This document shows positions 1 to 64,000 of a stretch of DNA of 64,000 bases, piece after piece. The DNA comes from Polaromonas sp. Its GTDB lineage: Bacteria; Pseudomonadota; Gammaproteobacteria; Burkholderiales; Burkholderiaceae_C. Positions within the stretch are counted from its first letter, which is position 1. Each line of letters begins with the position of its first letter. The notes under the pieces were generated by a model. It did not search any database, was not told the origin of the DNA, and saw only the letters and a program-made list of their open reading frames with translations. Position numbers and translations under genes: made by a program. The stretch lies in NCBI GenBank assembly GCA_043718065.1, contig JAYSWJ010000086.1:8456-72455 (forward strand), read 5' to 3'.

Positions 1-234
1 CTGACCACCAAAGCCTTGGCCCAGCGCTTAACCGACTGGCAACTGAGTGGCGACGACGTAGCGCTGGTCGTCGGTGGGCCTGATGGCATCGAGCCTGCCT
101 TTCGTCAAGCCGCGCATGAGCGCGTGCGATTGTCTGACCTTACGCTACCGCACGCCATGGCTCGCGTGCTGCTGATCGAGCAGCTGTACCGCGCATGGTC
201 GGTGAATGCCGGGCATCCGTACCACCGTGAATAA
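1..234 (+). CDS. rlmH: 23S rRNA (pseudouridine1915-N3)-methyltransferase RlmH, C-terminal fragment (5' end outside window)
   Basis: The frame is open from base 1. The C-terminus [29 protein letters not shown] matches the conserved RlmH SPOUT C-terminus. It is followed by maf-rng. Confidence 0.7.
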
Positions 235-242
235 TTTCTCTG

Positions 243-851
243 ATGACTAACTTCATCTACTTGGCATCCCAAAGCCCACGCCGTGCGCAACTGCTAGAGC
301 AAATAGGTGTAAGGTTTGAGCTGCTGTTGCCCGACGCCAGTGAAGATGCCGAAAGCCTAGAAGCTGTGCTGCTGGGCGAAGCGCCGGCCAAGTATGTGGT
401 ACGTGTAACGGCTTTAAAACTTGACGCCGCAGTAGCGCGCATGCAGCGCCGCGGCTTGCCAGCCGCGCCCGTGTTGTGCTCTGACACCACCGTGGCGCTA
501 AGCCGCACTATTTACGGCAAGCCCACTAGCAGCCAAGACGCCCAGCGTATGCTGGGTGAGTTGTCTGGCCACACCCACCGCGTGCTAACTGCGGTAGCCG
601 TGCAAAAAGGCAAAAATCGCGCACAAGTGTTGTCTGCGTCTAAAGTAACTTTTAGCGCGATGACCAGCGCGCAAATTCGCGCTTACGTAGCTACGGGCGA
701 GCCGATGGACAAGGCGGGCGCATATGCTGTGCAGGGCAGGGCTGCTACTTATATTGCCCACATCAGCGGCAGCTACAGCGGCATTATGGGCCTGCCGATG
801 TTTGAAACTGCACAGTTACTGCGTACACTTGGCATCAAGCTGGGCACTTAA
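243..851 (+). CDS. maf: Maf-like nucleoside triphosphate pyrophosphatase
   Basis: 202 aa. The N-terminal IYLASQSPRRAQLLEQIG and C-terminal DKAGAYAVQG...GSYSGIMGLP are Maf family signatures. Confidence 0.85.
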   Translation: MTNFIYLASQSPRRAQLLEQIGVRFELLLPDASEDAESLEAVLLGEAPAKYVVRVTALKLDAAVARMQRRGLPAAPVLCSDTTVALSRTIYGKPTSSQDAQRMLGELSGHTHRVLTAVAVQKGKNRAQVLSASKVTFSAMTSAQIRAYVATGEPMDKAGAYAVQGRAATYIAHISGSYSGIMGLPMFETAQLLRTLGIKLGT

Positions 852-887
852 ATTCTACGAGTGGCCCCAGCGTAATCAAGACACCCT

Positions 888-2369
888 ATGCAGCAAGATA
901 TTTTGATCAACTGGAGCCCACAAGAAACCCGCGTGGCCGTGGTAGAAAATGGCGCGGTGCAAGAGCTGCATGTCGAGCGCAGCCTAGAGCGCGGCCTAGT
1001 GGGCAATATTTACCTAGGCAAAGTAGCGCGCGTGCTGCCGGGCATGCAGTCGGCTTTTATTGACATTGGTCTAGAGCGTGCGGCATTTTTGCACGTGGCT
1101 GATTTGATGACGGCCTTTGTCAGCACGCGCGGTGCAGACGGCGATGCCGCCAAGTCTGCTACCCCCGCCATACCGATTGAAAAGCAAGTTTTTGAAGGCC
1201 AAGCGCTGATGGTGCAGGTGATCAAAGATCCTATTGGCAGCAAAGGCGCACGACTGTCTACACAGGTCAGTATTGCAGGCAGGCAACTGGTGTTTTTGCC
1301 GCAAGATAACCATATCGGTATATCGCAAAAAATACCGGTGGCGCAGCGCGATGCTTTGCGTGCCAAGGTAGTGCAACTGGCAGGTGATGCAGGTGGCGGG
1401 TTTATTTTGCGCACCAACGCAGAGGAAGCAACGGACACTGAGCTGGCGGACGATGTAGCCTACTTGCGCAAGGCTTGGACGCGCATCAAGGATGCATCTA
1501 CTACGCTGCCGGCTAAATCGGTGCTGCACACAGATCTGAATTTGCTGCAGCGCGTGCTGCGAGATTTGGTCAGTGACCAAACCCAAAGTATCCGCATCGA
1601 CTCACGTGAGCAGTTTGACATGCTGGCTACGTTTGGCCAAGATTACATGCCTGCCACCACTGACAAACTGCAGCACTACAAAGGTGAGCGTCCTATATTT
1701 GACCTGTACCACATCGACGAAGATGTGGCCAAGGCACTGGGCCGCCGTGTAGATTTGAAATCTGGCGGCTATCTCATCATTGACCAAACCGAGGCGCTGA
1801 CCACGGTAGACGTGAACACCGGCGGGTTTGTGGGTGCGCGCAATTTTGACGACACCATTTTTAAAACTAATCTTGAAGCTACGCAAGCCATAGCGCGCCA
1901 GCTGCGCCTGCGCAATTTGGGCGGTGTGGTGATTGTCGACTTTATCGACATGACACTAGAAGACCATCGTGGCCAAGTGCTGACAGAGTTTCGCAAGCAA
2001 TTGGCTCGCGACAGAGTTAAAACCTCGGCAGGCGAATTCTCGCAGCTAGGTTTGGTGGAGATGACACGCAAACGCACCCGCGAGTCGCTGGCGCACATGC
2101 TGTGCGAGCCGTGCCCCGTATGCCAAGGTAAAGGCACTGTCAAGACACCGCGCAGCGTGGCGTACGACATACTGCGCGAGATTTTGCGCGAGGCCCGCCA
2201 GTTCAACCCTAAAGAGTTTCGCGTTGTGGCTGCACCGCAAGTGGTAGAGCTATTTTTAGACGAAGAAAGCCAGCACTTGGCAGGTCTGTCAGACTTCATC
2301 GGCAAGCCTATTTCACTGCAAACTGAAGGCAGCATGAGCCAAGAGCAGTACGATATTGTGCTGATGTGA
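888..2369 (+). CDS. rng: Ribonuclease G (RNase E/G family)
   Basis: 493 aa. It has an S1-like N-terminus (ETRVAVVENGAVQELHVER, GNIYLGKV), a catalytic-core motif (IDQTEALTTVDVNTG) and CPxC (CEPCPVCQGKG). Confidence 0.9.
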   Translation: MQQDILINWSPQETRVAVVENGAVQELHVERSLERGLVGNIYLGKVARVLPGMQSAFIDIGLERAAFLHVADLMTAFVSTRGADGDAAKSATPAIPIEKQVFEGQALMVQVIKDPIGSKGARLSTQVSIAGRQLVFLPQDNHIGISQKIPVAQRDALRAKVVQLAGDAGGGFILRTNAEEATDTELADDVAYLRKAWTRIKDASTTLPAKSVLHTDLNLLQRVLRDLVSDQTQSIRIDSREQFDMLATFGQDYMPATTDKLQHYKGERPIFDLYHIDEDVAKALGRRVDLKSGGYLIIDQTEALTTVDVNTGGFVGARNFDDTIFKTNLEATQAIARQLRLRNLGGVVIVDFIDMTLEDHRGQVLTEFRKQLARDRVKTSAGEFSQLGLVEMTRKRTRESLAHMLCEPCPVCQGKGTVKTPRSVAYDILREILREARQFNPKEFRVVAAPQVVELFLDEESQHLAGLSDFIGKPISLQTEGSMSQEQYDIVLM

Positions 2370-2413
2370 TGCGAACTGGTTGAGCTAGATGACAACCCAA
2401 TCAACGCGATGAA

Positions 2414-3145
2414 ATGAGCAATAGCGCTATCCCCATTTTGATGTATCACCAGATTGACGCGCGGCCCGCGCGCGGCGAGGTGATGCGCGGGCTGGTAGTG
2501 TCGCCGCAGGCATTTGGGCGGCAAATGGGGCTGCTTAAAGCTTTGGGTTACCAAGGCTTGAGCATGGCGGCATTGATGCCCTATTTACGCGGCGAGAAAA
2601 GTGGCAAAGTTTTTGGCATTACCTTTGATGACGGCTATGTCAACAACCTAGACCACTCTATGCCTGTGCTGCAGCGCTATGGCTTTAGCGCCACATGCTA
2701 CATGGTGAGCGCGCAGTTGGGTGGGTCTAACATATGGGACCACAACAAAGGTATTGCAGCTAAACCCTTAATGCATGCTACCCACGCCCGTGCTTGGGTA
2801 GCGGGTGGGCAAGAAGTGGGTGCGCATACGCGTAACCATATCGACCTGCGCACGTTGAACGCAACACAGGCCATGCAAGAAATTGCGGGCTGCAAAGCCG
2901 AGCTAGAAGACGCTTGCGGTGCTGCAGTGAACCAGTTTTGCTACCCCTACGGCTTCTACACAGCTACCCACGCGGCGCAAGTGCAAGAAGCAGGTTTTGC
3001 GGCTGCCACCACCACCGCCCGCGCGCGCAGCCAATGCAGTGACAGCCTGTGGGAGCTGCCCCGCGTGCCTGTGATGGGATCAGTCTGGTTGCCACAGTTT
3101 TGGCGTAAAGTCGCCACGGGTTATGAAGACCAGCGACGTGGATAG
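2414..3145 (+). CDS. Polysaccharide deacetylase (NodB-homology) family protein
   Basis: 243 aa. ILMYHQI, FGITFDDGY and HTRNH motifs are typical of the CE4/NodB fold. Confidence 0.7.
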   Translation: MSNSAIPILMYHQIDARPARGEVMRGLVVSPQAFGRQMGLLKALGYQGLSMAALMPYLRGEKSGKVFGITFDDGYVNNLDHSMPVLQRYGFSATCYMVSAQLGGSNIWDHNKGIAAKPLMHATHARAWVAGGQEVGAHTRNHIDLRTLNATQAMQEIAGCKAELEDACGAAVNQFCYPYGFYTATHAAQVQEAGFAAATTTARARSQCSDSLWELPRVPVMGSVWLPQFWRKVATGYEDQRRG

Positions 3146-4310
3146 TTCTGCATCCATCAGCCCACGGCGTTTAAAAATTGCCGTGCTTAACCGCGTGTTT
3201 TCACCCACAGGCGGTGGCGCAGAGCGCTATTCGATGGCGTTGGTAGAGCAATTGTCCGCACGGCATGAGGTGCATGTGTTTGCCCAAGAGATTAACCACC
3301 AATGGCCGGGCGTGCATTACCACTGTATTGCTTGTTGGTTTAAAAAACCGCGTTGGTTGAACCAGGTGTGGTATGCCTACGCTACCTGGCGCGCAACGCG
3401 CAAAGGTTTTGACATTGTGCATTCGCATGAGAATGTGTGGCATGGCAATGTGCATACCATGCATGTCAAGACCGTGCAGCGCAGTTTGTTGGGTGATGCT
3501 GCAGGAAAGCTCAAAGGGTTTGCGCTGGTTCTGCGGCGTTTAAAGATTGCATTCAGCCCAAGATTGTTAACTTACTTAACCCTAGAGCGTGCGCGGCTGG
3601 CGGCACGTGCCGACATGGCGGTGGTGGCTGCATCAACACCACTGCAAGCTGAGCTGGTAGCGCAATATCCACACTTGGTCACAGTCATCAGCACTGTCAC
3701 GCCTGGCGTCAATATACCCAAAGTGCGCATGCCAATTGCAGATGCGCGCCGCGCGTTAGGCGTACCTGGTGACAGCCAATGCATTGCCTTTGTTGCCAAC
3801 GACTATGCACGCAAAGGATTACCCACATTATTGGTTGCGCTGCAAAAATTACCCGGTGTACAGTTGTTGATCGCAGGGCATGCAGGCCAAATAGTGCAGT
3901 TCAAAGCTGTGGCGAAATCACTGGGCATACTACAGCGGGTACATTTTTTAGGACCTATGCAAGACGTGGCCCCAGTGTATTGCGCTGCTAACGTGCTGGC
4001 GCACCCCACGCTAGAGGATGCCTTTGCCATGGTAGTACTAGAAGCCATGGCGCATGGTGTGCCAGCGGTGGTCAGCCGCGCGCCGTACTGCGGTATTTCA
4101 GCACTTTTGGCCGATGGGAAAAATGCTGTGTTGCTGGAGCAGCCGCAAGACGCAGCCATGCTATCCGCGGCCTTGCAGCACGTGTTGAATGACCATGCTG
4201 CTGCAGATAGCTTGGCGCAAGAAGGCCTAGCATTCGCACTGCTACATACTTGGGACTCTGCAGCACGTGCCTATGAAGCTGTGTATTATCGGCTTTGTAC
4301 TAACAACTAG
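3123..4310 (+). CDS. Glycosyltransferase, GT-B fold (family 1/4-like)
   Basis: 395 aa. N-terminal GGAERY and C-terminal HPTLEDAFAMVVLEAMAHGVPAV (EX7E-type motif). The start is uncertain because it overlaps the upstream gene. Confidence 0.75.
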   Translation: MKTSDVDSSASISPRRLKIAVLNRVFSPTGGGAERYSMALVEQLSARHEVHVFAQEINHQWPGVHYHCIACWFKKPRWLNQVWYAYATWRATRKGFDIVHSHENVWHGNVHTMHVKTVQRSLLGDAAGKLKGFALVLRRLKIAFSPRLLTYLTLERARLAARADMAVVAASTPLQAELVAQYPHLVTVISTVTPGVNIPKVRMPIADARRALGVPGDSQCIAFVANDYARKGLPTLLVALQKLPGVQLLIAGHAGQIVQFKAVAKSLGILQRVHFLGPMQDVAPVYCAANVLAHPTLEDAFAMVVLEAMAHGVPAVVSRAPYCGISALLADGKNAVLLEQPQDAAMLSAALQHVLNDHAAADSLAQEGLAFALLHTWDSAARAYEAVYYRLCTNN

Positions 4311-5740
4311 CCGTGTTTCAACGCCACCGTCTTGACGGTAGTAAACCCATACAGCGCCTCAAACCCTTTCTCGCGCCCGTAGCCTGACGATTTGACGCCT
4401 CCAAAGGGTAGCTCTACGCCGCCACCTGCGCCGTAATTGTTGATAAATACTTGGCCAGATTGCAAGCGTTTGGCCATGCGCATTTGGCGGCTGCCGTCGC
4501 GGGTCCACACGCCTGCTACTAGCCCGAACCGTGTGGCGTTGGCCAGCTGTATGGCGTGGTCTTCATCAGTAAACTTCATGGCGCATAGCACGGGGCCGAA
4601 GATTTCTTCTTGCGACAGGCGGTGGGTGATAGGCACGTCGCGCAGCAGAGTAGGTGCTTGGTAGAAGCCGCTCTCGGGTGCATCGTCTACCACGCTGCCT
4701 TGGGCTACCATGCCAATGCCTGCTACTTGGGCGTCGCTTAAAAAATCCCACACGCGCTGCTGCTGGCTTTGGCGAATTAGCGGGCCTACGTCTAGGTCCA
4801 TTGCAGCGGGGCCGACGCGCAAGTTGTTAAACGCTTGACCTAAGCGCTCAAGCAAGTTTTCATAAATCAAGTCGTCCACTAGCAGGCGCGAGCCTGCGCT
4901 GCAAGTTTGCCCGGCATTTTGCACGATAGCGTTGACGATGGTGGGTATAGCGGCGTCTAGGTCCGCATCGGCAAAAACGATTTGTGGGCTTTTGCCGCCT
5001 AGCTCTAGCGTGACAGGGCAATGGCGCTCGGCAGCCACTTGGGCAATGATGGTGCCCACGCTGGGGCTGCCGGTAAAGCTGATGTGGTCAATGCCGGCAT
5101 GGCGCGCCAGCGCGTCGCCTACCTCGTGGCCGTAGCCGGTGACGATGTTGATAGCGCCCGCTGGAAAGCCTGCTTCGGTAGCCAGCTGCGCTACCTTCAG
5201 CACCGACAAACATGCGTCCTCTGATGGTTTGACCACGCACACATTGCCTGCGGCTAGCGCGCCGCCCACGCTGCGGCCAAAAATTTGCATCGGGTAGTTC
5301 CACGCAATGATATTGCCCACCACGCCGTACGGCTCGCGCCAGGTAAACACGCTGTAACCGTCTTGGTACGGAATGGTGTGGCCGTGCAGCTTGTCGCAAG
5401 CGCCAGCGTAGAACTCAAAATAGCGGGCCAGCGCCACTGCATCGGCACGCGCTTGCTTGGTGGGTTTGCCGCAGTCGCGCTGCTCTATCAGCGCCAGTTC
5501 TTCGGCATGCTCAGTTATCTTGACTGACAGGCGCATCATCAGGCGGCCACGCTCTGTGGCGCTCAGCTTGCTCCACACCGTGTCGTAGCAGCGGCGGGCG
5601 GCGCGCACCGCTTTGTCAATGTCGTCGGCGTTGCCACGTGCAATCTCTTCAAACGGCTGGCCGTCTGATGGGTCTATCATCTGCAAAGTACGGCCAGATG
5701 ACGATGGGATGGGGGTGTTGGCTATGTAGTGGGTTTGCAT
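4307..5740 (-). CDS. NAD(P)+-dependent aldehyde dehydrogenase (context suggests 2,5-dioxovalerate / alpha-ketoglutarate semialdehyde dehydrogenase)
   Basis: ALDH motifs are present: VTLELGGKSP, catalytic-Cys region NAGQTCSAGSR, and EEIFGPV. The start is placed at the internal ATG (MQTHY) at 5740. The specific substrate is inferred from neighbouring genes only. Confidence 0.8.
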   Translation of the reverse strand: MQTHYIANTPIPSSSGRTLQMIDPSDGQPFEEIARGNADDIDKAVRAARRCYDTVWSKLSATERGRLMMRLSVKITEHAEELALIEQRDCGKPTKQARADAVALARYFEFYAGACDKLHGHTIPYQDGYSVFTWREPYGVVGNIIAWNYPMQIFGRSVGGALAAGNVCVVKPSEDACLSVLKVAQLATEAGFPAGAINIVTGYGHEVGDALARHAGIDHISFTGSPSVGTIIAQVAAERHCPVTLELGGKSPQIVFADADLDAAIPTIVNAIVQNAGQTCSAGSRLLVDDLIYENLLERLGQAFNNLRVGPAAMDLDVGPLIRQSQQQRVWDFLSDAQVAGIGMVAQGSVVDDAPESGFYQAPTLLRDVPITHRLSQEEIFGPVLCAMKFTDEDHAIQLANATRFGLVAGVWTRDGSRQMRMAKRLQSGQVFINNYGAGGGVELPFGGVKSSGYGREKGFEALYGFTTVKTVALKHG

Positions 5741-6070
5741 AGCTGTTGATTGTGCAATAAATACACTAGCTTGACTATTTAGGTATAAAGTGGCCTGTAA
5801 CACAAGTAGATAATGCTCAAGCAGCTATTTAAAAAATAGCATTAGAATCTTGAACTAGGCGATTTTTGTAACCAATGCCTCTTGCGCCTGGCGCATTCTT
5901 TCGCGGCTGTTACCTAAGTGTATGCGCATGCGGCGCGCATAGCGGCCAAATGCCGGCTAGCTAATTTGAGCGGCGGTTTGTTGCGCGGTTGAACGCTTTG
6001 GGCTTCACGGGTATTTGCGAGTGGCGGCATGCTTGACGCGAGTATTTCTCTCGCTTAATAATCCAACTCA

Positions 6071-6085
6071 AGTTGTCTGACAACT
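6071..6085. promoter_or_regulatory. Perfect 7-1-7 palindrome AGTTGTC-T-GACAACT upstream of the sugar-acid operon (candidate GntR-type operator)
   Basis: The palindrome is read directly. It lies 20-30 nt upstream of the udh-like start. The TTGTC..GACAA core resembles GntR/FadR-type operators. No regulator gene is in the window. Confidence 0.35.
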
Positions 6086-6105
6086 AATGACTCTAAACTT
6101 TTCTA

Positions 6106-6927
6106 GTGTTCACCATGACAGCGCCACACACAGTTAAAACTTTTCATCGCCTCTTGTTGACAGGTGCTGCAGGCGGTTTGGGCCAAGTGTTGCGGCAAAG
6201 CTTGAAACCCTACGCTGGGGTGATGAGGTTATCCGATATCCAGCCTTTAAGCGATAGTGATGCGGCAGAAGAATGTTGCCCGTGCAATCTGGCCGATAAA
6301 GCTGCAGTACACGCCTTGCTGGCAGGCGTAGACGCTGTAGTGCACATGGGCGGCGTGTCCGTGGAGCGGCCTTTTGAAGAAGTGTTAGACGCCAATATTA
6401 AAGGCGTTTTTAATCTGTACGAGGCTGCGCGCGTGCACGATGTGCGCCGCATAGTGTTTGCCAGCTCAAACCACGTGATGGGGTTTCACCCACAAGGCGA
6501 TATGTTGGATGCAAGCAGCGCCAAACGGCCCGATGGCTACTATGGCCTGTCCAAATCGTATGGCGAAGATTTGTCACGTTTTTATTTTGACCGTTACGGC
6601 ATCGAGACAGTGTGCCTGCGCATCGGCTCATCGTTTGCCGAGCCGAAAGACCGCCGCATGCTGGTAACTTGGCTAAGCTACCGCGACCTCACCGAGCTGG
6701 TGCGCTGTGCGTTGTTTGCACCCAATGTGGGCCACACCGTGGTGTACGGCGTGTCGAACAACCGCGACAATTGGTGGGACAACAGCCAAGCGGCGCATCT
6801 GGGGTTTGTAGCGCAAGACAGCTCAGAGCCGTTTCGCGCCAAGCTGGAAAGTACGCCAGCACTGGACGCTGCAGACCCCGCCAAGATCTACCAAGGCGGC
6901 GGTTTTGTCAAAGCCGGGCCGTTCTAG
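6106..6927 (+). CDS. udh: Uronate dehydrogenase-like NAD-dependent SDR/epimerase family oxidoreductase
   Basis: It is colinear with my recollection of Agrobacterium/Pseudomonas Udh: LLLTGAAGGLG, VHMGGVSVERPFEEVL..NI.G.FNLYEAAR, IVFASSNH, PDGYYGLSK, WWDNS. An alternative ATG start lies at 6115. Confidence 0.7.
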   Translation: MFTMTAPHTVKTFHRLLLTGAAGGLGQVLRQSLKPYAGVMRLSDIQPLSDSDAAEECCPCNLADKAAVHALLAGVDAVVHMGGVSVERPFEEVLDANIKGVFNLYEAARVHDVRRIVFASSNHVMGFHPQGDMLDASSAKRPDGYYGLSKSYGEDLSRFYFDRYGIETVCLRIGSSFAEPKDRRMLVTWLSYRDLTELVRCALFAPNVGHTVVYGVSNNRDNWWDNSQAAHLGFVAQDSSEPFRAKLESTPALDAADPAKIYQGGGFVKAGPF

Positions 6928-6928
6928 C

Positions 6929-7852
6929 ATGACCGCTGCAGAGCTTATCGTTGATGCACGCAACAGCGTGGGCGAAAGCCCTGTGTGGCACCACGCAGAT
7001 CGCGCGCTGTACTGGGTAGATATTCCACAAAAAAAAGTACATCAATGGTTGGCTAGCACTGGGCAGGTACGTACCTGGACAGCGCCCGAGATGGTGGGCT
7101 GTATTGCCATGCACAGTGCGGGTGGTTGGATTGCGGGTATGGAAAGCGGCATTTTTCATGTGCATTTAAACGGCTGCGATGCGGCCAACAGCACGGGTGC
7201 GCTTGGCCATTGCACAATGCAAACTACACGGCTAGTAGAGGCACCACACAGTACCAGCGGCATGCGCTTTAACGATGGCCGCTGCGACAGGCAAGGGCGC
7301 TTTGTGGCAGGTACCATGATGGTTAATATGGCCGTTAACAAAGGTAATCCCTGCTTAAGCAGCTATGAAAATAATACTAACCTAAAGCAGCTTGTAGGCA
7401 ACATGATCGTGCCTAATGGCTTAGCCTTCAGCCCCGATGGACGCACCATGTACCTAAGCGACTCGCACCCCAGCGTGCAAACCGTATGGGCGTTTGACTA
7501 CGACACGGCTACCGGAACACCTACCAACCGCCGTGTGTTTGTGAACATGAGCCTGCTGCCCGGCCGCCCCGATGGCGCAGCGGTGGACGCTGATGGCTGC
7601 TACTGGATTTGCGGCAACGACGCAGGCCTGGTGCACCGCTTTACGCCGCAAGGCAAGCTAGACCAATCGCTGGCCGTGCCGGTTAAAAAACCCGCCATGT
7701 GCGCCTTTGGTGGCGACGACATGCGCACGCTGTTTGTCACGTCCATTCGTCCCGACGGTATTGATTTGGCAGACCAGCCACTGGCGGGTGGCGTGTTTGC
7801 GCTGCGCCCAGGTGTGCAAGGCTTGCCTGAGCCAACATTTGCTGCAACTTAA
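6929..7852 (+). CDS. SMP-30/gluconolactonase/LRE family lactonase
   Basis: GESPVWH, ALYWVDI, RFNDGRCD, PNGLAFSPDG and DG..VDADG are six-blade propeller lactonase motifs. The ATG at 6929 abuts the udh stop. Confidence 0.75.
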   Translation: MTAAELIVDARNSVGESPVWHHADRALYWVDIPQKKVHQWLASTGQVRTWTAPEMVGCIAMHSAGGWIAGMESGIFHVHLNGCDAANSTGALGHCTMQTTRLVEAPHSTSGMRFNDGRCDRQGRFVAGTMMVNMAVNKGNPCLSSYENNTNLKQLVGNMIVPNGLAFSPDGRTMYLSDSHPSVQTVWAFDYDTATGTPTNRRVFVNMSLLPGRPDGAAVDADGCYWICGNDAGLVHRFTPQGKLDQSLAVPVKKPAMCAFGGDDMRTLFVTSIRPDGIDLADQPLAGGVFALRPGVQGLPEPTFAAT

Positions 7853-7872
7853 CTTTAAATTAAAGAAAAACT

Positions 7873-9633
7873 ATGACCAGAAAAAAACCTGAAGAATTGC
7901 GCAGCCACCGCTGGTACGGCGTACAAGACCTGCGCAGCTTTGGCCATCGCTCGCGCACTGCGCAAATGGGCTACCACCGCAGCGACTACGCAGGCAAGCC
8001 GGTAATTGCCATCATCAACACCTGGAGCGACATCAACCCCTGCCACACGCACTTTAAGCAGCGGGTCGAAGAGATCAAACGTGGAATTTGGCAGGCGGGC
8101 GGGTTCCCGGTGGAGACGCCAGCGATCAGCCTAAGCGAGCCAATGCAAAAGCCCACCACGATGTTGTACCGCAACCTACTGGCGATGGAAACCGAAGAAT
8201 TGTTAAGGTCATACCCTGCCGACGGCTGTGTGTTGATGGGCGGCTGCGACAAGACCACGCCAGCCCTCATCATGGGTGCGATCAGCATGAACCTGCCCAC
8301 CATCTTTATGCCCGCAGGCCCGATGCTAAGCGGTGACTACAAGGGCGGCGTAATCGGCAGCGGATCGGACACTTGGAAATACTGGGCCGAGCTGCGCGCG
8401 GGCAACATCACCCAGCAAGATTGGCAAGAGGTAGAAGACGGCATTGCCCGCAGCCCCGGCCATTGCATGACCATGGGCACGGCCAGCACGTTGACCAGCG
8501 CGGCCGAGGCAATGGGCCTCACATTGCCCGGCGCAGCCAGCATCCCCGCGCCCGACTCGCGCCACGCGCAGATGGCCACGCTGACTGGCAAGCACATTGT
8601 CGACATGGTGTGGGACGACATCAAGCCGTCCGACATTTTGACCAAAGCATCTTTCGACAACGCTGTTACCACCGTGCTGGCGCTGGGCGGCAGCACCAAC
8701 AGCATCGTGCACCTGGTGGCGATGGCGCGGCGTGCAGGCGTTGATTTGAATATCGACCAGTTTGATGCAATGGCGCGCAAAACGCCGGTGCTGGCTAACC
8801 TGCGTCCCAGCGGCAAGTTTTTGATGGAAGACTTTTACTACGCAGGCGGCTTGCGTGCGCTGCTGACGCAGCTAGGCGATGTGAAGACGGGCGGCTTGCT
8901 GGACGGTAGCGCCAAAACCATCATGGGTACTACGTTGGGTGACAACATTGCTGATGCCAAGGTGTACAACGACGACGTGATTCGCCCTATGAGCAACCCG
9001 CTAGTGCCCAAAGATGGCTTGGCAGTGCTGTACGGCAACATTGCGCCCGGCGGCGCTGTTATCAAACCGTCAGCGATGGAGGCGAAGTTTTACAAACACA
9101 CTGGCAAAGCTGTGGTGTTCAAAGACTACAACGACATGAACGCCCGCATTGATGCGCCGGAATTGGATGTAACGGCCGATAGCGTGATCGTGCTGCAAAG
9201 CGCAGGCCCGCAGGGCGCGCCCGGCATGCCTGAATGGGGGCAGTTGCCCATCCCGCAAAAATTGCTCAAACAAGGCGTGCGCGACATGCTGCGTATATCC
9301 GATGCCCGCATGAGTGGCACCAGCTACGGTGCCTGTGTGTTGCACGTTACCCCCGAGAGCCATGTGGGTGGCCCACTCGCCTTGGTGCAAGACGGCGACT
9401 TGATCACGTTAGACATCGAAGCGCGCAGCATCAGCATGGCGGTAAGCGATGCTGAATTGACTAAACGCCGCAGCGCCTGGCTGCCGCCAATACCCAAGTT
9501 CAGTCGAGGCTACGGCGCGCTGTACTTAAAGCACATCCAGCAAGCCGACAAGGGCTGCGATTTTGACTTTTTAGAAACCAATTACGCAGCAAACCAAAAC
9601 ACGCCTGCGGCAGGCGAACCGGAGATTCATTAA
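7873..9633 (+). CDS. IlvD/Edd family sugar-acid dehydratase
   Basis: 586 aa. [18 protein letters not shown] and RMSGTSYG motifs are present. The N-terminus resembles arabinonate/xylonate-type members. Confidence 0.85.
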
Positions 9634-10362
9634 ATGGCCCTATCACCAGACACTAAAAGCAAGTTCATGGGTGTGAGCGCCGCCACACTGTGTACGGCAT
9701 TGTTCAAACGCGGCTTGCGCAACCAGTTTATCCAAGACGTGCGGCCTGTGAATACCGACCTCACAGACCAGCAGCCCAATATGGTGGGCGAGGCCTTCAC
9801 GCTGCGCTACATTCCTGCGCGTGAAGATTTAAATCCCATCACCGTGTTTCAAGACCGCGCGCACCCCCAGCGCGTGGCCGTAGAGCAGTGCCCGCCCGGT
9901 GCGGTAATGGTGTTTGACAGCCGCAAAGACGCACGCGCCGCGTCGGCAGGGTCGATTCTGATCACGCGCCTGATGGTTCGTGGCTGTGCAGGTGCTGTCA
10001 CCGATGGCGGCTTTAGAGATTCACCCGAGATTGCGGCCATGCCGTTTCCTTGCTACCACCAGCGCCCCAGCGCGCCAACCAATCTAACTTTGCACCAAGC
10101 GCTAGACATTAACGTTCCCATCGGCTGCGGCGACGTAGCCGTATGGCCCGGCGATGTGATGGTGGGCGACAAAGAAGGGGTGATAGTCATCCCCGCGCAT
10201 TTGGCAGACGAGATTGCCGCAGAGGCTGTAGAGATGACAGCGTTTGAAGATTTTGTGCTGCACCAAGTGCAGGGCGGGCGCAGTATTGTGGGCTTGTATC
10301 CACCCACCGACCCGCAAGCCAAAGACGATTTTGCAGCTTGGCGTAGAGTGCACATGCGCTAA
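9634..10362 (+). CDS. RraA-like / HMG-CHA aldolase family protein
   Basis: 242 aa. GSILITRLMVRGCAGAVTDGGFRD and DKEGVIVIP are typical of the RraA/aldolase fold. The start abuts the dehydratase stop. Confidence 0.65.
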   Translation: MALSPDTKSKFMGVSAATLCTALFKRGLRNQFIQDVRPVNTDLTDQQPNMVGEAFTLRYIPAREDLNPITVFQDRAHPQRVAVEQCPPGAVMVFDSRKDARAASAGSILITRLMVRGCAGAVTDGGFRDSPEIAAMPFPCYHQRPSAPTNLTLHQALDINVPIGCGDVAVWPGDVMVGDKEGVIVIPAHLADEIAAEAVEMTAFEDFVLHQVQGGRSIVGLYPPTDPQAKDDFAAWRRVHMR

Positions 10363-10416
10363 CCATGCACGGGTTTATCGCGCTAACTACGAGTCGATTT
10401 TTATGACTCTAACTGC

Positions 10417-10812
10417 TTAGTCATACCAGTTTTCTACACGCAGGCCGGGCACGCGTGCAAACTCTCGGGTGTTGCGGGTGATGACCGTCAGGTCGTTGGC
10501 CAAGGCGATGCCTGCGATCAGTTGGTCAACTAGTCCGATCGGTGTACCAGCAGACTCTAGTGCATGGCGTAGCAAGCCCGCTGCTTTGGCGCTGGCGTAG
10601 TCCAACGGCAAAACTTCGTATACGCGCATGACGTGGTCAATCTGCAGGCGCTGTTGGTCGGGCCGTGTTGACTTTGCGGTACCAAACTCTAGCTCAAACA
10701 GAACAGGCGTTGCTAGCTTGATGGTCTGCGCTGCCGTAGCTTGCAAATGCTGGGCAACAGCGCCGCGTTGGTTAAACAAATAAATCAATGTGTTGGTATC
10801 GAGTAAATACAT
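10417..10812 (-). CDS. vapC: PIN-domain toxin VapC
   Basis: 131 aa. MYLLDTN (first acidic residue), FEL.FG, and C-terminal TRNTREF are PIN/VapC hallmarks. Confidence 0.8.
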   Translation of the reverse strand: MYLLDTNTLIYLFNQRGAVAQHLQATAAQTIKLATPVLFELEFGTAKSTRPDQQRLQIDHVMRVYEVLPLDYASAKAAGLLRHALESAGTPIGLVDQLIAGIALANDLTVITRNTREFARVPGLRVENWYD

Positions 10813-11066
10813 TACATCGGCTCGCGCAATGAGCCGGGTATTTCAGAGGCGCGAATTTCCTCTAGCGTGGGAAAGTCGTCAAATAAATGCGCGTTAGCTT
10901 TGATGTGCTCAAAAAAGCCTTCTGGGTATCCGTTGCTGTCTACGGGTAGTGTTTGCTCTTTTACCAGCTTGGCTAGCCAGCTGCTGAGCGACAGTTTGGC
11001 AGCGGCAGCGGCAGCTTTGGCACGGGCTATGGCGTCATCGTCCATGTAAATAGTGACTTGGCTCAT
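10812..11066 (-). CDS. vapB: Antitoxin of the VapBC pair
   Basis: 84 aa and immediately upstream of vapC with a 1-nt overlap. The small size and position are typical of an antitoxin. The fold was not identified. Confidence 0.55.
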   Translation of the reverse strand: MSQVTIYMDDDAIARAKAAAAAAKLSLSSWLAKLVKEQTLPVDSNGYPEGFFEHIKANAHLFDDFPTLEEIRASEIPGSLREPM

Positions 11067-11113
11067 GGCAGGATCCCTAAATAATTATATCGACAATTAT
11101 AAGTGCTTAGCAA

Positions 11114-14100
11114 TCATACTGCAAGTGCCTCAGGCTTGGCGACTGTGGTGGGCTGCCCCAAACTTTTGAGCACGTCCCGCACCATCTGCGCCCGTGCCTT
11201 GGTGTCTGGCAGCTCCCGTTCAATGCGCAGTTTGTCGTTGCCTGCCAGCTTGATGTGTTTGTTCTTTTGAATCAAATGAATGATGGCCAGGCTGTCTATT
11301 GGTGGGTCTTTTTGAAAGTTGATGGTGATCACGCCAGGGGCGGCGTCAACTTTGACGACGCCGTAGGGTTTGGCGATCACTCTGAGGCGGTGCACGTCGA
11401 TCAAGGTTTGCGCCTGGGCGGGCAGCTTGCCAAAGCGGTCGACTATTTCTTCTAGCAGTGCGTCGATATGGTCGGTGGTTTTGGCGGTGGCTAATTTTTT
11501 GTAGAAACTTAGGCGCAAATGCACATCGCCACAGTAGTCGTTGGGCAGCAGGGCTGGGGCGTGCAGGTTGATCTCAGTGGTGGCATGCAGTGGGCTGAGC
11601 AAATCGGGCTCTTTGCCAGCTTTTAACGCGCTCACGGCTTCGGTCAACATTTCGTTGTACAGCTGAAAGCCTACCTCCAGCATATTGCCTGACTGGTTCT
11701 CGCCCAGTACCTCACCAGCACCGCGAATTTCCAGGTCGTGCATGGCCAAATAGAAGCCACTGCCCAGTTCTTCCATCTGCTGGATGGCCTCTAGGCGCTG
11801 GCCAGCGTGTTTGGTCAGCGTCTGCACGTCGGGCACCATGAGGTAGGCGTAGGCTTGGTGGTGGCTACGGCCCACCCTGCCGCGCAGTTGGTGCAATTGG
11901 GCCAGGCCAAACTTGTCGGCGCGCGCCATCACTATGGTGTTGGCGGTGGGCACATCAATGCCAGTTTCAATAATGGTAGAGCACAGCAGCAGGTTGTAGC
12001 GCTGGGCGATAAAGTCTTTCATTACTTTTTCTAGCTGGCGTTCAGGCATTTGGCCGTGGGCTACAGCAATGCGCGCTTCGGGCAAAATTTCTTCTAGCTT
12101 GGCGCGGCGGTTTTCAATCGTCTCTACTTCGTTGTGCAAAAAGTAGACTTGTCCGCCACGTTTTAGCTCGCGCAGCACCGCCTCGCGTATCACACCTGTG
12201 CCTTCGGTGCGCACAAAGGTTTTAATGGCCAGGCGGCGCTGCGGTGCGGTGGCTATGACGCTTAAATCTCGCAAGCCCTCTAGCGCCATGCCCATCGTGC
12301 GTGGGATGGGCGTGGCGGTTAGCGTTAGCACGTCTACCTCGGCGCGCATGGCCTTCATGGCCTCTTTGTGGCGCACACCAAAACGATGCTCCTCATCCAC
12401 TATCAGCAAGCCAAGATCTTTGTATTTAACCGATGCGCTCAGTAGCTTGTGCGTACCCACCACAATGTCTACACTGCCATCGGCCAGGCCTTTGATAGCA
12501 GCGGTAATTTCTTTGCCGCTGCGAAAGCGGCTCATCTCCATAATTTTGACAGGCCATTTACTAAAACGATCCGTTAGCGTGGCGAAGTGCTGCTCGGCCA
12601 GCAGGGTAGTAGGCGCGAGGATGGCCACTTGCTTGCCGCCTGTTACGGCGATAAACGCGGCGCGCAAAGCTACCTCAGTTTTGCCAAAGCCTACGTCGCC
12701 GCACACTAGGCGGTCCATCGGCTGCGGGCTGATCATGTCTTGGATGACAGCGTGAATGGCAGCGCGCTGGTCAGCGGTTTCTTCAAAGCCAAAGTCGTTG
12801 GCAAAGCTTTCGTAGTCGTTGGGCGAATATTTAAACGCGTGGCCTTGGCGCGCGGCGCGGCGTGCATAGATGTTTAGCAGCTCGGCTGCGCTGTCGCGCA
12901 CTTGTTCGGCGGCGCGGCGCTTGGCTTTTTCCCACTGGCCGCTGCCGAGGCGGTGTAGGGGGGCTTCGTCGGCGCTTACCCCGGTGTAGCGGCTGATTAA
13001 ATGCAGCTGGCTGACGGGCACATACAGCTTAGCGTCGTCTGCATATTCGAGTAATAAAAACTCTTGTAGCGCTGCCGTGCCATCGGGCATTTTTTGCCCC
13101 ACGTCCATATTCATCAGGCCTTTGTAGCGGCCAATGCCGTGCTGGCTGTGCACTACAGGGTCGCCTACCTTGAGCTCGCTGAGGTCTTTGATGAGCGATT
13201 CGACATCGCTTACCTGCTCTTGCTTGCGCCGCCTGCGCGCACCACCACCTACAGTAGCAAACAGCTCTGTCTCGGTAATAAAGTCGATGCCACCTTCTGT
13301 CCACACAAACCCAGCACTCAGCGCTGCGGTGGCGATGCCTAGTTTTTCGTCACTGGCTTGAAATTCTGCTAGTGAATCAAAGGCCGGCGGTATCACATGG
13401 CTGGCGCGCAAAAAGTCTAGCAGGCTCTCACGGCGGCCATCGCTCTCGGCGATGATGAGCACGCGGTTTTTAGTGCCCACAAGGTGTGATTTAAGCAGCG
13501 ACAACGGCTCTTCCATGCCGCGCTGTGAGGCTAGGGCAGGTAAAGGCTCTGCTATAAAATCCGTAGCTGCTTGAGCAGTATTCTTAAGTGCTAGCTGCCT
13601 AAAAGCATTAGAAATACTGTAGAACTGTTCACTGGACAAAAACAACGCTTCGGGTGCCAACGCTGGCCGCTCTGGGTCGCCCTTGACCAAGCGATAGCGC
13701 TCTTTGGCGTCTTGCCAAAAATGTGCAAACGCGGGCTCTAAGTCGCCATGCAGCACCACGGTGGCTTGCTCGCCTAGGTAGTCAAACACAGTGGCCGTCT
13801 CGTCAAAAAACAGTGGCAAATAATATTCAATACCTGCAGTGGCTACGCCGTTACCCATGTCTTTGTAAATGCGGCTTTTGGTCGGGTCGCCCTCCAGCAG
13901 TTCGCGCCAGCGGTTGCGAAACTTGGCCCGTGCTGCGTCGTCCATCGGAAACTCATGCCCCGGCAGCAGGCGTACCTCGGGCACAGGGTACAGGCTACGC
14001 TGGCTGTCTGGGTCAAAGGTGCGAATACTGTCAACTTCGTCGTCAAATAAATCGACGCGGTAAGGCACTAGGCTGCCCATCGGGAACAGGTCAATCAGCC

Positions 14101-14650
14101 CGCCGCGCATAGCATACTCCCCCGGGCTGACCACTTGGGTGACGTGGTTGTACCCCGCCAGTGTCAGTTGCGCCTTAAGCTTGGCTTCGTCTAACTTTTG
14201 CTTAACCCTAAAGTGGAATGTGTAGCCCGCTAAAAAGCTGGGCGGCGCTAGGCGGTACAGCGCGGTGGTGGCGGGTATCAGCACCACGTCTGCAGGCGCT
14301 TGGCTTGTTTGCCCATTAGCGCTTTCTGCTGAGAGGTTTTTAGCGTTGCTGCGGCTATGAATGCGCCACAGCGTGGCCAGCCGTTCGCTGATTAAATCTT
14401 GGTGCGGCGAAAACGTGTCGTAGGGCAGTGTTTCCCAGTCGGGGAACATCACGGTTTGCAAATCGGGTGCGAAAAAAGCAATTTCGTCCAGTATGCGCTG
14501 CGCATCGGTTGCGTCTGCGGTAACGATGGCGGTGATGCGACCTGTGGCTTTCTCGCGCGTGGCAAATTCTGCCAGTAGCATGGAGTCAGCCGAGCTGATA
14601 GGGCGGGGCAGGGTATGGCGCTTAGCCGGTGATAGTTTGGGGTAATCCAC
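11114..14650 (-). CDS. mfd: Transcription-repair coupling factor Mfd
   Basis: 1178 aa. Superfamily-2 helicase motifs GDVGFGKTEVA, DEEHRFG and QLRGRVGR are present, together with the RNAP-interacting and TRG regions. Confidence 0.95.
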   Translation of the reverse strand: MDYPKLSPAKRHTLPRPISSADSMLLAEFATREKATGRITAIVTADATDAQRILDEIAFFAPDLQTVMFPDWETLPYDTFSPHQDLISERLATLWRIHSRSNAKNLSAESANGQTSQAPADVVLIPATTALYRLAPPSFLAGYTFHFRVKQKLDEAKLKAQLTLAGYNHVTQVVSPGEYAMRGGLIDLFPMGSLVPYRVDLFDDEVDSIRTFDPDSQRSLYPVPEVRLLPGHEFPMDDAARAKFRNRWRELLEGDPTKSRIYKDMGNGVATAGIEYYLPLFFDETATVFDYLGEQATVVLHGDLEPAFAHFWQDAKERYRLVKGDPERPALAPEALFLSSEQFYSISNAFRQLALKNTAQAATDFIAEPLPALASQRGMEEPLSLLKSHLVGTKNRVLIIAESDGRRESLLDFLRASHVIPPAFDSLAEFQASDEKLGIATAALSAGFVWTEGGIDFITETELFATVGGGARRRRKQEQVSDVESLIKDLSELKVGDPVVHSQHGIGRYKGLMNMDVGQKMPDGTAALQEFLLLEYADDAKLYVPVSQLHLISRYTGVSADEAPLHRLGSGQWEKAKRRAAEQVRDSAAELLNIYARRAARQGHAFKYSPNDYESFANDFGFEETADQRAAIHAVIQDMISPQPMDRLVCGDVGFGKTEVALRAAFIAVTGGKQVAILAPTTLLAEQHFATLTDRFSKWPVKIMEMSRFRSGKEITAAIKGLADGSVDIVVGTHKLLSASVKYKDLGLLIVDEEHRFGVRHKEAMKAMRAEVDVLTLTATPIPRTMGMALEGLRDLSVIATAPQRRLAIKTFVRTEGTGVIREAVLRELKRGGQVYFLHNEVETIENRRAKLEEILPEARIAVAHGQMPERQLEKVMKDFIAQRYNLLLCSTIIETGIDVPTANTIVMARADKFGLAQLHQLRGRVGRSHHQAYAYLMVPDVQTLTKHAGQRLEAIQQMEELGSGFYLAMHDLEIRGAGEVLGENQSGNMLEVGFQLYNEMLTEAVSALKAGKEPDLLSPLHATTEINLHAPALLPNDYCGDVHLRLSFYKKLATAKTTDHIDALLEEIVDRFGKLPAQAQTLIDVHRLRVIAKPYGVVKVDAAPGVITINFQKDPPIDSLAIIHLIQKNKHIKLAGNDKLRIERELPDTKARAQMVRDVLKSLGQPTTVAKPEALAV

Positions 14651-14795
14651 TGTGGTAATGCCGATGGTCTGAAATATTGTGTCGTTTTAAAGCAGAAAAT
14701 ACAAAACACCCCAAAGCCTGTGCAGTGGGGTGTGAGGTAGCTTGAACAGCTCAAGTGGGTAGATTTTAGAATACCAGCTTAAGATAAGCTCACTT

Positions 14796-15572
14796 ATGCC
14801 TTCAAGCCCCCAAAACACCACGGCCACCTCCGCTGCTGGCCCCCAATTTTTTGCACTAATCCCCTGTGGAGGCTCGGGTAGCCGCGCCTTGGCAGGGTCA
14901 ATCACCGCGCTACCCAAGCAATATCAATCCATTGCCGGCCAGCCCATGGTAGCCCACACGCTGGCCGCATTTGCCGCCGTACCACGCATCGCCGAAACCC
15001 TGACTGTGGTGGCACCCAACGACGACTTGTTTGCCCACCACGTAGGCTCAACCTACTGGGTAGCAGCCTGCGCCAGCGACACCCGGGCTAAAACCGTGCT
15101 GAATGGTTTACGAGCCATGCTAGAGCAAGGCGCAAAAGCAGACGACTGGGTGCTGGTGCACGATGCAGCGCGCTGCCTGGTCACCCCTGAACAAATCAAC
15201 ACCTTGATTGACGCTTGCCAGCACGACGTAGTGGGCGGCCTGCTGGCGCTGCCGCTGCCCGATACGCTGAAAAAAGCCGACGCTGGCCGCGTAGCCAGCA
15301 CGGTTAACCGCACCGATAAATGGCTAGCCCACACGCCGCAGATGTTTCGTATTGGCCTGCTGGTAGATGCGCTAACGCAAGCGCTTGACCACAACTTGGC
15401 TAGCGTTACAGACGAGTCCAGCGCTATGGAAGCCTTGGGCCATGCGCCTAAGCTGGTGCACAGTAGTGCGCAAAACTTTAAAGTGACTTATCTTGAAGAT
15501 TTTCCGCTGGCCGAGGCTATTTTTCTAGGCAGAAAAGCTAAGCAGAAAAATTTAACCCCAAGTTCAGTATAA
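14796..15572 (+). CDS. ispD: 2-C-methyl-D-erythritol 4-phosphate cytidylyltransferase
   Basis: [21 protein letters not shown] and HTPQMF are IspD motifs. Confidence 0.9.
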
Positions 15573-15607
15573 AAGTTGGATCTAAAAATCCAACTGAGAA
15601 GCTTCGC

Positions 15608-16126
15608 ATGAAAGACCGTGATATGACCGCCACCAAAGTACCCAGCTTCAAAATAGGCGAAGGCTGGGACACCCACGCCTTAGTCCCCGGTCGCAAGCTG
15701 ATCTTGGGCGGCATACACGTACCCTTCGATAAGGGCTTGCTAGGCCACTCAGACGCTGACGTTTTACTGCATGCCATCATCGACGCGCTTTTAGGTGCTG
15801 CCGGCTTAGGCGATATAGGCCGCCACTTCCCAGACACCGACGCGCAGTTCAAAGGCGCAGATTCCATCGTGCTACTGCAAGTTGCCGCCCAGCGCGTGCG
15901 CGCCGCAGGCTACGAGATAGGCAATATCGACAGCACCATCATTGCGCAAGCGCCCAAGCTAGCCGCGTACATCCCGGCGATGTGTGAGCGTATTGCAGCA
16001 GCACTAGGCTTAGCGGTATCGCAAGTTAATGTCAAAGCTAAAACTGCAGAGAAGATGGGCCCCGTAGGTGAGGGGCAGAGCATGGAGGCGCGGGCGGTGG
16101 TGCTGCTGGCTGTAGCTGGTGGCTAA
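15608..16126 (+). CDS. ispF: 2-C-methyl-D-erythritol 2,4-cyclodiphosphate synthase
   Basis: [31 protein letters not shown] and [10 protein letters not shown] are IspF motifs. An alternative start lies at 15623. Confidence 0.9.
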
Positions 16127-16521
16127 CTACAAAATTTATAGCAAACTCATATCTTCCAGTCGCATGAACACTTAAGCACTTCGCGCTCGATGCGTTGGAA
16201 GGCGCTAGACCCAGCCTGAAATGTTTTAAATAGTGCGAGTATTAGGGCTGATAGCTCCTTCCTAAGTGCAAGAAATGGGAGTTTTGGATGCGGTTTTGCA
16301 ATGGATTAAATTTTTTTTAAAGCCTAGGAATTTATATGCTGTTTAGGCATTTTAGACCGTAGATACTGGTCAAGCAGCTATTGAATTTGTAGTGCTCTGC
16401 TTTCTTGGTTAGACGTTTAGCTCCCTCTTGGCAACGCATGGCTTTGTTGTTTACTTTGGACGGGCGGCGCACATGTCGCTCACCCTGTTAGATATAGTAT
16501 TTTGAAGGTACGTGCACCTAT

Positions 16522-16596
16522 GAGATGCAATTTGGAGTCAGCAACTGTCCTAGTAAGACAGAGTGAGATATTTATATAGTCCCGCGCGAGATAAAC
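16522..16596 (+). repeat. Left-end transposase-binding-type repeats L1-L3
   Basis: GAGATGCAA (16522), GAGATATTT (16565), GAGATAAAC (16588). Start-to-start spacing is 43 and 23 bp. The same core occurs inverted at the right end. Confidence 0.6.
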
Positions 16597-16638
16597 AGGC
16601 GACTTAGTGGGACTCGGGGATGAAAAAGGGGACAGGCT

Positions 16639-16664
16639 AAAAAATACAGTTTCCTGTCAGGAAA
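16639..16664 (-). terminator. Putative terminator of the leftward late operon
   Basis: The palindrome TTTCCTG-T-CAGGAAA (16650-16664) spans the stop codon of the last gene. On the minus strand it is followed by CTGTA + TTTTTT (16639-16644). Confidence 0.4.
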
Positions 16665-16986
16665 TAATTGGCGCATTAGAAATATTGTCGATCAGAGAGG
16701 CTATTAGTGACCCGGAGGCCCATGTCTTAACTATCCTTACTTCCCCAGAGCCTCGTTCAACTATTGTCACAATAGTTGCCTGGTTGGGCTCCGCACAAAG
16801 TGAAGCCCGCGCATCTAATTTTTGTAGATAGCGGCCTAAGGCCGATCTTGAAAGATCTACGATCTTTAAATCTTGAATTAGATCAATCAGATCATCAAGA
16901 TTTAAATGTCTATTTGCTTGAATACACTGATAAATTTTCGCCTTCTTGGCAGAATCCAGCTTGTCTATAGTAGATTTTTGACCCAT
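16657..16986 (-). CDS. Truncated paralog of the DUF3486-type small-terminase N-terminal (HTH) domain
   Basis: 109 aa. The N-terminal ~60 aa align by eye with the ORF at 21222-21788 (MGxKSxI..L...K..I......L..LI.DLQ......LSRSAxGRYxQKL). The C-terminus is unrelated. The gene is visibly AT-richer than the rest of the phage. Confidence 0.55.
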   Translation of the reverse strand: MGQKSTIDKLDSAKKAKIYQCIQANRHLNLDDLIDLIQDLKIVDLSRSALGRYLQKLDARASLCAEPNQATIVTIVERGSGEVRIVKTWASGSLIASLIDNISNAPIIS

Positions 16987-16993
16987 TTTTAAC

Positions 16994-17509
16994 TCACTTT
17001 GTTAAATAGCTCTCGATGATCAAGAGGATGTTGGTTTTGTCGGCAGGGCTGATGCCTAGGAAGGGGCGGGCGGGGATATCGCCCCATAGATGGGGGAATT
17101 GGGACTTGGTGCCGCCAAACTGCTGCATGGCGGCGTATTCCATCGGGCTGCCCACTGAAACTCCGGCTGCGCCCTTTAGCTGGTAGTTGATGGTGGTGGC
17201 TAGGGCGCGGGATTCGCCCGTCAGGGGCTTTTTACCCGCGGTGCGCGCCGCACCTTTCTTACTTAGGCTGCCGTCTTTTTTGAAATTTCCACCCGTTTGG
17301 CCTAAAAATCGGGCGCCGGTGACGGCGCTGTTAGCAGCCCAAGCTGTGCCATCGGGGCTAGTAGCAGAGCTAAAACGACGCTTAGTGGTGTCTACCAAGT
17401 CTTCTCCGATCTCCAGAAAAGCGGGGCGCATGTTTTTGGCACGGCCAATGATCTCGCTTAAACGATCCTGCACCTGCTTGTCGTTGTATTTGACGGTTAC
17501 TGTACTCAT
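16994..17509 (-). CDS. Virion morphogenesis protein (Mu gpG-like)
   Basis: The profile MSTVTVKYNDKQV...MRPAFLEIGEDLVDTTKRRF...DGTAWA matches the phage virion morphogenesis family. It sits after the F-like gene. An alternative start lies at 17548. Confidence 0.8.
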   Translation of the reverse strand: MSTVTVKYNDKQVQDRLSEIIGRAKNMRPAFLEIGEDLVDTTKRRFSSATSPDGTAWAANSAVTGARFLGQTGGNFKKDGSLSKKGAARTAGKKPLTGESRALATTINYQLKGAAGVSVGSPMEYAAMQQFGGTKSQFPHLWGDIPARPFLGISPADKTNILLIIESYLTK

Positions 17510-17513
17510 TTGG

Positions 17514-18305
17514 CTAATTCCCCGCTTTGAATTTTGCGATATCGGCAACCAAAGCTTGAGCGATCGCTTCGGGGTAGCTGATCAGCTTATCTTGCACCAT
17601 CTGGGTTAGCGAGGCCTCTACATTGGCACCAGGTGCATAAGCCCAGCCTTTGTCTATGCCCGCTGGCGCGCCTGTTTTAGAGTCGATGGCGTCCCAGCCT
17701 TCGGGTGGCGCTGTGGCATCGCCCGAAGCAGGCCCGCGTACAGCTTTAATACGGCACTGGCAACCCCAGCCATTGGGCGGGAAGTGGGTGCGCCAAAAAG
17801 GGTGGTCTTTTGGAAGGGTCAGCTTGGAGTCACCCCAGGCCTGGTGCAATGGGCGGGGCGAAAGCACGCTGTCGCTGTGGATGTATTGCCAAAAGGGCCG
17901 CGCGCGCGCCAGATCTGGGTCGTTGAGCTGCGCCCAGCGGCCTGCAGCGTAGCTGGTGGCGATGTTGGTCTGGTAGATCACGCGCGTTCGCCAAGCCTCG
18001 CCTGCCTTAGTGCCTTGGCCGGTCCAGCCCGCCCAGCCGGACTTGCGCACTGCCTGGGCAAAGTCTTTGCGAAACTGGCCTATGCTTCCGCCAGTGACAG
18101 CTTTATCAACCGCCGCGCGCAGGTCGCTAAGCAGGTCGGCTTTTTGGGCACCGGCCACGTAAAACGCTTTGTCGTTAGCCCGAGTTTGAATATCGTCCCA
18201 ACGCTCGGTAGGCAAATTAAGCTTATCGCGGAAAAAGTCGATTTGCTCTTGGAACTGCTGACGCAGGCCGTCTAATTCGATGGCGATATCTTCGGGCGAG
18301 GCCAT
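17514..18305 (-). CDS. Head morphogenesis protein (Mu gpF / SPP1 gp7 family)
   Basis: The C-terminal PNGWGCQCR motif and its position directly after the portal gene support the call. Confidence 0.85.
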   Translation of the reverse strand: MASPEDIAIELDGLRQQFQEQIDFFRDKLNLPTERWDDIQTRANDKAFYVAGAQKADLLSDLRAAVDKAVTGGSIGQFRKDFAQAVRKSGWAGWTGQGTKAGEAWRTRVIYQTNIATSYAAGRWAQLNDPDLARARPFWQYIHSDSVLSPRPLHQAWGDSKLTLPKDHPFWRTHFPPNGWGCQCRIKAVRGPASGDATAPPEGWDAIDSKTGAPAGIDKGWAYAPGANVEASLTQMVQDKLISYPEAIAQALVADIAKFKAGN

Positions 18306-19834
18306 TACACGGCCTTGGCAGTCTCGGAGACCACTGCGTCTAGCCCGGCCAGCTCAGCCGCGGCGAAGGCCAGCGCCATCAGCTCTTGCAACTTGTCGCT
18401 AGGAAGGTTGCCATAGGCGTTGACCAGCTGGTCGCGCAGCGCCTCAATGCTGGGCGCAGCGCTGACCATCTCGGAGATTTGCTGCATCCATTGGGACAGC
18501 ACGAGGTCGCCCGCTTTGTTAATGTTTTCCAAAATAGGGTCGGTGGGTAGCGCTGGTTTGGCTGGGTTGCCCTCGGCAAAGCTGGTGGGTGTCGCTATAG
18601 GTAAAACAGGCGCGGCCAGCGGAGCAGGTGCCAGCTCCCAGCCATCGCCATAGCGCTCACGCACATATTCCAAGGTGGGCTTAAAGCCCAAAGAAGCCAC
18701 GTTCACATCGGTGTCTGACGCGGCCTTGAGGTCTTCAGCCTTTTTGATATCGCGGCTAACCATGCAGGGCGTGAGGCCGTTGTACTCGCAAATCCACTGA
18801 ATCAGGGTGCTATTGAGGGTGTCGCTGAGCAGGTCGGAGTCGGCTTGCACCAGGTCAAGACGCACGTCCTCGCGCTCATTGGCGGCGGCACCGGTTGCGC
18901 CCGTAGTCTGCGTGGCCTCTTGGCTTAATATGACCTCAGAAATCCAGTTGTCCATATAGGCACACAGGTCTTTTTGGGTGCTGATGGAGCCTGTCAGTTT
19001 GCTTTCGAGTAGCTCGATGGACATGCCGTCTGGCGTCATCAGCACGCCGTCGTTGCTCATGGCCTTAAGGGCATCAAATAGCGTGCCCTTTTCCTTCGCG
19101 CCCGCGTTGTTGGGATATTTCCCCCAAGGGGTTGGAGACCCAAAACGATCGTTCAACTTGTTCCAGCTCAAAATACCTTTGCGCTTGAAAAAAACAGGCC
19201 AGTAGAGCTGCAAGCCCAGGCCCGTGCCGTAGGGGTTGTCATCTTCAGGATTAAAACGGTGCACGATGAATTTGCGATCTGGCAGTGGCTCGCCCGTAAG
19301 CATGTTTTGCGCCGTCAGCAGGCGCAGCTCGGGGGCGGCATTCGGGTCGGTCTGTTGGTATACAAAGCGGCGCTGCGCGCGCTTGACAATGCGCACGGGA
19401 ACGATCATGTTTTCTCGGGCAGACCAGACGATTTCTGCGGGCACAAAGCCCAAGATCAATGCATTTAAAAAATCGCTGCAAACCCTGTCAAACATTAGGC
19501 GTTTGAGCATGCCCTGCACGATCTCAGCATCCTTTTGGCCCTGCGGGCCATCCTCTACCGGATCCACTTTCCACGGGCGGCTAATCAGCGCTAACTTGCG
19601 CTTTTGCAAGCCGCTAAAAACCTTGCCGTCGCGCAGCAAGTCTTTGTACAGCTCGTAGCTATTGCCTGCGCTGCCGCGCTCTAAAAGCAAAGGGTCGTTG
19701 GTGCGAATTAGTCCGTTGAACAAGTTTTCAAAAGGGTCACGCAGGCGATTGGCCACCTCGGTGTTGAGCTCAGGCGATGGTGCGGCGCTGCTACCCACGG
19801 CGGTTGATTTAATGATCGTTTTAGAAGTGGCCAT
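18305..19834 (-). CDS. Portal protein (Mu gp29 / DUF935 family)
   Basis: About 509 aa from the ATG at 19834, which shares TAATG with the TerL stop. Size, position and sequence profile fit DUF935 portals. Confidence 0.8.
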   Translation of the reverse strand: MATSKTIIKSTAVGSSAAPSPELNTEVANRLRDPFENLFNGLIRTNDPLLLERGSAGNSYELYKDLLRDGKVFSGLQKRKLALISRPWKVDPVEDGPQGQKDAEIVQGMLKRLMFDRVCSDFLNALILGFVPAEIVWSARENMIVPVRIVKRAQRRFVYQQTDPNAAPELRLLTAQNMLTGEPLPDRKFIVHRFNPEDDNPYGTGLGLQLYWPVFFKRKGILSWNKLNDRFGSPTPWGKYPNNAGAKEKGTLFDALKAMSNDGVLMTPDGMSIELLESKLTGSISTQKDLCAYMDNWISEVILSQEATQTTGATGAAANEREDVRLDLVQADSDLLSDTLNSTLIQWICEYNGLTPCMVSRDIKKAEDLKAASDTDVNVASLGFKPTLEYVRERYGDGWELAPAPLAAPVLPIATPTSFAEGNPAKPALPTDPILENINKAGDLVLSQWMQQISEMVSAAPSIEALRDQLVNAYGNLPSDKLQELMALAFAAAELAGLDAVVSETAKAV

Positions 19835-21222
19835 TACATGAATCCTTGTGCTTCGTAGCCGCGTGGTTGCCCGCTGGAGCGGAACTCTATCGGTGCGCGG
19901 GGGCTGCTGGCGGCTTGCATGGCTAGCGCCAGCGCCCAAAAGTGGTCGGCGTGGCCATCGGGCGTGCTCTCGGCGGTAAATCGGACATTGCCCGTGCTGG
20001 TAACCTGCTTAGTCACGGCGCGCAGGTCGGCGCGAATCTTGGGGTCGTAGGGGATGCGTAGCTTTTTGTCTTCAAAGGCCCCCCGTACCGGGTAGGCCAT
20101 CGCTTCCTTGCTGCGCTGGGTGAAGGTGACGGCTTCTACACGGAATTCGCCAAACTTGTCTTGCGCATCGTCAGCCCAGCCAATGCCTAGGCCAGTGGCA
20201 TCGATGCAAGTGCGGTCGCACTGCTCTATCCACGGCCAAATGATCTTTTCTTGGTCGCTTTTGCGCATGTTTTGCATGCGCTCCACATGGCGGGTGTACA
20301 GCGTGTCGCCCAGCTGTTCAAACACCCAGAGCACGGTTAAATCCTTTTTGCGGCCAATGTCTATGCCTGCGTACAAGGGGCCGTTTTGGCGCTGCTGCCA
20401 GTTGGTGCCGCCCGCATATTCGCAGCCGCCGATCAGGCCGTATTCCAAAAAGGCCACGTCGTCGTCAGCCGGGTTGCACATGTACTCTTGTTGAAAGCTC
20501 TCTTCATCGGCGCAGCCGCTGCGCACGAAGTCAAAGTAGGCCGCCTCGTCCATCGCTTGGCGCTCGTCATCGGCGGGTAGCATCTGTTGCAGTTTGGCTA
20601 AGAAGCCTTGGTCGATAGCGTCTTGCAAAGTGACCCGGTGCAGGCTAATACCTTTGGGGTTTTTATGCTCGCGCACCTCGCGCACCAGTTGGTTAAAAAA
20701 GTTATGGCTACCCCGGTGCGTGCTGATCAGCTCCATGCTGCCGCCCCAGGTAATACCAGGGTAAGCAATCGACCACAGCTTGCGCGGGTCGGGGTGCAAG
20801 GCAAACTCGTCCAAGATGCGGCCGCCACGCTTGCCTGCTTGGGCATCGGGGTTGCTGCTCATGCTGTGGATGCGCTTGCCGCTGTCAAATTGCAGGACGT
20901 AAGCCGTCAAGCGATCTTTGTCGTTAATGACAATCTCGCCTAGGTCTTTGGCCGCTAGATGCATGATGCCTGCCCACATCTTGCAGTCCTCAATGAATAG
21001 CCTGGCCTGCAAATCGTCCCTGCTGCTCACCCACTGGTCAAAGCGTGCGCCCTGGGCGGCGGTGCGCTCGGCGGCGGCGTAGGCGCTGGCCCAGCTCAGG
21101 CCAATCTGGCGCGACTTTTCCATCAGCTTTAAGCGGCTATTGTCGGTAATCCACTTGCTCTGAAACGGCAAGAAAATACCCTCAGAAACCGGGGTTACCT
21201 TGGCGTTGCCCTTGCGCTGCAT
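19834..21222 (-). CDS. Terminase large subunit (Mu gp28-like)
   Basis: 462 aa. It lies between the DUF3486 gene and the portal gene. Acidic nuclease motifs are in the C-terminal half (IDATGLG..., HADHFWALALA). Confidence 0.8.
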   Translation of the reverse strand: MQRKGNAKVTPVSEGIFLPFQSKWITDNSRLKLMEKSRQIGLSWASAYAAAERTAAQGARFDQWVSSRDDLQARLFIEDCKMWAGIMHLAAKDLGEIVINDKDRLTAYVLQFDSGKRIHSMSSNPDAQAGKRGGRILDEFALHPDPRKLWSIAYPGITWGGSMELISTHRGSHNFFNQLVREVREHKNPKGISLHRVTLQDAIDQGFLAKLQQMLPADDERQAMDEAAYFDFVRSGCADEESFQQEYMCNPADDDVAFLEYGLIGGCEYAGGTNWQQRQNGPLYAGIDIGRKKDLTVLWVFEQLGDTLYTRHVERMQNMRKSDQEKIIWPWIEQCDRTCIDATGLGIGWADDAQDKFGEFRVEAVTFTQRSKEAMAYPVRGAFEDKKLRIPYDPKIRADLRAVTKQVTSTGNVRFTAESTPDGHADHFWALALAMQAASSPRAPIEFRSSGQPRGYEAQGFM

Positions 21223-21788
21223 CAGCTAATCCCCAACGCTTCGCGGATCGCCTGCTTCGTGTCCTCGGTCACGCCACCCTTTACGGGCATAGCGCTAAGC
21301 TTGGCGGCTTGCTCTGCCAGTAGCTTTTTACGAGTAGCTTCTTCTACCTCGCCCTGAAACTTTTTGAGGTTGACGCTCGACCGCGTCAGCGTGGCAATGT
21401 TTTTTGCGGCGTTGCTCAGCATACCGATGCGCTCACCTGGCTCCAGGTCTTCATCAGTAGCTTCTTGCAGGTTCAAGATAGCCTCAAATAATTCGGTTTG
21501 TACCAGTGCGGTCAGCGCTTCAGAGCGCGCGTCTTTGTCATCGCCCGCCTGGGCGCTGATCATCTTGGCGGCCTCAGTGCTGGCGCGTATAGCCGACAGT
21601 CGGCGCTCTAGCTTTTGGCCATACCGGCCAATGGCTGATCGGCTGGGTAGCGTGGGGGCTGTCGCTGGAAAGCGCTCTTGCAGGTCGGCGATCAGCTCAT
21701 TAAGTGTGCACGCGCCATTCGCCAGCTGCGCAGTGATGTAACCCTTAACCTCCTCGGGCAGGCGTGCAATAGAGCTTTTGCGGCCCAT
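21222..21788 (-). CDS. Small terminase-like DNA-binding protein (DUF3486, Mu gp27-like)
   Basis: 188 aa with an N-terminal HTH-like segment and a coiled-coil C-terminus. It is immediately upstream of TerL. Confidence 0.7.
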   Translation of the reverse strand: MGRKSSIARLPEEVKGYITAQLANGACTLNELIADLQERFPATAPTLPSRSAIGRYGQKLERRLSAIRASTEAAKMISAQAGDDKDARSEALTALVQTELFEAILNLQEATDEDLEPGERIGMLSNAAKNIATLTRSSVNLKKFQGEVEEATRKKLLAEQAAKLSAMPVKGGVTEDTKQAIREALGIS

Positions 21789-21790
21789 AG

Positions 21791-22111
21791 CTACACCTTG
21801 GGCGGGCGCATGATGCCCGCGTCACAGGTGACTGTGTATTGCACAATGTCAATGCCGTCGCGCGTCAGGTCAACGCTGATTTGGTTCAGTGGATCCACTG
21901 CGATCTTCAGTAGCTCGCGGCTTTCTAGGTAGTCCAGTTCTCGCCGTATCTCTAGCTCGGTGGCATCGGGGTATTCGCCCTGCACAACCTGCAGCAGAAA
22001 ACGCGTAGTTGAATGCACAGGGCGGTTGATTTCAGCCGCTAGCAGTAACACCCAGCGCATAAACTCGCGGCGCGCGCGCTGCGCCTGCAGGCGCATAGTG
22101 TCTTCATTCAT
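21791..22111 (-). CDS. Phage hypothetical protein
   Basis: The ORF is in operon context and codon third-position GC bias is consistent with coding. The start is chosen at the ATG at 22111. Confidence 0.4.
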   Translation of the reverse strand: MNEDTMRLQAQRARREFMRWVLLLAAEINRPVHSTTRFLLQVVQGEYPDATELEIRRELDYLESRELLKIAVDPLNQISVDLTRDGIDIVQYTVTCDAGIMRPPKV

Positions 22112-22451
22112 GGTTCTTTTGGCCTCGTAATAGGATGTTTTCAAAGCGCATGCTCATGGCATCTAGCTTGGCCATGATGGTGGCCACGGCCTGTACATAG
22201 TCCTCGCGCCGCACGTAGTTCAGCGGCAAGTCCGCCTTAAGATTTAAAAACTGCCGCTCTACATCTATCCAGCGGTTAGCCTCTAGCCGCTGCGAGGTCT
22301 CGATCTGATCAAGCCGCTTGGATTGGCTAACAAAGCGGCTGTCGATATGCACTTCGACCTGTTTTAAAAGCAGCTTGCCTGCTGCGAAAACAAAGCCCAA
22401 GAAGGCGATCATAAGTAGCACCGCGTGCCATAGTTCAAGTTGTAATGTCAT
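22104..22451 (-). CDS. Phage membrane protein (single N-terminal TM plus coiled coil; Mu gp25/DUF2730-like)
   Basis: It has the TM segment WHAVLLMIAFLGFVFAAGKLLL and lies between the spanin and packaging genes. Confidence 0.4.
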   Translation of the reverse strand: MTLQLELWHAVLLMIAFLGFVFAAGKLLLKQVEVHIDSRFVSQSKRLDQIETSQRLEANRWIDVERQFLNLKADLPLNYVRREDYVQAVATIMAKLDAMSMRFENILLRGQKNHE

Positions 22452-23113
22452 GGGGCTGTTTTTCGAAAATTAGAAGTGGTCACAAAGTCGATCAAACGTT
22501 GGTGTGCCAGCCGGTTGGCGGCGCAGGTTTTAGCGTTGGCAATGTGGTTGTCCCAGGCATCGTCGACAGTGGCAGTGGTTGCAGCAGCACAGGCGGCAGC
22601 GGTGGGGTTAGTAGCGCTGCAGGCACCGGCGGGCTGGTCTGTACCCGTAAGGGCGCTGTTCCACACCCAGACAGCGCCAGCAGTAAGCACAGGCACACCA
22701 CCAACATCATCGCCAGCGTTGCCCGACCCAAGTTGTTCAGGCGCTGCTGCTGCACGTCCTGGTGCAAGGGCTGGCCCAATAGGTCGCACACCCAAAACAC
22801 TACCAGCGCAAGCCATAGGCCTGCTGGCCACAACCAAAGGGGTATGTTTTCGTACTGCATTAAATTTCTCCGTGAGTTGATTAAACTGTCCTGTCAGCGC
22901 CTGCGCCGAGGCCAGGTAGTCTGCGCTGGCCTTGTGGCCACGGGCTACCTCGCCCTCGTATTGTTTTTGCGCGCCTACCAGCGTGGCGGCTTGCTTGGCC
23001 TGCCACGCCTGCTCGGTATGCTTGCTGCCTTGGCTGTAGCCCAGCGCCAAGGCTGCCAAGATGGCCAGCAGGCCGATCAGCAGCTCACCCGCGATGCTTT
23101 TTATAAAGCTCAT
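22448..23113 (-). CDS. Inner-membrane spanin subunit (Rz-like)
   Basis: It has an N-terminal TM (IAGELLIGLLAILAALALGY) and a coiled-coil periplasmic domain. It follows the endolysin and contains an embedded lipoprotein ORF. Confidence 0.65.
   Translation of the reverse strand: MSFIKSIAGELLIGLLAILAALALGYSQGSKHTEQAWQAKQAATLVGAQKQYEGEVARGHKASADYLASAQALTGQFNQLTEKFNAVRKHTPLVVASRPMACAGSVLGVRPIGPALAPGRAAAAPEQLGSGNAGDDVGGVPVLTAGAVWVWNSALTGTDQPAGACSATNPTAAACAAATTATVDDAWDNHIANAKTCAANRLAHQRLIDFVTTSNFRKTAP
22492..22710 (-). CDS. Outer-membrane spanin lipoprotein (Rz1-like), fully embedded in Rz in another frame
   Basis: The signal plus lipobox is MMLVVCLCLLLALSGC. The mature part is short and proline-rich. 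Confidence 0.65.
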   Translation of the reverse strand: MMLVVCLCLLLALSGCGTAPLRVQTSPPVPAALLTPPLPPVLLQPLPLSTMPGTTTLPTLKPAPPTGWHTNV

Positions 23114-23874
23114 GGCTGCACCACCCCGCCCCAGCTGGCATAGCGCGGCTGCAGTGCACCCAAAATGCGCTGTGGGTAGCCTAAGTTTTCAGCGCAGTGC
23201 AGCTTGGCACGCTGGGCCCAGCCGCAGGCATCATCGGCCTGCTGGCGGGTGGGAAACATACGGTGCGTGCGGCTGGCCACTGCCGCCTCGCGCTTCCAGT
23301 GGCCCAGGCCACCGTTGTAGCTGCGTAGCGCCACCCATAGGCGGTCGTACTCGCTGTAGTGCTGCGGTGCGCGGTCGTACAGCCACTTGTCATAACCCGC
23401 CATGCTGCGCAGCGCCCACACCGGGTTGCTGGGCTGGCACTGGGCTGCGGGCAGCTTTTGCAAGCCGCACCACCAGGTGGCCGTAGCAGGCATAAATTGG
23501 GTTAGCCCGCGTGCACCCACGGGGCTGATGGCGCCAGGGTCCCAGTCGCTTTCCTGGTGCACCTGGGCGGCCATTGCTGCAATGGGTGCGTCTAGCCCCC
23601 ACTGGCTGTGCGCAGCACGCACCAGGTCGGCCCGGTACCGGCTGGCTTGCTGGGGCACATTGGGGCTGATAGCTTGCGCATGCACTGTGCTAGGTGCGCA
23701 CATGGCCAGCAGGCAAGCCGACAGTAGCACCGCTATAGCTACCAGCATGCAGCGTGCAGCGGTACGCAAAGGCTTGCTGTGGGCTGCTTGGTACTGTCGC
23801 AACCGGCTCGCTTCGCGGCTGCGGCAGTAGCCTTGGTACCAGCGCGAAAATGCTACACCGCTCATGCTACGCAC
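23110..23874 (-). CDS. Lytic transglycosylase (SLT domain) endolysin with N-terminal hydrophobic signal/SAR-like segment
   Basis: The catalytic region is QVHQESDWDPGAISPVGARGLTQFMPATA. The N-terminal segment is MLVAIAVLLSACLLAMCA. Confidence 0.8.
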   Translation of the reverse strand: MRSMSGVAFSRWYQGYCRSREASRLRQYQAAHSKPLRTAARCMLVAIAVLLSACLLAMCAPSTVHAQAISPNVPQQASRYRADLVRAAHSQWGLDAPIAAMAAQVHQESDWDPGAISPVGARGLTQFMPATATWWCGLQKLPAAQCQPSNPVWALRSMAGYDKWLYDRAPQHYSEYDRLWVALRSYNGGLGHWKREAAVASRTHRMFPTRQQADDACGWAQRAKLHCAENLGYPQRILGALQPRYASWGGVVQP

Positions 23875-24244
23875 CCAGGCTGACCGCGATCATGGCCGCA
23901 GAGATGATGATCGCACGGCGCAGCATGCAAGCAGCCGCTAGCGATGGCATGGAGCCATCGACCACGGGCGGCGACCACAAGCCATCGCCCACCTCGACAC
24001 CCTTGGGTATATTCAGCGCAGTAGCAGCAATAAAAAAGTGCGGGCGCGCGTAAGGGAACACACTGCGGTCAATCCAGTAGCCCGCTACAGCGGCCAGCGC
24101 CACTAGCGACAGCTTGTACAAGCTCACTGGCAGCTGCTGCGGCGCAATCAAATAGACCAAGATGGCCAATAGCGCAGCGGCCATCAGCCAATCAAACATG
24201 CGCCAAGTCCGTGGTGCTGCGGTGGGGTGGGAAGTTTTGTTCAT
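23867..24244 (-). CDS. Holin-like membrane protein
   Basis: 125 aa from the ATG at 24244 with 2-3 predicted TM segments. It is the first gene of the lysis cassette. The start is supported by the conserved 34-nt spacing to the late dyad. Confidence 0.45.
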   Translation of the reverse strand: MNKTSHPTAAPRTWRMFDWLMAAALLAILVYLIAPQQLPVSLYKLSLVALAAVAGYWIDRSVFPYARPHFFIAATALNIPKGVEVGDGLWSPPVVDGSMPSLAAACMLRRAIIISAAMIAVSLGA

Positions 24245-24278
24245 GCGGCAACTATGCCGCGCGCGCGCGAGGGCAGGC

Positions 24279-24296
24279 AACTAAAGTGCTTTAGTT
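24279..24296 (-). promoter_or_regulatory. Late-promoter dyad copy 1 (AACTAAAGCACTTTAGTT on the minus strand)
   Basis: It lies exactly 34 nt upstream of the holin-like ATG. The same dyad with the same spacing occurs at 36448 and 41650. Confidence 0.5.
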
Positions 24297-24570
24297 ATTG
24301 ACCCGGGAATTCATCCTCGCAAGGCTTGCCGTCGCTGTCTGCATCCAGCTGCGTAGCCCCAGCGGCCAAGTAGGCTAAGGCTTGGCCTAGGCTGGCCATA
24401 TCTTTGCAGGCCACCGACTTTACGCGTGATGCGTCGACTACAGGCGCGTTCGCGGTTGCCACTGTATTGCCGCAGACTTCGGCGCTGCCATTGCAAGTGC
24501 CCGTGTTACCACCGCCGCCACCGCAGGCAGTAAGGCTGGCGGCTATAACCGATGCAAAAAATGGTTTCAC
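24295..24570 (-). CDS. Lipoprotein with C-terminal Excalibur-like calcium-binding motif
   Basis: A GTG start overlaps the upstream stop (GTGA). The lipobox is VIAASLTAC. The C-terminal DADSDGKPCEDEFPG resembles the Excalibur DxDxDGxxCE motif. Confidence 0.55.
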   Translation of the reverse strand: MKPFFASVIAASLTACGGGGGNTGTCNGSAEVCGNTVATANAPVVDASRVKSVACKDMASLGQALAYLAAGATQLDADSDGKPCEDEFPGQ

Positions 24571-25088
24571 TTGCAGCCCCCCAGCTTCGTGCACTCGGCT
24601 TTTAGGGCGGCTTCATTGGCGACCAGCTCCCGATCCTTTTGGTCGCAGCGCGTAGCTGCCGCTGCCATCTCGCTGGCCATTTGGGCAGAGTTAACTTTGC
24701 CGTAGAGATTTTGCACATATTGCGCCTTGCTGGCCTCTAAGTCTTTTTGCTCTTGCGCACATGATTGGCGATGATCTAGTACCGCGCCCTTTGCGTTGGG
24801 ATAGTAAATATCTTGCAAATCGCGTAATCGCCTGGTGCGTTGACTCTCAGTAATTAACGCTTCCAATCGTTGGGCTTCGGTCTGTGGTTTTGCGCTACTT
24901 GAAGAGGTTGTGGCTGGTGCATTTTGCCCTGCTGCAGGCCGCACTTGAATGGTGCCGCCCTTGGCCTGACAGGGCCCATCTTGGAACGCTACTTTACCAT
25001 CCGCTGCAGTACATTTATTAATTGCCCAGCTCGCCGGTTGTATTGCCAAGAGCAGCGCCAGCGCACTAATTTTTAGAATTGATTTCAT
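24567..25088 (-). CDS. Secreted DUF4124-like protein
   Basis: The signal peptide is MKSILKISALALLLAIQPASWA. It is followed by INKCTAADGKVAFQDGPC (DUF4124-like) and then a coiled coil. The start is 9 nt after the repressor stop. Confidence 0.55.
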   Translation of the reverse strand: MKSILKISALALLLAIQPASWAINKCTAADGKVAFQDGPCQAKGGTIQVRPAAGQNAPATTSSSSAKPQTEAQRLEALITESQRTRRLRDLQDIYYPNAKGAVLDHRQSCAQEQKDLEASKAQYVQNLYGKVNSAQMASEMAAAATRCDQKDRELVANEAALKAECTKLGGCK

Positions 25089-25096
25089 TGTTGCCT

Positions 25097-25903
25097 TTAA
25101 AATTTGCAGCCATGCCACACCACGCGGCCTAGCACTGTGAGCTGATCGGCCTCTTTGGAGGTAAGCGTCTCGGTGCCGTAGCGTTGATTGTCTGAGATCA
25201 CGTCCACCGTGCCATTTATTTTAAAACGCAGGCGTTTGACCAGCAAGCTGCCATGCAGCTGGATAACATAGACACCCTCGGCCCGCTGAGTAGCGATACG
25301 CATGTCCAACAGCAGCAGGTCGGCATCGTTGATGGTTGGCGTCATGCTATCGCCACGCACCTGAATTACGCACACTTGCTCGGGTGCGCAGCCAAGAGAT
25401 TGAGTTAGCCACTGTCGTTTAAAGACCAGGTGATCCACTACAGATTCGTCATGGATTAAAGAGCCACCACCAGCGCTGGCGTGTACGTCGTGCCTCGGAA
25501 CCAAGATAAAAGCTGCCGCTTGATCAATCAATTTTTTAGTTGAATCTGCTGCAGAAAAATAGTTTGACAGCAATGCCTTTGCTTGGGTCTGTTCACGCTT
25601 GCCTGCAAGCCTTTCCTCGGCCACTATGTCCGAGAAATTAAGCCCTGAATTTGCGCTTTTAGCAATGCGTTCTTCTTTGACATTTAAGCGCTGAAGTTGG
25701 TCTGCGGTGATGCCTGTCAGTATGAAATTAATGTCGGCTCCGGCAGATGCTAAGGCAGCTAGGTAATCCGCATCAGGCGAGCGCTGCCCCGACTCGTAGT
25801 TTTGTTGCGAGCGTCCAGAAATTGAACACTTTTCAGCCAGTGCCTCCTGGCTCAACCCCAAGGCTTTTCGCTCGCTTTTTAGCCTTTGCGAGAAATCACG
25901 CAC
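25097..25903 (-). CDS. Prophage repressor: XRE-type HTH plus S24 (LexA/CI-like) peptidase domain
   Basis: The HTH is LKSERKALGLSQEALAEKCSISGRSQQNYESG. The S24 serine motif is VRGDSMTPT, followed by LLVKRL. It has a GTG start and is divergent from the ner-like gene. Confidence 0.85.
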   Translation of the reverse strand: MRDFSQRLKSERKALGLSQEALAEKCSISGRSQQNYESGQRSPDADYLAALASAGADINFILTGITADQLQRLNVKEERIAKSANSGLNFSDIVAEERLAGKREQTQAKALLSNYFSAADSTKKLIDQAAAFILVPRHDVHASAGGGSLIHDESVVDHLVFKRQWLTQSLGCAPEQVCVIQVRGDSMTPTINDADLLLLDMRIATQRAEGVYVIQLHGSLLVKRLRFKINGTVDVISDNQRYGTETLTSKEADQLTVLGRVVWHGCKF

Positions 25904-25922
25904 AAATATTCCTAAAAAAGTG

Positions 25923-25951
25923 TTGACAACACGAACAAACGTGCGTAATAA
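25923..25951 (+). promoter_or_regulatory. Candidate early promoter (TTGACA-17-TAATAA) with embedded inverted repeat CACG-N6-CGTG
   Basis: The hexamers are read directly. It lies 43 nt upstream of the ner-like ATG in the 90-bp divergent region. Confidence 0.5.
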
Positions 25952-25993
25952 TCAAATCCATACAAATAAACCATGTTTATCAAGGCTAAATAA

Positions 25994-26230
25994 ATGACAC
26001 CAAACGATATTAAAGCAGCAATTGCAAGAGCTGGCACTAGCCAAGCTGCAATTGCTGAACATATGAAAATTTCTAAGGGTAGTGTGTGGCGCGTAGTCAA
26101 CGGCACGTTGCGCAGCACACGCATTGAGGCTGAGCTGCAAAAGCTTACTGGCAAACCACTCCATGCAGCCAAGCCAGTGAAAGGTCGGCAAAAGTCTGTT
26201 TGGAATGGACGTGCAGGGGTTTCATCATGA
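25994..26230 (+). CDS. ner: Ner/Cro-like DNA-binding protein
   Basis: 78 aa. It is the first early gene, divergent from the repressor. The HTH is TSQAAIAEHMKISKGSVWRVVNG, followed by IEAELQKLTGKP (Ner/Nlp-like tail). Confidence 0.65.
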   Translation: MTPNDIKAAIARAGTSQAAIAEHMKISKGSVWRVVNGTLRSTRIEAELQKLTGKPLHAAKPVKGRQKSVWNGRAGVSS

Positions 26231-26688
26231 GCGAACAATTCTGCAACGATATAAAGCCCTACCTCTCACAAGCCTACGGCATATGGAAAGATGAGATGCG
26301 TGATTTTGATCTTCTGCGCACACAGCGGGAGCTTGTTTACTGGATCGCCCAAGCCATTCGAGCGCGCGCGCGGATCGAGCACCAAGAAATTAACTCTAAA
26401 TATATTGGATCACGAGCCGGGGTTGTCGTGATACCCCCGCGTGAAACGCACGCGTGGGAGGCTGATCTTCTTGTCAAACTAACTACGCCGAGGAATACAC
26501 CCAGTCAAGTTAAAGCCAAATTCGCCGAGCAAGGTCAGCCTGTCTCGGATTGGGCAGATAAAAACAAATTCCCGAGAGACGCAGTGTACCGCGTCCTTAA
26601 CGGTTTTACGCCATGCAAGCGAGGCCAGGCCCTCGCTATCGCCGTGAAGTTGGGCATTAAGCCCGCACCAAAAGGTAGTGCGACATGA
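26227..26688 (+). CDS. Early protein with a second Ner-like HTH in its C-terminal half
   Basis: It has an ATGA overlap with ner. The C-terminus is VSDWADKNKFPRDAVYRVLNGFTPCKRGQALAIAVKLGIKP. Confidence 0.45.
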   Translation: MSEQFCNDIKPYLSQAYGIWKDEMRDFDLLRTQRELVYWIAQAIRARARIEHQEINSKYIGSRAGVVVIPPRETHAWEADLLVKLTTPRNTPSQVKAKFAEQGQPVSDWADKNKFPRDAVYRVLNGFTPCKRGQALAIAVKLGIKPAPKGSAT

Positions 26689-26942
26689 GCCTAGCCCTAG
26701 ACCTCTATGTCCAAGCCTTTGGCTGTGGCCGCACACCGCGCAGCATGCCTTATCAAGACGGTGCCAAGGCTGCATTGCAGCGCATTTTTGAGGGATCGCC
26801 TACACCCGAAGGCATGCCCGCCGCGGTGCCTTTTTCTCCAGGGTCACCTGAGTTTGATGCCTATCTGTCTGGCCGCCAAGAGGGCCATCAGATAGCCGCT
26901 GACTTTATGAAGACCTGCTCTGCTTGGGGGGTGCCCGCATGA
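26685..26942 (+). CDS. Phage early hypothetical protein
   Basis: The ORF is translationally coupled on both sides by ATGA overlaps. Confidence 0.4.
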   Translation: MSLALDLYVQAFGCGRTPRSMPYQDGAKAALQRIFEGSPTPEGMPAAVPFSPGSPEFDAYLSGRQEGHQIAADFMKTCSAWGVPA

Positions 26943-27265
26943 GCGCCACCACTACTACCGATAAAGCCCACCCCGTGCCTGAGCCAGTGCGCAAAGTGTG
27001 CGACCTATTCCGCTTGCTAGCGGGCTACGAAGTCAACGGCCTAGCCCCCGGCGAGATAGCCAAGGGCCTGAACGTCGGCGCGCCCTGGGTCAGCGTCAAC
27101 CTGCCAGGCCTGGCTGAGCTGGGTTTTGTAGAGCGGGTGGGTGAGACCAACCGCTGGCGGCTGGGTGTGTCGTTTTTGCGAATCGCCAACACCGTGTTCG
27201 TTGCTAATGCCCAGGCGCAAGAGCAGCTGGTGGAGCGCATGAAGCGCATTGCCACCCCTTTGTAA
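26939..27265 (+). CDS. Winged-helix (IclR/MarR-like) DNA-binding protein
   Basis: The supporting segment is VCDLFRLLAGYEVNGLAPGEIAKGLNVGAPWVSVNLPGLAELGFVERV. Confidence 0.45.
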   Translation: MSATTTTDKAHPVPEPVRKVCDLFRLLAGYEVNGLAPGEIAKGLNVGAPWVSVNLPGLAELGFVERVGETNRWRLGVSFLRIANTVFVANAQAQEQLVERMKRIATPL

Positions 27266-27348
27266 GCCAGAACACTATTTATTTCATAGCTGCCTGAGCA
27301 ATGAATGCTTGGACTGCAGCACTTTTTTACCTTTATTTGAAAGACTTT

Positions 27349-28236
27349 ATGGCACGTAAATCCACCGCAACCCCGCAAGACAAAGACGCGACCGATGCCG
27401 CTGTCACGCTGCAGCCGCTGAACCAGATGGCCATCATCACCAATGAGACCGAGGAGCGCGTGTTTGCGCTGGCTCAGGAGCTGGGCTATGCCGGGTCGCT
27501 CACGTTGGGCGGCGTCGAAGACGAGCTTCGCTTTTACCAACACCGCACCGTAGAGGCGATGCTGGAGCTGGGTAAGCGCCTGTTAATTCTGAAAGAAGTC
27601 AGCCCGCACGGCGAGTTTGAGCGACGTGCTGAGCTGCTGGGCTTTGCCTTATCGAGCGCTCAACGGTTTATGAGTGCTGCTAAAAAAGTGGCCAAATCCC
27701 CCCCCGCGGGTCTTTTGGCCTCCAAAGTTAAAGATCAAAAAGCCTTTTTAGAGCTTATTACACATGACGATGACGTTGTCGAAAACCTTGGGAGTATGGA
27801 CAATTTTGATCGCATGAGCGCCAGCCAACTGCGCGCTGCAGCGCGGGATTTGATGCGCAATTTGGGCTCGGCGGAAGAGATATCAGCGGCTAAATCCGAC
27901 AAGCTAGTAAAAATGGAGCTGCAGCTCAAAAGAAAACAGGTAGCCTGCACAGATTGGCCTGACGCTTTCTCGGTTCTGATGGATCAGACCGTTTGTGCGG
28001 GCAAAGATTTGCACAAAGCGCTTGATGCGCTCAAGGCGGTGTTGCAAACGGCTATTCAAGTGCGCCCAGAGGGCGATCAAGAAGAGGCCAGCCTCATCAG
28101 GGCTCAAGACAGTTTGGCTGAAGTAATGCAGGCCACTCTTAGTAAGGCCTGCAAGCGCAGCGCAGAGCTGGCGCTGCTGTTTGACCAGACTATCTCGCCC
28201 GGCACAACAGCTGGCTTTGTGGAGCAGCCAGCATGA
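27349..28236 (+). CDS. DUF3102-like phage protein
   Basis: The segment HRTVEAMLELGKRLLILKEVSPHGEFERRAELLGFALSSAQRFMSAAKK matches my recollection of the DUF3102 core. Confidence 0.45.
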   Translation: MARKSTATPQDKDATDAAVTLQPLNQMAIITNETEERVFALAQELGYAGSLTLGGVEDELRFYQHRTVEAMLELGKRLLILKEVSPHGEFERRAELLGFALSSAQRFMSAAKKVAKSPPAGLLASKVKDQKAFLELITHDDDVVENLGSMDNFDRMSASQLRAAARDLMRNLGSAEEISAAKSDKLVKMELQLKRKQVACTDWPDAFSVLMDQTVCAGKDLHKALDALKAVLQTAIQVRPEGDQEEASLIRAQDSLAEVMQATLSKACKRSAELALLFDQTISPGTTAGFVEQPA

Positions 28237-28457
28237 GTATGCTGACCCTGCCCTTGGTGTCCATGACATCAGATCAGGCGCTGCGCCGAATATTTTTGGC
28301 CGCCAATCATGCTGAGATGTTGGTGCATCTTTGCCATGCTGGCCAAGATTTACCTCCGACTGAGCGCGAAGAGTATTCGCAAGAGCTGAGGGATGTGATC
28401 GGCAGCATTCGTAAATTGGTTCACGCGGCAGCGCCGCAAATTGCTTACCCAGAGTGA
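28233..28457 (+). CDS. Phage early hypothetical protein
   Basis: A 74-aa ORF coupled to the upstream gene. Confidence 0.35.
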   Translation: MSMLTLPLVSMTSDQALRRIFLAANHAEMLVHLCHAGQDLPPTEREEYSQELRDVIGSIRKLVHAAAPQIAYPE

Positions 28458-28461
28458 ATTT

Positions 28462-30264
28462 ATGGACAAGACCCTGCCATCAGACCTGGTGCGTGAGCTG
28501 CTTGCGCTGCATGATGCCCATGCGGCCACCGGGCACGGCCTGCGCCAACAGCTGCTTAACGACTTTGCTGCGGCGAAAGGTGTTTCTTTGCATAAGGTGT
28601 ATGGCTGGCTGCGCCAGCACACGGGTTTTAAGCCGCTGCGTAAAAAACGCAGCGACAGCGGCTCTACTATTTTGGCCAAAGACGCGCTGCTTTTTATGGC
28701 GGCAAGTATGAGCGAAAGTGTGCGCAACACTGGTGTGGCCACTAAGCCCATACCTGTAGCGATGAATATCGCGCACACCAACGGCTTCGATGTCAATGTG
28801 TCGGCCAGCACTATAGGCCGACAGTTGCGCCAAGGCAGACTAGATGTGGTGGCTCAAGCCCAAGCCCGCAACCACCTGCGTCAGCGTAGTTTGTACCCCA
28901 ACCATGTGCACCAGATCGACCCCTCGCTTTGCCTGATCTATTACATGGGCGGGCGTCAGCACATGGTGCGTGAACAGGAATTTAACAAAAACAAGCCTGC
29001 CGCTGCTGACAAGATCAAGCTGAAGGTGTGGCGCTACGTGCGCTACGACCATGCCAGCGGCACACTGGATGTACGTTATTACGAAGCGGCGGGTGAGAAC
29101 CAGCACAGTCTGTTTGAGTTTATTTGCCACACGTGGGCAAAGCATGATAAGCGCGTCAGCTATGGAGTGCCCAAAATGCTGCTGTGGGACAAAGGCAGTG
29201 CCAATACGAGCACGGGTATTAAGCGCCTGTTAGACGCGCTGCTCGTCAACCACGCAACCCACGCCACACACCATGCATGGGTTAAGGGTGGTGTCGAGAG
29301 CGGCAACTGGATTGTGGAGCGCCACTTTGAAAGCCGCCTGAAAGACGAGCCAGTGGACAACATAGCGCAGCTTAACGCGAGCGCCGAGAACTGGGTGCGA
29401 GACTATAACGCCAATGTTATGCATCACATCGACAGCCGCATCGTGCGTGATGACGGCAAGCGTAATGTGCGCGATGACTTGTGGAGCTTGATTGCGCATA
29501 CGCCTGAGGTTTTAATCGAGATGCCTGCGCGGGATGTGTGCGCCTATTTCATGCGGGGCAAAGACGACACGCGCCAGGTGCGCAATGGCCATATTAGCTT
29601 TGTGCATCCGCAATCTGGTAAGAGCGAGCTGTACAACCTGCAAGACTATGCGCACGAGTTTGCCAATGGTGAGACCCTGAAGGTCAGCCCTATGCTCTTA
29701 GGTGACTGCGTTTTACGCGTAGAAATAACGCTCAACAACCAGTCGCCCCTGCACGTTGAGGTCAAGCCCGAGCGTGACTTTGATGCCTTTGGCCGCACTA
29801 TGAGTGCGGTGGTGATGGGCGAAGAGCGCCGCACGGCGCCGCATACTGCTGCGCAAGAAGCGGCCAAGCAAATAGCGCTGACAGCCTACGGCTCAACCTC
29901 GCTTGCAGAGGCCGAAGCTAAGCGTACAAAAAACGTTCGGCCATTTGCACATTTCAACGATGGCAAAGGCGTCGTGGCGCACAGTCATCTTGGTGCTGAC
30001 GATCTGCCGTCAAGGCTACTGCCTGCTCCGCAGGCTATTGAGTCAATTGATGCGGATTCGCTGCATGCATCCAAAGTACAGCGCGTACTCAAGGGATTTG
30101 AATTGGCAGCAACGCTAGCAGATATGGGTATTGAAATGAGCCGTGAGCGTAATGCACTGGTTGCACAGTTGCACCCTAATGGGGTGCCAGAGGATGCCTT
30201 GCCTGCTTTGTGCGCCCGCCTGCAGGTACGCGCTGGCCTGCGCATCGTAGGGGGTGATGTATGA
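28462..30264 (+). CDS. Mu-type DDE transposase (MuA-like)
   Basis: About 600 aa. Candidate DDE residues are in HQIDPS, LLWDKGSANTS and VKGGVESGN. There is an N-terminal DNA-binding region. A MuB-like gene follows with an ATGA overlap. Confidence 0.85.
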   Translation: MDKTLPSDLVRELLALHDAHAATGHGLRQQLLNDFAAAKGVSLHKVYGWLRQHTGFKPLRKKRSDSGSTILAKDALLFMAASMSESVRNTGVATKPIPVAMNIAHTNGFDVNVSASTIGRQLRQGRLDVVAQAQARNHLRQRSLYPNHVHQIDPSLCLIYYMGGRQHMVREQEFNKNKPAAADKIKLKVWRYVRYDHASGTLDVRYYEAAGENQHSLFEFICHTWAKHDKRVSYGVPKMLLWDKGSANTSTGIKRLLDALLVNHATHATHHAWVKGGVESGNWIVERHFESRLKDEPVDNIAQLNASAENWVRDYNANVMHHIDSRIVRDDGKRNVRDDLWSLIAHTPEVLIEMPARDVCAYFMRGKDDTRQVRNGHISFVHPQSGKSELYNLQDYAHEFANGETLKVSPMLLGDCVLRVEITLNNQSPLHVEVKPERDFDAFGRTMSAVVMGEERRTAPHTAAQEAAKQIALTAYGSTSLAEAEAKRTKNVRPFAHFNDGKGVVAHSHLGADDLPSRLLPAPQAIESIDADSLHASKVQRVLKGFELAATLADMGIEMSRERNALVAQLHPNGVPEDALPALCARLQVRAGLRIVGGDV

Positions 30265-31469
30265 GCGCCCTGAGCCTTTTACTGACCCAGCTGGGATTGA
30301 CCCAAAGCGACCTGGTCAAAAGCCTGCGCCTGACGCGCAGCACGGTCAGCCGCATGGTGTCTACCGGGCAATGGCCTGCGCGCGGTGGTGCCCAGGTGCG
30401 TGATGAAGTGGTGGCCTATTTGCGCATGCAAGGTGCCATGCTGGTGGCTTTGCGCACCCTGCCGCCCATAACGCCAGCCCCCAATAAGTTGGCCCCAGCA
30501 AGTGTGCAACCTGCTGAGGCCGAATCCCCCGGAGCTCTGCTCTCAAACGTTACCCCAAAGGAAGACCCTATGTTACTGCAAAACGAAGCCCTCACGCCAG
30601 AGGCAAAAGCACATTTTGGGCTGCTGCGCAACCCATTCGTCGATGATATACAAAGCTGCGCCGACGTGTACCAGACGCAGCCCATCGCCAACGTGCGCGC
30701 CGCCCTGCTAGACGCAGCGCTGAACCACGGCTTTATCGGCGTGGTGGGCGAAAGCGGCTCGGGCAAAAGCACGCTGGCCGAAGACCTGGAGGAGCGCGTC
30801 AAAGCCGACAAGCGCGACATCATTATTATTCGCCCCTACGTGCTGGCAATGGAGGCGAACGACAATGCAGGCAAGACGCTGAAAAGCAGCCAAATTGCCG
30901 AGGCCATAGCCCATGCGCTAGACCCGAGACTAAAGGTTAAAAGCAGTGCACAAGCCCGATTTACCCAGGTGCACGATCTGCTCAAGGCCAGCCGCAACAC
31001 CGGCACACGCCACCTGCTTTTGATCGAAGAGGCGCACTGCCTGCCCACCGCTACGCTCAAGCACTTGAAGCGCTTTTTAGAGCTCAAAGACGGCATGCGC
31101 CGCACGCTGGGGGTGGCGCTGATTGCCCAGCCCGAGCTGCTGCGCCTTTTAAACAGCAACAACGGCGAGGTGCGCGAGGTAATGCAGCGCTGCGAGCTGG
31201 TGACCCTGCCGCCGCTGGACGGCGACTTAGAGGGCTACCTGCGCCACAAGCTGCGCAACAGCAGCGCAAGTTTTGATGCCGTGTTTGGCAAAGACGCGAT
31301 AGATGCCATACGCCAGCGCCTGATCTACATGCCCCGCGACGGCAAAGCCAAAGACGCGCAAAGCCAGTGCTACCCCCTGATGGTGAACAACCTGGTATGC
31401 CGCGCCATGAACGCCGCTACCAAGGCAGGCTGGCCCACGGTCGACGCACAAGTCATTGCCAAGTGCTAA
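30261..31469 (+). CDS. MuB-like / ExeA-type AAA+ ATPase transposition protein
   Basis: It has an N-terminal HTH (LTQSDLVKSLRLTRSTVSRM), Walker A (GESGSGKST) and Walker B (LLLIEEAH). Confidence 0.8.
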   Translation: MSALSLLLTQLGLTQSDLVKSLRLTRSTVSRMVSTGQWPARGGAQVRDEVVAYLRMQGAMLVALRTLPPITPAPNKLAPASVQPAEAESPGALLSNVTPKEDPMLLQNEALTPEAKAHFGLLRNPFVDDIQSCADVYQTQPIANVRAALLDAALNHGFIGVVGESGSGKSTLAEDLEERVKADKRDIIIIRPYVLAMEANDNAGKTLKSSQIAEAIAHALDPRLKVKSSAQARFTQVHDLLKASRNTGTRHLLLIEEAHCLPTATLKHLKRFLELKDGMRRTLGVALIAQPELLRLLNSNNGEVREVMQRCELVTLPPLDGDLEGYLRHKLRNSSASFDAVFGKDAIDAIRQRLIYMPRDGKAKDAQSQCYPLMVNNLVCRAMNAATKAGWPTVDAQVIAKC

Positions 31470-31507
31470 GCCCCACAACACACAACACAACCCCAGGAGA
31501 CACAACC

Positions 31508-31915
31508 ATGCTGTGCCAAGTTAAATTAATCCGCCCCGATGGTAGCCGCGCGCGCCATGTAGGCCACTACCCCAACCCCGGCATGGCAATGGATGTGCTG
31601 CAGGCGCTGCACCCTGACTGCAGCGTGAATGCAGCGGTGGCTCTAAAGGCTACGGCTACGCAAGGCAGCACGCCACCAGTAGGCCGCAGCTGCGACGAGC
31701 TGGGCGTATGCCAGAGCATCACCAGGGCTTGCCCGCCGCACACCATATGTGCCCGCAAAACCGGCAGCTTTTACTTCGCGCCTGGTGCAATCGACGCGGG
31801 CAAAAATGAGCCTCGCAACCACGGCGGCTGGGTGCTAGACACCCTATGGTACGACTGGGCCGCAGGCTTAATCATCCTGGCCATTTTGGGCGCTATTTGC
31901 GGGTGGCTGCAATGA
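31508..31915 (+). CDS. Cys-rich protein with C-terminal TM anchor
   Basis: There is an AGGAGA RBS 8 nt upstream. The C-terminal TM is WAAGLIILAILGAICGWL. Confidence 0.4.
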   Translation: MLCQVKLIRPDGSRARHVGHYPNPGMAMDVLQALHPDCSVNAAVALKATATQGSTPPVGRSCDELGVCQSITRACPPHTICARKTGSFYFAPGAIDAGKNEPRNHGGWVLDTLWYDWAAGLIILAILGAICGWLQ

Positions 31916-32199
31916 AATTACGCGGCTTCGTTCGCCGGGCCTGCCTTTGGCAGCTGATGGAGGAAGGGCAGTTGTCTGTGAAACAGCTGGCCCTGCTGAT
32001 CGGTGTAGATACCAACATTATGTTTCAAGCGCTGCACTACCTGCTGGGCCGCGGACTCGTGCAGGTTGACCCTGTGAAGGTGCGCATTGACGGCGCGCGC
32101 GGCGTGTTTATTTATGGCCTAACGCGTGCAGGTGCCGAGCTGGCGCTGACGCTAGAGCCGCAAGATGCGACGGCAGATGGCGCGGCGCTGACTGTTTAA
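31912..32199 (+). CDS. Small winged-helix-like protein
   Basis: It has an ATGA overlap with the upstream gene. The supporting segment is LSVKQLALLIGVDTNIMFQALHYLLGRGLV. Confidence 0.4.
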   Translation: MKLRGFVRRACLWQLMEEGQLSVKQLALLIGVDTNIMFQALHYLLGRGLVQVDPVKVRIDGARGVFIYGLTRAGAELALTLEPQDATADGAALTV

Positions 32200-32214
32200 C
32201 TACGGAGAACCCCT

Positions 32215-32556
32215 ATGAGCACCACCCCACCTTTGGACAGCCTGGCCATCATTGTGCTGCACCACCTGCAGTCACGCGTGGGCAAGCACAGCGGCATCAG
32301 CGCGGCAGCGTTGTCGGCGCTGACGGGCCTGCCGCAGCGCACGCAGCGCAGCGCTATCAGCCTGCTGCGCGAGGCGGGGCATGCGGTGGTGGGTACACCC
32401 GAGACGGGCTACTACATGGCTGCCAACGCGCAGGAGCTGCGCGAGTGCTGCGCTTTCCTGCGCAGCCGTGCCCTGCACAGCCTAGTGATTGAGGCGCGGC
32501 TGATGCGCCTGAGCCTGCCGCAGCTGCTGGGGCAGATCAGCCTTGAGATGGCTTAA
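32215..32556 (+). CDS. Small winged-helix-like protein
   Basis: The supporting segment is ISAAALSALTGLPQRTQRSAISLLREAGHAVV. Confidence 0.4.
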   Translation: MSTTPPLDSLAIIVLHHLQSRVGKHSGISAAALSALTGLPQRTQRSAISLLREAGHAVVGTPETGYYMAANAQELRECCAFLRSRALHSLVIEARLMRLSLPQLLGQISLEMA

Positions 32557-32581
32557 ATTATTTTTACCTGGAGAAGAAACG

Positions 32582-33154
32582 ATGACTGAATTAGAAAAGC
32601 TGCAAACCGCAGCATTGCACCTGTCGCACTACACCGACGAGCTGCGCGCCGAGCTGCTGCTGCTGGACGCAGAGCTGACCGCGGCCAAAAACGCGCACAT
32701 GCTGAGCATACGAGCGTTGACGCGCAAAGTAATCAAAGCCCAAGCGACGCTGGCCGAGGGCATCAAGGCGCAGCCTGCTTTGTTTGAAAAGCCGCGTACC
32801 TTCATCGTCGAAGGCATCAAGTTTGGCCTGCGCAAGCAGGTGGGCAAGATGGACTGGGCCGACGATGTGCAGCTGGTGCAGCGCCTGGACGAGCTGTTTG
32901 CCAAAGGCGAGGTCAGTCTGGTGCAATACGAGCAAGCGATAGAGACGCGCTATGCCGTAGTCGCCAAGGGCCTGGAAAAGCTGGACGCCAAAACCTTAAA
33001 ACGCCTGGGCGTCACGGTAGAGGCTGACAGCGACGCGGTAGAGATTAAAAGCGTGGATGGCGATGTAGAAAAAATGGTTAAAGCTGTCATCAAAGACGCC
33101 ATGCGCGATGCGGCCAATGATGCCGACGCAGCGCCCCAGCCGGAGCGTGCGTGA
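32582..33154 (+). CDS. gam: Host-nuclease inhibitor Gam-like protein
   Basis: There is a GGAGAAG RBS. An N-terminal coiled coil is followed by a KPRTF.VEGIKFGLRK... beta region. Architecture and position resemble Mu Gam. Confidence 0.5.
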   Translation: MTELEKLQTAALHLSHYTDELRAELLLLDAELTAAKNAHMLSIRALTRKVIKAQATLAEGIKAQPALFEKPRTFIVEGIKFGLRKQVGKMDWADDVQLVQRLDELFAKGEVSLVQYEQAIETRYAVVAKGLEKLDAKTLKRLGVTVEADSDAVEIKSVDGDVEKMVKAVIKDAMRDAANDADAAPQPERA

Positions 33155-33363
33155 TGAGCAGCATACAAGTGGCCAAAGGCCTTATGCAGTACGCAGGCAT
33201 AGCGCCTGAGCCCCAGCAGTGCCAGGCGTGCATGTATGGCACCAGCACCAGCCAAGACTATGCCGGGCGCTACCACTGCAGCAAGGGCGGTTTTTTTGTC
33301 GCTGCAGTCGCGGGTTGTAGTGAGTGGACTCGTATGTTAAATGTACGACCGGGGGACGTATGA
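33151..33363 (+). CDS. Small Cys-containing protein (CxxC...C...C)
   Basis: A 70-aa ORF with ATGA overlaps on both sides. Confidence 0.35.
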   Translation: MMSSIQVAKGLMQYAGIAPEPQQCQACMYGTSTSQDYAGRYHCSKGGFFVAAVAGCSEWTRMLNVRPGDV

Positions 33364-33557
33364 CTATCAAAGCACAAAGCATGTGGAGCCAAAGCGAGCA
33401 GCCCACAGTCAGCGAAGGCTGGCATCACTACTGCGAAGGCAAGCCCATTACGGCCAACCCCTACCCTGCCGTCTGCCAGCAAAGCCTGCGCGACCACTGG
33501 CTGTGGGAGCAGGGATGGTACCAAGCCGACACGGCCCGAGTTCACAAAAAAGATTAA
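33360..33557 (+). CDS. Small Rmf/CrpP-like protein
   Basis: The segment GWHHYCEGKPITANPYPAVCQQSLRDHWLWEQGWYQA resembles the Rmf/CrpP pattern G..G....PY....R..W..GW..A. Confidence 0.35.
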   Translation: MTIKAQSMWSQSEQPTVSEGWHHYCEGKPITANPYPAVCQQSLRDHWLWEQGWYQADTARVHKKD

Positions 33558-33597
33558 TCAGTTGTCTCCTAGAGCGTTTGGAATGCGCTCTATTTCA

Positions 33598-33630
33598 CCC
33601 CGGCGTGGTTCGCCATGCCGGGGCTTTTTT
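33598..33630 (+). terminator. Rho-independent terminator inside the early region
   Basis: The stem is CCCCGGCGTGG / CCATGCCGGGG with one G:U pair and loop TTCG. It is followed by CTTTTTT. Confidence 0.65.
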
Positions 33631-33672
33631 CAAAGCCTTCATACCGAGGGCTTCGCAAAAAGCAAACTAACC

Positions 33673-34206
33673 ATGCAACCAACCATTCTTACCCGCAGCG
33701 GCAACCTATTTAACTTTCTGCATCCAGAGTTCAGCGATTTCGACATCAAAGACATTGCGCACGCTCTGAGTCATATTTGCCGATTTACTGGTCATACCAA
33801 ACGCTTCTACAGCGTGGCGCAGCACAGCGTGGCGGTATCACATCTAGTGCCGCCTAAGTTGGCCATGCAAGGCCTGCTACACGATGCTGCCGAGGCGTTT
33901 ATTGGTGATGTGGCCAAGCCACTCAAAATGTTGCTGCCGGATTATGCTGTGATAGAGCGGGTAGTTGAGACTGAGGTATTAAGCCGCTTCGGTCTGGATG
34001 TAGATTTAGACCCAAAAGTAAAGCAGGCGGATTACTTGCAGTTACGCATCGAGATGCGTGACTTGATGCCTGCGCGTGCTGGATATATGGGGGAAACACT
34101 GCTTGGTCTGGCGTTTTGCGAGTACCCAAAAATACAACTACTAAGCGCCAATGATGCGCGGCATTTGTTTACCAAGAGGTTTATTGAGTTGGGTGGTGTG
34201 GCATGA
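33673..34206 (+). CDS. HD-domain phosphohydrolase (YfbR-like 5'-deoxynucleotidase type)
   Basis: The H...HD...D motif is present: AQHSVAVSHL, GLLHDAAEAFIGDV. Confidence 0.7.
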   Translation: MQPTILTRSGNLFNFLHPEFSDFDIKDIAHALSHICRFTGHTKRFYSVAQHSVAVSHLVPPKLAMQGLLHDAAEAFIGDVAKPLKMLLPDYAVIERVVETEVLSRFGLDVDLDPKVKQADYLQLRIEMRDLMPARAGYMGETLLGLAFCEYPKIQLLSANDARHLFTKRFIELGGVA

Positions 34207-34535
34207 GCACTTTTAAAAAAGTAACGCTTGAACAGCTGTGCCAGCATGTAGTCAATACTGATGGCTTCAATGGCAATGTCATGGCATTGGATGTCTTGCA
34301 TGTTTTGGAAATCGCCTTGAAGCGATGTATCGGTTTTAACGTGATCGTAGATGGCTCGATGGATGTTGATTTGGGCAATGGACATGTGTTGCATTGCTTT
34401 GTGGGCCTTAGTCAGGGCCTGGCATCAAAAGTTACTTCGACGTCCAAGAAAGCAGCCAAAACACCAGCACCACGCCAATCTACTGGTGCTTGGAATCAAG
34501 CCAGCACATCCTTGGCAAGGATACCCAAAACATGA
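34203..34535 (+). CDS. Phage hypothetical protein
   Basis: The ORF is coupled by an ATGA overlap to the HD gene. It lies in an AT-richer segment. Confidence 0.4.
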   Translation: MSTFKKVTLEQLCQHVVNTDGFNGNVMALDVLHVLEIALKRCIGFNVIVDGSMDVDLGNGHVLHCFVGLSQGLASKVTSTSKKAAKTPAPRQSTGAWNQASTSLARIPKT

Positions 34536-34840
34536 GCAATCTAATTAATCAAATCCGGCACGAGCAAATGCTTCTCGCAGAGCGTTTGGTAATTCGCAAT
34601 CTTGAGCGCCAAGGGCTGTCTAAGCCTGCCAGTCATTTAAGCGTGGTTCCTGATCCTGGCAATCCCACCCTTCAATTGTGCGACTTGGTCAAACCCTATC
34701 TGGTAGACGGCCAAAGCCTCTTCGCCAGCAAGTCCATAGTCGTTGCCATCAACGACAGCCAGCCGCTGGCAGACCGGCTGGAAGATATCCAGCTGACGAT
34801 TCGGCTGCTGACCGTGTTAACTGACAAGCTTAAAGGCTGA
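34532..34840 (+). CDS. Phage hypothetical protein
   Basis: The ORF is coupled by an ATGA overlap to the upstream gene. Confidence 0.4.
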   Translation: MSNLINQIRHEQMLLAERLVIRNLERQGLSKPASHLSVVPDPGNPTLQLCDLVKPYLVDGQSLFASKSIVVAINDSQPLADRLEDIQLTIRLLTVLTDKLKG

Positions 34841-34845
34841 GCGCT

Positions 34846-35322
34846 ATGAACCACATCAAAGCGATCCATACCCTAAAGACCAAACTCAAAATGGCCGACG
34901 GCGACTACCGCGCTTTGCTGCAGGGCCTAACCGGCAAAGACAGCTGCAAAAACATGAACCCGGTCGAGCTGGCCAAGGTGCGGTCGCACTTTGACAACCT
35001 GGCGGTGCGTATGGGGGTTGTTGCTGCCAAGCCTGCCTTTGTGCCTAACCCCAAGTTTACGCGGCAGCGGGCAGTGGGCAAGCGGTCGGACAGCGATGCG
35101 GCTGACGATCGCTGGGCCAAAGCACGCACGCTGTGGACGCAGCTGGCGCAGGCGGGCAAGGTGCAGGTGGATACGGACACTGCGCTGCTGGCTTACGTCA
35201 AGCGCCAAACGCAGCTGGAAGCTTGGCGATTTTTAAACGGCCACCAGATCAACATGGTGGTGGAAAGCTTAAAGCGCTGGGTGGCGCGGCCTGTCACACC
35301 AAGCGAGGTGCAACATGGGTAA
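34846..35322 (+). CDS. gemA: GemA / Mu gp16-like regulatory protein (DUF1018)
   Basis: The segment IKAIHTLKTKLKMADGDYRALLQGLTGKDSCKNMNPVELAKV is the DUF1018 signature. Confidence 0.8.
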   Translation: MNHIKAIHTLKTKLKMADGDYRALLQGLTGKDSCKNMNPVELAKVRSHFDNLAVRMGVVAAKPAFVPNPKFTRQRAVGKRSDSDAADDRWAKARTLWTQLAQAGKVQVDTDTALLAYVKRQTQLEAWRFLNGHQINMVVESLKRWVARPVTPSEVQHG

Positions 35323-35728
35323 TTTTGTCAAACCGGCTGATCTGGCCCCTGTCAACGCCGTGACCGGCCCCGACTTGCCCGAGCTGCTGCGCGAGACTAC
35401 CGAGGTGCTGTACTTACAGCTGGTCGACGAGGAGGAGACCCGGCCCAACGCTGCGCGCTGTACACGCCTGGCCCAGATTGCACTGGCGCAGGTGGTACGC
35501 CTAAGCGAACTGATCGGCGGCACCCAGCCCTACTGGCCCTCAGTCAAGTATTTTGCGCTCACAGCCCGCAACCGCGAGATGTGTGCAGAGTTTCGCGGCG
35601 ACTACACCAAGCTGGCCCGCAAGTACAAACTTAGCGAGATCCAGGTGCGAAACATCATCGACCTGTGGCAAAAAGAAAAGTTCTTAGCACGTCAAAATTC
35701 TTTATTTGCGAATGAGGCAACCCGATGA
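35315..35728 (+). CDS. mor: Mor-family transcriptional activator
   Basis: The C-terminus RNREMCAEFRGDYTKLARKYKLSEIQVRNII is a Mor/C-type HTH. It follows gemA as in Mu. Confidence 0.8.
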   Translation: MGNFVKPADLAPVNAVTGPDLPELLRETTEVLYLQLVDEEETRPNAARCTRLAQIALAQVVRLSELIGGTQPYWPSVKYFALTARNREMCAEFRGDYTKLARKYKLSEIQVRNIIDLWQKEKFLARQNSLFANEATR

Positions 35729-36339
35729 TAGTAAAAGAATTTGATTTGACCATGCGAGTTAATGTGTCAAAAACCGTGACCAAGCCAATATCAGTTTTAC
35801 AAATCGACAACCGTTACTGGATAGACCTCCAAGGTGTATTGGAGGCATTGCACCTTAGTTGGCCGCGCTGGAGTATGTACTTCCGTGGCTGTGCTGATAA
35901 ATTTGGTCTACTGCGCCACGAAGATGCCACGCTAATGGGTACGCTGTTGGTGCTCCCAGAGCGTGTGCCAAGCATTGCGTTACACCTGTATGCACTGCCC
36001 GAGATGGCAGGGCGCTGGACAGTGCGAGCCCGCATTAATGGTATGCACGAGTCGTGGGGCCAGACTTGGTCCACTACAAAATTCCAGCACCTGACGGATG
36101 ACGACATGCTGCCACGTAAAGTTAATGCGGCGCTGGTGCGCGCGCTGCATGCCGATTTGGCTGCGGGTGCAAAAATAGATGATGCAGCCGCTCGGCTCGG
36201 CATCGCGGCCAAGACTGCACGGCGCATTAAGAACGGTAGCTTTCCACTTGACAAGCTGGCGGGCGCTGAATGGTTTAAAACATTTGGCGGTGCCAATGCC
36301 GCTAAAACTCGCAGAACAGGGGTAAGTAGCGATTTTTGA
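35725..36339 (+). CDS. Hypothetical protein; possible antirepressor-type (P22_AR_N-like) N-domain plus C-terminal HTH
   Basis: The N-terminal pattern WIDLQGVLEALHLSW....FG......L.LPERVP resembles phage antirepressor N-domains. The C-terminal DDAAARLGIAAKTARRIKNG is HTH-like. The 5' part is AT-richer. Confidence 0.35.
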   Translation: MIVKEFDLTMRVNVSKTVTKPISVLQIDNRYWIDLQGVLEALHLSWPRWSMYFRGCADKFGLLRHEDATLMGTLLVLPERVPSIALHLYALPEMAGRWTVRARINGMHESWGQTWSTTKFQHLTDDDMLPRKVNAALVRALHADLAAGAKIDDAAARLGIAAKTARRIKNGSFPLDKLAGAEWFKTFGGANAAKTRRTGVSSDF

Positions 36340-36341
36340 AG

Positions 36342-36444
36342 GCTGGTTGTCACCAGCGCCTAAGCGGCGCTCTAAAGCGCCTTAAAGGGGCTTAAAATAA
36401 ATAGCCCGGTTTTGCCACAAAACCACAGCGGCAAAAGCCGCGCC
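36342..36444 (+). terminator. Cluster of short hairpins between the early operon end and the late promoter
   Basis: The hairpins are GCTGGT-tgtc-ACCAGC, AGCGCC-taagc-GGCGCT, GGGCT-N10-AGCCC followed by GGTTTT, and GCGGC-aaaa-GCCGC. Confidence 0.3.
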
Positions 36445-36447
36445 AAA

Positions 36448-36465
36448 AACTAAAACAGTTTAGTT
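36448..36465 (+). promoter_or_regulatory. Late-promoter dyad copy 2 (AACTAAAACAGTTTAGTT)
   Basis: It lies exactly 34 nt upstream of the protease/scaffold ATG at 36500. Confidence 0.5.
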
Positions 36466-36499
36466 ATCACGGCACCGCCATCGGCACGACATTACGTGC

Positions 36500-37570
36500 A
36501 TGGCTTCCAAAACCGCAATCCCACACACCGCAGCGTCGCTGCCAGCGCAAATAGAAATATTCCGCGCTGGCCAGCATACTGACGACGCGGGCGTGGTGCA
36601 CAACTTTAGCGCCGCCGATGTGGCGGGCATGGTAGCCGCCTACCAGCCAGCCTTGCGCGAAGCGCCGCTGACCATTGGCCACCCAGCTGACAACTTGCCC
36701 GCTTATGGCTGGGTCAACAGCTTGGCGGTCAATGCGGCGGGCAACCTGGCCATGAATGTGCACCAGGTGCAGCCGCAGTTTGCCGAGATGGTGGCGGCCA
36801 AGATGTTTAAAAAGCGCAGCGCCAGCTTTTACCCGCCTGGCCACGCCAACAACCCTGCACCCAACGCCTGGTACTTGCGCCACGTGGCCTTTCTCGGTGC
36901 GCAGCCGCCTGCTATTGCGGGCCTGGCTGATTTTGCCGCTGGCAGCGCCGAGGGTGCCGTTAACTTTTCAAGTGGCGATGAGCCTGCTGCAGCGCAATCT
37001 GTGGCTTTGGCTACGCCACCCCTACAACCCGCTGCAGCTGCAGTGCCCCCCGTTTTAACCCAGGAGCAAATCCACATGAGCAAAGAACTGCAAGACAAGC
37101 TTGACGCTATGACTGTCAAGCACGCCGAGACTGAGGCCGCCTTAGCTGCCACAAAGGCCGCTGCCGACACTGCCACTGCCCAGCTAGCCCAGTTTGCCGA
37201 GCAAACCAAAAAAGACCGCACTGCAGGCTTTGTGAGCTTTGCCGAAGGCGTAAAGCCCGAGGTGCTGCTACCTAAAGACCGCCCGATGGTAGTGGCTGCG
37301 TTAGAGGCGCTGGCCGATAGCAAGCCGGTGAGCTTTGCCGAAGGTGGCGCCACCAAGACGGTGTCGCCAGCCGACTGGTTTAAAAGCTTTGTCACCAGCC
37401 GCGCGCCGGTGGTCAGCTTTGGTGAGCACGCCCCCGGTGGCGCGGGCGCAGGCCAGGGTACCGAGGGTATGACCGAGGCAGAGATCGACACCAAGGCCAA
37501 AGTTTATGCCCGCATCAACAAGGTCAGCTACGCCGAAGCGCTGAGCGCGGTGGTGACCTTTAGCGCTTAA
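36500..37570 (+). CDS. Prohead protease / scaffolding protein (Mu gpI / P2 gpO-like)
   Basis: The N-terminus is IEIFRAGQHTDDAGVVHNFSAADVAGMVAAY...LTIGHP. The C-terminal half is an Ala-rich coiled coil. It lies directly upstream of the major capsid gene. Confidence 0.65.
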   Translation: MASKTAIPHTAASLPAQIEIFRAGQHTDDAGVVHNFSAADVAGMVAAYQPALREAPLTIGHPADNLPAYGWVNSLAVNAAGNLAMNVHQVQPQFAEMVAAKMFKKRSASFYPPGHANNPAPNAWYLRHVAFLGAQPPAIAGLADFAAGSAEGAVNFSSGDEPAAAQSVALATPPLQPAAAAVPPVLTQEQIHMSKELQDKLDAMTVKHAETEAALAATKAAADTATAQLAQFAEQTKKDRTAGFVSFAEGVKPEVLLPKDRPMVVAALEALADSKPVSFAEGGATKTVSPADWFKSFVTSRAPVVSFGEHAPGGAGAGQGTEGMTEAEIDTKAKVYARINKVSYAEALSAVVTFSA

Positions 37571-37641
37571 GTTCGGCAATCAAAACCGCCCTGTAGCACC
37601 CCCAGAACAAACCCCGACCATTTAACCCAAGGACCATCACC

Positions 37642-38601
37642 ATGATGACAACCGCACAGGTTCGCTTGAACCAAAGCCCCATTTTGACCAGCCTTATGCT
37701 GGGTATGGGCCAAGGCACCATGATTGCCGAATCGTTGTTCCCGCGTTTGCCGCAAGCGCTCAGCTCCGTGATGCTGGCCAAGGTGGGTAACGAGCGATTT
37801 AAGCGCTACAACCTGCGCCGCGCTCCGGGTGCAGAGACCAAGCGTGTCGAGGTCAAGTACGAAGGCAAGGCCTACACCGTAGATCAATATTCGGTCGAGG
37901 TGCCTATCCCGCGCGAGCTGATTCGCGAGTCTGACGAGTCGCGCCGCTTGAACGTGGGCAACTACCTGGACATCAGCCGCATTGCAATGGTGACCGCCAG
38001 CGGAATATTGGCACAAGACTATGAGCTGGACGTGGCCGGTGTGGCCACCCTGCCGGGCAGCTACGCTGCGGGCCATACCCAGGCTTTGGCTGCAGGCACC
38101 AAATGGAGTGCCACCACGGGTACACCGGTCACCGACATTCGCGCTGCCAGCGACATCATTCGTAAAAAGATCGGCAAGCGCCCCAACAAGTTGATCTTGT
38201 CGGCGGACGCGCAGGCAGCGATTATCACCAACACCGAGGTGCGCAGCTACCTGCCCAACACCCAGATGGGCCCCGCCACGATGGACCAGCTCAAAACCGT
38301 TTTGAACGTGTCGGAAATTGTCACTGGCGATGCGATTTGGTTTGATGCTGCCGATGTGGGCCAAGACATTTGGGGCAACAACGCTATTCTTGCTTATGTG
38401 CCTAGCATGGGCGCATCGGGCGGAGACATCAGCCTGGCTGAGCCTGCCTTTGGCTTTACCAACGTGATTGAAGGCCACCCGTTTGCCGAGACCCCGTATT
38501 ACGAGAACAAGTCCAAGAGCTGGGTGTACGGCGCAACCTTTGAGCGCCGGGCCAATGTGTCCTACAACACGGCAGCCTTCTTGTTCACCAACGTGAAGTA
38601 A
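37642..38601 (+). CDS. Major capsid protein (HK97 fold; lambda gpE / Phage_cap_E-like by eye)
   Basis: 319 aa. It follows the protease/scaffold gene, has an AAGGA RBS, and is followed by a strong hairpin. Confidence 0.7.
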   Translation: MMTTAQVRLNQSPILTSLMLGMGQGTMIAESLFPRLPQALSSVMLAKVGNERFKRYNLRRAPGAETKRVEVKYEGKAYTVDQYSVEVPIPRELIRESDESRRLNVGNYLDISRIAMVTASGILAQDYELDVAGVATLPGSYAAGHTQALAAGTKWSATTGTPVTDIRAASDIIRKKIGKRPNKLILSADAQAAIITNTEVRSYLPNTQMGPATMDQLKTVLNVSEIVTGDAIWFDAADVGQDIWGNNAILAYVPSMGASGGDISLAEPAFGFTNVIEGHPFAETPYYENKSKSWVYGATFERRANVSYNTAAFLFTNVK

Positions 38602-38623
38602 GCCGGGTTAAAAAAGTTTGAAG

Positions 38624-38645
38624 GTGAGTGAGTAAGTGAGTGAGT
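38624..38645 (+). repeat. Short tandem repeat (GTGA/GTAA) x5.5
   Basis: GTGAGTGAGTAAGTGAGTGAGT is read directly, 23 nt after the capsid stop. Confidence 0.6.
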
Positions 38646-38659
38646 TGAAGAGCGTGAAA

Positions 38660-38690
38660 GCCCGGGGCTGAGTAACCCTTAGCCCCGGGT
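38660..38690 (+). terminator. Hairpin downstream of the major capsid gene (attenuator/terminator candidate, no U-tract)
   Basis: The stem is GCCCGGGGCT / AGCCCCGGGT, 9-10 bp, with an 11-nt loop. Confidence 0.45.
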
Positions 38691-38715
38691 AGACATCAAC
38701 CGACAGAAAGAACCT

Positions 38716-39030
38716 ATGAAATATATTGCCCTCGTCGCTGTGGCTGTCCTGCTGGACGGTGCGCGCAAGATTTTTGAACCCGGCGAAGAAGTCACCGGTC
38801 TGCATGAGGTTGACATTGCGCAGCTTAAAAAGAGCGGCTGCATCGAAGACCAGCAAGACGTAGCCAAGGCCATCAAGGCTGACGCCAAAGCCGAGGCTGA
38901 CGCCGACGCTGAGTTTGCCGCTGCACGGGCCGCAGTGTTGGCGCGACAAGAGTCTACCGAGGCACCTGCCCCGGCTCAAACTGCCGCCCCTGAACCGGTC
39001 CCGGCGCCCGCGCCCGCCAAAAAGAAGTAA
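38716..39030 (+). CDS. Phage head-region hypothetical protein with Ala/Pro-rich C-terminus
   Basis: A 104-aa ORF between the capsid and the DUF2190-like gene. Confidence 0.45.
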   Translation: MKYIALVAVAVLLDGARKIFEPGEEVTGLHEVDIAQLKKSGCIEDQQDVAKAIKADAKAEADADAEFAAARAAVLARQESTEAPAPAQTAAPEPVPAPAPAKKK

Positions 39031-39090
39031 GCGCAGCCCCGCTAATATCTTTTGCACGATTAACCCCTCAACCCTTTTTAGGAGCGCCAC

Positions 39091-39471
39091 ATGGCATCTC
39101 AAAATAACTCTGGTGCCCAGCACCAAAAACGCTTTGCTATCACGATGGTGGCGCTGGTAGCCTTGGCCGCCAACCGCTTTGCGGCCTACGACGGTGGCTA
39201 CCCCAGCGCACTAGGCGGCGTGAAAGACTGCCAGGGCGTGACCGAATCAGATGCCGTTGCTGGCGACGCTGTCAGTGTAGTTACCGACTATTCGTACCTG
39301 GTTGAGGCCAGCGCTGCGATTGCCTTTGGCGACTACGTCAAGCCCGCCACCGACGGCACAGGCCGCGCTGCCGTAGGCGTGCTGGCAGACCATTGCGGCC
39401 GCGCCTTGGGCGCTGCGGCAGCGGCTGGCCAGCTGGTCGAAGTACAGATCGTCAAGCACGTTCACGCCTAA
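39091..39471 (+). CDS. DUF2190-like head decoration/cement-type protein
   Basis: 126 aa with a GGAG RBS. Glycine/alanine-rich beta-type composition and its position after the capsid support the call. Confidence 0.5.
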   Translation: MASQNNSGAQHQKRFAITMVALVALAANRFAAYDGGYPSALGGVKDCQGVTESDAVAGDAVSVVTDYSYLVEASAAIAFGDYVKPATDGTGRAAVGVLADHCGRALGAAAAAGQLVEVQIVKHVHA

Positions 39472-39508
39472 TCCGCTAGCCTCTTAAGCAAGCTCCACCG
39501 CGCACGCC

Positions 39509-40000
39509 ATGAACTACGCCACTGTGACCGATATGGTTGAGCGCTATGGCGAGCGCGAGATGATTGCGCTGACCGACCGAGAGGCTGGTGGCGAGGTCAA
39601 CACGTCGCTGTTGAACCGGTCGATTGGTGACGCCACAGCGTTTGTGGATGGCTTTGTAGGCAAGGTGTACAAGCTGCCCTTGCTGGGCTGCGCCAAGCCG
39701 GTCACGGTAGTCGGCGCAGCAGTGCAGTATGTAGCCCCGCCCGTGCTAACGCGCATAACGTGCGACCTGGCGCGCTACTACCTTTACACCGACCTGCCCG
39801 ATGAGCACGAGGTAACGCGCCGCCACAAGCAAGTGATCTTGGAGCTCAAGGCCATTGCCGATGGTAAAACCCAGCTGGTATGCCCCTACGGTGGATTGCC
39901 AGGTACACCGCTCAACGCCGACCCCTTGGTAAGCGCCGAGGTGTACCACAGCTTTGCGCCGCGCCAGATCACCGATAGCAGCTTGCGGGGATTTGCCTAA
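39509..40000 (+). CDS. Head-tail connector protein (Mu gp36 / DUF1320)
   Basis: The N-terminus MNYATVTDMVERYGEREMIALTD and LARYYLY are typical of DUF1320. Confidence 0.7.
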   Translation: MNYATVTDMVERYGEREMIALTDREAGGEVNTSLLNRSIGDATAFVDGFVGKVYKLPLLGCAKPVTVVGAAVQYVAPPVLTRITCDLARYYLYTDLPDEHEVTRRHKQVILELKAIADGKTQLVCPYGGLPGTPLNADPLVSAEVYHSFAPRQITDSSLRGFA

Positions 40001-40467
40001 TGGACGCGCAAGACACGCTATTTGCGTTGGAACCCCTGCTGCTAGCGCAGCTAGAGGCCAAGCTGGCTAACCTGACCCCACGCCCCAAGGTGCTGACCGC
40101 AGCAGACCTGGCCGGCGTGAGCGAGAACCAACAATTTACCCCCGCAGTACACCTGGTGTACCAAGGCTACCGCGTGGTCGAAAGCCCACGTAATGACGGC
40201 ACCGCAGCCCGTATAGAACAAGACTGGCTGTGCATTGTGGCCACGCGCAGCCAAAAGGCGATTCGTGCAGGCGATGCAGCCCGTAGTGAGGCTGGGGTGC
40301 TGGCACGCCGTGTGTGCGCCGCCATGATGGGCTTCAAACCCACGCCTGCCTCTAAACCGCTAAAGATTGCCAGCGGCCCCAACGCGGGCTACAGCGCAGG
40401 ATTTCAATACCTGCCCCTGACCTTTACGGCTGAGATTGTTTTAACACCCCTGAAAGAAAACCCATGA
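40000..40467 (+). CDS. Mu gp37-like head-tail joining protein
   Basis: 155 aa, immediately after the DUF1320 gene. The N-terminus has an L..L...L leucine pattern. Confidence 0.55.
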   Translation: MDAQDTLFALEPLLLAQLEAKLANLTPRPKVLTAADLAGVSENQQFTPAVHLVYQGYRVVESPRNDGTAARIEQDWLCIVATRSQKAIRAGDAARSEAGVLARRVCAAMMGFKPTPASKPLKIASGPNAGYSAGFQYLPLTFTAEIVLTPLKENP

Positions 40468-40634
40468 TCCCTAAAAATGACACCCCAGCCAAGCCAGAGC
40501 CTACCCTGAAGTTTCTTGTGGCGAAAGCCTTTTGGCTGGACCAAAAGCACTGCGCCGAAGGCGGCGTGGTGGAGCTGACCACCAGCCAGGCCAATCGCCT
40601 GGGCGATGCTGTAAAGCCGGCTAAAGCCGACTAA
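40464..40634 (+). CDS. Small hypothetical protein (56 aa, below the ORF-track cutoff)
   Basis: I translated it by hand: MIPKNDTPAKPEPTLKFLVAKAFWLDQKHCAEGGVVELTTSQANRLGDAVKPAKAD. It has an ATGA overlap with the upstream gene. Confidence 0.3.
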   Translation: MIPKNDTPAKPEPTLKFLVAKAFWLDQKHCAEGGVVELTTSQANRLGDAVKPAKAD

Positions 40635-40691
40635 ACCCAGGCCGCACAAAAGCGCATTTTCTCGAACCAATAACTTAACCTAGGAGCCGTC

Positions 40692-41441
40692 ATGGCAGAA
40701 ACCTCTTACTACCCCTACCTTGGCAGCGGCAGAATCTATGCACGAGTGGCTGGCACGGCTACTGGCCGCTTTGACCTGGGCAATGCCAGCAAGCTGGAGA
40801 TCAAGGTCAAGGAAGGCAGAAAGCAGCTCAAAGACTACACCAAGCCGGGCGGCGGCAGCTATGCCAGCGTAGCCCGTGTGGACAGCGCGACGCTGGAGAT
40901 GACGCTGCATGATTTGAATAAAACCAATGTGGCCCGCGCCGTGTTTGGCACTGAGTCAGTCGTCACTGGCGCTGCTGTGTTGGACGAGGTGGTGACAGCC
41001 TACAAAGGCGGCATCAGCACCCTGGCACACCCTGGTGCTACGGCCGTAGTGGTCACCAACAGCGCGGGCACTACCACCTACGTGGCCAACGCCGATTACG
41101 AAGTGCGGCCAGGCGGCATTTTAATTCTGGACGCAGGCACTATTGCCGATGCTGCCAGCCTGAAAGTGGACTACAGCTTTGCCACCTATAACAAGGTAGA
41201 GGCACTGACCAGCGCAGCGCAAACACTAGAGCTTTTCTTTGAAGGCCTTAACGAGGCCAACAGCGGCAAGCCCGTGCTGGTGGACGTGTACCGTGCCCAG
41301 CTAAGCCCCACCAAGGCGCTGGCACTGCTGGGTGATGACTTTGCCGATTTAGAGGTGGAGGCCGAGGTGCTGAAGGACCCTACCAAGACGGGCGTGGGCA
41401 TTAGCCAATATTTCCGTGCGCGACTGGCCACGGCGGCCTAA
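40692..41441 (+). CDS. Major tail (tube) protein, siphovirus type
   Basis: 249 aa with an AGGAG RBS. It is the last gene before the tape-measure gene. No sheath gene is present. Confidence 0.55.
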   Translation: MAETSYYPYLGSGRIYARVAGTATGRFDLGNASKLEIKVKEGRKQLKDYTKPGGGSYASVARVDSATLEMTLHDLNKTNVARAVFGTESVVTGAAVLDEVVTAYKGGISTLAHPGATAVVVTNSAGTTTYVANADYEVRPGGILILDAGTIADAASLKVDYSFATYNKVEALTSAAQTLELFFEGLNEANSGKPVLVDVYRAQLSPTKALALLGDDFADLEVEAEVLKDPTKTGVGISQYFRARLATAA

Positions 41442-41453
41442 AGGCAAGCTAGC

Positions 41454-41481
41454 CCACTGCTGCCTACTTGCGCAGCAGTGG
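41454..41481. terminator. 10-bp hairpin between convergent tail-tube gene and antisense small ORF
   Basis: The stem is CCACTGCTGC / GCAGCAGTGG with an 8-nt loop that contains the small ORF's stop codon. There is no U-tract. Confidence 0.4.
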
Positions 41482-41622
41482 CGCTACCACAGCCCATGCC
41501 AGCACGGCAATAGGGCCCAAAAGGCCTACCAGCACCAGCCAGCCCCAGCCCAGGCTGAGGCCAAAGCTGATGCCGCCCAAGGCGATGCACAGGGCTAGTA
41601 AAAAGGGGTTGGTTTTGCGCAT
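41464..41622 (-). CDS. 52-aa two-TM membrane protein encoded antisense between tail tube and tape measure
   Basis: I translated it by hand: MRKTNPFLLALCIALGGISFGLSLGWGWLVLVGLLGPIAVLAWAVVAPLLRK. It shows strong third-position GC bias. A TATAGT -10 ends 6 nt before the ATG. Confidence 0.5.
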   Translation of the reverse strand: MRKTNPFLLALCIALGGISFGLSLGWGWLVLVGLLGPIAVLAWAVVAPLLRK

Positions 41623-41649
41623 AGCCGCACTATACCGCAAGCCCCCAAA

Positions 41650-41667
41650 AATTGAAATTGTTTAGTT
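41650..41667 (+). promoter_or_regulatory. Late-promoter dyad copy 3 (AATTGAAATTGTTTAGTT, imperfect left half)
   Basis: It lies exactly 34 nt upstream of the tape-measure ATG at 41702. It overlaps the -35 region of the divergent small-ORF promoter. Confidence 0.45.
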
Positions 41668-41701
41668 CGCCCCCCGCGCGTGCCCGAGGCACATTAGCGG
41701 C

Positions 41702-44700
41702 ATGGGTAACGAATACAAAGTCCAAGTCGATGTCACGGCAGACACTGCGCAAGCGGCGTCTAACGTGGGCACGCTTAAACGTGGCTTTGATGATGCGGGC
41801 GTGGGCGCGGCCAATTTACAAGGCAAGGCGACAGGGGCAGGCCAGAGCCTCAACCAAGTAGGCCAGGCGGGCGAGACGGCCACCGCAGGCCTTGGCAAGA
41901 CGCGCGCAGGCTTGGTCAGCATCTCTGAGCAGTTGTCCCTCGCCAAGACGCAGTTTGGGGCCTTTATCGCCGCGCAACTGGGTTTATCGACCGTCAAGCA
42001 AGTCGGTCAGATTGCCGACGACTACAAAAACCTAGAGGCCCGCATCAGGCTGGCCACCGGCGCAGGTGCCAACTTCACTACCGGTTTTGAAGGCGTGGTG
42101 GAAATCGCCAAGCGCACCAACTCGAATTTAGAAAACACCGGCAACTTGTTTGCCAAACTCACCGAGACAGGCAAGAGCGCGGGCCTGAGCACACAATCTG
42201 CCATCGCCCAATCGTTGCGCTTGACCGAGACGATCAACCAAGCGGTACAACTGTCGGGTGCCAGCGCGGGCGCGTCCAGCGCCGCCATCACGCAATTGAT
42301 CCAGGGCTTGCAGTCGGGCGTATTACGTGGCGATGAATTTAACTCTGTCATGGAGCAGGCACCGCGCCTGGCCAAAGCGCTGTCTGATGGCCTGGGTGTG
42401 ACCACGGGCGAGCTGCGCAAGATGGCTGAGGCGGGGTCGCTTAGTAGCGAGACGGTGATCAATGCGCTGAAAGGCCAGTCTGACACTTTAAAAAATGAAT
42501 TCGCCACACTGCCCGCTACGGTGGGCCGTGCAGTCGAGAACTTGAGCACAAGCTGGTCTGTGTACATTGGCCAGGCAGACAAAGCCAGCGGGGCCAGCGG
42601 TGCGGCAGCCAGCGCCATCAATGGTCTAGCCAACAACCTGCAAACGGTAGCCGGCTACCTGATAGACGCTGGCCAGGCTGTGGCGGGCTTTACCGCATTG
42701 CGGCTGGCACAAACGTTCTTGGGCATTGGCGCAGCAGCTGCGCAATCAGCCGTAGGTACCGCTGCCAGCACTACGGCAACGGTGACCAATACCATAGCGC
42801 ACACTGCCAATGCCGCTGCCGCGGGGCGTGAAGCGCTGGCGTTTAAAGCGCTGGCCGCAGACGTGGCCACGCAAGCTGCAGCGCTAGGCGGCAACACGGC
42901 CGCAACGGCTGCCAACACGGCGGCCAAAACCGCCAGTGGTGCTGCTGCCGATGTAGCCTCTGCAGGCATAGGCCGCTTTGCTGCTGTGCTGAGCACGCTG
43001 CGCACCTTCACGCTGATCGGCCTGATCACCAACTTTAAAGACATTGGTACGTTTATCGGCGAAGGTATTGCCAAGCTGCAGGGCTACAAAGACAAAACCG
43101 AGGAGTTGGCCCGCGCCGACAAGCTGGCCACAGAGATTGCCAAAGACAACCTGCTGCAGCGCGAGCGCATGGACGGCCTGCTGAAAGCCAATATTGAAAA
43201 GCAGTTTGAGCTGTCAGCGGCTGCGCGCACCAGCCTGGGCGAATTTACCAAACTGACCAAAGAAGGCTCTAGCGCGGCTGAGGCGATTGGCAAAATAGGC
43301 AAAGACTTTGACCTGTCGAACGCGCCTGGCATCAAGAACGCCACGGCTGTACTCGACAAGCTGCTGGCCGATGGCAAGCTGACGGCCAGCGAGTTTCAAA
43401 AGGCATGGGCTGATGCGCTGAAGGGCGCTGACCTGGCGGTGTTTGAAACCCAGGCCCGCGCTGCGCTGTCGGGTACCGCCCGCGAGGCAGAGCGGCTAGC
43501 CCAGGTGATGGAGGCCACCCTGCGCGAAGCCGTGAAACGCACCGGGCTTGACTTTGCGGTCATCAGCGGCGGCATGGGCGCTGCAGCGCGCAGCGCCATC
43601 AACGACACCGAGTCGATTGTCAAGGGCTTGGATAGCCTAAAAAAACAAGGCGTCGACACCGCCCAAGTGTTAACGGCTAGCATTGGCAAAAGCATTGCGA
43701 CCGCAGACAGTGCAAAAGCGATTGAAACGGTCAAGCAGCAGATCGAGAGCCTGCGTAAGACTCTGGGTGACAAGTTGACCGATGGCCTGCTAGACCAAGC
43801 CACTGCCAAGGCCAAAGAACTGACTGCTGCGCTAGACGGTATCAAGCCCGGCATCAACAGCGTGGCTGAGGCCATTAAGACGCTAGGCATCACCAGCGAT
43901 GAATCGCTTAAGAAGACAGCTGCTACCAGCGTAGAGGCGTATGAGACCTTGCGCCAGTCGGGTACCAGCAGCGCGCGCGAGCTGGGTGCTGCGTTTGCCA
44001 GGGCCGCGGACGATGCCATTAAAGCCAACAACGGCATAGCCCCCAGCTGGGTGCAAGCCCAAGCCGGCGCACGCGGCTACGAGCTGGCCGCTGACGATGC
44101 AGGCAAAACGACAGTGCGCGCGATGGGCGCTGCAGGCACCTCCGTAGACGGGCTGCGCACCAAGGTGCAGGCCGCTACGGTAGACTTTGAAAAGCAAGCT
44201 GCAGCACTGGATGTGATCAACAGCAAATACGGCCAAGGAAAAGCCGATCGCGATTTTAAAACTGCTGCTGTTGGCTCGGGCAATGGGTCGGTCACGGGTG
44301 CTAACCGCGACCAACGCCTGGCTGGCCAAAACGCCGTAGACAACAGCCTGATATTTAAGCTGAAAGAAAAATCAGCCAAGGGCACGCTGACCGAGAAAGA
44401 CGCTGACGATCTGCGCAACGTGATTGCCGCGCTAGACCAAAACGAGCAGGTGTTTCGCGACCTAGACCGCTACAACCCAGCCGGCATATCTACCGAGGGC
44501 ACCCGCTCACGCAATGAAAACCGCGTCACGCGCCGACTTTTTTCTGACAGGTTAAACAGTTTTGACGGGGGCGGCGGGGCTGAGTTTGCCAAGGAAGCAC
44601 CTAGCCGCGTCGTCAACATCAATCTGCGCGCGCCCGATGGCAGCTTGCAAACCGTGCAGACCAATGACGCAGGCGCAGCAGCGCTGATTAAAACCCTGCA

Positions 44701-44722
44701 AAACGCAAAGCTGGCCGCATGA
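41702..44722 (+). CDS. Tail tape measure protein
   Basis: 1006 aa, Ala-rich and helical, with the tape-measure motif VLRGDEFNSVMEQAPRLAKALSDGLGVTTGELRKMAEAG. Confidence 0.85.
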   Translation: MGNEYKVQVDVTADTAQAASNVGTLKRGFDDAGVGAANLQGKATGAGQSLNQVGQAGETATAGLGKTRAGLVSISEQLSLAKTQFGAFIAAQLGLSTVKQVGQIADDYKNLEARIRLATGAGANFTTGFEGVVEIAKRTNSNLENTGNLFAKLTETGKSAGLSTQSAIAQSLRLTETINQAVQLSGASAGASSAAITQLIQGLQSGVLRGDEFNSVMEQAPRLAKALSDGLGVTTGELRKMAEAGSLSSETVINALKGQSDTLKNEFATLPATVGRAVENLSTSWSVYIGQADKASGASGAAASAINGLANNLQTVAGYLIDAGQAVAGFTALRLAQTFLGIGAAAAQSAVGTAASTTATVTNTIAHTANAAAAGREALAFKALAADVATQAAALGGNTAATAANTAAKTASGAAADVASAGIGRFAAVLSTLRTFTLIGLITNFKDIGTFIGEGIAKLQGYKDKTEELARADKLATEIAKDNLLQRERMDGLLKANIEKQFELSAAARTSLGEFTKLTKEGSSAAEAIGKIGKDFDLSNAPGIKNATAVLDKLLADGKLTASEFQKAWADALKGADLAVFETQARAALSGTAREAERLAQVMEATLREAVKRTGLDFAVISGGMGAAARSAINDTESIVKGLDSLKKQGVDTAQVLTASIGKSIATADSAKAIETVKQQIESLRKTLGDKLTDGLLDQATAKAKELTAALDGIKPGINSVAEAIKTLGITSDESLKKTAATSVEAYETLRQSGTSSARELGAAFARAADDAIKANNGIAPSWVQAQAGARGYELAADDAGKTTVRAMGAAGTSVDGLRTKVQAATVDFEKQAAALDVINSKYGQGKADRDFKTAAVGSGNGSVTGANRDQRLAGQNAVDNSLIFKLKEKSAKGTLTEKDADDLRNVIAALDQNEQVFRDLDRYNPAGISTEGTRSRNENRVTRRLFSDRLNSFDGGGGAEFAKEAPSRVVNINLRAPDGSLQTVQTNDAGAAALIKTLQNAKLAA

Positions 44723-45120
44723 GCACTATCACCCTGGCGCTGAGCGCTACCACCCTGCAACTGCCCAGCGCCTTGAGCTGGACAGACGAATACACCTGGT
44801 CGCCTATTGAGCAGGCGCAAACCTACACCACTACCGGCGCGCTGCTGATCGAAGAGGCGGTCAAGCAAACCGGCAAGCCCTACACACTGGAAGGTGCTGA
44901 GGATAAGACATGGTGCACGCGTGAGCTAGTCAACACCCTCAAGGGCTGGGCTGCAACGCCCGGCGTGCAGCTGGTGCTAACCATCCGCGGCATTGCCCGC
45001 CCAGTGACGTTTGACCACCTTAAAGGGGCCTTGCAGGGCCTGCCTGTGCAGTTTTTTGAAGACGGCTCGATTGCTGGCGATGACTGGTACGTGCCCACTT
45101 TGCGACTGATTGGAATTTAA
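44719..45120 (+). CDS. Tail-associated protein (unknown family)
   Basis: The ORF is coupled to the tape-measure gene by an ATGA overlap. Confidence 0.4.
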   Translation: MSTITLALSATTLQLPSALSWTDEYTWSPIEQAQTYTTTGALLIEEAVKQTGKPYTLEGAEDKTWCTRELVNTLKGWAATPGVQLVLTIRGIARPVTFDHLKGALQGLPVQFFEDGSIAGDDWYVPTLRLIGI

Positions 45121-45124
45121 CACT

Positions 45125-45457
45125 ATGACGCCTAAACTGACCCCGCTCAAAGCGGGCGACACTTTTAGCTACGCTGGCACGTGCAAGTTGCCCGCGGGCA
45201 ACTGGACGGCCACTTGCCAAGTACGCGGTAGCGAAGAGCCCTTTGACCTGGTAGGCACCGTGGTGGTGAGCCTGGGCACTGTGGTGGGCCTGGACACGCC
45301 GATTGCGCTGTTTGCCAGCGCAGCGCAAACACAAGCGTGGCCGGTAGGAACGCATGCGCTAGATATCCGCTACGCCGAGGTGGGTGGGCCTGATGCAGTG
45401 ATCCACACCAGCACTATCTTGCTGCCGGTGCAGCGGTCGATCACGGTGCCGGTTTAA
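45125..45457 (+). CDS. Tail-associated protein (unknown family)
   Basis: An ORF in the tail operon. Confidence 0.4.
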   Translation: MTPKLTPLKAGDTFSYAGTCKLPAGNWTATCQVRGSEEPFDLVGTVVVSLGTVVGLDTPIALFASAAQTQAWPVGTHALDIRYAEVGGPDAVIHTSTILLPVQRSITVPV

Positions 45458-45461
45458 CGCT

Positions 45462-45725
45462 ATGTCAGTGATTGCCATCACTCTGGCCCCGGTGCTGTCG
45501 GTTGCGTTGACGCTAACGGGCGGCACGTCACTGGTCACGCTGGCCAACCCACTGCCTGCGGCCGCTGGCTACACCCTAACGCTGGTGCCTGCGGGGCCGA
45601 CAGTGGTGGCCGCGGTGGGCGAGCTGCTGCGTGGGCCCCGCGGCGTGCCTGGTGCAGCTGGGCCGGTCTACACAGGCGGCGAGCTGCCCGACATGACTTT
45701 GATTTTTGACAACGGATTAATTTAA
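45462..45725 (+). CDS. Tail-associated protein (unknown family)
   Basis: An ORF in the tail operon. Confidence 0.35.
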   Translation: MSVIAITLAPVLSVALTLTGGTSLVTLANPLPAAAGYTLTLVPAGPTVVAAVGELLRGPRGVPGAAGPVYTGGELPDMTLIFDNGLI

Positions 45726-45748
45726 ATTTTGTTTCCCCAGGAGAAAAT

Positions 45749-46234
45749 ATGAGCTTGCAAATAGTTTTACAAAACCTCAGCACCCGAGTTGCGACGGAAT
45801 GCAAGGCCCTGCGCACGCTGACCAATGGCAATGCCGCAGGCCTGGCCGCGTTAACCACCACGGATAAAACCAACCTGGTTGCAGCGCTTAATGAGGTGCG
45901 GGCCTTGGCTGCATCTGCCGGAGCTGTGTCAGACGGCACAACCAGCACCACCACAGGCTGGTCAAGCACCAAGGTCACAAGTTACGTAGCCTCGCAAGTG
46001 GCCACCGTGCTGGGCGGGGCCAGCGCAGCATACGACACGCTGCAAGAGATACAAGCGTTGATGGTTGCGGATGATACCGAGACCACAGGCATATTAACTT
46101 CACTGTCGAACCGTATACGTTTCGACGCTGCGCAGGTGCTGACAACTCCACAGCAAGCGCAGGCCTGTGCCAACATTGGCGTGGGCGACCCCGAGACTAA
46201 CTTCGTCACGGTTTTTAACGCAGGCCTGCTATGA
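45749..46234 (+). CDS. Tail fiber-like protein
   Basis: There is an AGGAGAA RBS. The motifs TDKTNLVAALNEV and YDTLQEIQALM recur in phage fiber proteins (my recollection). Confidence 0.45.
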   Translation: MSLQIVLQNLSTRVATECKALRTLTNGNAAGLAALTTTDKTNLVAALNEVRALAASAGAVSDGTTSTTTGWSSTKVTSYVASQVATVLGGASAAYDTLQEIQALMVADDTETTGILTSLSNRIRFDAAQVLTTPQQAQACANIGVGDPETNFVTVFNAGLL

Positions 46235-46605
46235 GCCTGGCGGCGCAGATCACTTTGCTGGCTACGCGCATTGGTAACACGCTGCGCGACACGGTAATGC
46301 CGCGCGTGCAGCCTGCTGGCGGGACTACCGGGCAGGTCTTAACAAAGACAAGTGCGGTTAATTACACTAGCGCCTGGCAAACACCTGCCACCGGTGGCGG
46401 CGGGGTTGTTGCTGGCACCAAGACACTAGGCTACACCAACGGCATGCTGACAAGCGTAAACGGCCCGGGCGCAGCTACTAAAACACTAAGCCGCACGAAC
46501 GGAATATTGACCCAAGTGCAAGCTGTAAGTGGCGGCGTGACTGTCACAAAAACGCTGGGCTACACTGGCGCGGCGCTGACAACAGTGGGTACGGTGGTGT
46601 CATGA
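46231..46605 (+). CDS. Tail fiber-associated protein with three YD-like repeats
   Basis: It has the fiber-type motif GGTTGQVLTKTSAVNYTSAW. It then has 3x TKTL(G/S)(Y/R)T(N/G)G.LT.V. Confidence 0.45.
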   Translation: MSLAAQITLLATRIGNTLRDTVMPRVQPAGGTTGQVLTKTSAVNYTSAWQTPATGGGGVVAGTKTLGYTNGMLTSVNGPGAATKTLSRTNGILTQVQAVSGGVTVTKTLGYTGAALTTVGTVVS

Positions 46606-49202
46606 CCGTAGCTTTTTCAGGTAACCTAATAACCCAGTCCGGCACGGATACTGATGCCAGTATTCAGGCTGCGGTACTGGCTGTGGCTGGTGTGACTTCA
46701 ATTACTGAATCTTCGGGTTGTGTGCGCCTGATCGTGCCTTGGCGTTTCCAAGTTAACGGCACGCTCACAACCACAGGTGCGACCGCGTTTACTCTTAGCC
46801 GTGTTGGTACGCCCGCCAACGAGGTCGTCATTGCTATTGGCGGGCGTTGGAACTACAAGGAGTCAAAAACCGCAAGCGGCTTGACTGACTGGCGCGCGAT
46901 GCCCCCTATGATTTTTACCCAGGCAACTAACAATGGTTTTAACGGGCAGACGGCCAACCTGATTTATGTCAACGGTGGCATCCAAGATTTTGCCAAAGTG
47001 CGTGTTATTGGCAACGGCGGTCACTACTGGAATGGTGGCACGATCATCATTCGAGATTGCGAATATCTTGCAGAAGGCTTAGCTGCGGTAAACGACAACC
47101 AGATCACTACGCAATCAGGCAATCCAACGCTAGACATTGATGGCCTTGAGTACAGGGGTACGTCGTTGTTTTTGCAAAACTTTGTCAAAACTAATTTAAA
47201 ACGCTTGCAGCCTAAATTTGCAATTCGCGGCTTCGGCTCAGGCTTTGGGCTGACACAAGTTATTGAAGACTATGACGGCAAAGGCACTGGCTTTGATTTG
47301 TCTATTTATGCCGCTGGACAAAACAGCTTAATTATTTCAAAGAACGGCGTAAAAGGTGGCGGCGTAACCTGCGGTCCGTGGAATGCGCCAAACAATAACA
47401 ACAACGAATACCAAGCTACAGCGGATTTGCAGCTAGTCGGTGTTAATGACGTTGGCGCTACGGTGATGTTTAAAGCATACCACCTTGACAACAACGCCGG
47501 TGCACCTGTTGGGACTGGAAAAACAGCAACAAATTACACGTTGCGCAAAACATACAACGTAGCTTCCACAGTCGGCGGCGTAGCCACTGTTAACGTGTTG
47601 CTGGCCGCTGGTTTAAACGACAACGCAATGGTGCGCCGAGCCGCAGTGCAAACAGGTGATTTGTACACCTTTACATGTTTTAGTTACTTGTCACAGCCTA
47701 CAGTTACTACAGCAATAAATCTTGCTGGTGCTGGCATTAAGCAATCAACGGTTGTGCAGCTGCGTGACTTTTCGATCAGTCAAACGGTTAAGGCCACGGT
47801 AGATGCGTACACGGCAATAGATACACTTGACAAACTATATGACCGTGCAAAGTCCTTTTCGTTCGACACGTTTGCAGGCGAGACATCCGCGCTTTTTGCA
47901 GACGACGGTACAACGCTAAATGCGGGCAGCCGCGACATTGTTTTGGATAGTGCAGCGGCTGCGGTCTTCGCGCTTGCGGGCAACACAATCACCATTAAAG
48001 CCACGGCATTTACCGCTGGGGCAAAGTTTAAGAGTTTGGCGACTACGGGCACAGTGACCGTTGCCAACGGCTCTAGCATCACCGGTGTGACTATAGCCGC
48101 CAACGTCACCCAGCCCACGCCAGCCAACCTGACCGGCGTAACCATAACTGGCACACTGACGTACACGACCCCAGTTGTTACCCCTGTCACGTTTACCAAC
48201 AGCACCACGGGCACGGTAAGCAACAGCGGCACGGCGGTGATACCAATCAAGCGCATCAACAGCACATTAACGGCGGGCACCAACGTGACGGCATACTCGC
48301 CTACATCGCTTGCCTTTACGCTGTCAGCTGGCCGCATCCGTCTGCTGGACAACGTGGGCGCTGAGCAGTTTAACCAAACTGCTGACGGTACATTTGAGCT
48401 GCCCGCTGCCGCTACAGGCATATGGACATACGTTATTCGCAAGTATGCCCAGTTGCCTATCGTTGGCAGTTTTGTTGTAGATGGCACAGCCAAATCAATC
48501 GTGGCCAGCTACATCCCCGACACGCAGGTGGTTGCGCCAGAAGCGACGGTGGCAGCCTATGTTTCCCTAGAATCCGCACAACAAATCTACGACAGACTGT
48601 CTTTGTTTGGGGCCACCGCAGCGGGCATTGTTTTTGGAGTTGTGGCCAGCAAAGGTTTTGGCACTATAACCATACCCGGGGGATTTACCCCCAACCCTGC
48701 GGCGGTAGCTCTTATCAGTGTCGCGGCTGGATTTTTAACCACTGCCACCGCCACGTTGCAAGAAGCGGTGACTATCATCAGCAGTGGCAACTTTATAAAC
48801 GACCCTGCTGATGGGGCCATACTGTCACGAGACGTGGCCATTCGAGCCGCCAACCTGGACAGTGAGCTGGTACACACAGCTGACGCGCTGACGTTTTACC
48901 CATCAGCGGGCGACCGCAATGCCGGCACAAACCCAGGGCTAAGCATTGGCAATGAACTATACCGTTTTAAGCTGGGCAACACGATCAGCGGCGTGCTGTT
49001 GTCGGGCACCTTGGCCCTGCGCGTCACCGTCGGCGGAATTACCTTTTTTGCTGATCTGGCCATTGCCAGCGGACGCAACGTACTGGACCTGGGCGTGCAG
49101 AGCCAACTTGCAGCCATTAACGCAAAAACACTAACTCTGCCGCAGATTGAGGCCAGCCAGGTGCTGGCCACGAAGGCCGATGTGTGGGCGGCCGCCAACT
49201 AA
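46602..49202 (+). CDS. Large receptor-binding / tailspike-like protein (beta-helix-like composition)
   Basis: 866 aa, rich in T/N/G/V. The 5' half is AT-richer than the neighbours. Confidence 0.45.
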   Translation: MTVAFSGNLITQSGTDTDASIQAAVLAVAGVTSITESSGCVRLIVPWRFQVNGTLTTTGATAFTLSRVGTPANEVVIAIGGRWNYKESKTASGLTDWRAMPPMIFTQATNNGFNGQTANLIYVNGGIQDFAKVRVIGNGGHYWNGGTIIIRDCEYLAEGLAAVNDNQITTQSGNPTLDIDGLEYRGTSLFLQNFVKTNLKRLQPKFAIRGFGSGFGLTQVIEDYDGKGTGFDLSIYAAGQNSLIISKNGVKGGGVTCGPWNAPNNNNNEYQATADLQLVGVNDVGATVMFKAYHLDNNAGAPVGTGKTATNYTLRKTYNVASTVGGVATVNVLLAAGLNDNAMVRRAAVQTGDLYTFTCFSYLSQPTVTTAINLAGAGIKQSTVVQLRDFSISQTVKATVDAYTAIDTLDKLYDRAKSFSFDTFAGETSALFADDGTTLNAGSRDIVLDSAAAAVFALAGNTITIKATAFTAGAKFKSLATTGTVTVANGSSITGVTIAANVTQPTPANLTGVTITGTLTYTTPVVTPVTFTNSTTGTVSNSGTAVIPIKRINSTLTAGTNVTAYSPTSLAFTLSAGRIRLLDNVGAEQFNQTADGTFELPAAATGIWTYVIRKYAQLPIVGSFVVDGTAKSIVASYIPDTQVVAPEATVAAYVSLESAQQIYDRLSLFGATAAGIVFGVVASKGFGTITIPGGFTPNPAAVALISVAAGFLTTATATLQEAVTIISSGNFINDPADGAILSRDVAIRAANLDSELVHTADALTFYPSAGDRNAGTNPGLSIGNELYRFKLGNTISGVLLSGTLALRVTVGGITFFADLAIASGRNVLDLGVQSQLAAINAKTLTLPQIEASQVLATKADVWAAAN

Positions 49203-49223
49203 TTAACTAATCTGAGTCGAAAA

Positions 49224-52200
49224 ATGCCCATCCAAACCGAAGACATCAAACTCCTAAAATCCGCTGTGATGGCCGACACCAGCGATGGCGGCGGCGCTAT
49301 GACGGGCGTAGAAGTGGTAGACGGCGTTAGCAACAACCTGTTTCCTGACACGTCACAAGTTGACCGCGCCTTGGGCCGGGTCAACATTCGCCAGATATTC
49401 GGCGTGGCTCACACCAACGACACTGACGTGGCGCTGGGCGTGCACACTATCATCACCGACGCACCAGACGACCCGTTGGTGCACTGCACTTTGATGGCTG
49501 CGCCCCGCTGGGGCGCTACCCGAAATGAATACCGCGAAGCGATTGAACGCTACCTGGTCAAAGGGCCGCTGCTGGACTGCTACGCTTATGAGGCGCACTA
49601 CGCTGGTAGCTTAAGCCTGCGCCTATTCGGCAGCGGCGCAGCAGAGCTACCTACCGGTGGCGACGCGATGGTGATTCGCAGCGCCGACGGCCTGCAAGAG
49701 CAGTTCTTGCGCGTGCTGCGTGTTTCGACCTCTACGGTCACCAAGGGCAAGCGCACAGTACAAGTGGGCCTGTGCGACCTGGGGCAGGCGCTGGAGTTTG
49801 ATTTTCCGGGCAGGAACCCGGAGGATGAATCTTTATCACACGCAGGTTCTACCGCGTTTCACACCACTACGGTATCAGGCGGTGCTAAGTTTTACGGCAT
49901 CAAACCTGTGGGCGCATCAGCTGCTATTGGTGACTACAGCATTTTGACGCAAGGCGGAATTTTTGCACCCTTGGTGCCAGCGGCTACCGTAGAAAGCCCA
50001 TTGGTAGACCAGTACCCCCTACTGCTGCGCAGGGGCTTGTCGCGTACTGCGCTGGCAGCTTTGACCTTGCCGCCAGTTACCAGCGTGTGGAATGCCGGAG
50101 CTAGGCTGAGCACGCCCACTGCCATTGAACCCGGCAGCTTGGCGCTGACGCATGCGGGTGTGAGCTTTACCGATGACGGCGCGGGTAAGCTTAAGCAAGG
50201 CACTACTGTGGTGGGCAGCATTGATTACAAGGGTCGCACTGCCACATTGGCTGCAGGCGCACCGTCGTACGGTAGTGGCACCAGCGCCATTACCTACCGT
50301 CCGGCGACGTTGGCTGGCGCGGGCACCCACAGCGCAGCGCAAGAGGTCACTATTGCCAACCAAGGGTTGGTGTACACCTTTGCATTTGAGCCGCCGCCTG
50401 CGCCTGGCACCTTTACGCTGAGCTACATGGCGCAGGGCCGCTGGTACGCGCTAGAAGACAACGGGTCGGGCAAGCTAAGCGGGGCAGATACAAGCTACGG
50501 CATCGGCACTATCAGCTACGCCAGCGGCTCTATCGGTGTGACACTGGGAGCGATACCCGATATAGGCTCGTCGCTGATCTATCAATGGGGCACAGCGGAC
50601 GCCGCAGTGGCCTACAGCGTAGTGCGTCCGACTAAGTTGTCAACAACCATTGATCTGCCCTACAGCGTGAATGCCGCCAGCTTAACGATGACTTGGTCGC
50701 GTGGTGCAGCTAACTACAGTGCCACCTGCTCAGCACAGGGCGTGCTGGCAGGTGATGCCACGGGCACAGCTAAAGTGGTATCGCGCCGCACTGGTTCAAA
50801 CTTAAGCAATTACTACAATCCCAATAACCCGTTTCCGGTGACCTACGCTTTTGAGCTGGAGTTCTCCCCCAACGTGTTTCCAGACGGCGCAGTAGCTATC
50901 GCCTGGCAACAGCGGCCCAACTCTTTTTCAGACGCCGTTAACAACGGCACGGGCTCCTACACACTAGGTCGCCCACCTGCTACGGGCAGTGTCAGCTTGA
51001 CGGTGCAGACGCTGTACGAAGCTGGATTTGACCTACCGCAGGCTATTAACGCGGTAGACAATGGTGCAGGTGCTCTGCTGTCTACCTCTATTGGCAGCCA
51101 GGGCGCGATAGTGGGAACTATCAACTACACCACGGGCGCTGTGACCGTAGTGGCCAACATGCCGATGGATGTTTACGAGCGTATTAGCGTGACGGCACAG
51201 GTGGGGGCCATAGGCGGCACAGTGCCGCAAAACTATGAGTCACGCGTACTTCGCGCCGGCAAAAACGTCACTCTTAAAAACGCTGCGATCGGCACCATCA
51301 GCCACGCAGCAGGCGCGGTGTCGCCCGGTACCGGGCTGACTGTCACACCTACAAGCTATTCGGCCAAGCTGAAAATTGAGGCAGGGTTGACGATGCAAGA
51401 CGGCGACTTTGCGTTTACCTGCGGTGACGCGGTTTACTACGGCCTGGCTAACGTGATTTCAAAGGGCTGGGTTGCTAGCACAGGTGTGCCCTCGGTCGAG
51501 AACTGCGGTAATGCCACCTCTGACGGTGTAGTCACGGTAAACAGCCTGCCAGCCAACGGAGTTAACAGCTTAGCATTTGCCAATGCTGCGGTCAACAAAG
51601 CTGGCGACCTGCGGGTCAGTCAGGGCGTGTTTCGTGTCGCGTCTGCACCGCTCAAAGCAGGTGTCTTTCAGCTGCAATCGGTCGCTCAGGTAGCGCAGGC
51701 CAATGGTGCTGGCGTGATCGCAGGTGGCGGTTTTACAGGGCTGGTGGACTATGCGCGAGGTATTGTTCGCTGGGGTAGGTTAGGATCCTTCGTGGGTGAC
51801 ATGGTGCAAGCCGATGCACTGAGCTACAACGCTGTATTTCTGCAATATTTGCCCTTAGACGCTAACTTGCTAGGTTTGCAAACTGCCCGCCTACCGCTAG
51901 ACGGCAAGGTGCCTATCTACCGTGCTGGCGGCTTGGTGGTGGTGCACAACACGCAAACCTTTGCGGTGCCCAGCCCTTTGACAAAGGGTACGGCGTACAA
52001 CATTGGCCGCGGCAGGTTGTCTAGCGTCAAGATCAAAACAGCTACAGGCGGCACCGTGCCTAGTGCGCTGTACATAACTAACTTGGACACCGGTACGGTC
52101 ACCGTGCCGACTGGTTCAAACATCACAGCGCTGCCCCAACCTTGGGCGCTGGAGCATCGAATTGAAGACCTGGTAGTGTGCAGCGAGGCGGATATCAGCG

Positions 52201-52727
52201 GTAAGCTAAAGTTCACTCGCTCGCTCACGCACGTTTTCCCCGCTGCAACGTCGTTTGTCAGCAGCGCGTTGGTTGCAGGCGATGCGTTTGGTAGGGTGTA
52301 CGGTGTGTTTGACCAGCAGACCTGGACGGGCGCATGGAGCGACGCGCGCATCGGCAGCGACACCCTGGCGAGCTACAACACCATTGACTATCCGATCACC
52401 ACCACGAACCGTGGGGCTGTGAAAGAACGCTGGGCGCTGATATTCACCAGCAACACCGCTTTTAGGGTGGTGGGCGAGAACTACGGTCAGGTGGCCACAG
52501 GTGACATTAACACCGTGTGCCAGCCAAACAACACCGCCACAGGCGCACCGTTTTTTAGCATACCTGTATTGGGCTGGGGCGGCGGCTGGGCGGCAGGTAA
52601 TGTGCTGCGTTTGTCTACCGACGCTTGCGGCGCAGCCATAGGGGTGGTGCGTACAGTTTTACAGGGGCCGGATACGCTGGCCAGTGATAAGTTCACCTTG
52701 GCCTTGCGCCTTGACGTGAACGCTTAA
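49224..52727 (+). CDS. Large (1167 aa) tail tip / host-specificity-type protein, family not recognised
   Basis: The call rests on size and position only. Confidence 0.45.
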   Translation: MPIQTEDIKLLKSAVMADTSDGGGAMTGVEVVDGVSNNLFPDTSQVDRALGRVNIRQIFGVAHTNDTDVALGVHTIITDAPDDPLVHCTLMAAPRWGATRNEYREAIERYLVKGPLLDCYAYEAHYAGSLSLRLFGSGAAELPTGGDAMVIRSADGLQEQFLRVLRVSTSTVTKGKRTVQVGLCDLGQALEFDFPGRNPEDESLSHAGSTAFHTTTVSGGAKFYGIKPVGASAAIGDYSILTQGGIFAPLVPAATVESPLVDQYPLLLRRGLSRTALAALTLPPVTSVWNAGARLSTPTAIEPGSLALTHAGVSFTDDGAGKLKQGTTVVGSIDYKGRTATLAAGAPSYGSGTSAITYRPATLAGAGTHSAAQEVTIANQGLVYTFAFEPPPAPGTFTLSYMAQGRWYALEDNGSGKLSGADTSYGIGTISYASGSIGVTLGAIPDIGSSLIYQWGTADAAVAYSVVRPTKLSTTIDLPYSVNAASLTMTWSRGAANYSATCSAQGVLAGDATGTAKVVSRRTGSNLSNYYNPNNPFPVTYAFELEFSPNVFPDGAVAIAWQQRPNSFSDAVNNGTGSYTLGRPPATGSVSLTVQTLYEAGFDLPQAINAVDNGAGALLSTSIGSQGAIVGTINYTTGAVTVVANMPMDVYERISVTAQVGAIGGTVPQNYESRVLRAGKNVTLKNAAIGTISHAAGAVSPGTGLTVTPTSYSAKLKIEAGLTMQDGDFAFTCGDAVYYGLANVISKGWVASTGVPSVENCGNATSDGVVTVNSLPANGVNSLAFANAAVNKAGDLRVSQGVFRVASAPLKAGVFQLQSVAQVAQANGAGVIAGGGFTGLVDYARGIVRWGRLGSFVGDMVQADALSYNAVFLQYLPLDANLLGLQTARLPLDGKVPIYRAGGLVVVHNTQTFAVPSPLTKGTAYNIGRGRLSSVKIKTATGGTVPSALYITNLDTGTVTVPTGSNITALPQPWALEHRIEDLVVCSEADISGKLKFTRSLTHVFPAATSFVSSALVAGDAFGRVYGVFDQQTWTGAWSDARIGSDTLASYNTIDYPITTTNRGAVKERWALIFTSNTAFRVVGENYGQVATGDINTVCQPNNTATGAPFFSIPVLGWGGGWAAGNVLRLSTDACGAAIGVVRTVLQGPDTLASDKFTLALRLDVNA

Positions 52728-52735
52728 ATTTTGGA

Positions 52736-53935
52736 GTGACTATGAGCGAATTTGTATTGGACTTTGACAGCAGCGAAACCGGCGCGCCGGTGCTAAACAA
52801 TGCACCGGGCAGCATGATCGGCGTGCTGGATGCCTGCTTGGTCACTGGGTTTAACAGTCGGGCGATCACCGGATTGGTGGTCGCAGCGGGCGTGGCCACT
52901 GCGACCTGTGCAGGTCACGGCTACAGTAGTGGCTTTAGCAAGGATGTTGAAGTTGCAGGGGCCATACCAGCAGGTTTGAACGGGCGCAAGCAACTGACGT
53001 TTGTAGACACTAACACTTTTAAGTTTTTAGCTACCGGCGTATCGGATCAAACGGCTACGGGCACTATCACCGCCAAGCGCGCGGCCCTCGGGTGGACAAA
53101 GTTGTTCGCGGGCACCAATAAAGCGATATACAAGCGCACTGACCTCACGGCGACGACAATTATGCTGCGTGTGGTAGACACAAGTGTTGCCGCCGCTAGT
53201 GCCATAAGCGCGCGCTGGACGGCTATTGAGACGGCCACTGACGTTGACACGTTCAGTGGTCTATGCCCCACATCAGCGCAGCTACAAGACGGCTACTTTG
53301 TAAGTAAGGGGCAAAACTCAACGACAGCTAAGCAGTGGACACTAGTCGGCAGCTCGCTATTATTCTTTTTAACAACAGGTTCCTCTTCGTTCGGATTACT
53401 GCCAAACTCAGATCAAGAGGCGTGCAGCAGCATGTTGTACTGCTTCGGGGACTTCACTTCCTACAAACCCGGTGACGCATATAACTGCATTGTGTCAGGT
53501 GAGATATTAGACGCAAACGGCGGCGGCACTAGCCACGGCACGCGACCACTGGGCTCAGATCAGTCAAGCGTTTCCGTAGGCTTCCTCGGTATCCAGTGCG
53601 CGCGCGGGTACTCTCAGTTTGCTGGAGCTGTGACACTTGGCGTGTTTGGTGCGGGCGGTCAGCGCAGTGGTTCGAGCGGTCAGTTTGTCTTTCCTAGCCC
53701 AATTGACTCCGGCTACTTAATCAGCCCTAAAACGATACTCACCGAAGCAGTACCAGGCGGCTTTGCGGCTCGGGGGGTGATGCCTGGCTTCGTGCATATA
53801 TTGGGTGTCCGGCCTATCCGCTACCGCGAAGTTGTAGATGGTATCGTTGATCTGTCAAACAGGAAGATACTAGGTCTGCAACCATACGCAGCAGGATCTG
53901 CACGCGTGGCCATTGATCTATCCGGGCCTTGGTAA
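52736..53935 (+). CDS. Tail-associated protein (unknown family)
   Basis: A 399-aa ORF in the tail operon. Confidence 0.4.
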   Translation: MTMSEFVLDFDSSETGAPVLNNAPGSMIGVLDACLVTGFNSRAITGLVVAAGVATATCAGHGYSSGFSKDVEVAGAIPAGLNGRKQLTFVDTNTFKFLATGVSDQTATGTITAKRAALGWTKLFAGTNKAIYKRTDLTATTIMLRVVDTSVAAASAISARWTAIETATDVDTFSGLCPTSAQLQDGYFVSKGQNSTTAKQWTLVGSSLLFFLTTGSSSFGLLPNSDQEACSSMLYCFGDFTSYKPGDAYNCIVSGEILDANGGGTSHGTRPLGSDQSSVSVGFLGIQCARGYSQFAGAVTLGVFGAGGQRSGSSGQFVFPSPIDSGYLISPKTILTEAVPGGFAARGVMPGFVHILGVRPIRYREVVDGIVDLSNRKILGLQPYAAGSARVAIDLSGPW

Positions 53936-53939
53936 AACT

Positions 53940-54305
53940 ATGGCGATTCGTGCAACAGGGCAAACAGGGAGGGTGCTTTCTTCCAGCCCACCTCCTATTA
54001 GCCCCGCAATACGCTCGTACGGTAGGGGGCCTATTTCAGCAGGGTGTGACTTTGAAAACGGCGGAAAACACCAGGTCACCGGCACCACTAAAGTCAAAGG
54101 CTCACCGGACTTTGCAGTTAGCCGCCGTGTACGGCTGCACGATCAACTAACCGGTCTGTTGGTGCGTGAGCAGTGGAGTCAAGCCGGCACGGGCGCGTAC
54201 TCTTTCACTCGTATTCGCGCAGGTCTGTTCTACATAGTGGCCTTTGACTACACCAACGCTTATAACGGTGTGATCGCTACCAACGTAGCGTCAGAACTGC
54301 CGTGA
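53940..54305 (+). CDS. Tail-associated protein (unknown family)
   Basis: The ATG at 53940 is 4 nt after the upstream stop. Confidence 0.4.
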   Translation: MAIRATGQTGRVLSSSPPPISPAIRSYGRGPISAGCDFENGGKHQVTGTTKVKGSPDFAVSRRVRLHDQLTGLLVREQWSQAGTGAYSFTRIRAGLFYIVAFDYTNAYNGVIATNVASELP

Positions 54306-54721
54306 CCTTATCACTTGTTGCTAGGCAGGCTAGGTTGTCAGCCATTGGCCGACTGGTAGATTCCAATGGCGGTGGGGCCGTACATTTGTACGCTGCCCCC
54401 ATGCCCGCTAAGCCAGAAAACGCTCCCGTGAACGCCCCTTTAGCAATTGTGGCATTGGCCGCAGTGTGTGGCTTTGCGGGTGCCACGCCACAAGGTCTGG
54501 CTACTTTTACGCTAACGCCAGTCACTGGCAACGCAGCGGCCACCGGACTGGTGGCGTGGGCACGGTTTGTAGATGGTGCCGGTACAGCTATTGACGACCA
54601 GGTGGCCGGCACGCCAGGTAGCGGAGCACCAGTAATTGTTACCGATAACAAGACGGTGCCTAGCGCGTTGGTTTTCTCAGGTGGTGAGGTGCAAATAGTC
54701 TCTGCAGTTTGGGCCGAGTAA
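54302..54721 (+). CDS. Tail-associated protein (unknown family)
   Basis: A GTG start overlaps the upstream stop. Confidence 0.35.
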   Translation: MTLSLVARQARLSAIGRLVDSNGGGAVHLYAAPMPAKPENAPVNAPLAIVALAAVCGFAGATPQGLATFTLTPVTGNAAATGLVAWARFVDGAGTAIDDQVAGTPGSGAPVIVTDNKTVPSALVFSGGEVQIVSAVWAE

Positions 54722-54722
54722 T

Positions 54723-56546
54723 ATGCCCACAGAGTTACTGTTTCAAGACCCGCCGTATGCGGGGCAGCCTATTAACTTGGTGTTTGGCGGCTCAGGCTCG
54801 GTCGTAGCTTCGCCAGCGTTCGTCACCGTCTACATCACACACCCAGCGCCTGCGTTTAGCGCCATAGCGGTCTACGACAACCGTGTCACGCGCTGGCGCG
54901 ATCAGCGGGTCGGTGTGGGCTTTGACGTTGGGCTGCCCAGATTGCGTCAACAGGACTCTAGCTGGGGACTGTCAGCCAAAGAACTGGGCGGCACACATTT
55001 GGGTTGGGGGCAAGCTGAGCGCAAAGCTGGGCAAGTGGCTGTGCATCTGGCAATCGCTGATCAGCGCGCCAGCAAGCGTGACTTGGCGTATCAGCAGGCT
55101 TTGGGGTTAATCGTTACAGCTATGTCAGCCCTAGAAGTCGCCACGCAGCACGAGCGGGTAGCCTCGCTACTGTGGCAGCAAGCCTTGGCTAAGTCACACA
55201 CGCGCGTGTCAGCTATGGAGGCCGCTACGCGCCACCGCAACGAGTTACTTGCTGAGTGGCAATTACCGCTGCCACGGGTCTACCAGCGCACCAACCTGTT
55301 CGGGGTCGCCAGCACGTTGCACGCCTTGGCGCAAATCATGCCTTGGGAACGTGTACGACAGGCAGCTAACGGCAAAGAGGCGTGGCCGCCTATTGTGGTG
55401 CCGCCCACCTACTACATCCCGGACGATAACCTCCTGTTTCAGTGCCCACCACTAAGCGCCCCGTGGGTGCTGTTGTTTGGTGATAAACCCTGCTACCTTG
55501 AGCAGGGCGCTGCATTATCTATTCTGCCTTCGAGGTACTACATGACGATCAATACAATTCAAGCGCAACTACTGCCCGGCTTGGCCGAGGTGCCTATCTA
55601 CGCGGGAGCCACCATCAGCCAAGATGTTGGCAGCTATGGCTGGACACTAAGTGCTACAGGCCCGGCATCCCTGCTGGTCCAGTTGGCCCCCGCGCCTGGC
55701 GTGCCTCAGCAGATTAGGCTGACCATTAATGGCATTGTGTGGGTTTTCGCAATCGACAGCCCCCGCCAAACCCATAGCTTTGGCAAGACGGTGACCCAAA
55801 TCACCGGACGTAGTATTACATCGGCCATAGGCCCGGCGTTTGCCCGTGAAACCGCACGCTTGGCCACCGACCCGTACAACGCGCAGCAGCTGGCTGTCCA
55901 AGCCCTAGAAAATACAGGTGTAACCCTTGACTGGGGCATTGATGACTGGCTGGTGCCAGCCGGCGTTTGGAGTCATTACGGTACCCCGCTAGCAGCTGTG
56001 CAGGCGATTGCGCAGGCGGCAGGCGGCTATGTGCAAAGCCACCGCAGCTTGCCCCAGCTGCAGGTGCGCCACCCTTATCCGCTGCTTCCCGGAGGTGTCT
56101 TGGGTGGGCCGTGGAATTGGAACGGGGCATTTGCAGCCGACGTGACGCTGGCTCCTGATGCCATCATCAGCCGCTCGACCGAGGTGCGCGACAGCCCTGC
56201 GCTCAATGCGGTCTACGTCTCGGGCACTACGCAGGGCGTTTTGGCATTGATTAAACGCGAAGGCACAGCGGGCGACCAGCTGGGGGCCTTGGTATCCGAC
56301 GCGCTCATCGTCGCTGCGGCCGCGGCGCGCCAGCGTGGCCTGGCCGTTTTGGGTGCAGCAGGCGGCAAAACCATGCGCCAGCTAGAGCTGCCAGTTCTGG
56401 TCGGTGCAGGTCAGCCAGGCGTGCTGAGCACCGATCAGTTAATCCAAGTTAACGACACGATACCTTGGCGGGGCCGTGTCAGGGCCGTATCAGTCACCGC
56501 AGGTTCGCCCAGCGTGCGCCAAAGCGTCTTGGTGGAGGCCGCATGA
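54723..56546 (+). CDS. Tail-associated protein with Trp-phased 28-aa tandem repeats
   Basis: 607 aa. The repeats are at aa 95-207. Confidence 0.45.
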   Translation: MPTELLFQDPPYAGQPINLVFGGSGSVVASPAFVTVYITHPAPAFSAIAVYDNRVTRWRDQRVGVGFDVGLPRLRQQDSSWGLSAKELGGTHLGWGQAERKAGQVAVHLAIADQRASKRDLAYQQALGLIVTAMSALEVATQHERVASLLWQQALAKSHTRVSAMEAATRHRNELLAEWQLPLPRVYQRTNLFGVASTLHALAQIMPWERVRQAANGKEAWPPIVVPPTYYIPDDNLLFQCPPLSAPWVLLFGDKPCYLEQGAALSILPSRYYMTINTIQAQLLPGLAEVPIYAGATISQDVGSYGWTLSATGPASLLVQLAPAPGVPQQIRLTINGIVWVFAIDSPRQTHSFGKTVTQITGRSITSAIGPAFARETARLATDPYNAQQLAVQALENTGVTLDWGIDDWLVPAGVWSHYGTPLAAVQAIAQAAGGYVQSHRSLPQLQVRHPYPLLPGGVLGGPWNWNGAFAADVTLAPDAIISRSTEVRDSPALNAVYVSGTTQGVLALIKREGTAGDQLGALVSDALIVAAAAARQRGLAVLGAAGGKTMRQLELPVLVGAGQPGVLSTDQLIQVNDTIPWRGRVRAVSVTAGSPSVRQSVLVEAA

Positions 56547-56773
56547 GCGCTCTGAACCCCTTCAAAGAACTATTAGACCTGCTGCCCAGCAGCCCGTTGT
56601 TGGTAGGCCGAGTCGTGGCGGTGGCCACGGGTGTAGTGACAGTTCAATACCCTGGCGGTGGACAACAAACCGCCCGCGGCACCGGCTATGCGCTCAATAC
56701 CAGAGTTTTTGTACGCGCTGGCACAGTTGAAGGCATTGCACCAAGTCTTGCGTTTACAACAATCGAGGTCTAA
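56543..56773 (+). CDS. Small terminal tail-operon protein (76 aa)
   Basis: It has an ATGA overlap with the upstream gene. It is the last ORF before the right end. Confidence 0.4.
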   Translation: MSALNPFKELLDLLPSSPLLVGRVVAVATGVVTVQYPGGGQQTARGTGYALNTRVFVRAGTVEGIAPSLAFTTIEV

Positions 56774-56791
56774 CCCTGTTTCCCTCTGAGC

Positions 56792-56819
56792 AATTCCTTT
56801 TCTTGGCGAGAAAAGAATT
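56792..56819 (+). terminator. Hairpin after the last phage gene
   Basis: The stem is AATTC(C)TTTTCT / AGAAAAGAATT with one bulge and loop TGGCG. It is followed by an A/T-rich tract. Confidence 0.35.
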
Positions 56820-56825
56820 ATTTAA

Positions 56826-56882
56826 GCAAATATCTCGCTGAAACCAGTCCAAATATCTCGCGCGGCTTTATCCTAGCATCTC
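56826..56882 (-). repeat. Right-end transposase-binding-type repeats R3-R1
   Basis: Reverse complements are GAGATATTT (56836-56828), GAGATATTT (56859-56851) and GAGATGCTA (56882-56874). Spacing is an even 23 bp. Confidence 0.6.
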
Positions 56883-57123
56883 GCGGTCACACAGCACCGC
56901 ACGGTATGCCTATGCCAAACGGACCTGCGGCCCTTTATTATTTGGCATAGGACACACGCTGCAGCAGTGCGCGTGCAAGAACAACGAACCGGGTATCAAG
57001 CCCAGCAGCAAGAGAGACTAAAAACCATTTCAAACGGCATTTCCAACAGCAAAATAACCCTGTAACCCAAGTAAATCCTGCTCAAGCAGCTATGAAATTA
57101 GTAGTATATCTGTAGACAATAAT

Positions 57124-57888
57124 TTAGCTTTTCCAAGCCACCCATTGCGCCAAGCGTTCAAAAACCATGTCCACCACAATGGCCAGCATGCCCACCAGCA
57201 ACGCACCTTGCAGCACGTAAGCAGTGTTAAAACCACTCAATCCCACAATAATCGGCGAACCCAAAGTTTTGGCCCCCACGGTAGAAGCAATGGCTGCCGT
57301 GCCGATGTTGATGATGACCGATGTGCGCACGCCCGCAATCCATACAGGCAAGGCCAGCGGTGTTTCTACTTGCCAAAAGGATTGCCATGCCGACATGCCC
57401 ATACCGTTGGCTGACTGTCGTACAGCGGCTGGTACGGCTTGCAAGCCCGTCACGGTGGCTTGTAGTACAGGTAGCAAACCATACAAGGCCAGTGCAAACA
57501 GCGCGGGCAGCTCTCCAAACCCCACTATCGGTACAGCCACCGCCAACACGGCTACAGGTGGGAAGGTTTGGCCCATCGAGACCAAGGTTTGCACTACGGG
57601 GCCAAACGCTTTGCCCGTTGGGCGGGTGACGAAGACGCCTGCTGCAGTGCCCACCACGACAGCAACCAAGCTAGAAATACCTACCAGCTTGCAATGCTGC
57701 CAAAGCAAATAGGCAAACGGCTCTTGCTGGTACACCGGGCGCTCTAGTGCAGGGAACAGGCTGGCAAATAGCGGCTGTGAATACGGCAAATACACCACCA
57801 AGGCTGCCAGCGCCAATGCGGCCCATAGCAAGTGGTTACGCCACAGGCGGTGGCCTGGCGCGGCGGGCAGGGCGGGTGACAGTGTCAT
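57124..57888 (-). CDS. Osmoprotectant (glycine betaine/choline) ABC transporter permease
   Basis: 254 aa, multi-TM, in an OpuC-type operon. Confidence 0.8.
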
Positions 57889-58862
57889 GGTTGTGCCATG
57901 GCGGTAGTTTGCGCAGCAACTTTGCCGTGGGCTGCGTGTTTATCAAAAATATCTGATACGTGCAGTACACCTGCGTGCGTGCCCGATGCATCTTGCACAT
58001 TGATGCAGCTCATCTGCTGCATTGCCATCATCGATACTGCCTCGCGCAGGCTGGTATGTGCTGGCAGGCTGGGGCCTGGCAGTGCGGGTTCTGCCCGGGC
58101 CAAATGCTGCGCTTGTTGTAGCGACAGCAGCTTAATACCAATATCACTACGCCCAACAAAATCCACTACAAAGTCGTTAGCGGGTTGGGCCAAGATATTC
58201 AGGGGTGTATCTGCCTGTACAACACGCCCTTCATCTAGCACCACAATCTTAGTGGCCAGCAGCAAAGCTTCTTCAATGTCGTGGGTAACCAGTACGATGG
58301 TTTTGCCAGACGCTTGGTGCACACGCTTTATCTCTTGCTGCAAGGCCGCCCGTGTAGACGGGTCTAGCGCGCCAAATGGTTCGTCCATCAGCAGCACATC
58401 TGGGTCGGCAGCTAATGCGCGGGCCACGCCTATGCGCTGCTGCTGGCCGCCTGACAACTGATGCGGGTAGCGTGTGCGGTAAAGCGCAGGGTCTAGTTGA
58501 AACAGCTCTAGCAGTTCGGTGACGCGTTGTGAAATCTTGGGTTTGTCCCAGCCCAGCATGTGCGGCACGGTGGCAATATTGCGCTCTACGGTCCAGTGCG
58601 GAAACAGCCCCACAGACTGAATGGCATAGCCCATACGCAGGCGCAAATCACGTATTTTGAATTTATAAATTTCTTCGTTGTTAAATAGAATTTTGCCGCC
58701 ATCATGCGGCTCTAGCCGGTTAATCATTTTCAAGACAGTTGACTTGCCCGAACCCGAAGCACCGATCATCACCACAAATTCGCCACGCGCGATGTGCAGG
58801 TTCAGCCCTTCAATCACCCTCACGTCGCCATAGGATTTGCTGATGTTGATGAATTCGATCAT
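57885..58862 (-). CDS. Osmoprotectant ABC transporter ATP-binding protein with C-terminal CBS-type region
   Basis: It has Walker A (GASGSGKST), the signature [15 protein letters not shown], and Walker B ([11 protein letters not shown]). Confidence 0.9.
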
Positions 58863-60106
58863 AGTGCTGCTGCGCCGGGAGGTTTGCTTTGAGCGGTGTT
58901 AGAAGTGGTGTTCGGCATCGTGTTTGGCTGTGTGTTGTGTGCAGGCTGGGCCAGCTTCACTAACACTTTAAAAACGGTATCGGTCAGCACCGACAGCGCC
59001 ACAATAGGCAGCACACCTAGCAGCACCAAATCTTGCGCACTGCTAAACAGTCCTTCAAACATGATGGCCCCCAGCCCGCCCGCACCAATCAGCGCGGTCA
59101 CCGATGCCAATCCGACAGCAGACACCGTAGCAGTGCGCACACCGCCCAGCAGCACCGGCAAAGCCAGCGGCAGCTCAACGCGCGTAAATACTTGGGTCGC
59201 AGACATACCCATGCCGCGCGCTGCGTTTACCACGCTAGAGGGAACTTGCTCTAGCCCTGCCAGCGTGCCGCGTACCACTGGCAGCAGTGCATACAGAGTT
59301 AAAGCTATCACGCCAGGCGCCATGCCCACACCGCTGATGCCCGCTTTGGCCAGAGCAGGAAACACTGCAGCCAACCATGCCAGTGGTGCCATCAACAAGC
59401 CAAACAAAGCAATAGAAGGAATGGTTTGAATGACGTTGAGTACAGGAAACAACGACTGCTGCGTAGCGCGAACTTTGTGCATCCACCACCCCAGCGGCAC
59501 ACCGATCAGCAGCGTGGGCGCCATGGCCAGTAGCACGATAAGCATATGCTGCATCGCTGCTGCAGCAAAAGTATCGGACCGGTTGGCGTACTCTTTCATA
59601 ATCGACAAATCATTGCACCACTCAGACCCAAGCATCCAAGCTACAAGTAGCACAACTGTGGCTAGTAAGCCAGTGCGCAACCCGAGCCCCACTTTTAGAC
59701 TCTGCAAAGCATCTTGTGCCATTAGCCACAGCACAACTAGCAGCACCCACCATGTGCCGCCCAGTGAGGTGCGTGCATAGGCAGATTGTGTAGCTGCTAC
59801 GTGGCTGGCATATGTACCTGCAACAGCAAGCAGCAGCACCATAGATATAGAGGCCACGCCTAGCTGCAACCAAACTACAGCTCGGGTGGGTTTGAACGCC
59901 ACTGACATCAGCAGAGCCAATAGCAGTGCCGCCAGCAGTGTGGCCAGTGTAGCGGCGGGGCTTTGCAGCAACGACCATAAGTAGACAGGCTCGCCTGACA
60001 CCATGCGGTTAGCCGCTACACGCAAAAAAGGCATTGCTACTAGCGCAGCAGCCCCAGCCAAGGACAACACTGCGTCCACAGGGTTAAATTGCAAACCGAG
60101 CCGCAT
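58859..60106 (-). CDS. Osmoprotectant ABC transporter permease with ~200-aa extra N-terminal membrane domain
   Basis: 415 aa. The C-terminal half is paralogous to the 57124-57888 permease. Confidence 0.8.
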   Translation of the reverse strand: MRLGLQFNPVDAVLSLAGAAALVAMPFLRVAANRMVSGEPVYLWSLLQSPAATLATLLAALLLALLMSVAFKPTRAVVWLQLGVASISMVLLLAVAGTYASHVAATQSAYARTSLGGTWWVLLVVLWLMAQDALQSLKVGLGLRTGLLATVVLLVAWMLGSEWCNDLSIMKEYANRSDTFAAAAMQHMLIVLLAMAPTLLIGVPLGWWMHKVRATQQSLFPVLNVIQTIPSIALFGLLMAPLAWLAAVFPALAKAGISGVGMAPGVIALTLYALLPVVRGTLAGLEQVPSSVVNAARGMGMSATQVFTRVELPLALPVLLGGVRTATVSAVGLASVTALIGAGGLGAIMFEGLFSSAQDLVLLGVLPIVALSVLTDTVFKVLVKLAQPAHNTQPNTMPNTTSNTAQSKPPGAAAL

Positions 60107-60143
60107 GCAAAAAATTCCTCAAGCCGCTGCGGCAAACAGCAAT

Positions 60144-61064
60144 TTATTTAATAAGTCCCTTGGACTTTAAGAAATCACCCGCTACTTTTTTGGCATCTTG
60201 CCCTTCGATTTGAATTTTGGCATTCAAGGCCTGCAACGTCGCGCCGTCTAGCGCCTTGAAGATAGGTTCTAAGACAGTTTTAATTTTAGGATTTTTAGCC
60301 AGTACTTCTTCGCGCACAATCGGCGCGGGTGCATAGATAGGTTGCACCGATTTGGTGTCTTCCATAATGACCAAGCCCAGCGCTGCAACTGGGCCATCGG
60401 TGCCATAAGCCATGGCAGCATTCACGCCAGAGGTTTTCTCTGCTGCTGCCCGAATGGTGGTGGCTGTGTCGCCACCGGCCAGCGTCAAAATTTGCTCAGG
60501 CTTTAACTTAAAGCCATAGGCGGTCTGAAAAGCAGGTAGCGCGTCTGAACGCTCTACAAATTCTGCAGACGCCGCTAGCTTGAACTGCCCGCCGCCACTG
60601 ACCCATTTGCCCAAATCTTCCAGGGTTTTCAGCTTGTTGGCAGTGGCAATATCTTTGCGCACCGCGATAGTCCAGGTATTGTTGGCAGGCGAGGGTTCTA
60701 GCCATACGATTTTATTTTTGGCTAAATCTAGAGTTTTAACTCGCTCGTAGCCTGCTTTGGCGTTCTTCCATGCCACGTTAGTTTCTTCGCCGAAAATAAA
60801 GGCACCATTGCCTGTGTACTCTGGGTAAATATCAATTTCGCCTGCGGTGATGGCGCTGCGCATTATTTTGGTGTTGCCAAGTGCGGATTTGTTCTCTACC
60901 TTGATACCGTTGGCCTCTAGCGCCAGCGCTATTACATTGCCTAGCAGCTTGCCCTCGGTGTCGATTTTAGAGCCAACCTTGACAGGCGCAGTTTGTGCAA
61001 ATGCAGCACTGGCCAGCAGGCCAGTAGCCAAGACCATGACGGTTCTGCGTTGAATAGTGTTCAT
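60144..61064 (-). CDS. Glycine betaine/osmoprotectant substrate-binding protein
   Basis: It has a signal peptide (MVLATGLLASAAFA) and OpuCC/OsmX-like features (IDIYPEYTGN). Confidence 0.85.
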   Translation of the reverse strand: MNTIQRRTVMVLATGLLASAAFAQTAPVKVGSKIDTEGKLLGNVIALALEANGIKVENKSALGNTKIMRSAITAGEIDIYPEYTGNGAFIFGEETNVAWKNAKAGYERVKTLDLAKNKIVWLEPSPANNTWTIAVRKDIATANKLKTLEDLGKWVSGGGQFKLAASAEFVERSDALPAFQTAYGFKLKPEQILTLAGGDTATTIRAAAEKTSGVNAAMAYGTDGPVAALGLVIMEDTKSVQPIYAPAPIVREEVLAKNPKIKTVLEPIFKALDGATLQALNAKIQIEGQDAKKVAGDFLKSKGLIK

Positions 61065-61344
61065 GGAATTACCCTTTTCATGAGTTTGTAATGCGCCAAC
61101 TGCGCTAATGAGACGATCAGCTGATTAGTTTGCACTAAATTTTGTAAGCCTACTAACTGTAAGCGTACTGTGAAATTGCGCTAATAGTTCAAACCATGGC
61201 CACCAAGCGGTAACTACTGGCAACCACGCGCGACCTTGTCCGACGCATTTGCGCGCTCCCGACTGACCTGCACGGGCCCAGACTGCTGACAGCCTTGGAA
61301 GCGTAAAAACTCTACGATAAATATTAACTTTAAGGATGTAACCC

Positions 61345-62100
61345 ATGAAATTTTTAACCAAGTGTTTGCTAGTATGTGTGCCTGTAGTGGGTTTGGCAGC
61401 TTGCGGCGGCAGCGACACCGAAGATCGTCTTGACATAGCCGACCCTACAGTGCGTTTTGTCCATGCATCGCCTCTGGCGCCTAATGTGACCTTATACCGC
61501 GACGGTACCGCACAAGCTAACGCTACCAATGCAGCCTACAAATTTGCGTCAGACTATTTCTACACCGAAACCATGTCTGCCGACTGGTCAGTCAAAACCG
61601 CCAGCAGCAATGCTACCGTGGGCAATGTGGCGATAGATGCCAAACGCGGTAACAAATACACCATAGTGGTGCTGCCATCGTCTAATACCGAGAACAGTAT
61701 TTACGAGATCAGAGACCCGTACAACAAGTCACTCACCAGCGACAAAGCCAAGCTGCGCATCATGAATGCATCGTTTAACGCCAGTAATATTGACTTGTAC
61801 ATTAACGCGGTAGGTACAGATATATCAGCAGCAAGCGTAACTCCTGTCATTGCCGCCACACCCTACAAAACCTCTGGCCCATCCACTGGCAACGACTCGC
61901 TTGATATTGCAGGCGGCAACTATCAAATGGCTATCACAGCAGCTGGCAGCAAAACAGTGTTGTTCAAAGGCGCTATCACTATCGACAACAACAAAGACGT
62001 ATTGTTGTTAACTGTGCCTGATTCGATATTGCCAGGCGCTATTAAAACGCTGATGAAGATTGAGGGCGTAGCCGGAACCGCTGAAGTACCTGCCAGCTAA
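61345..62100 (+). CDS. DUF4397-domain lipoprotein
   Basis: The lipobox is VVGLAACGG. VRFVHASPLAPNVTLY and KLRIMNAS..NIDLYIN are DUF4397 repeats. Confidence 0.65.
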   Translation: MKFLTKCLLVCVPVVGLAACGGSDTEDRLDIADPTVRFVHASPLAPNVTLYRDGTAQANATNAAYKFASDYFYTETMSADWSVKTASSNATVGNVAIDAKRGNKYTIVVLPSSNTENSIYEIRDPYNKSLTSDKAKLRIMNASFNASNIDLYINAVGTDISAASVTPVIAATPYKTSGPSTGNDSLDIAGGNYQMAITAAGSKTVLFKGAITIDNNKDVLLLTVPDSILPGAIKTLMKIEGVAGTAEVPAS

Positions 62101-62140
62101 CACCCTAGCTTGCCCTGACAACCACTTGCCCGATACACGC

Positions 62141-62174
62141 AAAAAGCCGCACTGGTTGCCCAGCGCGGCTTTTT
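62141..62174. terminator. Bidirectional rho-independent terminator between convergent genes
   Basis: The sequence is AAAAAGCCGCACTGG-ttgc-CCAGCGCGGCTTTTT, with one mismatch and A/T tracts on both sides. Confidence 0.7.
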
Positions 62175-62195
62175 GCAATTAAGTAGCAGCGCTAT

Positions 62196-64000
62196 TTACT
62201 GCAGCGTGACTTCTACCCGCCGACCCTCTGCAGCGCTGGTAGCACCAGCTTGGATATCTTCAGGTTTTTTCAGCTCGACCTTGTCAGCAGGCGCACCCGA
62301 GGCGGTCAAAAGGTCGCGCACCGCAAAAGCACGTTGCTTGGCCAGTTCCTTGTTTTGGTCCATGTTGCCGCTAAGGTCAACATAGCCGCTAACTGCTGCT
62401 TTTTTACCTGCTGCAACACCCGCCAAGATGTCCTTGAGGGCATCTTTACCGCCTTGTGCTAAATCAGACTTGCCAGATGCAAAATAGAATTTCACCACGC
62501 CATTGTCTACTTTGACAGAGGCTGCATCACTTGCCATGGGGGTGGCACCAGCGCTAGCACCAGCAGCCGCGCTCGCTACGGCAGCAACGGGTGCTGCCAC
62601 AGGTGCACTGGCAGCCTTGCCACCATGAATCGACATCATCAAAGGCACGATCAATAGCGCCACGATGTTGATGATCTTAATGAGCGGGTTAATCGCAGGG
62701 CCTGCGGTATCTTTGTACGGGTCGCCTACGGTGTCGCCCGTGACAGCGGCTTTGTGGGTGTCCGAGCCCTTGCCGCCGTGGTTGCCGTCTTCAATATATT
62801 TCTTGGCGTTGTCCCACGCACCGCCACCGGTACACATAGAGATGGCCACAAACAAGCCAGTCACAATCGTGCCCATCAGAAGGCCGCCCAAGGCTGCAGG
62901 GCCCAATGTCAAGCCCACTACCACTGGAGCCACTACGGGCAACAGCGACGGGATCATCATTTCTTTAATGGCCGCTGTCGTCAGCATGTCCACTGCCGTG
63001 TCGTACTCAGGCTTGCCTGTGCCGTCCATGATGCCTTTGATATCGCGGAACTGGCGACGTACCTCCACCACCACGGCACCTGCAGCGCGGCCCACGGCCT
63101 CCATCGCCATGGCACCGAACAAATACGGAATCAACCCGCCGATGAACAAACCAATGATGACCATCGGGTTAGACAAATCAAAGGTAATGGCGTTGCCGTA
63201 GGCTTCTAGCTTGTGGGTGTAGTCGGCAAACAGCACCAATGCTGCCAAGCCTGCAGAGCCAATCGCATAGCCTTTGGTCACCGCTTTGGTGGTATTGCCC
63301 ACGGCGTCTAGTGGGTCGGTTACGTCGCGCACGCTTTTGGGCATTTCGGCCATTTCGGCAATGCCGCCAGCGTTGTCGGTGATAGGGCCATAGGCGTCCA
63401 GTGCCACCACAATACCTGCCATGCTGAGCATAGAGGTAGCTGCAATTGCAATGCCGTACAAACCAGCCAGTTTGAAGGCGGTGTAGATGGCAACGCAAAC
63501 AAAAATGACAGGCCAAGCGGTAGAGCGCATTGACACACCCAGGCCCGCAATAATGTTGGTGCCATGGCCGGTGGTAGACGCTTGCGCGATGTGCTTAACT
63601 GGTGCGTACTGCGTGCCGGTGTAGTACTCGGTAATCCACACCAAAGCGCCCGTGAGCACTAAGCCGACGATACATGTGCCAAACAGGCTCATGTGGGTGA
63701 CTACGCGCCCATCGGTGAGGGTGATAGCTTGGGGGAACATACTGGAGCTGACAAAGTAAAAGGCAATCAGCGACAAAACGCCTGCGACTGCCAAGCCTTT
63801 GTACAGCGCAGGCATAACGTTCTTCATACCAGGTGATGCCACTACAAAGAAGCAACCGATGATCGACGCTACGATGGATACCGCTCCGAGCATCAACGGG
63901 TACAGCACGGTGTTAGCACCGCCGCCGCTCACGAGCAAGGTGCCCAGTACCATAGTGGCAATTAAAGTAACCGCATAGGTCTCAAACAAGTCGGCGGCCA
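62196..64000 (-). CDS. hppA: Membrane-bound H+-translocating pyrophosphatase with C-terminal OmpA-like extension (N-terminus outside window)
   Basis: The conserved (GAD)LFETYAVT continues past base 64000. [29 protein letters not shown] and [11 protein letters not shown] are present. An extra 145 aa at the C-terminus ends in an OmpA_C-like domain. Confidence 0.85.

Follow-up and report, generated by a model that had tools for sequence, protein, structure and literature searches.

Phage Mu carries separate late operons, one from Plys ending at G and another from PI starting at I, under a trans-acting activator, and has a 5-bp target-site duplication (TSD), TG...CA ends and a repressor of a type other than S24. 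Burkholderia phage BcepMu (NC_005882), of the genus Bcepmuvirus, is organized as attL-early(-)-repressor(+)-lysis-head-tail(+)-attR and has a P2-like contractile tail with sheath and tube genes. Pseudomonas phage B3, a siphovirus with Mu-type head genes, follows the Mu order with an inverted early operon (PMC5977238). Pseudomonas phage Bise (OR683401) is an induced prophage whose particles were detected by lysate sequencing (PMC11846083). Finally, the transposable prophages of Leptospira encode a B3/Tn552-family transposase and generate a 6-bp TSD, with TA-TA termini in some groups; the same report describes split head-gene blocks and holds that TG...CA termini are conserved in Mu- and B3-like phages, TA-TA being found only in the Leptospira prophages (PMC8705779).

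We analyzed a 64,000-nucleotide stretch of Polaromonas sp. DNA (the window; GCA_043718065.1 JAYSWJ010000086.1:8456-72455). It very probably (roughly 0.85) harbors a single, apparently complete, BcepMu-related transposable siphovirus prophage of BcepMu/B3 gene order in which the segment from attL to the gap between G and the protease gene (the G-protease gap) is inverted, and whose late operons would be Mor-driven. Its architecture is genuine but departs only modestly from transposable phages of a kind already known, and its gene order is not unique.

Limits of the element and its insertion site

The element extends from 16554 to 56870 (40,317 bp), as established from the 6-bp duplication, from a relative whose genome lacks the prophage at this site and from two independent assemblies that stop at 56870. 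The features of its ends are as follows.

16548..16553, no strand: left TSD copy, TCCTAG, host DNA
16554..16613, plus strand: attL-class terminus, TAAGACAGAGTGAGATATTT...GCGAGATAAAC...GTGGGAC; putative transposase sites, two in number, lie at offsets 12 and 35
56811..56870, minus strand: attR-class terminus, reverse complement TAAAGCCGCGCGAGATATTT...GCGAGATATTT, its two sites likewise at offsets 12 and 35; the Logan contigs break off at 56870
56871..56876, no strand: right TSD copy, TCCTAG, host DNA

Removing the element and one copy of the direct repeat rebuilds the uninterrupted ispF/ABC-transporter intergenic region of GCA_031367325.1 (empty-site sequence L130, ...ACTGTCTTGG, then CACC...); ispF lies on one side of the insertion and an osmoprotectant-type ABC transporter operon on the other. 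Both Logan assemblies are 100% identical to the window and break off exactly at 56870. These two breaks are no more than a hint of the predicted headful packaging with variable host ends. The measured length fits the ~36-42 kb of transposable-phage genomes; the first-pass annotation gave ~40.4 kb. The ends that it proposed, 16513 and 56891, lie 41 bp (left) and 21 bp (right) outside the true ones. A 5-7-bp TSD was sought at these TG...CA ends and none was found, and they were dropped once the empty site and the contig ends were in hand. We read the outermost "GAGATGC" sites, which give 16513/56891 their TG...CA look, as host DNA resembling the end repeats and hence misleading.

The element has terminal dinucleotides TA...TA (TAAGAC.../...GCTTTA) rather than the TG...CA of Mu-like phages. 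GAGATAT-type repeated sites, putatively bound by the transposase, are common to both ends at offsets 12 and 35, and the two termini match the left-end and right-end classes of BcepMu, which has two sites at the same offsets; ends of both classes are also found in Bise and in IMG/VR relatives. The left terminus further belongs with 12 IMG/VR ends, each an attL-class end directly after F-G. The flanks of these 12 loci are all unrelated, one lying within a degP-like gene; the short TSD and the insertion at unrelated sites in different genomes that are typical of Mu-like phages are both found here. TA left ends recur in five relatives (L004, L066, L232, L236 and L237), whereas BcepMu and the remaining relatives have TG. 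The combination of TA...TA with a 6-bp duplication, so far described in Leptospira, is thereby extended to a BcepMu-related group. Insertion would have proceeded by DDE transposition, leaving the 6-bp target duplication. A second prophage of the same order, UViG 2837207954_000001, has its left end inside a degP-like gene; the contig breaks off short of the right end, so that the left one alone could be recovered.

Gene content of a single element

The coding features, with the predicted early promoter, are listed from left to right.

16657..16986, minus strand: 109-aa ORF, its N-terminus a paralogue of the TerS (Mu gp27) DNA-binding domain
16994-17548, minus strand: G, virion morphogenesis, Phage_tail_S (profile searches)
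17514-18305, minus strand: F, Phage_Mu_F (profile searches)
18305-19939, minus strand: portal, Portal_Mu (profile searches)
19834-21222, minus strand: terL, large terminase (profile searches)
21222-21788, minus strand: terS, small terminase, Phage_Mu_Gp27 (profile searches)
21791..24244, minus strand: BcepMu gp26-like and gp25-like small conserved genes, Rz spanin, endolysin and holin
23867-24244, minus strand: holin
24295-24594, minus strand: moron-like gene, Excalibur-domain lipoprotein
24567-25086, minus strand: moron-like gene, DUF4124 secreted protein
25097-25903, minus strand: repressor, HTH_3 and Peptidase_S24 (LexA/CI-like)
25923..25952, plus strand: predicted sigma-70-like early promoter, near-consensus, TTGACA-18-AATAAT, divergent from the repressor
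25994-26230, plus strand: Ner-like HTH gene
25994..28457, plus strand: Ner-like, BcepMu gp16-family, gp12-like regulator and gp10-like genes
28441-30264, plus strand: transposase A, BcepMu/B3/Tn552-related
30261-31469, plus strand: AAA+ transposition protein B
31367..36339, plus strand: early accessory genes including a dNMP phosphatase-like gene, then GemA, Mor and a 204-aa ORF
34846-35322, plus strand: GemA (Pfam GemA)
35315-35728, plus strand: Mor (Pfam Mor)
36500..41441, plus strand: protease/scaffold, capsid, decoration/cement-like protein, Mu gp36-like adaptor, tail terminator and major tail protein
36500-37570, plus strand: head protease (PHROG 976)
37642-38601, plus strand: major capsid protein (PHROG 1005)
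41702..56773, plus strand: tape measure (1006 aa) and distal siphovirus tail genes, including 866-, 1167-, 399- and 607-aa proteins

Profile searches match all essential genes over their full length and bear out the layout proposed in the first-pass annotation: lysis-terS-terL-portal-F-G on the minus strand to the left of an S24 repressor, and ner-A-B-gemA-mor followed by protease, capsid and tail on the plus strand. Transposase A matches PHROG 310 (E 4.6e-56) and is 54.6% identical to that of Bise, the closest from an isolated phage, compared with 30% for B3 and 28.5% for BcepMu gp09; the BcepMu enzyme is likewise Tn552/IS481-related, whereas that of Mu belongs to another subfamily. A has no Pfam match, only sub-threshold NCBIfam matches (IS481/IS21/IS3), no match among solved structures and one distant match in a scan of representative genome contigs. 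Exact-protein look-ups with A, IspF (two start codons) and the ABC permease returned no match, and the protease and the 607-aa tail protein, used as scan queries, gave almost none. B (AAA_22, PHROG 296) shares 42.6% identity with BcepMu gp08 and ~40% with its B3 counterpart; A and the adjacent B form a predicted DDE transposase/AAA+ target-DNA activator pair, as expected of a Mu-like phage. Mor/C-family, GemA, gp27 TerS, Portal_Mu, F, G, protease I and capsid T proteins are all present by Pfam and PHROG profiles, a set that, like A and B, is shared with Mu. The repressor has HTH and S24 domains, and its sequence shows the GDSM serine, a lysine in VKR and an Ala-Gly site, in agreement with the autopeptidase proposed earlier; BcepMu gp17, in contrast, is a short HTH protein.

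The tail is of siphovirus type, with a major tail protein of PHROG 807, the 1006-aa tape measure and a J-like 1167-aa protein. The profile searches find no sheath gene of a P2-like contractile tail in the element, unlike BcepMu; the tails of Mu and Bise are also contractile. Nucleotide relatedness at the genus level is likewise lacking: megablast of 20 kb of the window against 50,697 phage records gave no match, and protein identity to BcepMu is only 28-59%. In gene order, tail type and relatedness alike, the element thus departs from Bcepmuvirus.

The first-pass annotation held that every essential function occurs exactly once in one functional element. We find no duplicate, apart from the small paralogue of the TerS N-terminal domain in the 109-aa ORF (39% identity to TerS residues 1-65), which keeps its position in L004 and L066. 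That the lysis-to-G block at 16.6-24.3 kb sits on the opposite strand outside its canonical position, and that the identities of terL and F to relatives are mosaic, might suggest that a Mu-like prophage running from repressor to tail lies beside the remnant of a second prophage supplying this block. This reading is very unlikely and already contradicted by the data, since one 6-bp TSD surrounds the 40.3 kb and the empty site is exactly rebuilt, just one attL-class and one attR-class end are found, head and packaging functions are neither duplicated nor missing from the right-hand part, and the layout recurs in at least 20 contigs. The earlier view of one element rather than a prophage plus a remnant therefore stands.

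Gene order among BcepMu, B3 and other relatives

BcepMu 383-18560 matches window 35728-16994 in inverted orientation, and BcepMu from 18877 onward matches the window from 36500. Homologues of gp01 (Mor) through gp31 (G), including a gp16-family gene, keep the same relative order and orientation, and those of gp32 (protease), gp34 (capsid) and gp36 follow; once the segment from attL to the G-protease gap is inverted, the two genomes are collinear gene for gene. As a result of this inversion, the lysis-to-G block runs leftward toward attL and the early operon runs rightward with mor directly upstream of the protease. The earlier statement that no single inversion produces the order, with block relocation invoked instead, is correct relative to Mu, from which two nested inversions are needed, but one inversion suffices from BcepMu and from the B3-type order. 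Many terS relatives have the latter, and the same single inversion yields the window order. In B3 itself (A on the minus strand at 5.6-7.3 kb, portal on the plus strand at 16-17.6 kb), the early operon diverges from the lysis and head genes as it does here, but the late genes are contiguous on one strand, whereas here they are split between G and protease into divergent blocks.

The late region of Bise is split at the same G-protease boundary, with G adjoining the left end. Its early genes, however, share a strand with the lysis-to-G block, corresponding to the Mu order with one c-to-G inversion, its repressor faces the protease, and it has TG...CA ends. The Leptospira prophages, taken here from their published description, have unrelated hosts and sequences and lack Mor/C, and their separated blocks lie elsewhere and are different ones.

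An independent contig, L128 (window 34470-48601), spans the mor-protease junction and another, L139 (window 15913-18635), the left host junction, both at 100% identity. The first-pass annotation had raised misassembly, or a chromosomal inversion peculiar to the strain that flipped part of a canonical prophage, and the Logan assemblies of this phage are fragmented; nevertheless, misassembly is unlikely given these contigs, and an inversion of host DNA that broke the prophage at one point would have destroyed the TSD, which is intact. Both junctions are, moreover, kept in relatives with only 30-70% protein identity, and we give this explanation scarcely any credence.

Both junctions occur in at least 20 IMG/VR contigs, in which B shares 43-69% identity with that of the window (at least 50% in 19 of 20). 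The order is thus not unique; a whole lineage of uncultured prophages keeps the arrangement. Split head-gene blocks had, in addition, already been published for Leptospira, and Bise shares the boundary. Microcystis phage Mae-JY22, a same-order candidate because A lies 12 kb from the start of its record, proved to be a permuted record of B3-type order.

The present order does not prove the direction or number of past rearrangement events, and lineages that swap modules could arrive at this order too. Late block 1 with its attL end might thus have been joined to a unit of early genes plus late block 2 from a different phage, with no BcepMu-ordered ancestor. Late modules are indeed exchanged, as F, G and capsid of the B3-type relatives L033 and L058 are 52-72% identical to those of the window, closer than most same-order relatives; identities of terL, F, G and capsid are mosaic; and Bise represents a different rearrangement at the same breakpoint. 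We nonetheless regard such joining as improbable, because, from mor through the immunity region to G, the inverted segment follows BcepMu gene by gene, the left end is still of the attL class and one inversion is more parsimonious than joining parts. A BcepMu/B3-ordered element with a single inversion is accordingly the reading carried forward here.

We tentatively suggest that the same-order prophages may form a distinct unnamed clade, of about genus to subfamily rank, of BcepMu-related transposable siphophages with an inverted left arm, a sub-branch that combines TA termini with a 6-bp duplication, divergent dyad-promoter late operons and a G-protease hotspot perhaps arising from intramolecular transposition. 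If so, the G-protease gap is a recurrent site of rearrangement, in the window lineage and in Bise. Classifiers that work from prophage boundaries or synteny and expect Mu, D3112 or B3 orders will place the limits of such elements wrongly.

Late promoters and proposed regulation

Three intergenic features may bear on late expression.

24281..24294, no strand: dyad CTAAAGTGCTTTAG, candidate late promoter element for block 1, presumed to depend on Mor and placed 36 nt before the holin ATG
36340..36445, plus strand: hairpin-rich spacer that separates late block 2 from the early/middle operon, with a putative insulating or terminating role (z = -3.5)
36450..36463, no strand: dyad CTAAAACAGTTTAG, candidate late promoter element for block 2, presumed to depend on Mor and placed 36 nt before the protease ATG

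The late region divides at operon boundaries, and each of its blocks has one dyad of the same type, in keeping with the earlier proposal that each late unit carries its own promoter; late promoters are predicted at both dyads. The spacing from dyad to first ATG is identical, and a distance of 36 nt implies leaderless or nearly leaderless mRNAs, or another true start codon. A related dyad, (C/T)TAAA-N4-TTTA(A/G), is found upstream of the protease in L073, L076, L078, L093, L094 and L096, and the ~250-nt G-protease gap of B3/BcepMu-type relatives contains a conserved dyad-like element.

From this arrangement, we infer a regulatory scheme. In the lysogen, the S24 repressor, probably cotranscribed with the two moron-like genes downstream of it, would silence the divergent early promoter; RecA-stimulated autocleavage would then derepress ner, A, B, gemA and mor, so that induction would be SOS-linked, and Mor would act in trans on both copies of one dyad-containing late promoter. 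Because Mor is proposed to act in trans, the position and orientation of the two late operons would be irrelevant and the inversion functionally neutral. If this is true, Mor drives two divergent, possibly leaderless, late operons from one promoter type, and a Mu-type late region may be viewed as at least two independent trans-activated operons that can be inverted or rejoined without loss of the element. Finally, the lysis cassette supplies the first genes of late block 1.

Gene content and termini of the prophage

Profile searches of the window matched the gene content proposed in the first-pass annotation, which is arranged from left to right as follows.

Features of the element (window coordinates)
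16657-16986, minus: 109-aa ORF, the leftmost minus-strand gene, between G and attL
Right of the 109-aa ORF, minus: G (Phage_tail_S by profile search)
Right of G, minus: F (Phage_Mu_F by profile search)
Right of F, minus: portal (Portal_Mu by profile search, E 1e-95)
Right of portal, minus: large terminase, then small terminase (Phage_Mu_Gp27)
Right of the terminases, minus: two small conserved genes, Rz-like spanin, endolysin and holin (holin ATG 24244)
24295-25086, minus: two moron-like genes (Excalibur-domain lipoprotein; DUF4124 secreted protein)
25097-25903, minus: repressor, 268 aa (HTH_3 and Peptidase_S24), the last minus-strand gene
25923-25952, rightward: predicted near-consensus sigma-70-like promoter
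Plus, in order: Ner-like gene, BcepMu gp16-family gene, transposase A, AAA+ protein B, accessory genes, GemA, Mor, 204-aa ORF
Right of a hairpin-rich spacer, plus: head protease, major capsid protein, connector genes
Plus, last gene ending at 56773: siphovirus-type major tail protein, 1006-aa tape measure, distal tail genes

All essential functions are present at full length and, as had been claimed, in single copy, with the qualification that the 109-aa ORF is a partial TerS paralogue, its first 62 residues being paralogous (39% identity) to the N-terminal DNA-binding domain of TerS (Mu gp27). This ORF is kept at the same position in the related loci L004 (52%) and L066 (41%), lacks a homologue in BcepMu and Bise, and could act as an accessory protein that binds the pac site or the ends. 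The Excalibur and DUF4124 genes, found directly downstream of the repressor gene and upstream of the putative late promoter, look like lysogeny-expressed morons. In the tail region, an 866-aa ORF (46602-49202, plus strand) without a PHROG match falls in a low-GC stretch (0.52 versus ≈0.59 around it) and may represent a host-range module of recent acquisition.

The left neighbor of the prophage is ispD-ispF and the right neighbor an ABC transporter operon; the same neighbors are found in a prophage-free locus, L130 (GCA_031367325.1), as well as in a nearly identical second assembly, L134. The L130 intergenic sequence at the empty site reads ...CTTTACTGTCTTGG CACCTCGCGGTCACGCAGCACC..., compared with ...CAACTGTCCTAG in the left flank of the window (last base 16553) and TCCTAGCATCTCGCGGTCACACAGCACC in the right flank (first base 56871). 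This comparison defines the element as 16554-56870 (40,317 bp), flanked by TCCTAG duplicated over 6 bp. Duplications of this length are the footprint of B3/Tn552-family transposases (PMC8705779). The outermost "GAGATGC" sites, which had given apparent TG...CA ends at 16513 and 56891, are host DNA by the same comparison, and no target-site duplication was found at those two coordinates. The termini read TAAGAC... (left) and ...GCTTTA (right), and both ends harbor a pair of GAGATAT-type sites (offsets 12 and 35). TG...CA ends were previously found in all Mu-like and B3-like phages, and TA-TA ends were novel in some Leptospira prophages (PMC8705779). TA left ends are common to L004, L066, L232, L236, and L237, and L004 is the nearest relative of the window packaging genes (terS 87%, terL 93%, and portal 86%).

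As evidence independent of the empty site, contigs from two sequencing runs (SRR22198335 and SRR23617201), 100% identical to the window, both terminate exactly at 56870; the SRR23617201 left-junction contig runs on into ispF (contigs L137, L138, and L139; right end 56840-56870). The breaks at the right end could stem from heterogeneous junctions, through active transposition or virion DNA, or simply from a fragmented assembly. L130 also differs from the window in the host DNA: a 210-aa TfoX_C/DNA_binding_1 gene after ispF (L130 4151-4783) is missing in the window (16127-16553), and the hairpin right of the insertion site (window 56877-57123) has an expanded, ≈260-nt form (L130 5090-5330).

Gene order relative to BcepMu, B3, and Mu

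In BcepMu, attL is followed on the minus strand by mor to B, A, and gp16, then by the plus-strand repressor gp17; the remainder is all on the plus strand and runs from holin to terS, terL, portal, F, and G, and after a 200-nt gap, to protease, capsid, and tail. The window proteins form a strictly collinear series on this genome (tblastn), in which BcepMu 383-18560 maps to window 35728-16994 in descending coordinates and BcepMu from 18877 on maps to the window from 36500 on. The window order is therefore the BcepMu order with one inversion, extending from attL to the G-protease gap. The first-pass annotation had held that no single inversion produces this order, which is true only with Mu as the reference. 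B3 itself has the Mu order with the early operon inverted (PMC5977238).

The end sequences were compared by scanning all fetched loci for a two-site end architecture. The two-site pattern is present at position 1 of the BcepMu genome, where it reads TGAAGAGAGGTGAGATATTT...GCGATATTTCC...GCGGGAC. It recurs in 12 IMG/VR loci at the end next to G, and the sequence before that end is unrelated from locus to locus (a truncated degP-like gene in the case of L221). The left end of the element is likewise attL-class, and its right end (reverse complement TAAAGCCGCGCGAGATATTT) falls in one class with those of BcepMu (TGAAGCGCGGCGCGATATTT) and Bise (TGAAGCGCGCCGCGATAA). Assembly of the order from separate modules, without inversion, is less parsimonious given a left end that is still attL-class and gene-for-gene collinearity with BcepMu across the immunity region.

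The distribution of gene orders was obtained from IMG/VR contigs and isolated-phage records. Among contigs fetched with B, all 20 loci long enough on both sides share the window order at both junctions, with lysis, terS, and repressor genes (minus) upstream of A on the left, and gemA and mor (plus) followed directly by protease and capsid (plus) on the right. B identity in these loci is 43 to 69% (at least 50% in 19), and one junction is seen in ≈10 further B-fetched loci; where B is more distant (39-47%), the order is that of Mu. The terS-fetched contigs include ≈20 in the B3/BcepMu order, with A on the minus strand and lysis to G, then protease, on the plus strand. In three loci of the B3/BcepMu order, L033, L058, and L007, F, G, and capsid are nearer those of the window than are those of most relatives that share the window order, which indicates that late modules swap between architectures. 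In B3-type loci, G and protease are ≈250 nt apart, with a conserved GTAAA...TTTAC element in the gap, and this breakpoint is thus an operon boundary already present.

The window order was not seen among INPHARED isolated phages matching A, B, portal, or capsid, few of which were examined at full length. Bise, an induced Pseudomonas aeruginosa prophage with the closest transposase (54.6%), is split at the same G-protease boundary through another inversion: its minus strand carries G, F, portal, terL, terS, lysis, mor, B, A, and ner, and its plus strand the repressor, protease, capsid, and tail genes. Bise particles were detected by sequencing of lysate (PMC11846083). Leptospira transposable prophages also have separated TerS-TerL-Portal blocks (PMC8705779). 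The element follows the BcepMu/B3 plan in a conserved variant that one inversion accounts for, and is not a new kind of element.

Misassembly of the layout is excluded by independent contigs that span the mor-protease junction and the left junction, and by distant relatives with the same layout. That layout conservation, together with a single target-site duplication and a single pair of ends, likewise excludes a prophage plus the remnant of a second one, in agreement with the one-element reading made earlier. The element is a real, single, and probably functional transposable prophage.

Several same-order relatives (L221-L223, L228, L230, L016, L019, and L023) harbor an insert of ≈5 to 6 kb that separates portal from F and is entirely missing in the window; it includes a ≈710-aa ORF. 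In L057 (IMGVR_UViG_2630968571_000006), a contig of 7 kb, an attL end of BcepMu type is present with minus-strand mor and gemA, directly followed by terS and terL on the plus strand; the contig looks like a deletion derivative or another arrangement.

Predicted regulation and a repeated 17-nt motif

A CTAAA-N4-TTTAG dyad with a TT extension occurs in exactly two copies, 24281-24294 and 36450-36463. Each copy is exactly 36 nt upstream of the ATG that opens a late block, that of holin for the first copy and that of protease for the second. Among same-order relatives, six have a closely related dyad before protease and one has such a dyad before holin. The element has one Mor-family gene only, and Mor would act in trans on both putative late promoters, in which case the orientation of the late blocks would be immaterial. 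No Shine-Dalgarno sequence is visible before either late-block ATG (24244-24294 and 36450-36502), which, with the 36-nt spacing, suggests that the late transcripts may be leaderless or nearly so. Several hairpins are predicted in the spacer that separates the 204-aa ORF from the second dyad (z = -3.5), as would fit insulation against the early operon. The repressor carries the Ala-Gly site, GDSM serine, and VKR lysine expected for RecA-stimulated autocleavage, which makes SOS-linked induction of the element plausible.

Finally, a 17-nt motif, TCAAGCAGCTATGAAAT, is present in six copies at ≤3 mismatches (0.17 expected), at 5817, 7355, 13558, 16370, 27281, and 57082. Most copies lie in intergenic regions of the host to either side of the prophage; one copy is inside the phage, inverted and just upstream of the gp10-like gene. 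Those at 16370 and 57082 are kept at homologous places in L130 and L134, and the motif may serve the host as an uptake or regulatory sequence.

Follow-up and report, generated by a model that had tools for sequence, protein, structure and literature searches.

Three late transcription units of a Mu-like prophage, beginning with the holin, the protease/scaffold and the tape-measure gene, are each preceded by an 18-bp dyad that ends exactly 34 nt 5′ of the first ATG, with a −10-like hexamer at the same place in every spacer. We propose that these sites are late promoters dependent on the phage's Mor homolog and that the late mRNAs begin on the ATG itself, which we consider the best explanation of the arrangement as a whole and probably the correct one. 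From their sequence, the sites are very likely late promoters of the Mor/C type, and leaderless late transcripts are the best reading of the geometry together with its conservation, a reading that is well supported but unproven. While Mor/C-type late control is of a known kind, the inverted repeat that brackets the hexamer is new here.

Three matching sites in a Mu-like prophage

The window, that is, the whole 64-kb stretch of DNA analysed, holds an ∼40-kb Mu-like siphovirus prophage between ispF and an ABC transporter gene, with inverted GAGATA-type repeats close to both prophage ends (for coordinates, see Table 1). A megablast search with 24.5 kb against GenBank phages gave no match, and a protein search returned distant cultured relatives only (at most 54% identity over the protease domain). 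A repressor operon, headed by an HTH-S24 gene and continuing with DUF4124 and Excalibur-domain genes, runs leftward and ends at 24295, touching dyad 1, with the stop codon of the Excalibur-domain gene overlapping the first bases of the dyad. On the other side of the repressor gene, a strong early promoter points rightward, and the rightward early genes encode a transposase, MuB, GemA, Mor and, last, a 204-aa protein without assigned function; the Mor gene is thus second to last in its operon. The rightward late part follows in the order dyad 2, protease/scaffold, major capsid and so on to the major tail protein, dyad 3, tape measure and distal tail genes. Measured against the Mu gene order, the lysis-to-G module is turned around, and dyad 1 lies at its border. 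No terminator was predicted on the plus strand from the early operon to dyad 2, nor any from the repressor operon to dyad 1.

Table 1. Features of the prophage and its surroundings, in window coordinates
Feature	Coordinates	Strand	Description
ispF	15608-16126		left neighbor of the prophage
Leftward late operon	16657..24244	-	holin, SLT endolysin, Rz-like spanin, lipoprotein, gp27 small terminase, large terminase, Mu portal, MuF, G-like protein
Holin ORF	ATG 24244	-	125 aa, PF13272
Inverted repeat GCGGCA-TAGT-TGCCGC	24245..24260	-	around the holin hexamer; last base adjoins the ATG
−10-like hexamer CATAGT	24251..24256	-	22 nt past dyad 1, 6 nt short of the ATG
Dyad 1 AACTAAAGCACTTTAGTT	24279..24296	-	predicted Mor site, lysis/packaging late promoter; 34 nt to ATG 24244
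HTH-S24 repressor	25097-25903	-	heads the leftward repressor operon
Early promoter	25923-25952	+	strong, rightward
Mor/C-family activator gene	35315..35728	+	Pfam Mor PF08765, E 1e-13; phrog_532 'late transcriptional activator'
204-aa gene	35725-36339	+	no assigned function
Dyad 2 AACTAAAACAGTTTAGTT	36448..36465	+	predicted Mor site, head/tail late promoter; 34 nt to ATG 36500
Inverted repeat GCACG-ACATTA-CGTGC	36484-36499	+	with GCCAU/AUGGC extension, 36477..36504, includes the start codon
−10-like hexamer GACATT	36488..36493	+	family consensus GACAGT
Protease/scaffold gene	36500..37570	+	356 aa, head maturation protease phrog_976
Scaffold internal start	AGGAG 37062-37066, ATG 37076	+	inside the protease gene; invariant M193
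Dyad 3 AATTGAAATTGTTTAGTT	41650..41667	+	predicted Mor site 5′ of the tape-measure gene; 34 nt to ATG 41702
−10-like hexamer CACATT	41690..41695	+	5′ of the tape-measure gene
Tape-measure gene	41702..44722	+	1006 aa, PF20155; first gene of the third late unit
ABC transporter gene	57124-57888		right neighbor of the prophage

Rereading the positions bore out the original prediction that the dyad stands exactly 34 nt from the ATG of three late units, the reading frames that open there being 125, 356 and 1006 aa long. In all three spacers the hexamer occupies positions 23-28, leaving 6 nt before the ATG, and is of the xAxAxT type (A at position 2, T at position 6). The spacers had been described as dissimilar but for a weak −10; the alignment of the hexamer stood in all three sites, while the rest needs amending in that the hexamer is a conserved GACAGT-type element and the spacers carry a covarying inverted repeat. 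As a −10, the hexamer is poor, which counts against our reading.

The dyad appears specific to the three sites: AAYTRAAN4TTTAGTT matches nowhere else in the 64-kb window, with 0 matches expected from shuffles, a uniqueness test that is partly circular because the pattern was built from the sites themselves. Allowing three mismatches added one match, at 53008, which lies within an ORF and is at chance level, and a half-site scan of the window returned no further site with a fitting left arm. Neither of these scans placed a dyad near the repressor/early-promoter region at 25.9 kb. Scanning for sigma-70 promoters gave no −35/−10 pair at any of the three sites, and Rfam had no match in the window.

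A Shine-Dalgarno sequence at usable distance is absent before all three ATGs, the GAGG at −16 of the tape-measure gene being too distant to count as one, while AAGGA or AGGAG is present 5′ of the major capsid, major tail and some other genes of the phage. The contrast drawn by the original prediction is therefore there to be seen; however, weak ribosome-binding sites are common among the genes of this phage, so that the lack of a Shine-Dalgarno sequence is not distinctive by itself.

The identical spacing had also been taken to back the choice of start codons, and the relatives lend this further weight. Close relatives keep the 34 nt at the protease site despite changes in the spacer and the first codons, and so do the 91-94% relatives at the tape-measure site, where spacer and first codons again differ. 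For the protease, dyad 2 contains an in-frame TAG, and the stretch 5′ of the conserved LPAQIEIF block offers no other start codon, leaving ATG 36500 as the only possible canonical start. For the holin, the L149 locus carries the same dyad (AACTAAAGCGCTTTAGTT) at the same 34 nt from an ATG, which begins a holin of 125 aa whose N-terminus (MNTSKPPLLQRLPRLSGW) lacks an internal Met; holin homologs in general have an N-terminal extension ahead of the conserved PR(M/L)xxW motif. On this comparison, the holin start is likely ATG 24244, and M16 could be a second one.

The tape-measure site differs in its reach. Relatives at or below about 70% protease identity lack it and have an ordinary ribosome-binding site in its place; the tape-measure dyad is a recent addition in the lineage of the window. 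The 34-nt spacing, whose conservation in related prophages the original prediction had proposed to check, is kept in close relatives; most relatives have 35 nt, and the tape-measure site is found only in the closest.

The predicted protease promoter in relatives and the inverted repeat at its hexamer

Protease alignment yielded 81 loci which, together with four close relatives, gave 54 distinct upstream regions (43-94% protease identity); the relatives come from Burkholderiales metagenome bins. The protease gene is preceded by dyad, hexamer and ATG in every one of the 54. The sequence of the dyad changes from clade to clade, examples being AACTAAA-N4-TTTAGTT, AACTGAA-N4-TTCAGTT, AATGAAGCGCTTCATT, ACTGAC-N6-GTCATT and TGTGG...CCATT. 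The hexamer has the consensus GACAGT, with A4 in 46 of the 54, A2 in 53 and T6 in all, the latter two counts being partly circular in that the register was picked among four offsets by a score rewarding A2 and T6.

The spacing is held more tightly than the sequence of the dyad. Measured to the hexamer, the start point being predicted, the distance from the dyad centre to the hexamer start is 31.5 bp in 41/54 relatives and at 3/3 window sites. The gap from hexamer to ATG is 6 nt in 16 and 7 nt in 38 of the relatives, with an ATG at this fixed distance at 54/54 protease starts and again at the three window sites. The longer gap allows a 1-nt leader. Immediately before the ATG, the base is C or T in 53/54 relatives, matching the usual pyrimidine-purine preference of start sites, as would be expected if transcription began there. 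By these comparisons, the predicted promoter layout is common to a large uncultured clade of betaproteobacterial Mu-like phages. An exact-dyad scan of IMG/VR returned mostly unrelated AT-rich viral contigs, the relevant GC-rich loci being L143, L149 and L165 only.

We propose the following course of events. Mor made from the early operon would bind each dyad, centred 43.5 bp upstream of the start point, and recruit host sigma-70 RNA polymerase to the weak GACAGT-type −10, which has no −35 partner. Transcription would then start 7 nt past the hexamer, on the A of the ATG, and the genes that head the late units (holin, full-length protease, tape measure) would be read from leaderless mRNAs, with the downstream late genes relying on ribosome-binding sites of their own.

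Other promoter readings of the same elements were considered and rejected. A sigma-54 promoter (GG-N10-GC) at the hexamer is, by eye, off in its spacing by 3 nt and would place the start within the gene. The left half-dyad (TTGAAA or TTGACG in certain clades) stands 32 nt away from the hexamer and so is too distant to be its −35, and the right half-dyad as a −10 is variable between clades, unlike the GACAGT element.

The second conserved feature of the spacers is a short GC-rich inverted repeat which brackets the hexamer and ends 0-2 nt 5′ of the ATG; the 6-7 nt past the hexamer are part of its GC-rich arm. The arms vary by clade (TCGCAA/TTGCGA, CTGCC/GGCAG, GCCGCA/TGCGGC), and in the close relatives L202 and L205 both arms have changed in a compensatory way, to GCCCG/CGGGC, when compared with the protease repeat of the window. 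Since the stem takes up different registers to the hexamer in different clades, stems were counted per sequence and against three kinds of control. A perfect stem of at least 5 bp abutting the ATG is present in 38-41% of protease promoters, versus 4.8% of shuffles, 10.5% of chimeras and 0-7% of the ribosome-binding-site-led MCP, MTP, MuB and GemA starts at the same loci. Roughly half of the relatives have a weak stem or none. The protease helix of the window can be extended over the AUG (z = −2.4), and the folds at the other two sites are unexceptional on their own, the hairpin of the tape-measure site being weak. Tolerating G-T pairs lengthens the stems more than tolerating A-C pairs does, which hints at the sense RNA as the molecule that folds.

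The 5′ arm of the helix is placed upstream of, or within, the hexamer, and consequently only an RNA begun further upstream can fold it; by the same geometry, transcripts from the predicted late promoters would not contain this arm. Read-through RNA from the repressor or early operons would fold the GC-rich repeat, which would probably mask the start codon there. Were only Mor-initiated transcripts then translated, the choice of promoter would gate translation of the first late gene: leaderless Mor transcripts would be read, while the AUG of read-through RNA would be helix-buried and lack a ribosome-binding site. We offer this gating tentatively, as a possibility that falls short of being probable. 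If true, it could allow the lysis and head modules to sit directly behind constitutive or early operons without terminators, and could explain why the lysis/packaging arm is placed behind the repressor gene. It would also suggest an insulation device that might be reused in synthetic circuits.

The covarying repeat implies that a longer, leadered RNA also crosses the sites, and this RNA could be the one that is translated. The promoters would then still depend on Mor, with the first genes being translated mainly from longer transcripts with a hairpin leader, by Shine-Dalgarno-independent initiation at an internal AUG, and with the fixed distance between hexamer and ATG belonging to an RNA element. 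The ATG-adjacent repeat indeed behaves like an RNA helix in its compensatory changes and in its preference for G-T over A-C pairs on the sense strand, and read-through RNA should exist given the missing terminators before dyads 1 and 2. However, initiation would be hindered by a stem reaching up to or over the AUG, and the unconserved register of the stem relative to the hexamer speaks against a specific recognition structure. Starts that are ATG only, together with the pyrimidine at −1, fit a transcription start instead, and the distance between hexamer and dyad is held even where the gene lies 35-60 nt away and has a ribosome-binding site. Thus, we consider translation from the longer transcripts unlikely.

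The last of these points comes from loci in which dyad-N22-hexamer precedes leadered genes with a ribosome-binding site, often with GTG or TTG starts, such as the holin genes of L023, L212, L223 and L227. In L023 and L077 the module is followed by ∼35 nt, TGAGGA and a TTG start, and in L212 by ∼40 nt, AGGAG and a GTG start. The module of L223 and L227 is followed by an intrinsic terminator, a ribosome-binding site and the holin ATG, and the predicted promoter sits inside the 5′ arm of that terminator. Since the module also occurs 5′ of leadered genes, the hexamer travels with the dyad independently of the ATG, which argues that the two act like a promoter rather than as an RNA element bound to the start codon.

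The candidate activator

The activator to which we assign the dyads aligns with Mu C in PDB entries 9l0x (E 8.5e-5) and 9vw8. That the phage has a single Mor/C-family gene, as the original prediction held, agrees with an hmmsearch of the window (profile from 45 relatives, E ≤ 10), in which its ORF was the sole match. Likewise, exactly one Mor-family ORF was detected in the 6.5 kb upstream in 48 of the 54 relatives; four of the six relatives without a match have the canonical gene order, in which mor would be further upstream.

Recognition-helix residues of Mor covary with half-site bases (mutual information, permutation p<0.002), several residue-base pairs having a higher mutual information than all 500 permutations. 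The half-site TTTAG is paired with (Q/R)VR in the recognition helix and TTTAC with RI(D/E/Y), and at the third half-site position T goes with a hydrophobic residue and C with R, N or S. These statistics ignore shared ancestry, and we take the covariation as supportive of a tie between Mor and the dyad, short of decisive. The matched pairs of recognition-helix variants and likely half-sites may also be useful for specificity studies, given the structures of Mor/C with RNA polymerase.

The same data bear on the idea that a regulator other than Mor, be it the HTH-S24 repressor, the 204-aa protein or a host factor, binds the dyad as an operator or as another kind of activator site. Dyad symmetry would suit any dimeric DNA-binding protein, and the 204-aa gene sits between mor and dyad 2. 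Yet a homolog of the 204-aa protein was found by tblastn in only 1 of 80 viral-contig relatives, as against a universal dyad, and the repressor/early-promoter region has no dyad. It is the Mor helix whose residues track the half-site bases, and the position of the dyad relative to the hexamer is that of the Mu C/Mor site. We therefore regard a non-Mor regulator as very improbable. As for the 204-aa gene itself, the close relatives L202-L204 carry an ORF of 193 aa in its position and L205 does not.

Finally, that the dyads are structural or recombination elements (RNA hairpins, terminators, or inversion crossovers that moved the lysis/packaging module to the left) is scarcely credible even though arm changes preserve symmetry (AACTAAA/TTTAGTT vs AACTGAA/TTCAGTT) and dyad 1 borders the inverted lysis-to-G module, because the arms of several dyads are asymmetric and would not pair (L031 and L001 have C-C or G-G mismatches), the AT-rich stem lacks a U-tract, relatives with canonical Mu order share the dyad-hexamer-ATG arrangement before the protease gene, and flipping the segment from dyad 1 to dyad 2 fails, as inferred from the map, to restore the Mu order.

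Relation to Mu and other phages

The model for Mor-dependent late promoters is Mu itself. There, the site bound by C and by Mor is an imperfect dyad of 16 bp with its centre at −43.5, and late promoters possess a −10 but lack a −35 (PMC2582627, PMC4390567), in line with the position near −43.5 on which the original prediction had relied. In the Mu oligonucleotides of PMC4461284, which extend 20 nt beyond the mapped start and from which we read the distances, the 16-bp dyad is followed by 23 nt and then by the hexamers TAGACT (Plys), CAAACT (PI) or TATCCT (PP). Late transcription of Mu starts 7-8 nt past the hexamer (PMC4461284, PMC2582627). The 18-bp dyad plus 22 nt of the window is equivalent to the 16-bp dyad plus 23 nt of Mu, and the seventh base past the window hexamers, or the eighth in relatives with the 7-nt gap, is the A of the ATG.

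The likeness extends to the parts and to their placement. Both systems have a Mor/C-family activator, an imperfect dyad of 16-18 bp and an xAxAxT-type −10 with the −35 absent; dyads 1 and 2 are positioned as Plys and PI are in Mu, i.e., at the lysis genes and at the protease gene, gene I in Mu. As with Mu Z, the scaffold has its own start inside the protease gene. We note that the three leaderless candidates encode proteins required in low quantity, and that the abundant scaffold has a separate start with a ribosome-binding site.

The differences from Mu are equally clear. Mu uses a two-step cascade from Mor to C, whereas a single activator is present here, and the dyad sequence is not the same. 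At PI, the Mu transcript starts ∼27 nt 5′ of the gene I ATG and has an AGGA ribosome-binding site; here, the ATG stands at the predicted start. It is the tape-measure gene, and not a baseplate gene, that has the third promoter in front of it, the lysis/packaging operon occupies the left arm on the opposite strand, and a covarying inverted repeat surrounds the −10. If our reading is true, the Mor/C paradigm would be widened from a two-step to a one-step cascade.

A literature search for leaderless mRNAs in Mu-like phages returned no paper. In proteobacteria, translation without a leader is as a rule inefficient, which counts against our reading. Leaderless phage mRNAs include lambda cI transcribed from PRM and that of P2 gene V, with which an activator-dependent late operon begins; the activators, CI in lambda and Ogr in P2, belong to other families than Mor. 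The predicted late mRNAs would share with these a 5′-terminal AUG without a ribosome-binding site. Lambda cI and P2 V are single genes, whereas here all recognizable late units, and the protease unit clade-wide, are predicted to be leaderless. Should 5′-end mapping confirm this, the recognized late units of a proteobacterial temperate phage would begin leaderless, which is unusual for proteobacteria.

For the inverted repeat, the closest parallel is T4, in which a hairpin contains the late promoters of e, soc, 49 and I-TevI and keeps read-through early transcripts from being translated (PMC3014915). As in T4, the predicted late promoter is located in or beside the 5′ arm of what would be a helix over the initiation region, one of the targets is a lysis gene, and the inhibitory structure would be missing only from transcripts of the late promoter, the same logic as that of the promoter within a terminator in L223 and L227. 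The T4 late transcripts differ in that they keep a leader with a Shine-Dalgarno sequence and come from a promoter read by gp55; here no leader is predicted, and the effect of the helix is deduced from the sequence.

Practical use may be made of the layout. Read as a sequence rule (clade-specific dyad, 22 nt, xAxAxT, 6-7 nt, ATG), it may find late promoters and the correct start codons in uncultured Mu-like prophages, where gene callers may misplace such starts. The nearest cultured relatives are BcepMu and B3-like Pseudomonas phages such as JBD67; these transposable Mu-like phages encode a homologous protease and, unlike the window, have the canonical gene order. Their protease genes are preceded by a GC-rich stem around an xAxxxT hexamer, with an ATG 7 nt on; in BcepMu, the distance between the hexamer and the dyad closest to it is 2 bp longer. 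For both phages, the records annotate protease starts other than this post-hexamer ATG.

Inverted repeats at the late starts

Compensatory changes were seen in the inverted repeat that surrounds the hexamer (the -10-like element between the predicted Mor dyad and the start codon) and lies beside the ATG, both in the window and in relatives L001-L081 and L202-L205, and the hexamer-bracketing repeat was enriched more than 5-fold over three kinds of control. Judged from its sequence, the repeat may form a helix that hides the start codon in read-through RNA. A similar arrangement is found upstream of the protease gene in BcepMu and JBD67, two cultured, distant relatives, where an xAxxxT hexamer sits inside a GC stem and the ATG follows 7 nt later. 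The annotated protease starts lie elsewhere in these records, at an ATG 12 nt upstream in BcepMu and a TTG 60 nt upstream in JBD67.

Features in the window and in related phage loci
Feature	Location	Strand	Remark
GC stem, hexamer and ATG before BcepMu protease gene	L274, NC_005882, 2432-2490		CGCCC-GATGAT-GGGCG-cc-ATG
GC stem, hexamer and ATG before JBD67 protease gene	L275, NC_042135, 2424-2490		GCCGCC-TCACTCTG-GGCGGC-ATG
GC-rich inverted repeat, holin site	window 24245-24260	-	encloses hexamer, adjoins ATG
GC-rich inverted repeat, protease site	window 36477-36504	+	encloses hexamer, adjoins ATG
Dyad-hexamer module and terminator upstream of holin genes	L223, ~3050-3180; L227, L228, L214-L219, L224
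DUF4124 gene and Excalibur calcium-binding domain gene	window 24295-25118	-	accessory, repressor strand
Second in-frame Met of holin ORF, codon 16	window 24199-24244	-	directly precedes first transmembrane segment
204-aa ORF	window 35725-36339	+	between mor and late promoter
Two hairpins	window 36407-36445		just 5' of dyad 2
Internal AGGAG and ATG in protease gene	window 37062-37078		ATG is invariant Met193
Gap, major tail protein gene to tape-measure gene	window 41441-41702		only 260 nt
Inverted GAGATA / TATCTC(GC) repeats	window 16560-16595 and 56830-56900		near both prophage ends
Regions compared for layout	window 16657-26238 vs 26685-56546

Arrangement upstream of the holin gene

In loci L223, L227, L228, L214-L219 and L224, a strong intrinsic terminator comes directly after a Mor-type dyad-hexamer module, and an RBS and the holin ATG come next. 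The predicted transcription start falls within the 5' arm of this terminator's stem, and RNA from that promoter would therefore escape termination. In the window, the DUF4124 and Excalibur genes come after the repressor, in the same orientation, and reach the first base of dyad 1, the predicted Mor site of the holin gene; no terminator was predicted between them and the holin gene. Within the holin ORF itself, the Met at codon 16 could be part of a dual-start holin/antiholin motif.

Surroundings of the protease and tape-measure genes

The hairpins beside dyad 2, the predicted Mor site of the protease gene, look like intrinsic terminators on the minus strand only, where TGTGGTTTTG comes after GCGGC-TTTT-GCCGC; on the plus strand, their A-rich side could act as an UP-like element. 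The internal start at Met193 gives a nested scaffold protein, a counterpart of Mu Z and BcepMu gp33. The 204-aa ORF had no match in Pfam or PHROG. Of 80 viral-contig relatives searched by tblastn, only 1 had a homologue, at a different position; the close relatives L202-L204 carry a 193-aa ORF at the corresponding position. No tail-assembly chaperone (G/GT) genes were recognizable in the gap before the tape-measure gene, and in close relatives a 52-aa ORF is called on the minus strand of this same gap.

Prophage ends and genome layouts

The repeats near the two ends of the prophage probably serve as binding sites for the transposase, and the insertion point is flanked by ispDF on one side and an ABC transporter operon on the other. 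Two layouts occur in the clade, with the lysis-terminase-portal-MuF-G module either inverted in the left arm or in canonical Mu order. Canonical order was seen in six loci (L012, L023, L024, L041, L062 and L077), where the lysis-to-G module follows the early region and precedes the protease gene. Most members, the window included, have the inverted left arm, behind the repressor, and this arm was confirmed by the single-contig locus pairs L060/L207, L021/L213 and L054/L229.

Follow-up and report, generated by a model that had tools for sequence, protein, structure and literature searches.

An antisense gene for a predicted two-helix membrane protein at the tube/tape-measure junction of a Mu-like prophage

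The stretch of Polaromonas sp. DNA analysed here (the window, 64,000 nucleotides) holds a Mu-like prophage that carries a small ORF on the opposite strand between its tail-tube and tape-measure protein (TMP) genes. The ATG of this ORF is at 41622, its TAG stop codon is at 41466-41464, and its translation is MRKTNPFLLALCIALGGISFGLSLGWGWLVLVGLLGPIAVLAWAVVAPLLRK. No other gene overlaps it. A first-pass annotation of the same DNA had claimed a minus-strand ORF at this place, with a divergent TMP start codon 80 bp away, and both are present at coordinates that match the sequence. The features on which the following paragraphs draw are these:

22448-24244, minus strand: lysis cassette with a PF13272 holin, an SLT endolysin and an Rz-like spanin
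35315-35728, plus strand: Mor-family activator (PF08765 Mor, E = 1e-13)
40692-41441, plus strand: major tail (tube) protein (phrog_807, E = 5.9e-68), convergent with the small ORF
41416-41598, plus strand: mechanical ORF of 60 aa with a GTG start
41454-41481, no strand assigned: GC-rich 10-bp hairpin overlapping the small-ORF stop (-33.8 kcal/mol, z = -3.6)
41464-41622, minus strand: small-ORF CDS, for a predicted 52-aa two-helix membrane protein (family F1, motif GISFGLSLGWGWL)
41468-41665, plus strand: mechanical ORF of 65 aa with a TTG start, a shadow frame of the small ORF
41629-41634, minus strand: -10 hexamer TATAGT, read from the sequence, 6 nt (GCGGCT) upstream of the small-ORF ATG
41650-41667, no strand assigned: copy 3 of a Mor/C-type activator dyad, AATTGAA-ATTG-TTTAGTT, with 2 mismatches to the perfect dyads
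41652-41657, minus strand: weak candidate -35 TTTCAA, read from the sequence, a 3/6 match to TTGACA with a 17-nt spacer
41690-41695, plus strand: -10-like hexamer CACATT of the TMP late promoter, read from the sequence, 6 nt before the ATG at 41702
41702-44722, plus strand: TMP (PF20155 TMP_3, E = 3e-56, and phrog_12706), divergent from the small ORF

An ORF of this kind could be a chance antisense frame in a GC-rich spacer whose function lies in RNA structure or termination; the frame is short and has no family match, and an ATG-initiated ORF of at least 49 aa arises in 20% of shuffles of the gap. The hydrophobicity of the small ORF, however, is reached in 1 of 5000 such shuffles, and tube-to-TMP gaps of at least 198 nt occur only where an antisense small ORF fills them. 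There are 17 homologs of the small protein, seven at 55-90% identity and ten more recovered by profile search, some of them in non-phage loci. Conservation of the reading frame in related prophages, which the first-pass annotation had named as a check, is evident in the same slot, where nine diverged sequences vary synonymously and conserve the protein (dN/dS 0.34, 0 stops). The small ORF is under purifying selection in its minus-strand frame, and these selection and shuffle results effectively refute the reading as a chance ORF, which retains next to no probability. Judged from its sequence, the small ORF is a real gene encoding a predicted two-helix membrane protein.

GC3 is no guide to coding in this case. 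The strong GC3 bias put forward earlier as a sign of coding is ordinary for this phage, because the value of 0.75 falls within the usual range of 0.64-0.75 (GC1/2/3 of 0.62/0.48/0.75, inside the range of phage genes), and it is blind to strand: the 65-aa plus-strand frame shares its third codon positions with the small ORF, so GC3 cannot separate the two and is uninformative as evidence of coding. That frame and the 60-aa ORF also contradict the statement that the gap contains no plus-strand ORF. As a gene the 65-aa ORF was rejected, since it is interrupted in three of nine relatives (3 stops) and its dN/dS of 0.53 exceeds the 0.34 of the minus-strand frame. A 58-aa version of the small ORF initiated at TTG 41640 was likewise set aside, the extension being conserved only in a sub-group and coinciding with the -10 hexamer.

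The proposal that the product is a two-helix membrane protein draws support from the hydrophobicity of the frame and from an AF2 model that predicts a helical hairpin, with helices at residues 6-24 and 27-51 (pLDDT 76). The protein contains a conserved glycine zipper, G17-x3-G21-x3-G25. No family for it was found in Pfam (E <= 10), PHROGs or PADLOC, and on these grounds it appears to represent a previously undescribed family; the Pfam search also gave no match to the Pmp3/YqaE proteolipids (PF01679), which are about 52 aa long with two membrane helices. No match to the small protein was found in GenBank phages by tblastn or in IMG/VR, and an Rfam scan of 41300-41800 returned no family.

The antisense position between tube and TMP genes is the same in related loci, counted as 13 and listed as L003, L004, L007-L017, L021, L024 and L025; the tube protein of relatives belongs to PF27730. 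Within its own sub-clade the identity of the small ORF tracks that of the tube and TMP genes, showing that it is co-inherited with them, a pattern unlike that of a freshly acquired moron. In L016, the small protein is 69% identical although the TMP is just 38% identical, which argues against strict matching of the small protein to the adjacent TMP. An unbiased census of the slot, in which the tube gene served to sample 21 chaperone-less relatives, found tube-to-TMP gaps of 16-119 nt and no small ORF in 15, and other antisense small hydrophobic ORFs, of four further sequence families, in the remaining six. By sequence, then, the slot is variable, and where it is not empty it holds small hydrophobic ORFs, all antisense, that belong to at least five families. 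The moron-like behaviour suggested in the first-pass annotation is borne out to the extent that presence of the small ORF varies among close relatives.

Tail assembly chaperones occupy this slot in the related phages Suso, F10 and JBD93. Searches of the prophage with four known or probable chaperones, theirs and that of an Acinetobacter prophage, gave a best tblastn E of 0.16, scans of the prophage ORFs with Pfam and/or PHROGs returned no chaperone family, and no plus-strand G/GT pair was found in the gap, the frames of which are interrupted by stops both here and in relatives. Extension of the tube gene by a -1 frameshift was rejected because that frame is closed at the tube stop codon and again beyond it. 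The 133-aa and 115-aa ORFs that follow the TMP gene were rejected as a G/GT pair, since they overlap in the +1 frame here but are separate genes in L007. No chaperone appears to be hidden in the TMP N-terminus, which is not longer than that of Suso. Chaperone genes are absent from all 21 chaperone-less relatives whether or not the small ORF is present, and the clade, on sequence criteria, lacks recognisable tail assembly chaperone genes.

It is tempting to regard the small ORF as a replacement for the missing chaperones, as was first proposed, or more broadly as a late gene serving the phage itself, either as a chaperone substitute that handles the hydrophobic TMP at the membrane or as a lysis-timing factor. 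The ORF does lie where chaperones would be expected, in a clade that has none that can be recognised; in L021, L024, L036 and L037 it begins right next to the start of the TMP gene, and a symmetric dyad could in principle work in both directions. The replacement claim fails, however, on the 15 of 21 relatives that lack both ORF and chaperones with gaps down to 16 nt, from which it follows that the small ORF is not essential to tail assembly. Position between tube and TMP genes is all that it shares with G/GT; it differs in lying on the opposite strand, in encoding a predicted membrane hairpin where G/GT are soluble, acidic and helical, in having no slippery site or -1 frame, and in being missing from most chaperone-less relatives. 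A late role is further opposed by the antisense orientation, by a dyad whose distance varies or which is absent, and by homologs outside phages. Nor is the small ORF a lysis gene, since a complete cassette of holin, endolysin and spanin lies elsewhere in the prophage; assignment as a class II holin or pinholin was dropped on the lack of a Pfam match (E <= 10) and the location outside that cassette. A late phage-autonomous role is accordingly very improbable.

The minus-strand promoter elements described in the first-pass annotation, TATAGT ending exactly 6 nt before the ATG and the lack of a Shine-Dalgarno sequence, all match the sequence, and they predict that transcription begins on the A of the ATG and thus yields a leaderless mRNA. 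All 12 of 12 small-ORF loci have a -10-type hexamer with A2 and T6 (seven variants in total) at a distance of 6-8 nt upstream of an invariant ATG; the leaderless geometry is therefore conserved, in keeping with the claim that the gene has its own -10. No conserved -35 was found in the promoters of the relatives, and a sigma-70 consensus scan flagged neither the small-ORF promoter nor the hairpin. The hairpin itself is present as described, with a weak U-tract on the minus strand and none on the plus strand, but it lies over the last codons and stop of the ORF rather than separating it from the tube gene. It probably terminates the small gene, and clear bidirectional intrinsic terminators stand at the same place behind the small ORF in L003, L004, L012 and L014.

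These features bear on the idea that the product is a small hydrophobic type I toxin or abortive-infection toxin, held in check by antisense late read-through from the tube gene that acts on translation or mRNA stability. The product has a size and hydrophobicity typical of type I toxins, its glycine zipper is suggestive of oligomeric pores, late read-through would overlap the whole gene past a hairpin that has no plus-strand U-tract, and toxin-antitoxin genes lie near homologs of the small protein in L019 and L022. Yet a lysogen would contain no antisense late RNA, and the toxin would therefore go unchecked; no separate antisense promoter is evident, and in four relatives a strong bidirectional terminator blocks read-through. 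Type I toxin mRNAs usually have long structured leaders, whereas the mRNA of the small gene looks leaderless. A toxin is thus an improbable reading, if less so than a late function.

The TMP promoter on the other side of the gap overlaps the upstream region of the small gene. Perfect dyads, AACTAAA-N4-TTTAGTT, lie at 24279-24296 and 36448-36465, and the third late copy was located, as claimed, next to the small-ORF promoter, its centre lying at -43.5 relative to the TMP ATG and at -36.5 relative to that of the small ORF. The distance from dyad to TMP ATG is constant at 34 nt in nine loci, CACAGT, CACATT or GATAGT is found at the matching -10 place in nine relatives, and a hexamer at 36488-36493 before the ATG at 36500 shows the same geometry. 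One Mor homolog was found, the protein encoded at 35315-35728, which probably binds these dyads, to judge from its family. In Mu, the Mor site is centred at -43.5 (PMC4390567), and Mor/C-activated promoters have a recognisable -10 and no -35 (PMC4390567, PMC2582627). The TMP promoter resembles them in all three respects, with the difference that its -43.5 is counted from the A of the start codon, which would imply that the late mRNAs are leaderless.

The first-pass annotation had further proposed that the two promoters interlock. In this window they do, in that the candidate -35 TTTCAA sits inside the left half of the dyad. The overlap is not conserved, however: the spacer between small-ORF ATG and dyad ranges from 27 to 57 nt across nine relatives, three further small-ORF loci have no dyad at all, and a conserved interlock maintained as selected regulatory logic was rejected for these reasons.

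Morons in the Hendrix/Juhala definition can be recognised by several properties (summarised in PMC3594210), and the small gene presents some of them. It is present or absent among close relatives (15 of 21 slots are empty) and has a terminator of its own, as the hairpin here and the terminators of four relatives indicate. As to an own promoter, the conserved -10-like hexamer stands alongside a weak, unconserved -35 and a negative consensus scan; the base composition is not deviant, GC being 61.6% against 58-60% for the neighbouring genes. The closest precedent is gp15 of phage HK97 (Juhala et al. 2000; Cumby et al. 2012), an exclusion protein of 62 aa in the inner membrane. Its gene lies inside the tail operon, after the chaperone genes and directly before the TMP gene, with a terminator of its own and expression from the prophage, and the protein blocks DNA entry in a manner dependent on the tail of the incoming phage (reviewed in PMC3594210). 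Like gp15, the small protein is small, predicted to be of membrane type, and encoded next to the TMP gene with a terminator. Unlike gp15, which has one N-terminal membrane helix and a soluble tail, it is predicted to be a bare two-helix hairpin; and whereas the gp15 gene follows intact chaperone genes on the tail-gene strand, the small gene is antisense and apparently leaderless, in a clade without chaperones. No homology to gp15/YebO was found on alignment of gp15 with the small-protein alignment A1 (hhalign probability 0.3%). By sequence, the small protein is a positional analogue of gp15 and not a homolog.

Antisense late-region morons such as lambda bor have their own promoter directed against the late operon and are expressed in the lysogen without late genes. 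The small gene is like bor in this orientation, but product, role and position differ, Bor being a lipoprotein for serum resistance that is not encoded at a tube/TMP junction. Small membrane exclusion proteins are also represented by Imm of T4 and PfsE of Pf, a class that stops incoming genomes or disables receptors. P22 SieA is a further membrane-embedded exclusion protein (PMC10883804). All three are unrelated to the small protein in sequence and size. To our knowledge, none of these exclusion proteins is reported to be encoded by a leaderless antisense cassette between tube and TMP genes.

Three F1-family homologs (P0013, P0015 and P0019) have a non-phage setting in which each lies downstream of an MmeI-like type IIG restriction gene, and P0013 is directly followed by AbiLi and AbiLii. 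No PADLOC model matches either the window protein or P0013; the models that match are those of the neighbours (type IIG restriction-modification, AbiLi and AbiLii). The defence-island association extends to three loci only, L022 and L026 being versions of one hotspot, and it lends circumstantial support to a superinfection-exclusion function. The same neighbourhoods weigh on a competing view, in which the product is a lysogenic-conversion membrane protein expressed from the prophage that serves host physiology (stress tolerance, modulation of envelope or transport, inhibition of a receptor or pilus) and leaves DNA entry unaffected. That view is equally compatible with the independence of the unit, the predicted membrane hairpin and the variability of the slot, and prophages commonly encode small envelope proteins to which no role has been assigned (PMC3594210). 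Against it, the non-phage homologs lie near type IIG restriction-modification, AbiL and toxin-antitoxin genes rather than in metabolic or envelope operons. A host-physiology role is rather unlikely, though the least so of the alternatives considered here.

The reading that we prefer, and to which we give about an even chance, is that the small ORF is a self-contained antisense mini-gene of the moron type, expressed in the lysogen, whose product blocks incoming phages at the inner membrane; from its structure and setting we infer the timing of its expression, its membrane insertion and topology, and its anti-phage activity and target. The first transcribed base would be the A of the start codon, giving a leaderless mRNA of about 160 nt that ends at the stop-codon hairpin. 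The 52-residue helical hairpin would have both termini in the cytoplasm, as the basic residues at its two ends (MRK and LRK) suggest, and would place the glycine zipper and a GWGW turn at the outer face of the inner membrane. Made most likely from the repressed prophage, the product would act there on incoming phages, possibly as a superinfection-exclusion factor at the DNA-entry step, for which HK97 gp15 offers a precedent. The gene itself would be accessory cargo, placed where two late transcription units meet and where occupancy varies, and silenced during lytic growth by convergent late transcription, to which, in this window, activator bound at the dyad and covering the -35 region should add.

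A more general proposal is correspondingly more tentative, and we consider it possible at best. In it, the tube/TMP junction of a chaperone-less clade of Mu-like siphoviruses, with tails built without G/GT, leaderless late mRNAs and Mor sites at -43.5, would be a hotspot of antisense, largely leaderless mini-genes for membrane proteins of two or three helices. These would fall into at least five families that collectively form a new injection-blocking (superinfection-exclusion) class, one family being shared with defence hotspots that contain MmeI-like enzymes and AbiL.

For phage biologists, side results may carry equal weight: a siphovirus clade in which no tail assembly chaperone genes can be recognised, late operons in that clade that appear leaderless, and the occurrence of an F1-family protein in bacterial defence hotspots, next to AbiL and type IIG restriction genes. 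Should the function be confirmed, membrane hairpins of 50 residues, in a family not described before, would join the exclusion and defence factors of prophages. The antisense slot between tube and TMP genes is a specific, easily scanned site at which such genes accumulate and where gene callers with length cut-offs overlook them.

A temperate siphovirus prophage of Mu-like type lies in the window. Its late genes form two divergent arms, minus-strand 16657-24244 and plus-strand 36500-56546, with the region of immunity and early functions between them. Left of the repressor, the minus strand carries the lysis genes together with those for gp27, terminase, portal and MuF, and the plus-strand head and tail genes follow Mor in the order protease, capsid, Gp36, tail terminator, tube, tape-measure protein (TMP) and tail-tip genes, with the protease directly 3' of Mor in relatives as in the window.

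Features of the prophage in the window
About 17514-24244, minus: second late arm (holin, SLT endolysin, spanin, gp27, terminase, portal, MuF)
24279-24296: late dyad of the holin gene (ATG 24244, minus)
24295-24594 and 24567-25118, minus: Excalibur-domain and DUF4124-domain small proteins
25097-25903, minus: S24 repressor
30261-31469: MuB-like ATPase
34846-35322: GemA
35315-35728: Mor
36448-36465: late dyad of the protease gene (ATG 36500)
Start 36500, plus: protease, first of the head and tail genes
40464-40634, plus: conserved 56-aa ORF just upstream of the tube gene
40692-41441, plus: tube (phrog_807)
41464-41622, minus: 52-aa membrane protein (the small ORF)
41650-41667: late dyad of the TMP gene (ATG 41702)
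41702-44722, plus: TMP (PF20155)

The Excalibur and DUF4124 proteins adjoin the repressor on the same strand and may be further lysogeny-expressed cargo. The 40464-40634 ORF, for which no family match was found, has counterparts of 56-63 aa in four related loci (L003, L004, L007 and L011), and gp009 of phage F10 (64 aa) is of similar size and lies at the corresponding position.

The small ORF between the tube and TMP genes is a gene, and its coding strand is the minus strand. The first-pass annotation had placed there an antisense ORF with TATAGT 6 nt before its ATG, a weak TTTCAA, the dyad, a 10-bp hairpin and, 80 bp from its ATG, the divergent start of the TMP gene; all were confirmed in the sequence. 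It had also described a gap free of plus-strand ORFs, which is incorrect, as mechanical ORFs do exist there, and had noted a strong GC3 bias; GC3 cannot separate the small ORF from a 65-aa plus-strand frame because the two share third codon positions. Seven homologs of 50-60 aa (55-90% identity) were recovered from 5.8 billion proteins, and a further 10 from 1.8 billion representatives searched with a profile. In every tail-module context (L003, L004, L007-L017, L021, L024 and L025) the homolog occupies the antisense strand, with a PF27730 tube gene on one side and a TMP gene on the other; L003 and L004 were located via their tube gene, a route that does not depend on the small ORF. When nine diverged sequences are aligned by codon, dN/dS is 0.34 in the membrane-protein frame, which is free of stops, 0.53 in the plus-strand shadow frame, which has three, and at least 0.83 in the remaining frames. 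An ORF of this length arises in 20% of shuffles of the gap, and equal hydrophobicity is reached in 1 of 5000; a chance ORF, the last of the alternatives in likelihood, is effectively excluded.

AlphaFold2, run with the family alignment (pLDDT 76), predicts two helices, 6-24 and 27-51, broken solely at G25-W26, and a glycine zipper and GWGW turn are made up of invariant residues. The family is undescribed: none of the Pfam, PHROG and PADLOC families matched it, and the protein was absent from every GenBank phage and IMG/VR contig searched.

The dyad AACTAAA-N4-TTTAGTT, of the type bound by Mor/C activators, is present in the window in three copies. The distance from the dyad edge to the ATG of the adjoining late gene is exactly 34 nt in each case, and a -10-like hexamer lies 6 nt before that ATG. 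The 34-nt spacing to the TMP ATG is kept in nine loci (the window, L003, L004, L007, L011, L012, L014, L016 and L017), and with the A of the ATG as reference the dyad is then centred at -43.5. In Mu, the Mor site of Pm has the same position, -43.5, with respect to the transcription start (PMC4390567), and late promoters have a -10 and lack a -35 (PMC2582627). By its sequence, the TMP promoter is of the Mu Mor/C type, and the matching spacing supports the earlier suggestion of leaderless late genes: transcripts of the late operons in this group of phages appear to begin at the ATG.

The small gene carries comparable signals. In 12 of 12 loci of its family, and in an Ideonella analogue, the reading frame opens with ATG, and a hexamer with A2 and T6 lies 6-8 nt before it, a distance that leaves no room for a Shine-Dalgarno sequence. 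Seven hexamer variants occur (TATAGT, TATCAT, TAATAT, TACATT, TAAAGT, CATGAT and TATACT), and the retention of key positions and distance among them points to selection for a -10 element from which transcription starts at the ATG. Textbook bidirectional intrinsic terminators, common to the convergent tube gene, lie 3' of the ORF in four relatives; the hairpin at this position in the window is significant, and its U-tract is poor. The small gene is probably expressed in the lysogen.

The dyad covers -28 to -45 of the small-gene promoter in the window, so that activator bound there should occlude it. This interlock of the two promoters, proposed in the first-pass annotation, is real in the window but is not conserved: the small-ORF ATG and the dyad are separated by 27, 30, 31, 32, 39, 41, 52, 56 or 57 nt in nine loci, and no dyad was found in L021, L024 and L005, where the two start codons lie 11-33 nt apart. 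The overlap is therefore unlikely to be selected logic, and convergent late transcription may provide a more general lytic off-switch.

Same-strand chaperone genes occupy the tube-to-TMP slot in distant tube relatives (Suso, F10, JBD93 and an Acinetobacter prophage). None was found anywhere in the window's prophage by Pfam, PHROGs or tblastn, nor was a frameshift extension of the tube gene. In an unbiased sample of 27 IMG/VR loci picked via the tube protein, whose near-identical copies mean that counts overstate independence, chaperone-like plus-strand ORFs, called on position, size and a common N-terminal motif judged by eye, were present in 6, all with tube identity of 49% or less, and absent from 21. 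The gap is only 16-119 nt in 15 of these 21 loci, and 198-322 nt in the other 6, each with a hydrophobic ORF of 49-69 aa (GRAVY hydropathy 1.3-1.7) filling the gap on the antisense strand; the six ORFs fall in at least four sequence families, all distinct from that in the window. Chaperones are thus missing with or without a small ORF, and the idea that the ORF had replaced them does not hold: chaperone absence is a clade trait independent of the small ORF, and the slot is a variable cargo site.

The clade of siphoviruses without recognisable chaperone genes, traced via the PF27730 tube, includes the window (gap 41442-41701) and the IMG/VR loci L028-L044, L046, L048, L049 and L053, with the shortest distance from tube stop to TMP start, 16 nt, in L038-L042.

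Other antisense hydrophobic slot ORFs
L028 3265-3429, minus
L029 2519-2668, minus
L005 1352-1537, the same as L046 2062-2247, minus
L036 and L037, in the tube-TMP gaps

A TAnnnT hexamer also lies 6-7 nt before the ATG in the L028/L029 and L005 families, and the antisense and TMP start codons abut or overlap in L036 and L037. In L029 and L030 the cassette has the late dyad and a remnant leaderless ATG on one side and the true TMP start on the other, whereas that of the window lies between hairpin and dyad, a difference that shows independent insertions or rearrangements. The arrangement spans about 2420-2690 in L029, its remnant ATG reads ATGGCTAC..., and an 81-aa plus-strand ORF that results from the insertion is a shadow of the antisense gene.

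Homologs outside tail modules, P0013 (L022 and L023), P0015 (L026) and P0019 (L019 and L020), are encoded in bacterial chromosomal islands (L022 5001-5162, L023 474-635, L026 744-995 and L019 2992-3144), each with an MmeI-like gene for type IIG restriction-modification (PADLOC E = 1e-251; MmeI_C) a short distance upstream. AbiLi/AbiLii directly follows P0013 in L022, with PIN and TacAT toxin-antitoxin genes near. L022 and L026 represent one hotspot with differing cargo, and the restriction gene of L019 is just 32% identical to that of L022; the defence link, guilt by association at two to three loci, is suggestive.

The evidence best supports a moron-type accessory gene that encodes a predicted inner-membrane hairpin. 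Anti-phage exclusion at the membrane is the favoured role on three grounds: homologs in defence islands, diverse slot cargo and the precedent of HK97 gp15, a 62-aa inner-membrane protein encoded between chaperone and TMP genes with its own terminator, which blocks DNA entry in a tail-dependent manner (PMC3594210). The protein of the window is not homologous to gp15. SNIPE is a documented membrane defence protein that engages the TMP during injection (PMC13190303). In L016 the small protein is still 69% identical beside a TMP of just 38% identity, which speaks against a strictly TMP-matched mechanism. Among other roles, a protein of host-physiology conversion comes first in likelihood and a type I or Abi-type toxin second; a late morphogenetic or lysis function, ranked third, is unlikely, given that 15 relatives do without the small ORF and that a complete lysis cassette lies elsewhere in the prophage. 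As a kind of element, a small prophage membrane-protein gene forming an independent unit beside the TMP gene is already known, and the gene described here is a distinct variant of it by three features: its antisense and apparently leaderless arrangement, its variable slot, and its residence in a clade devoid of chaperone genes.
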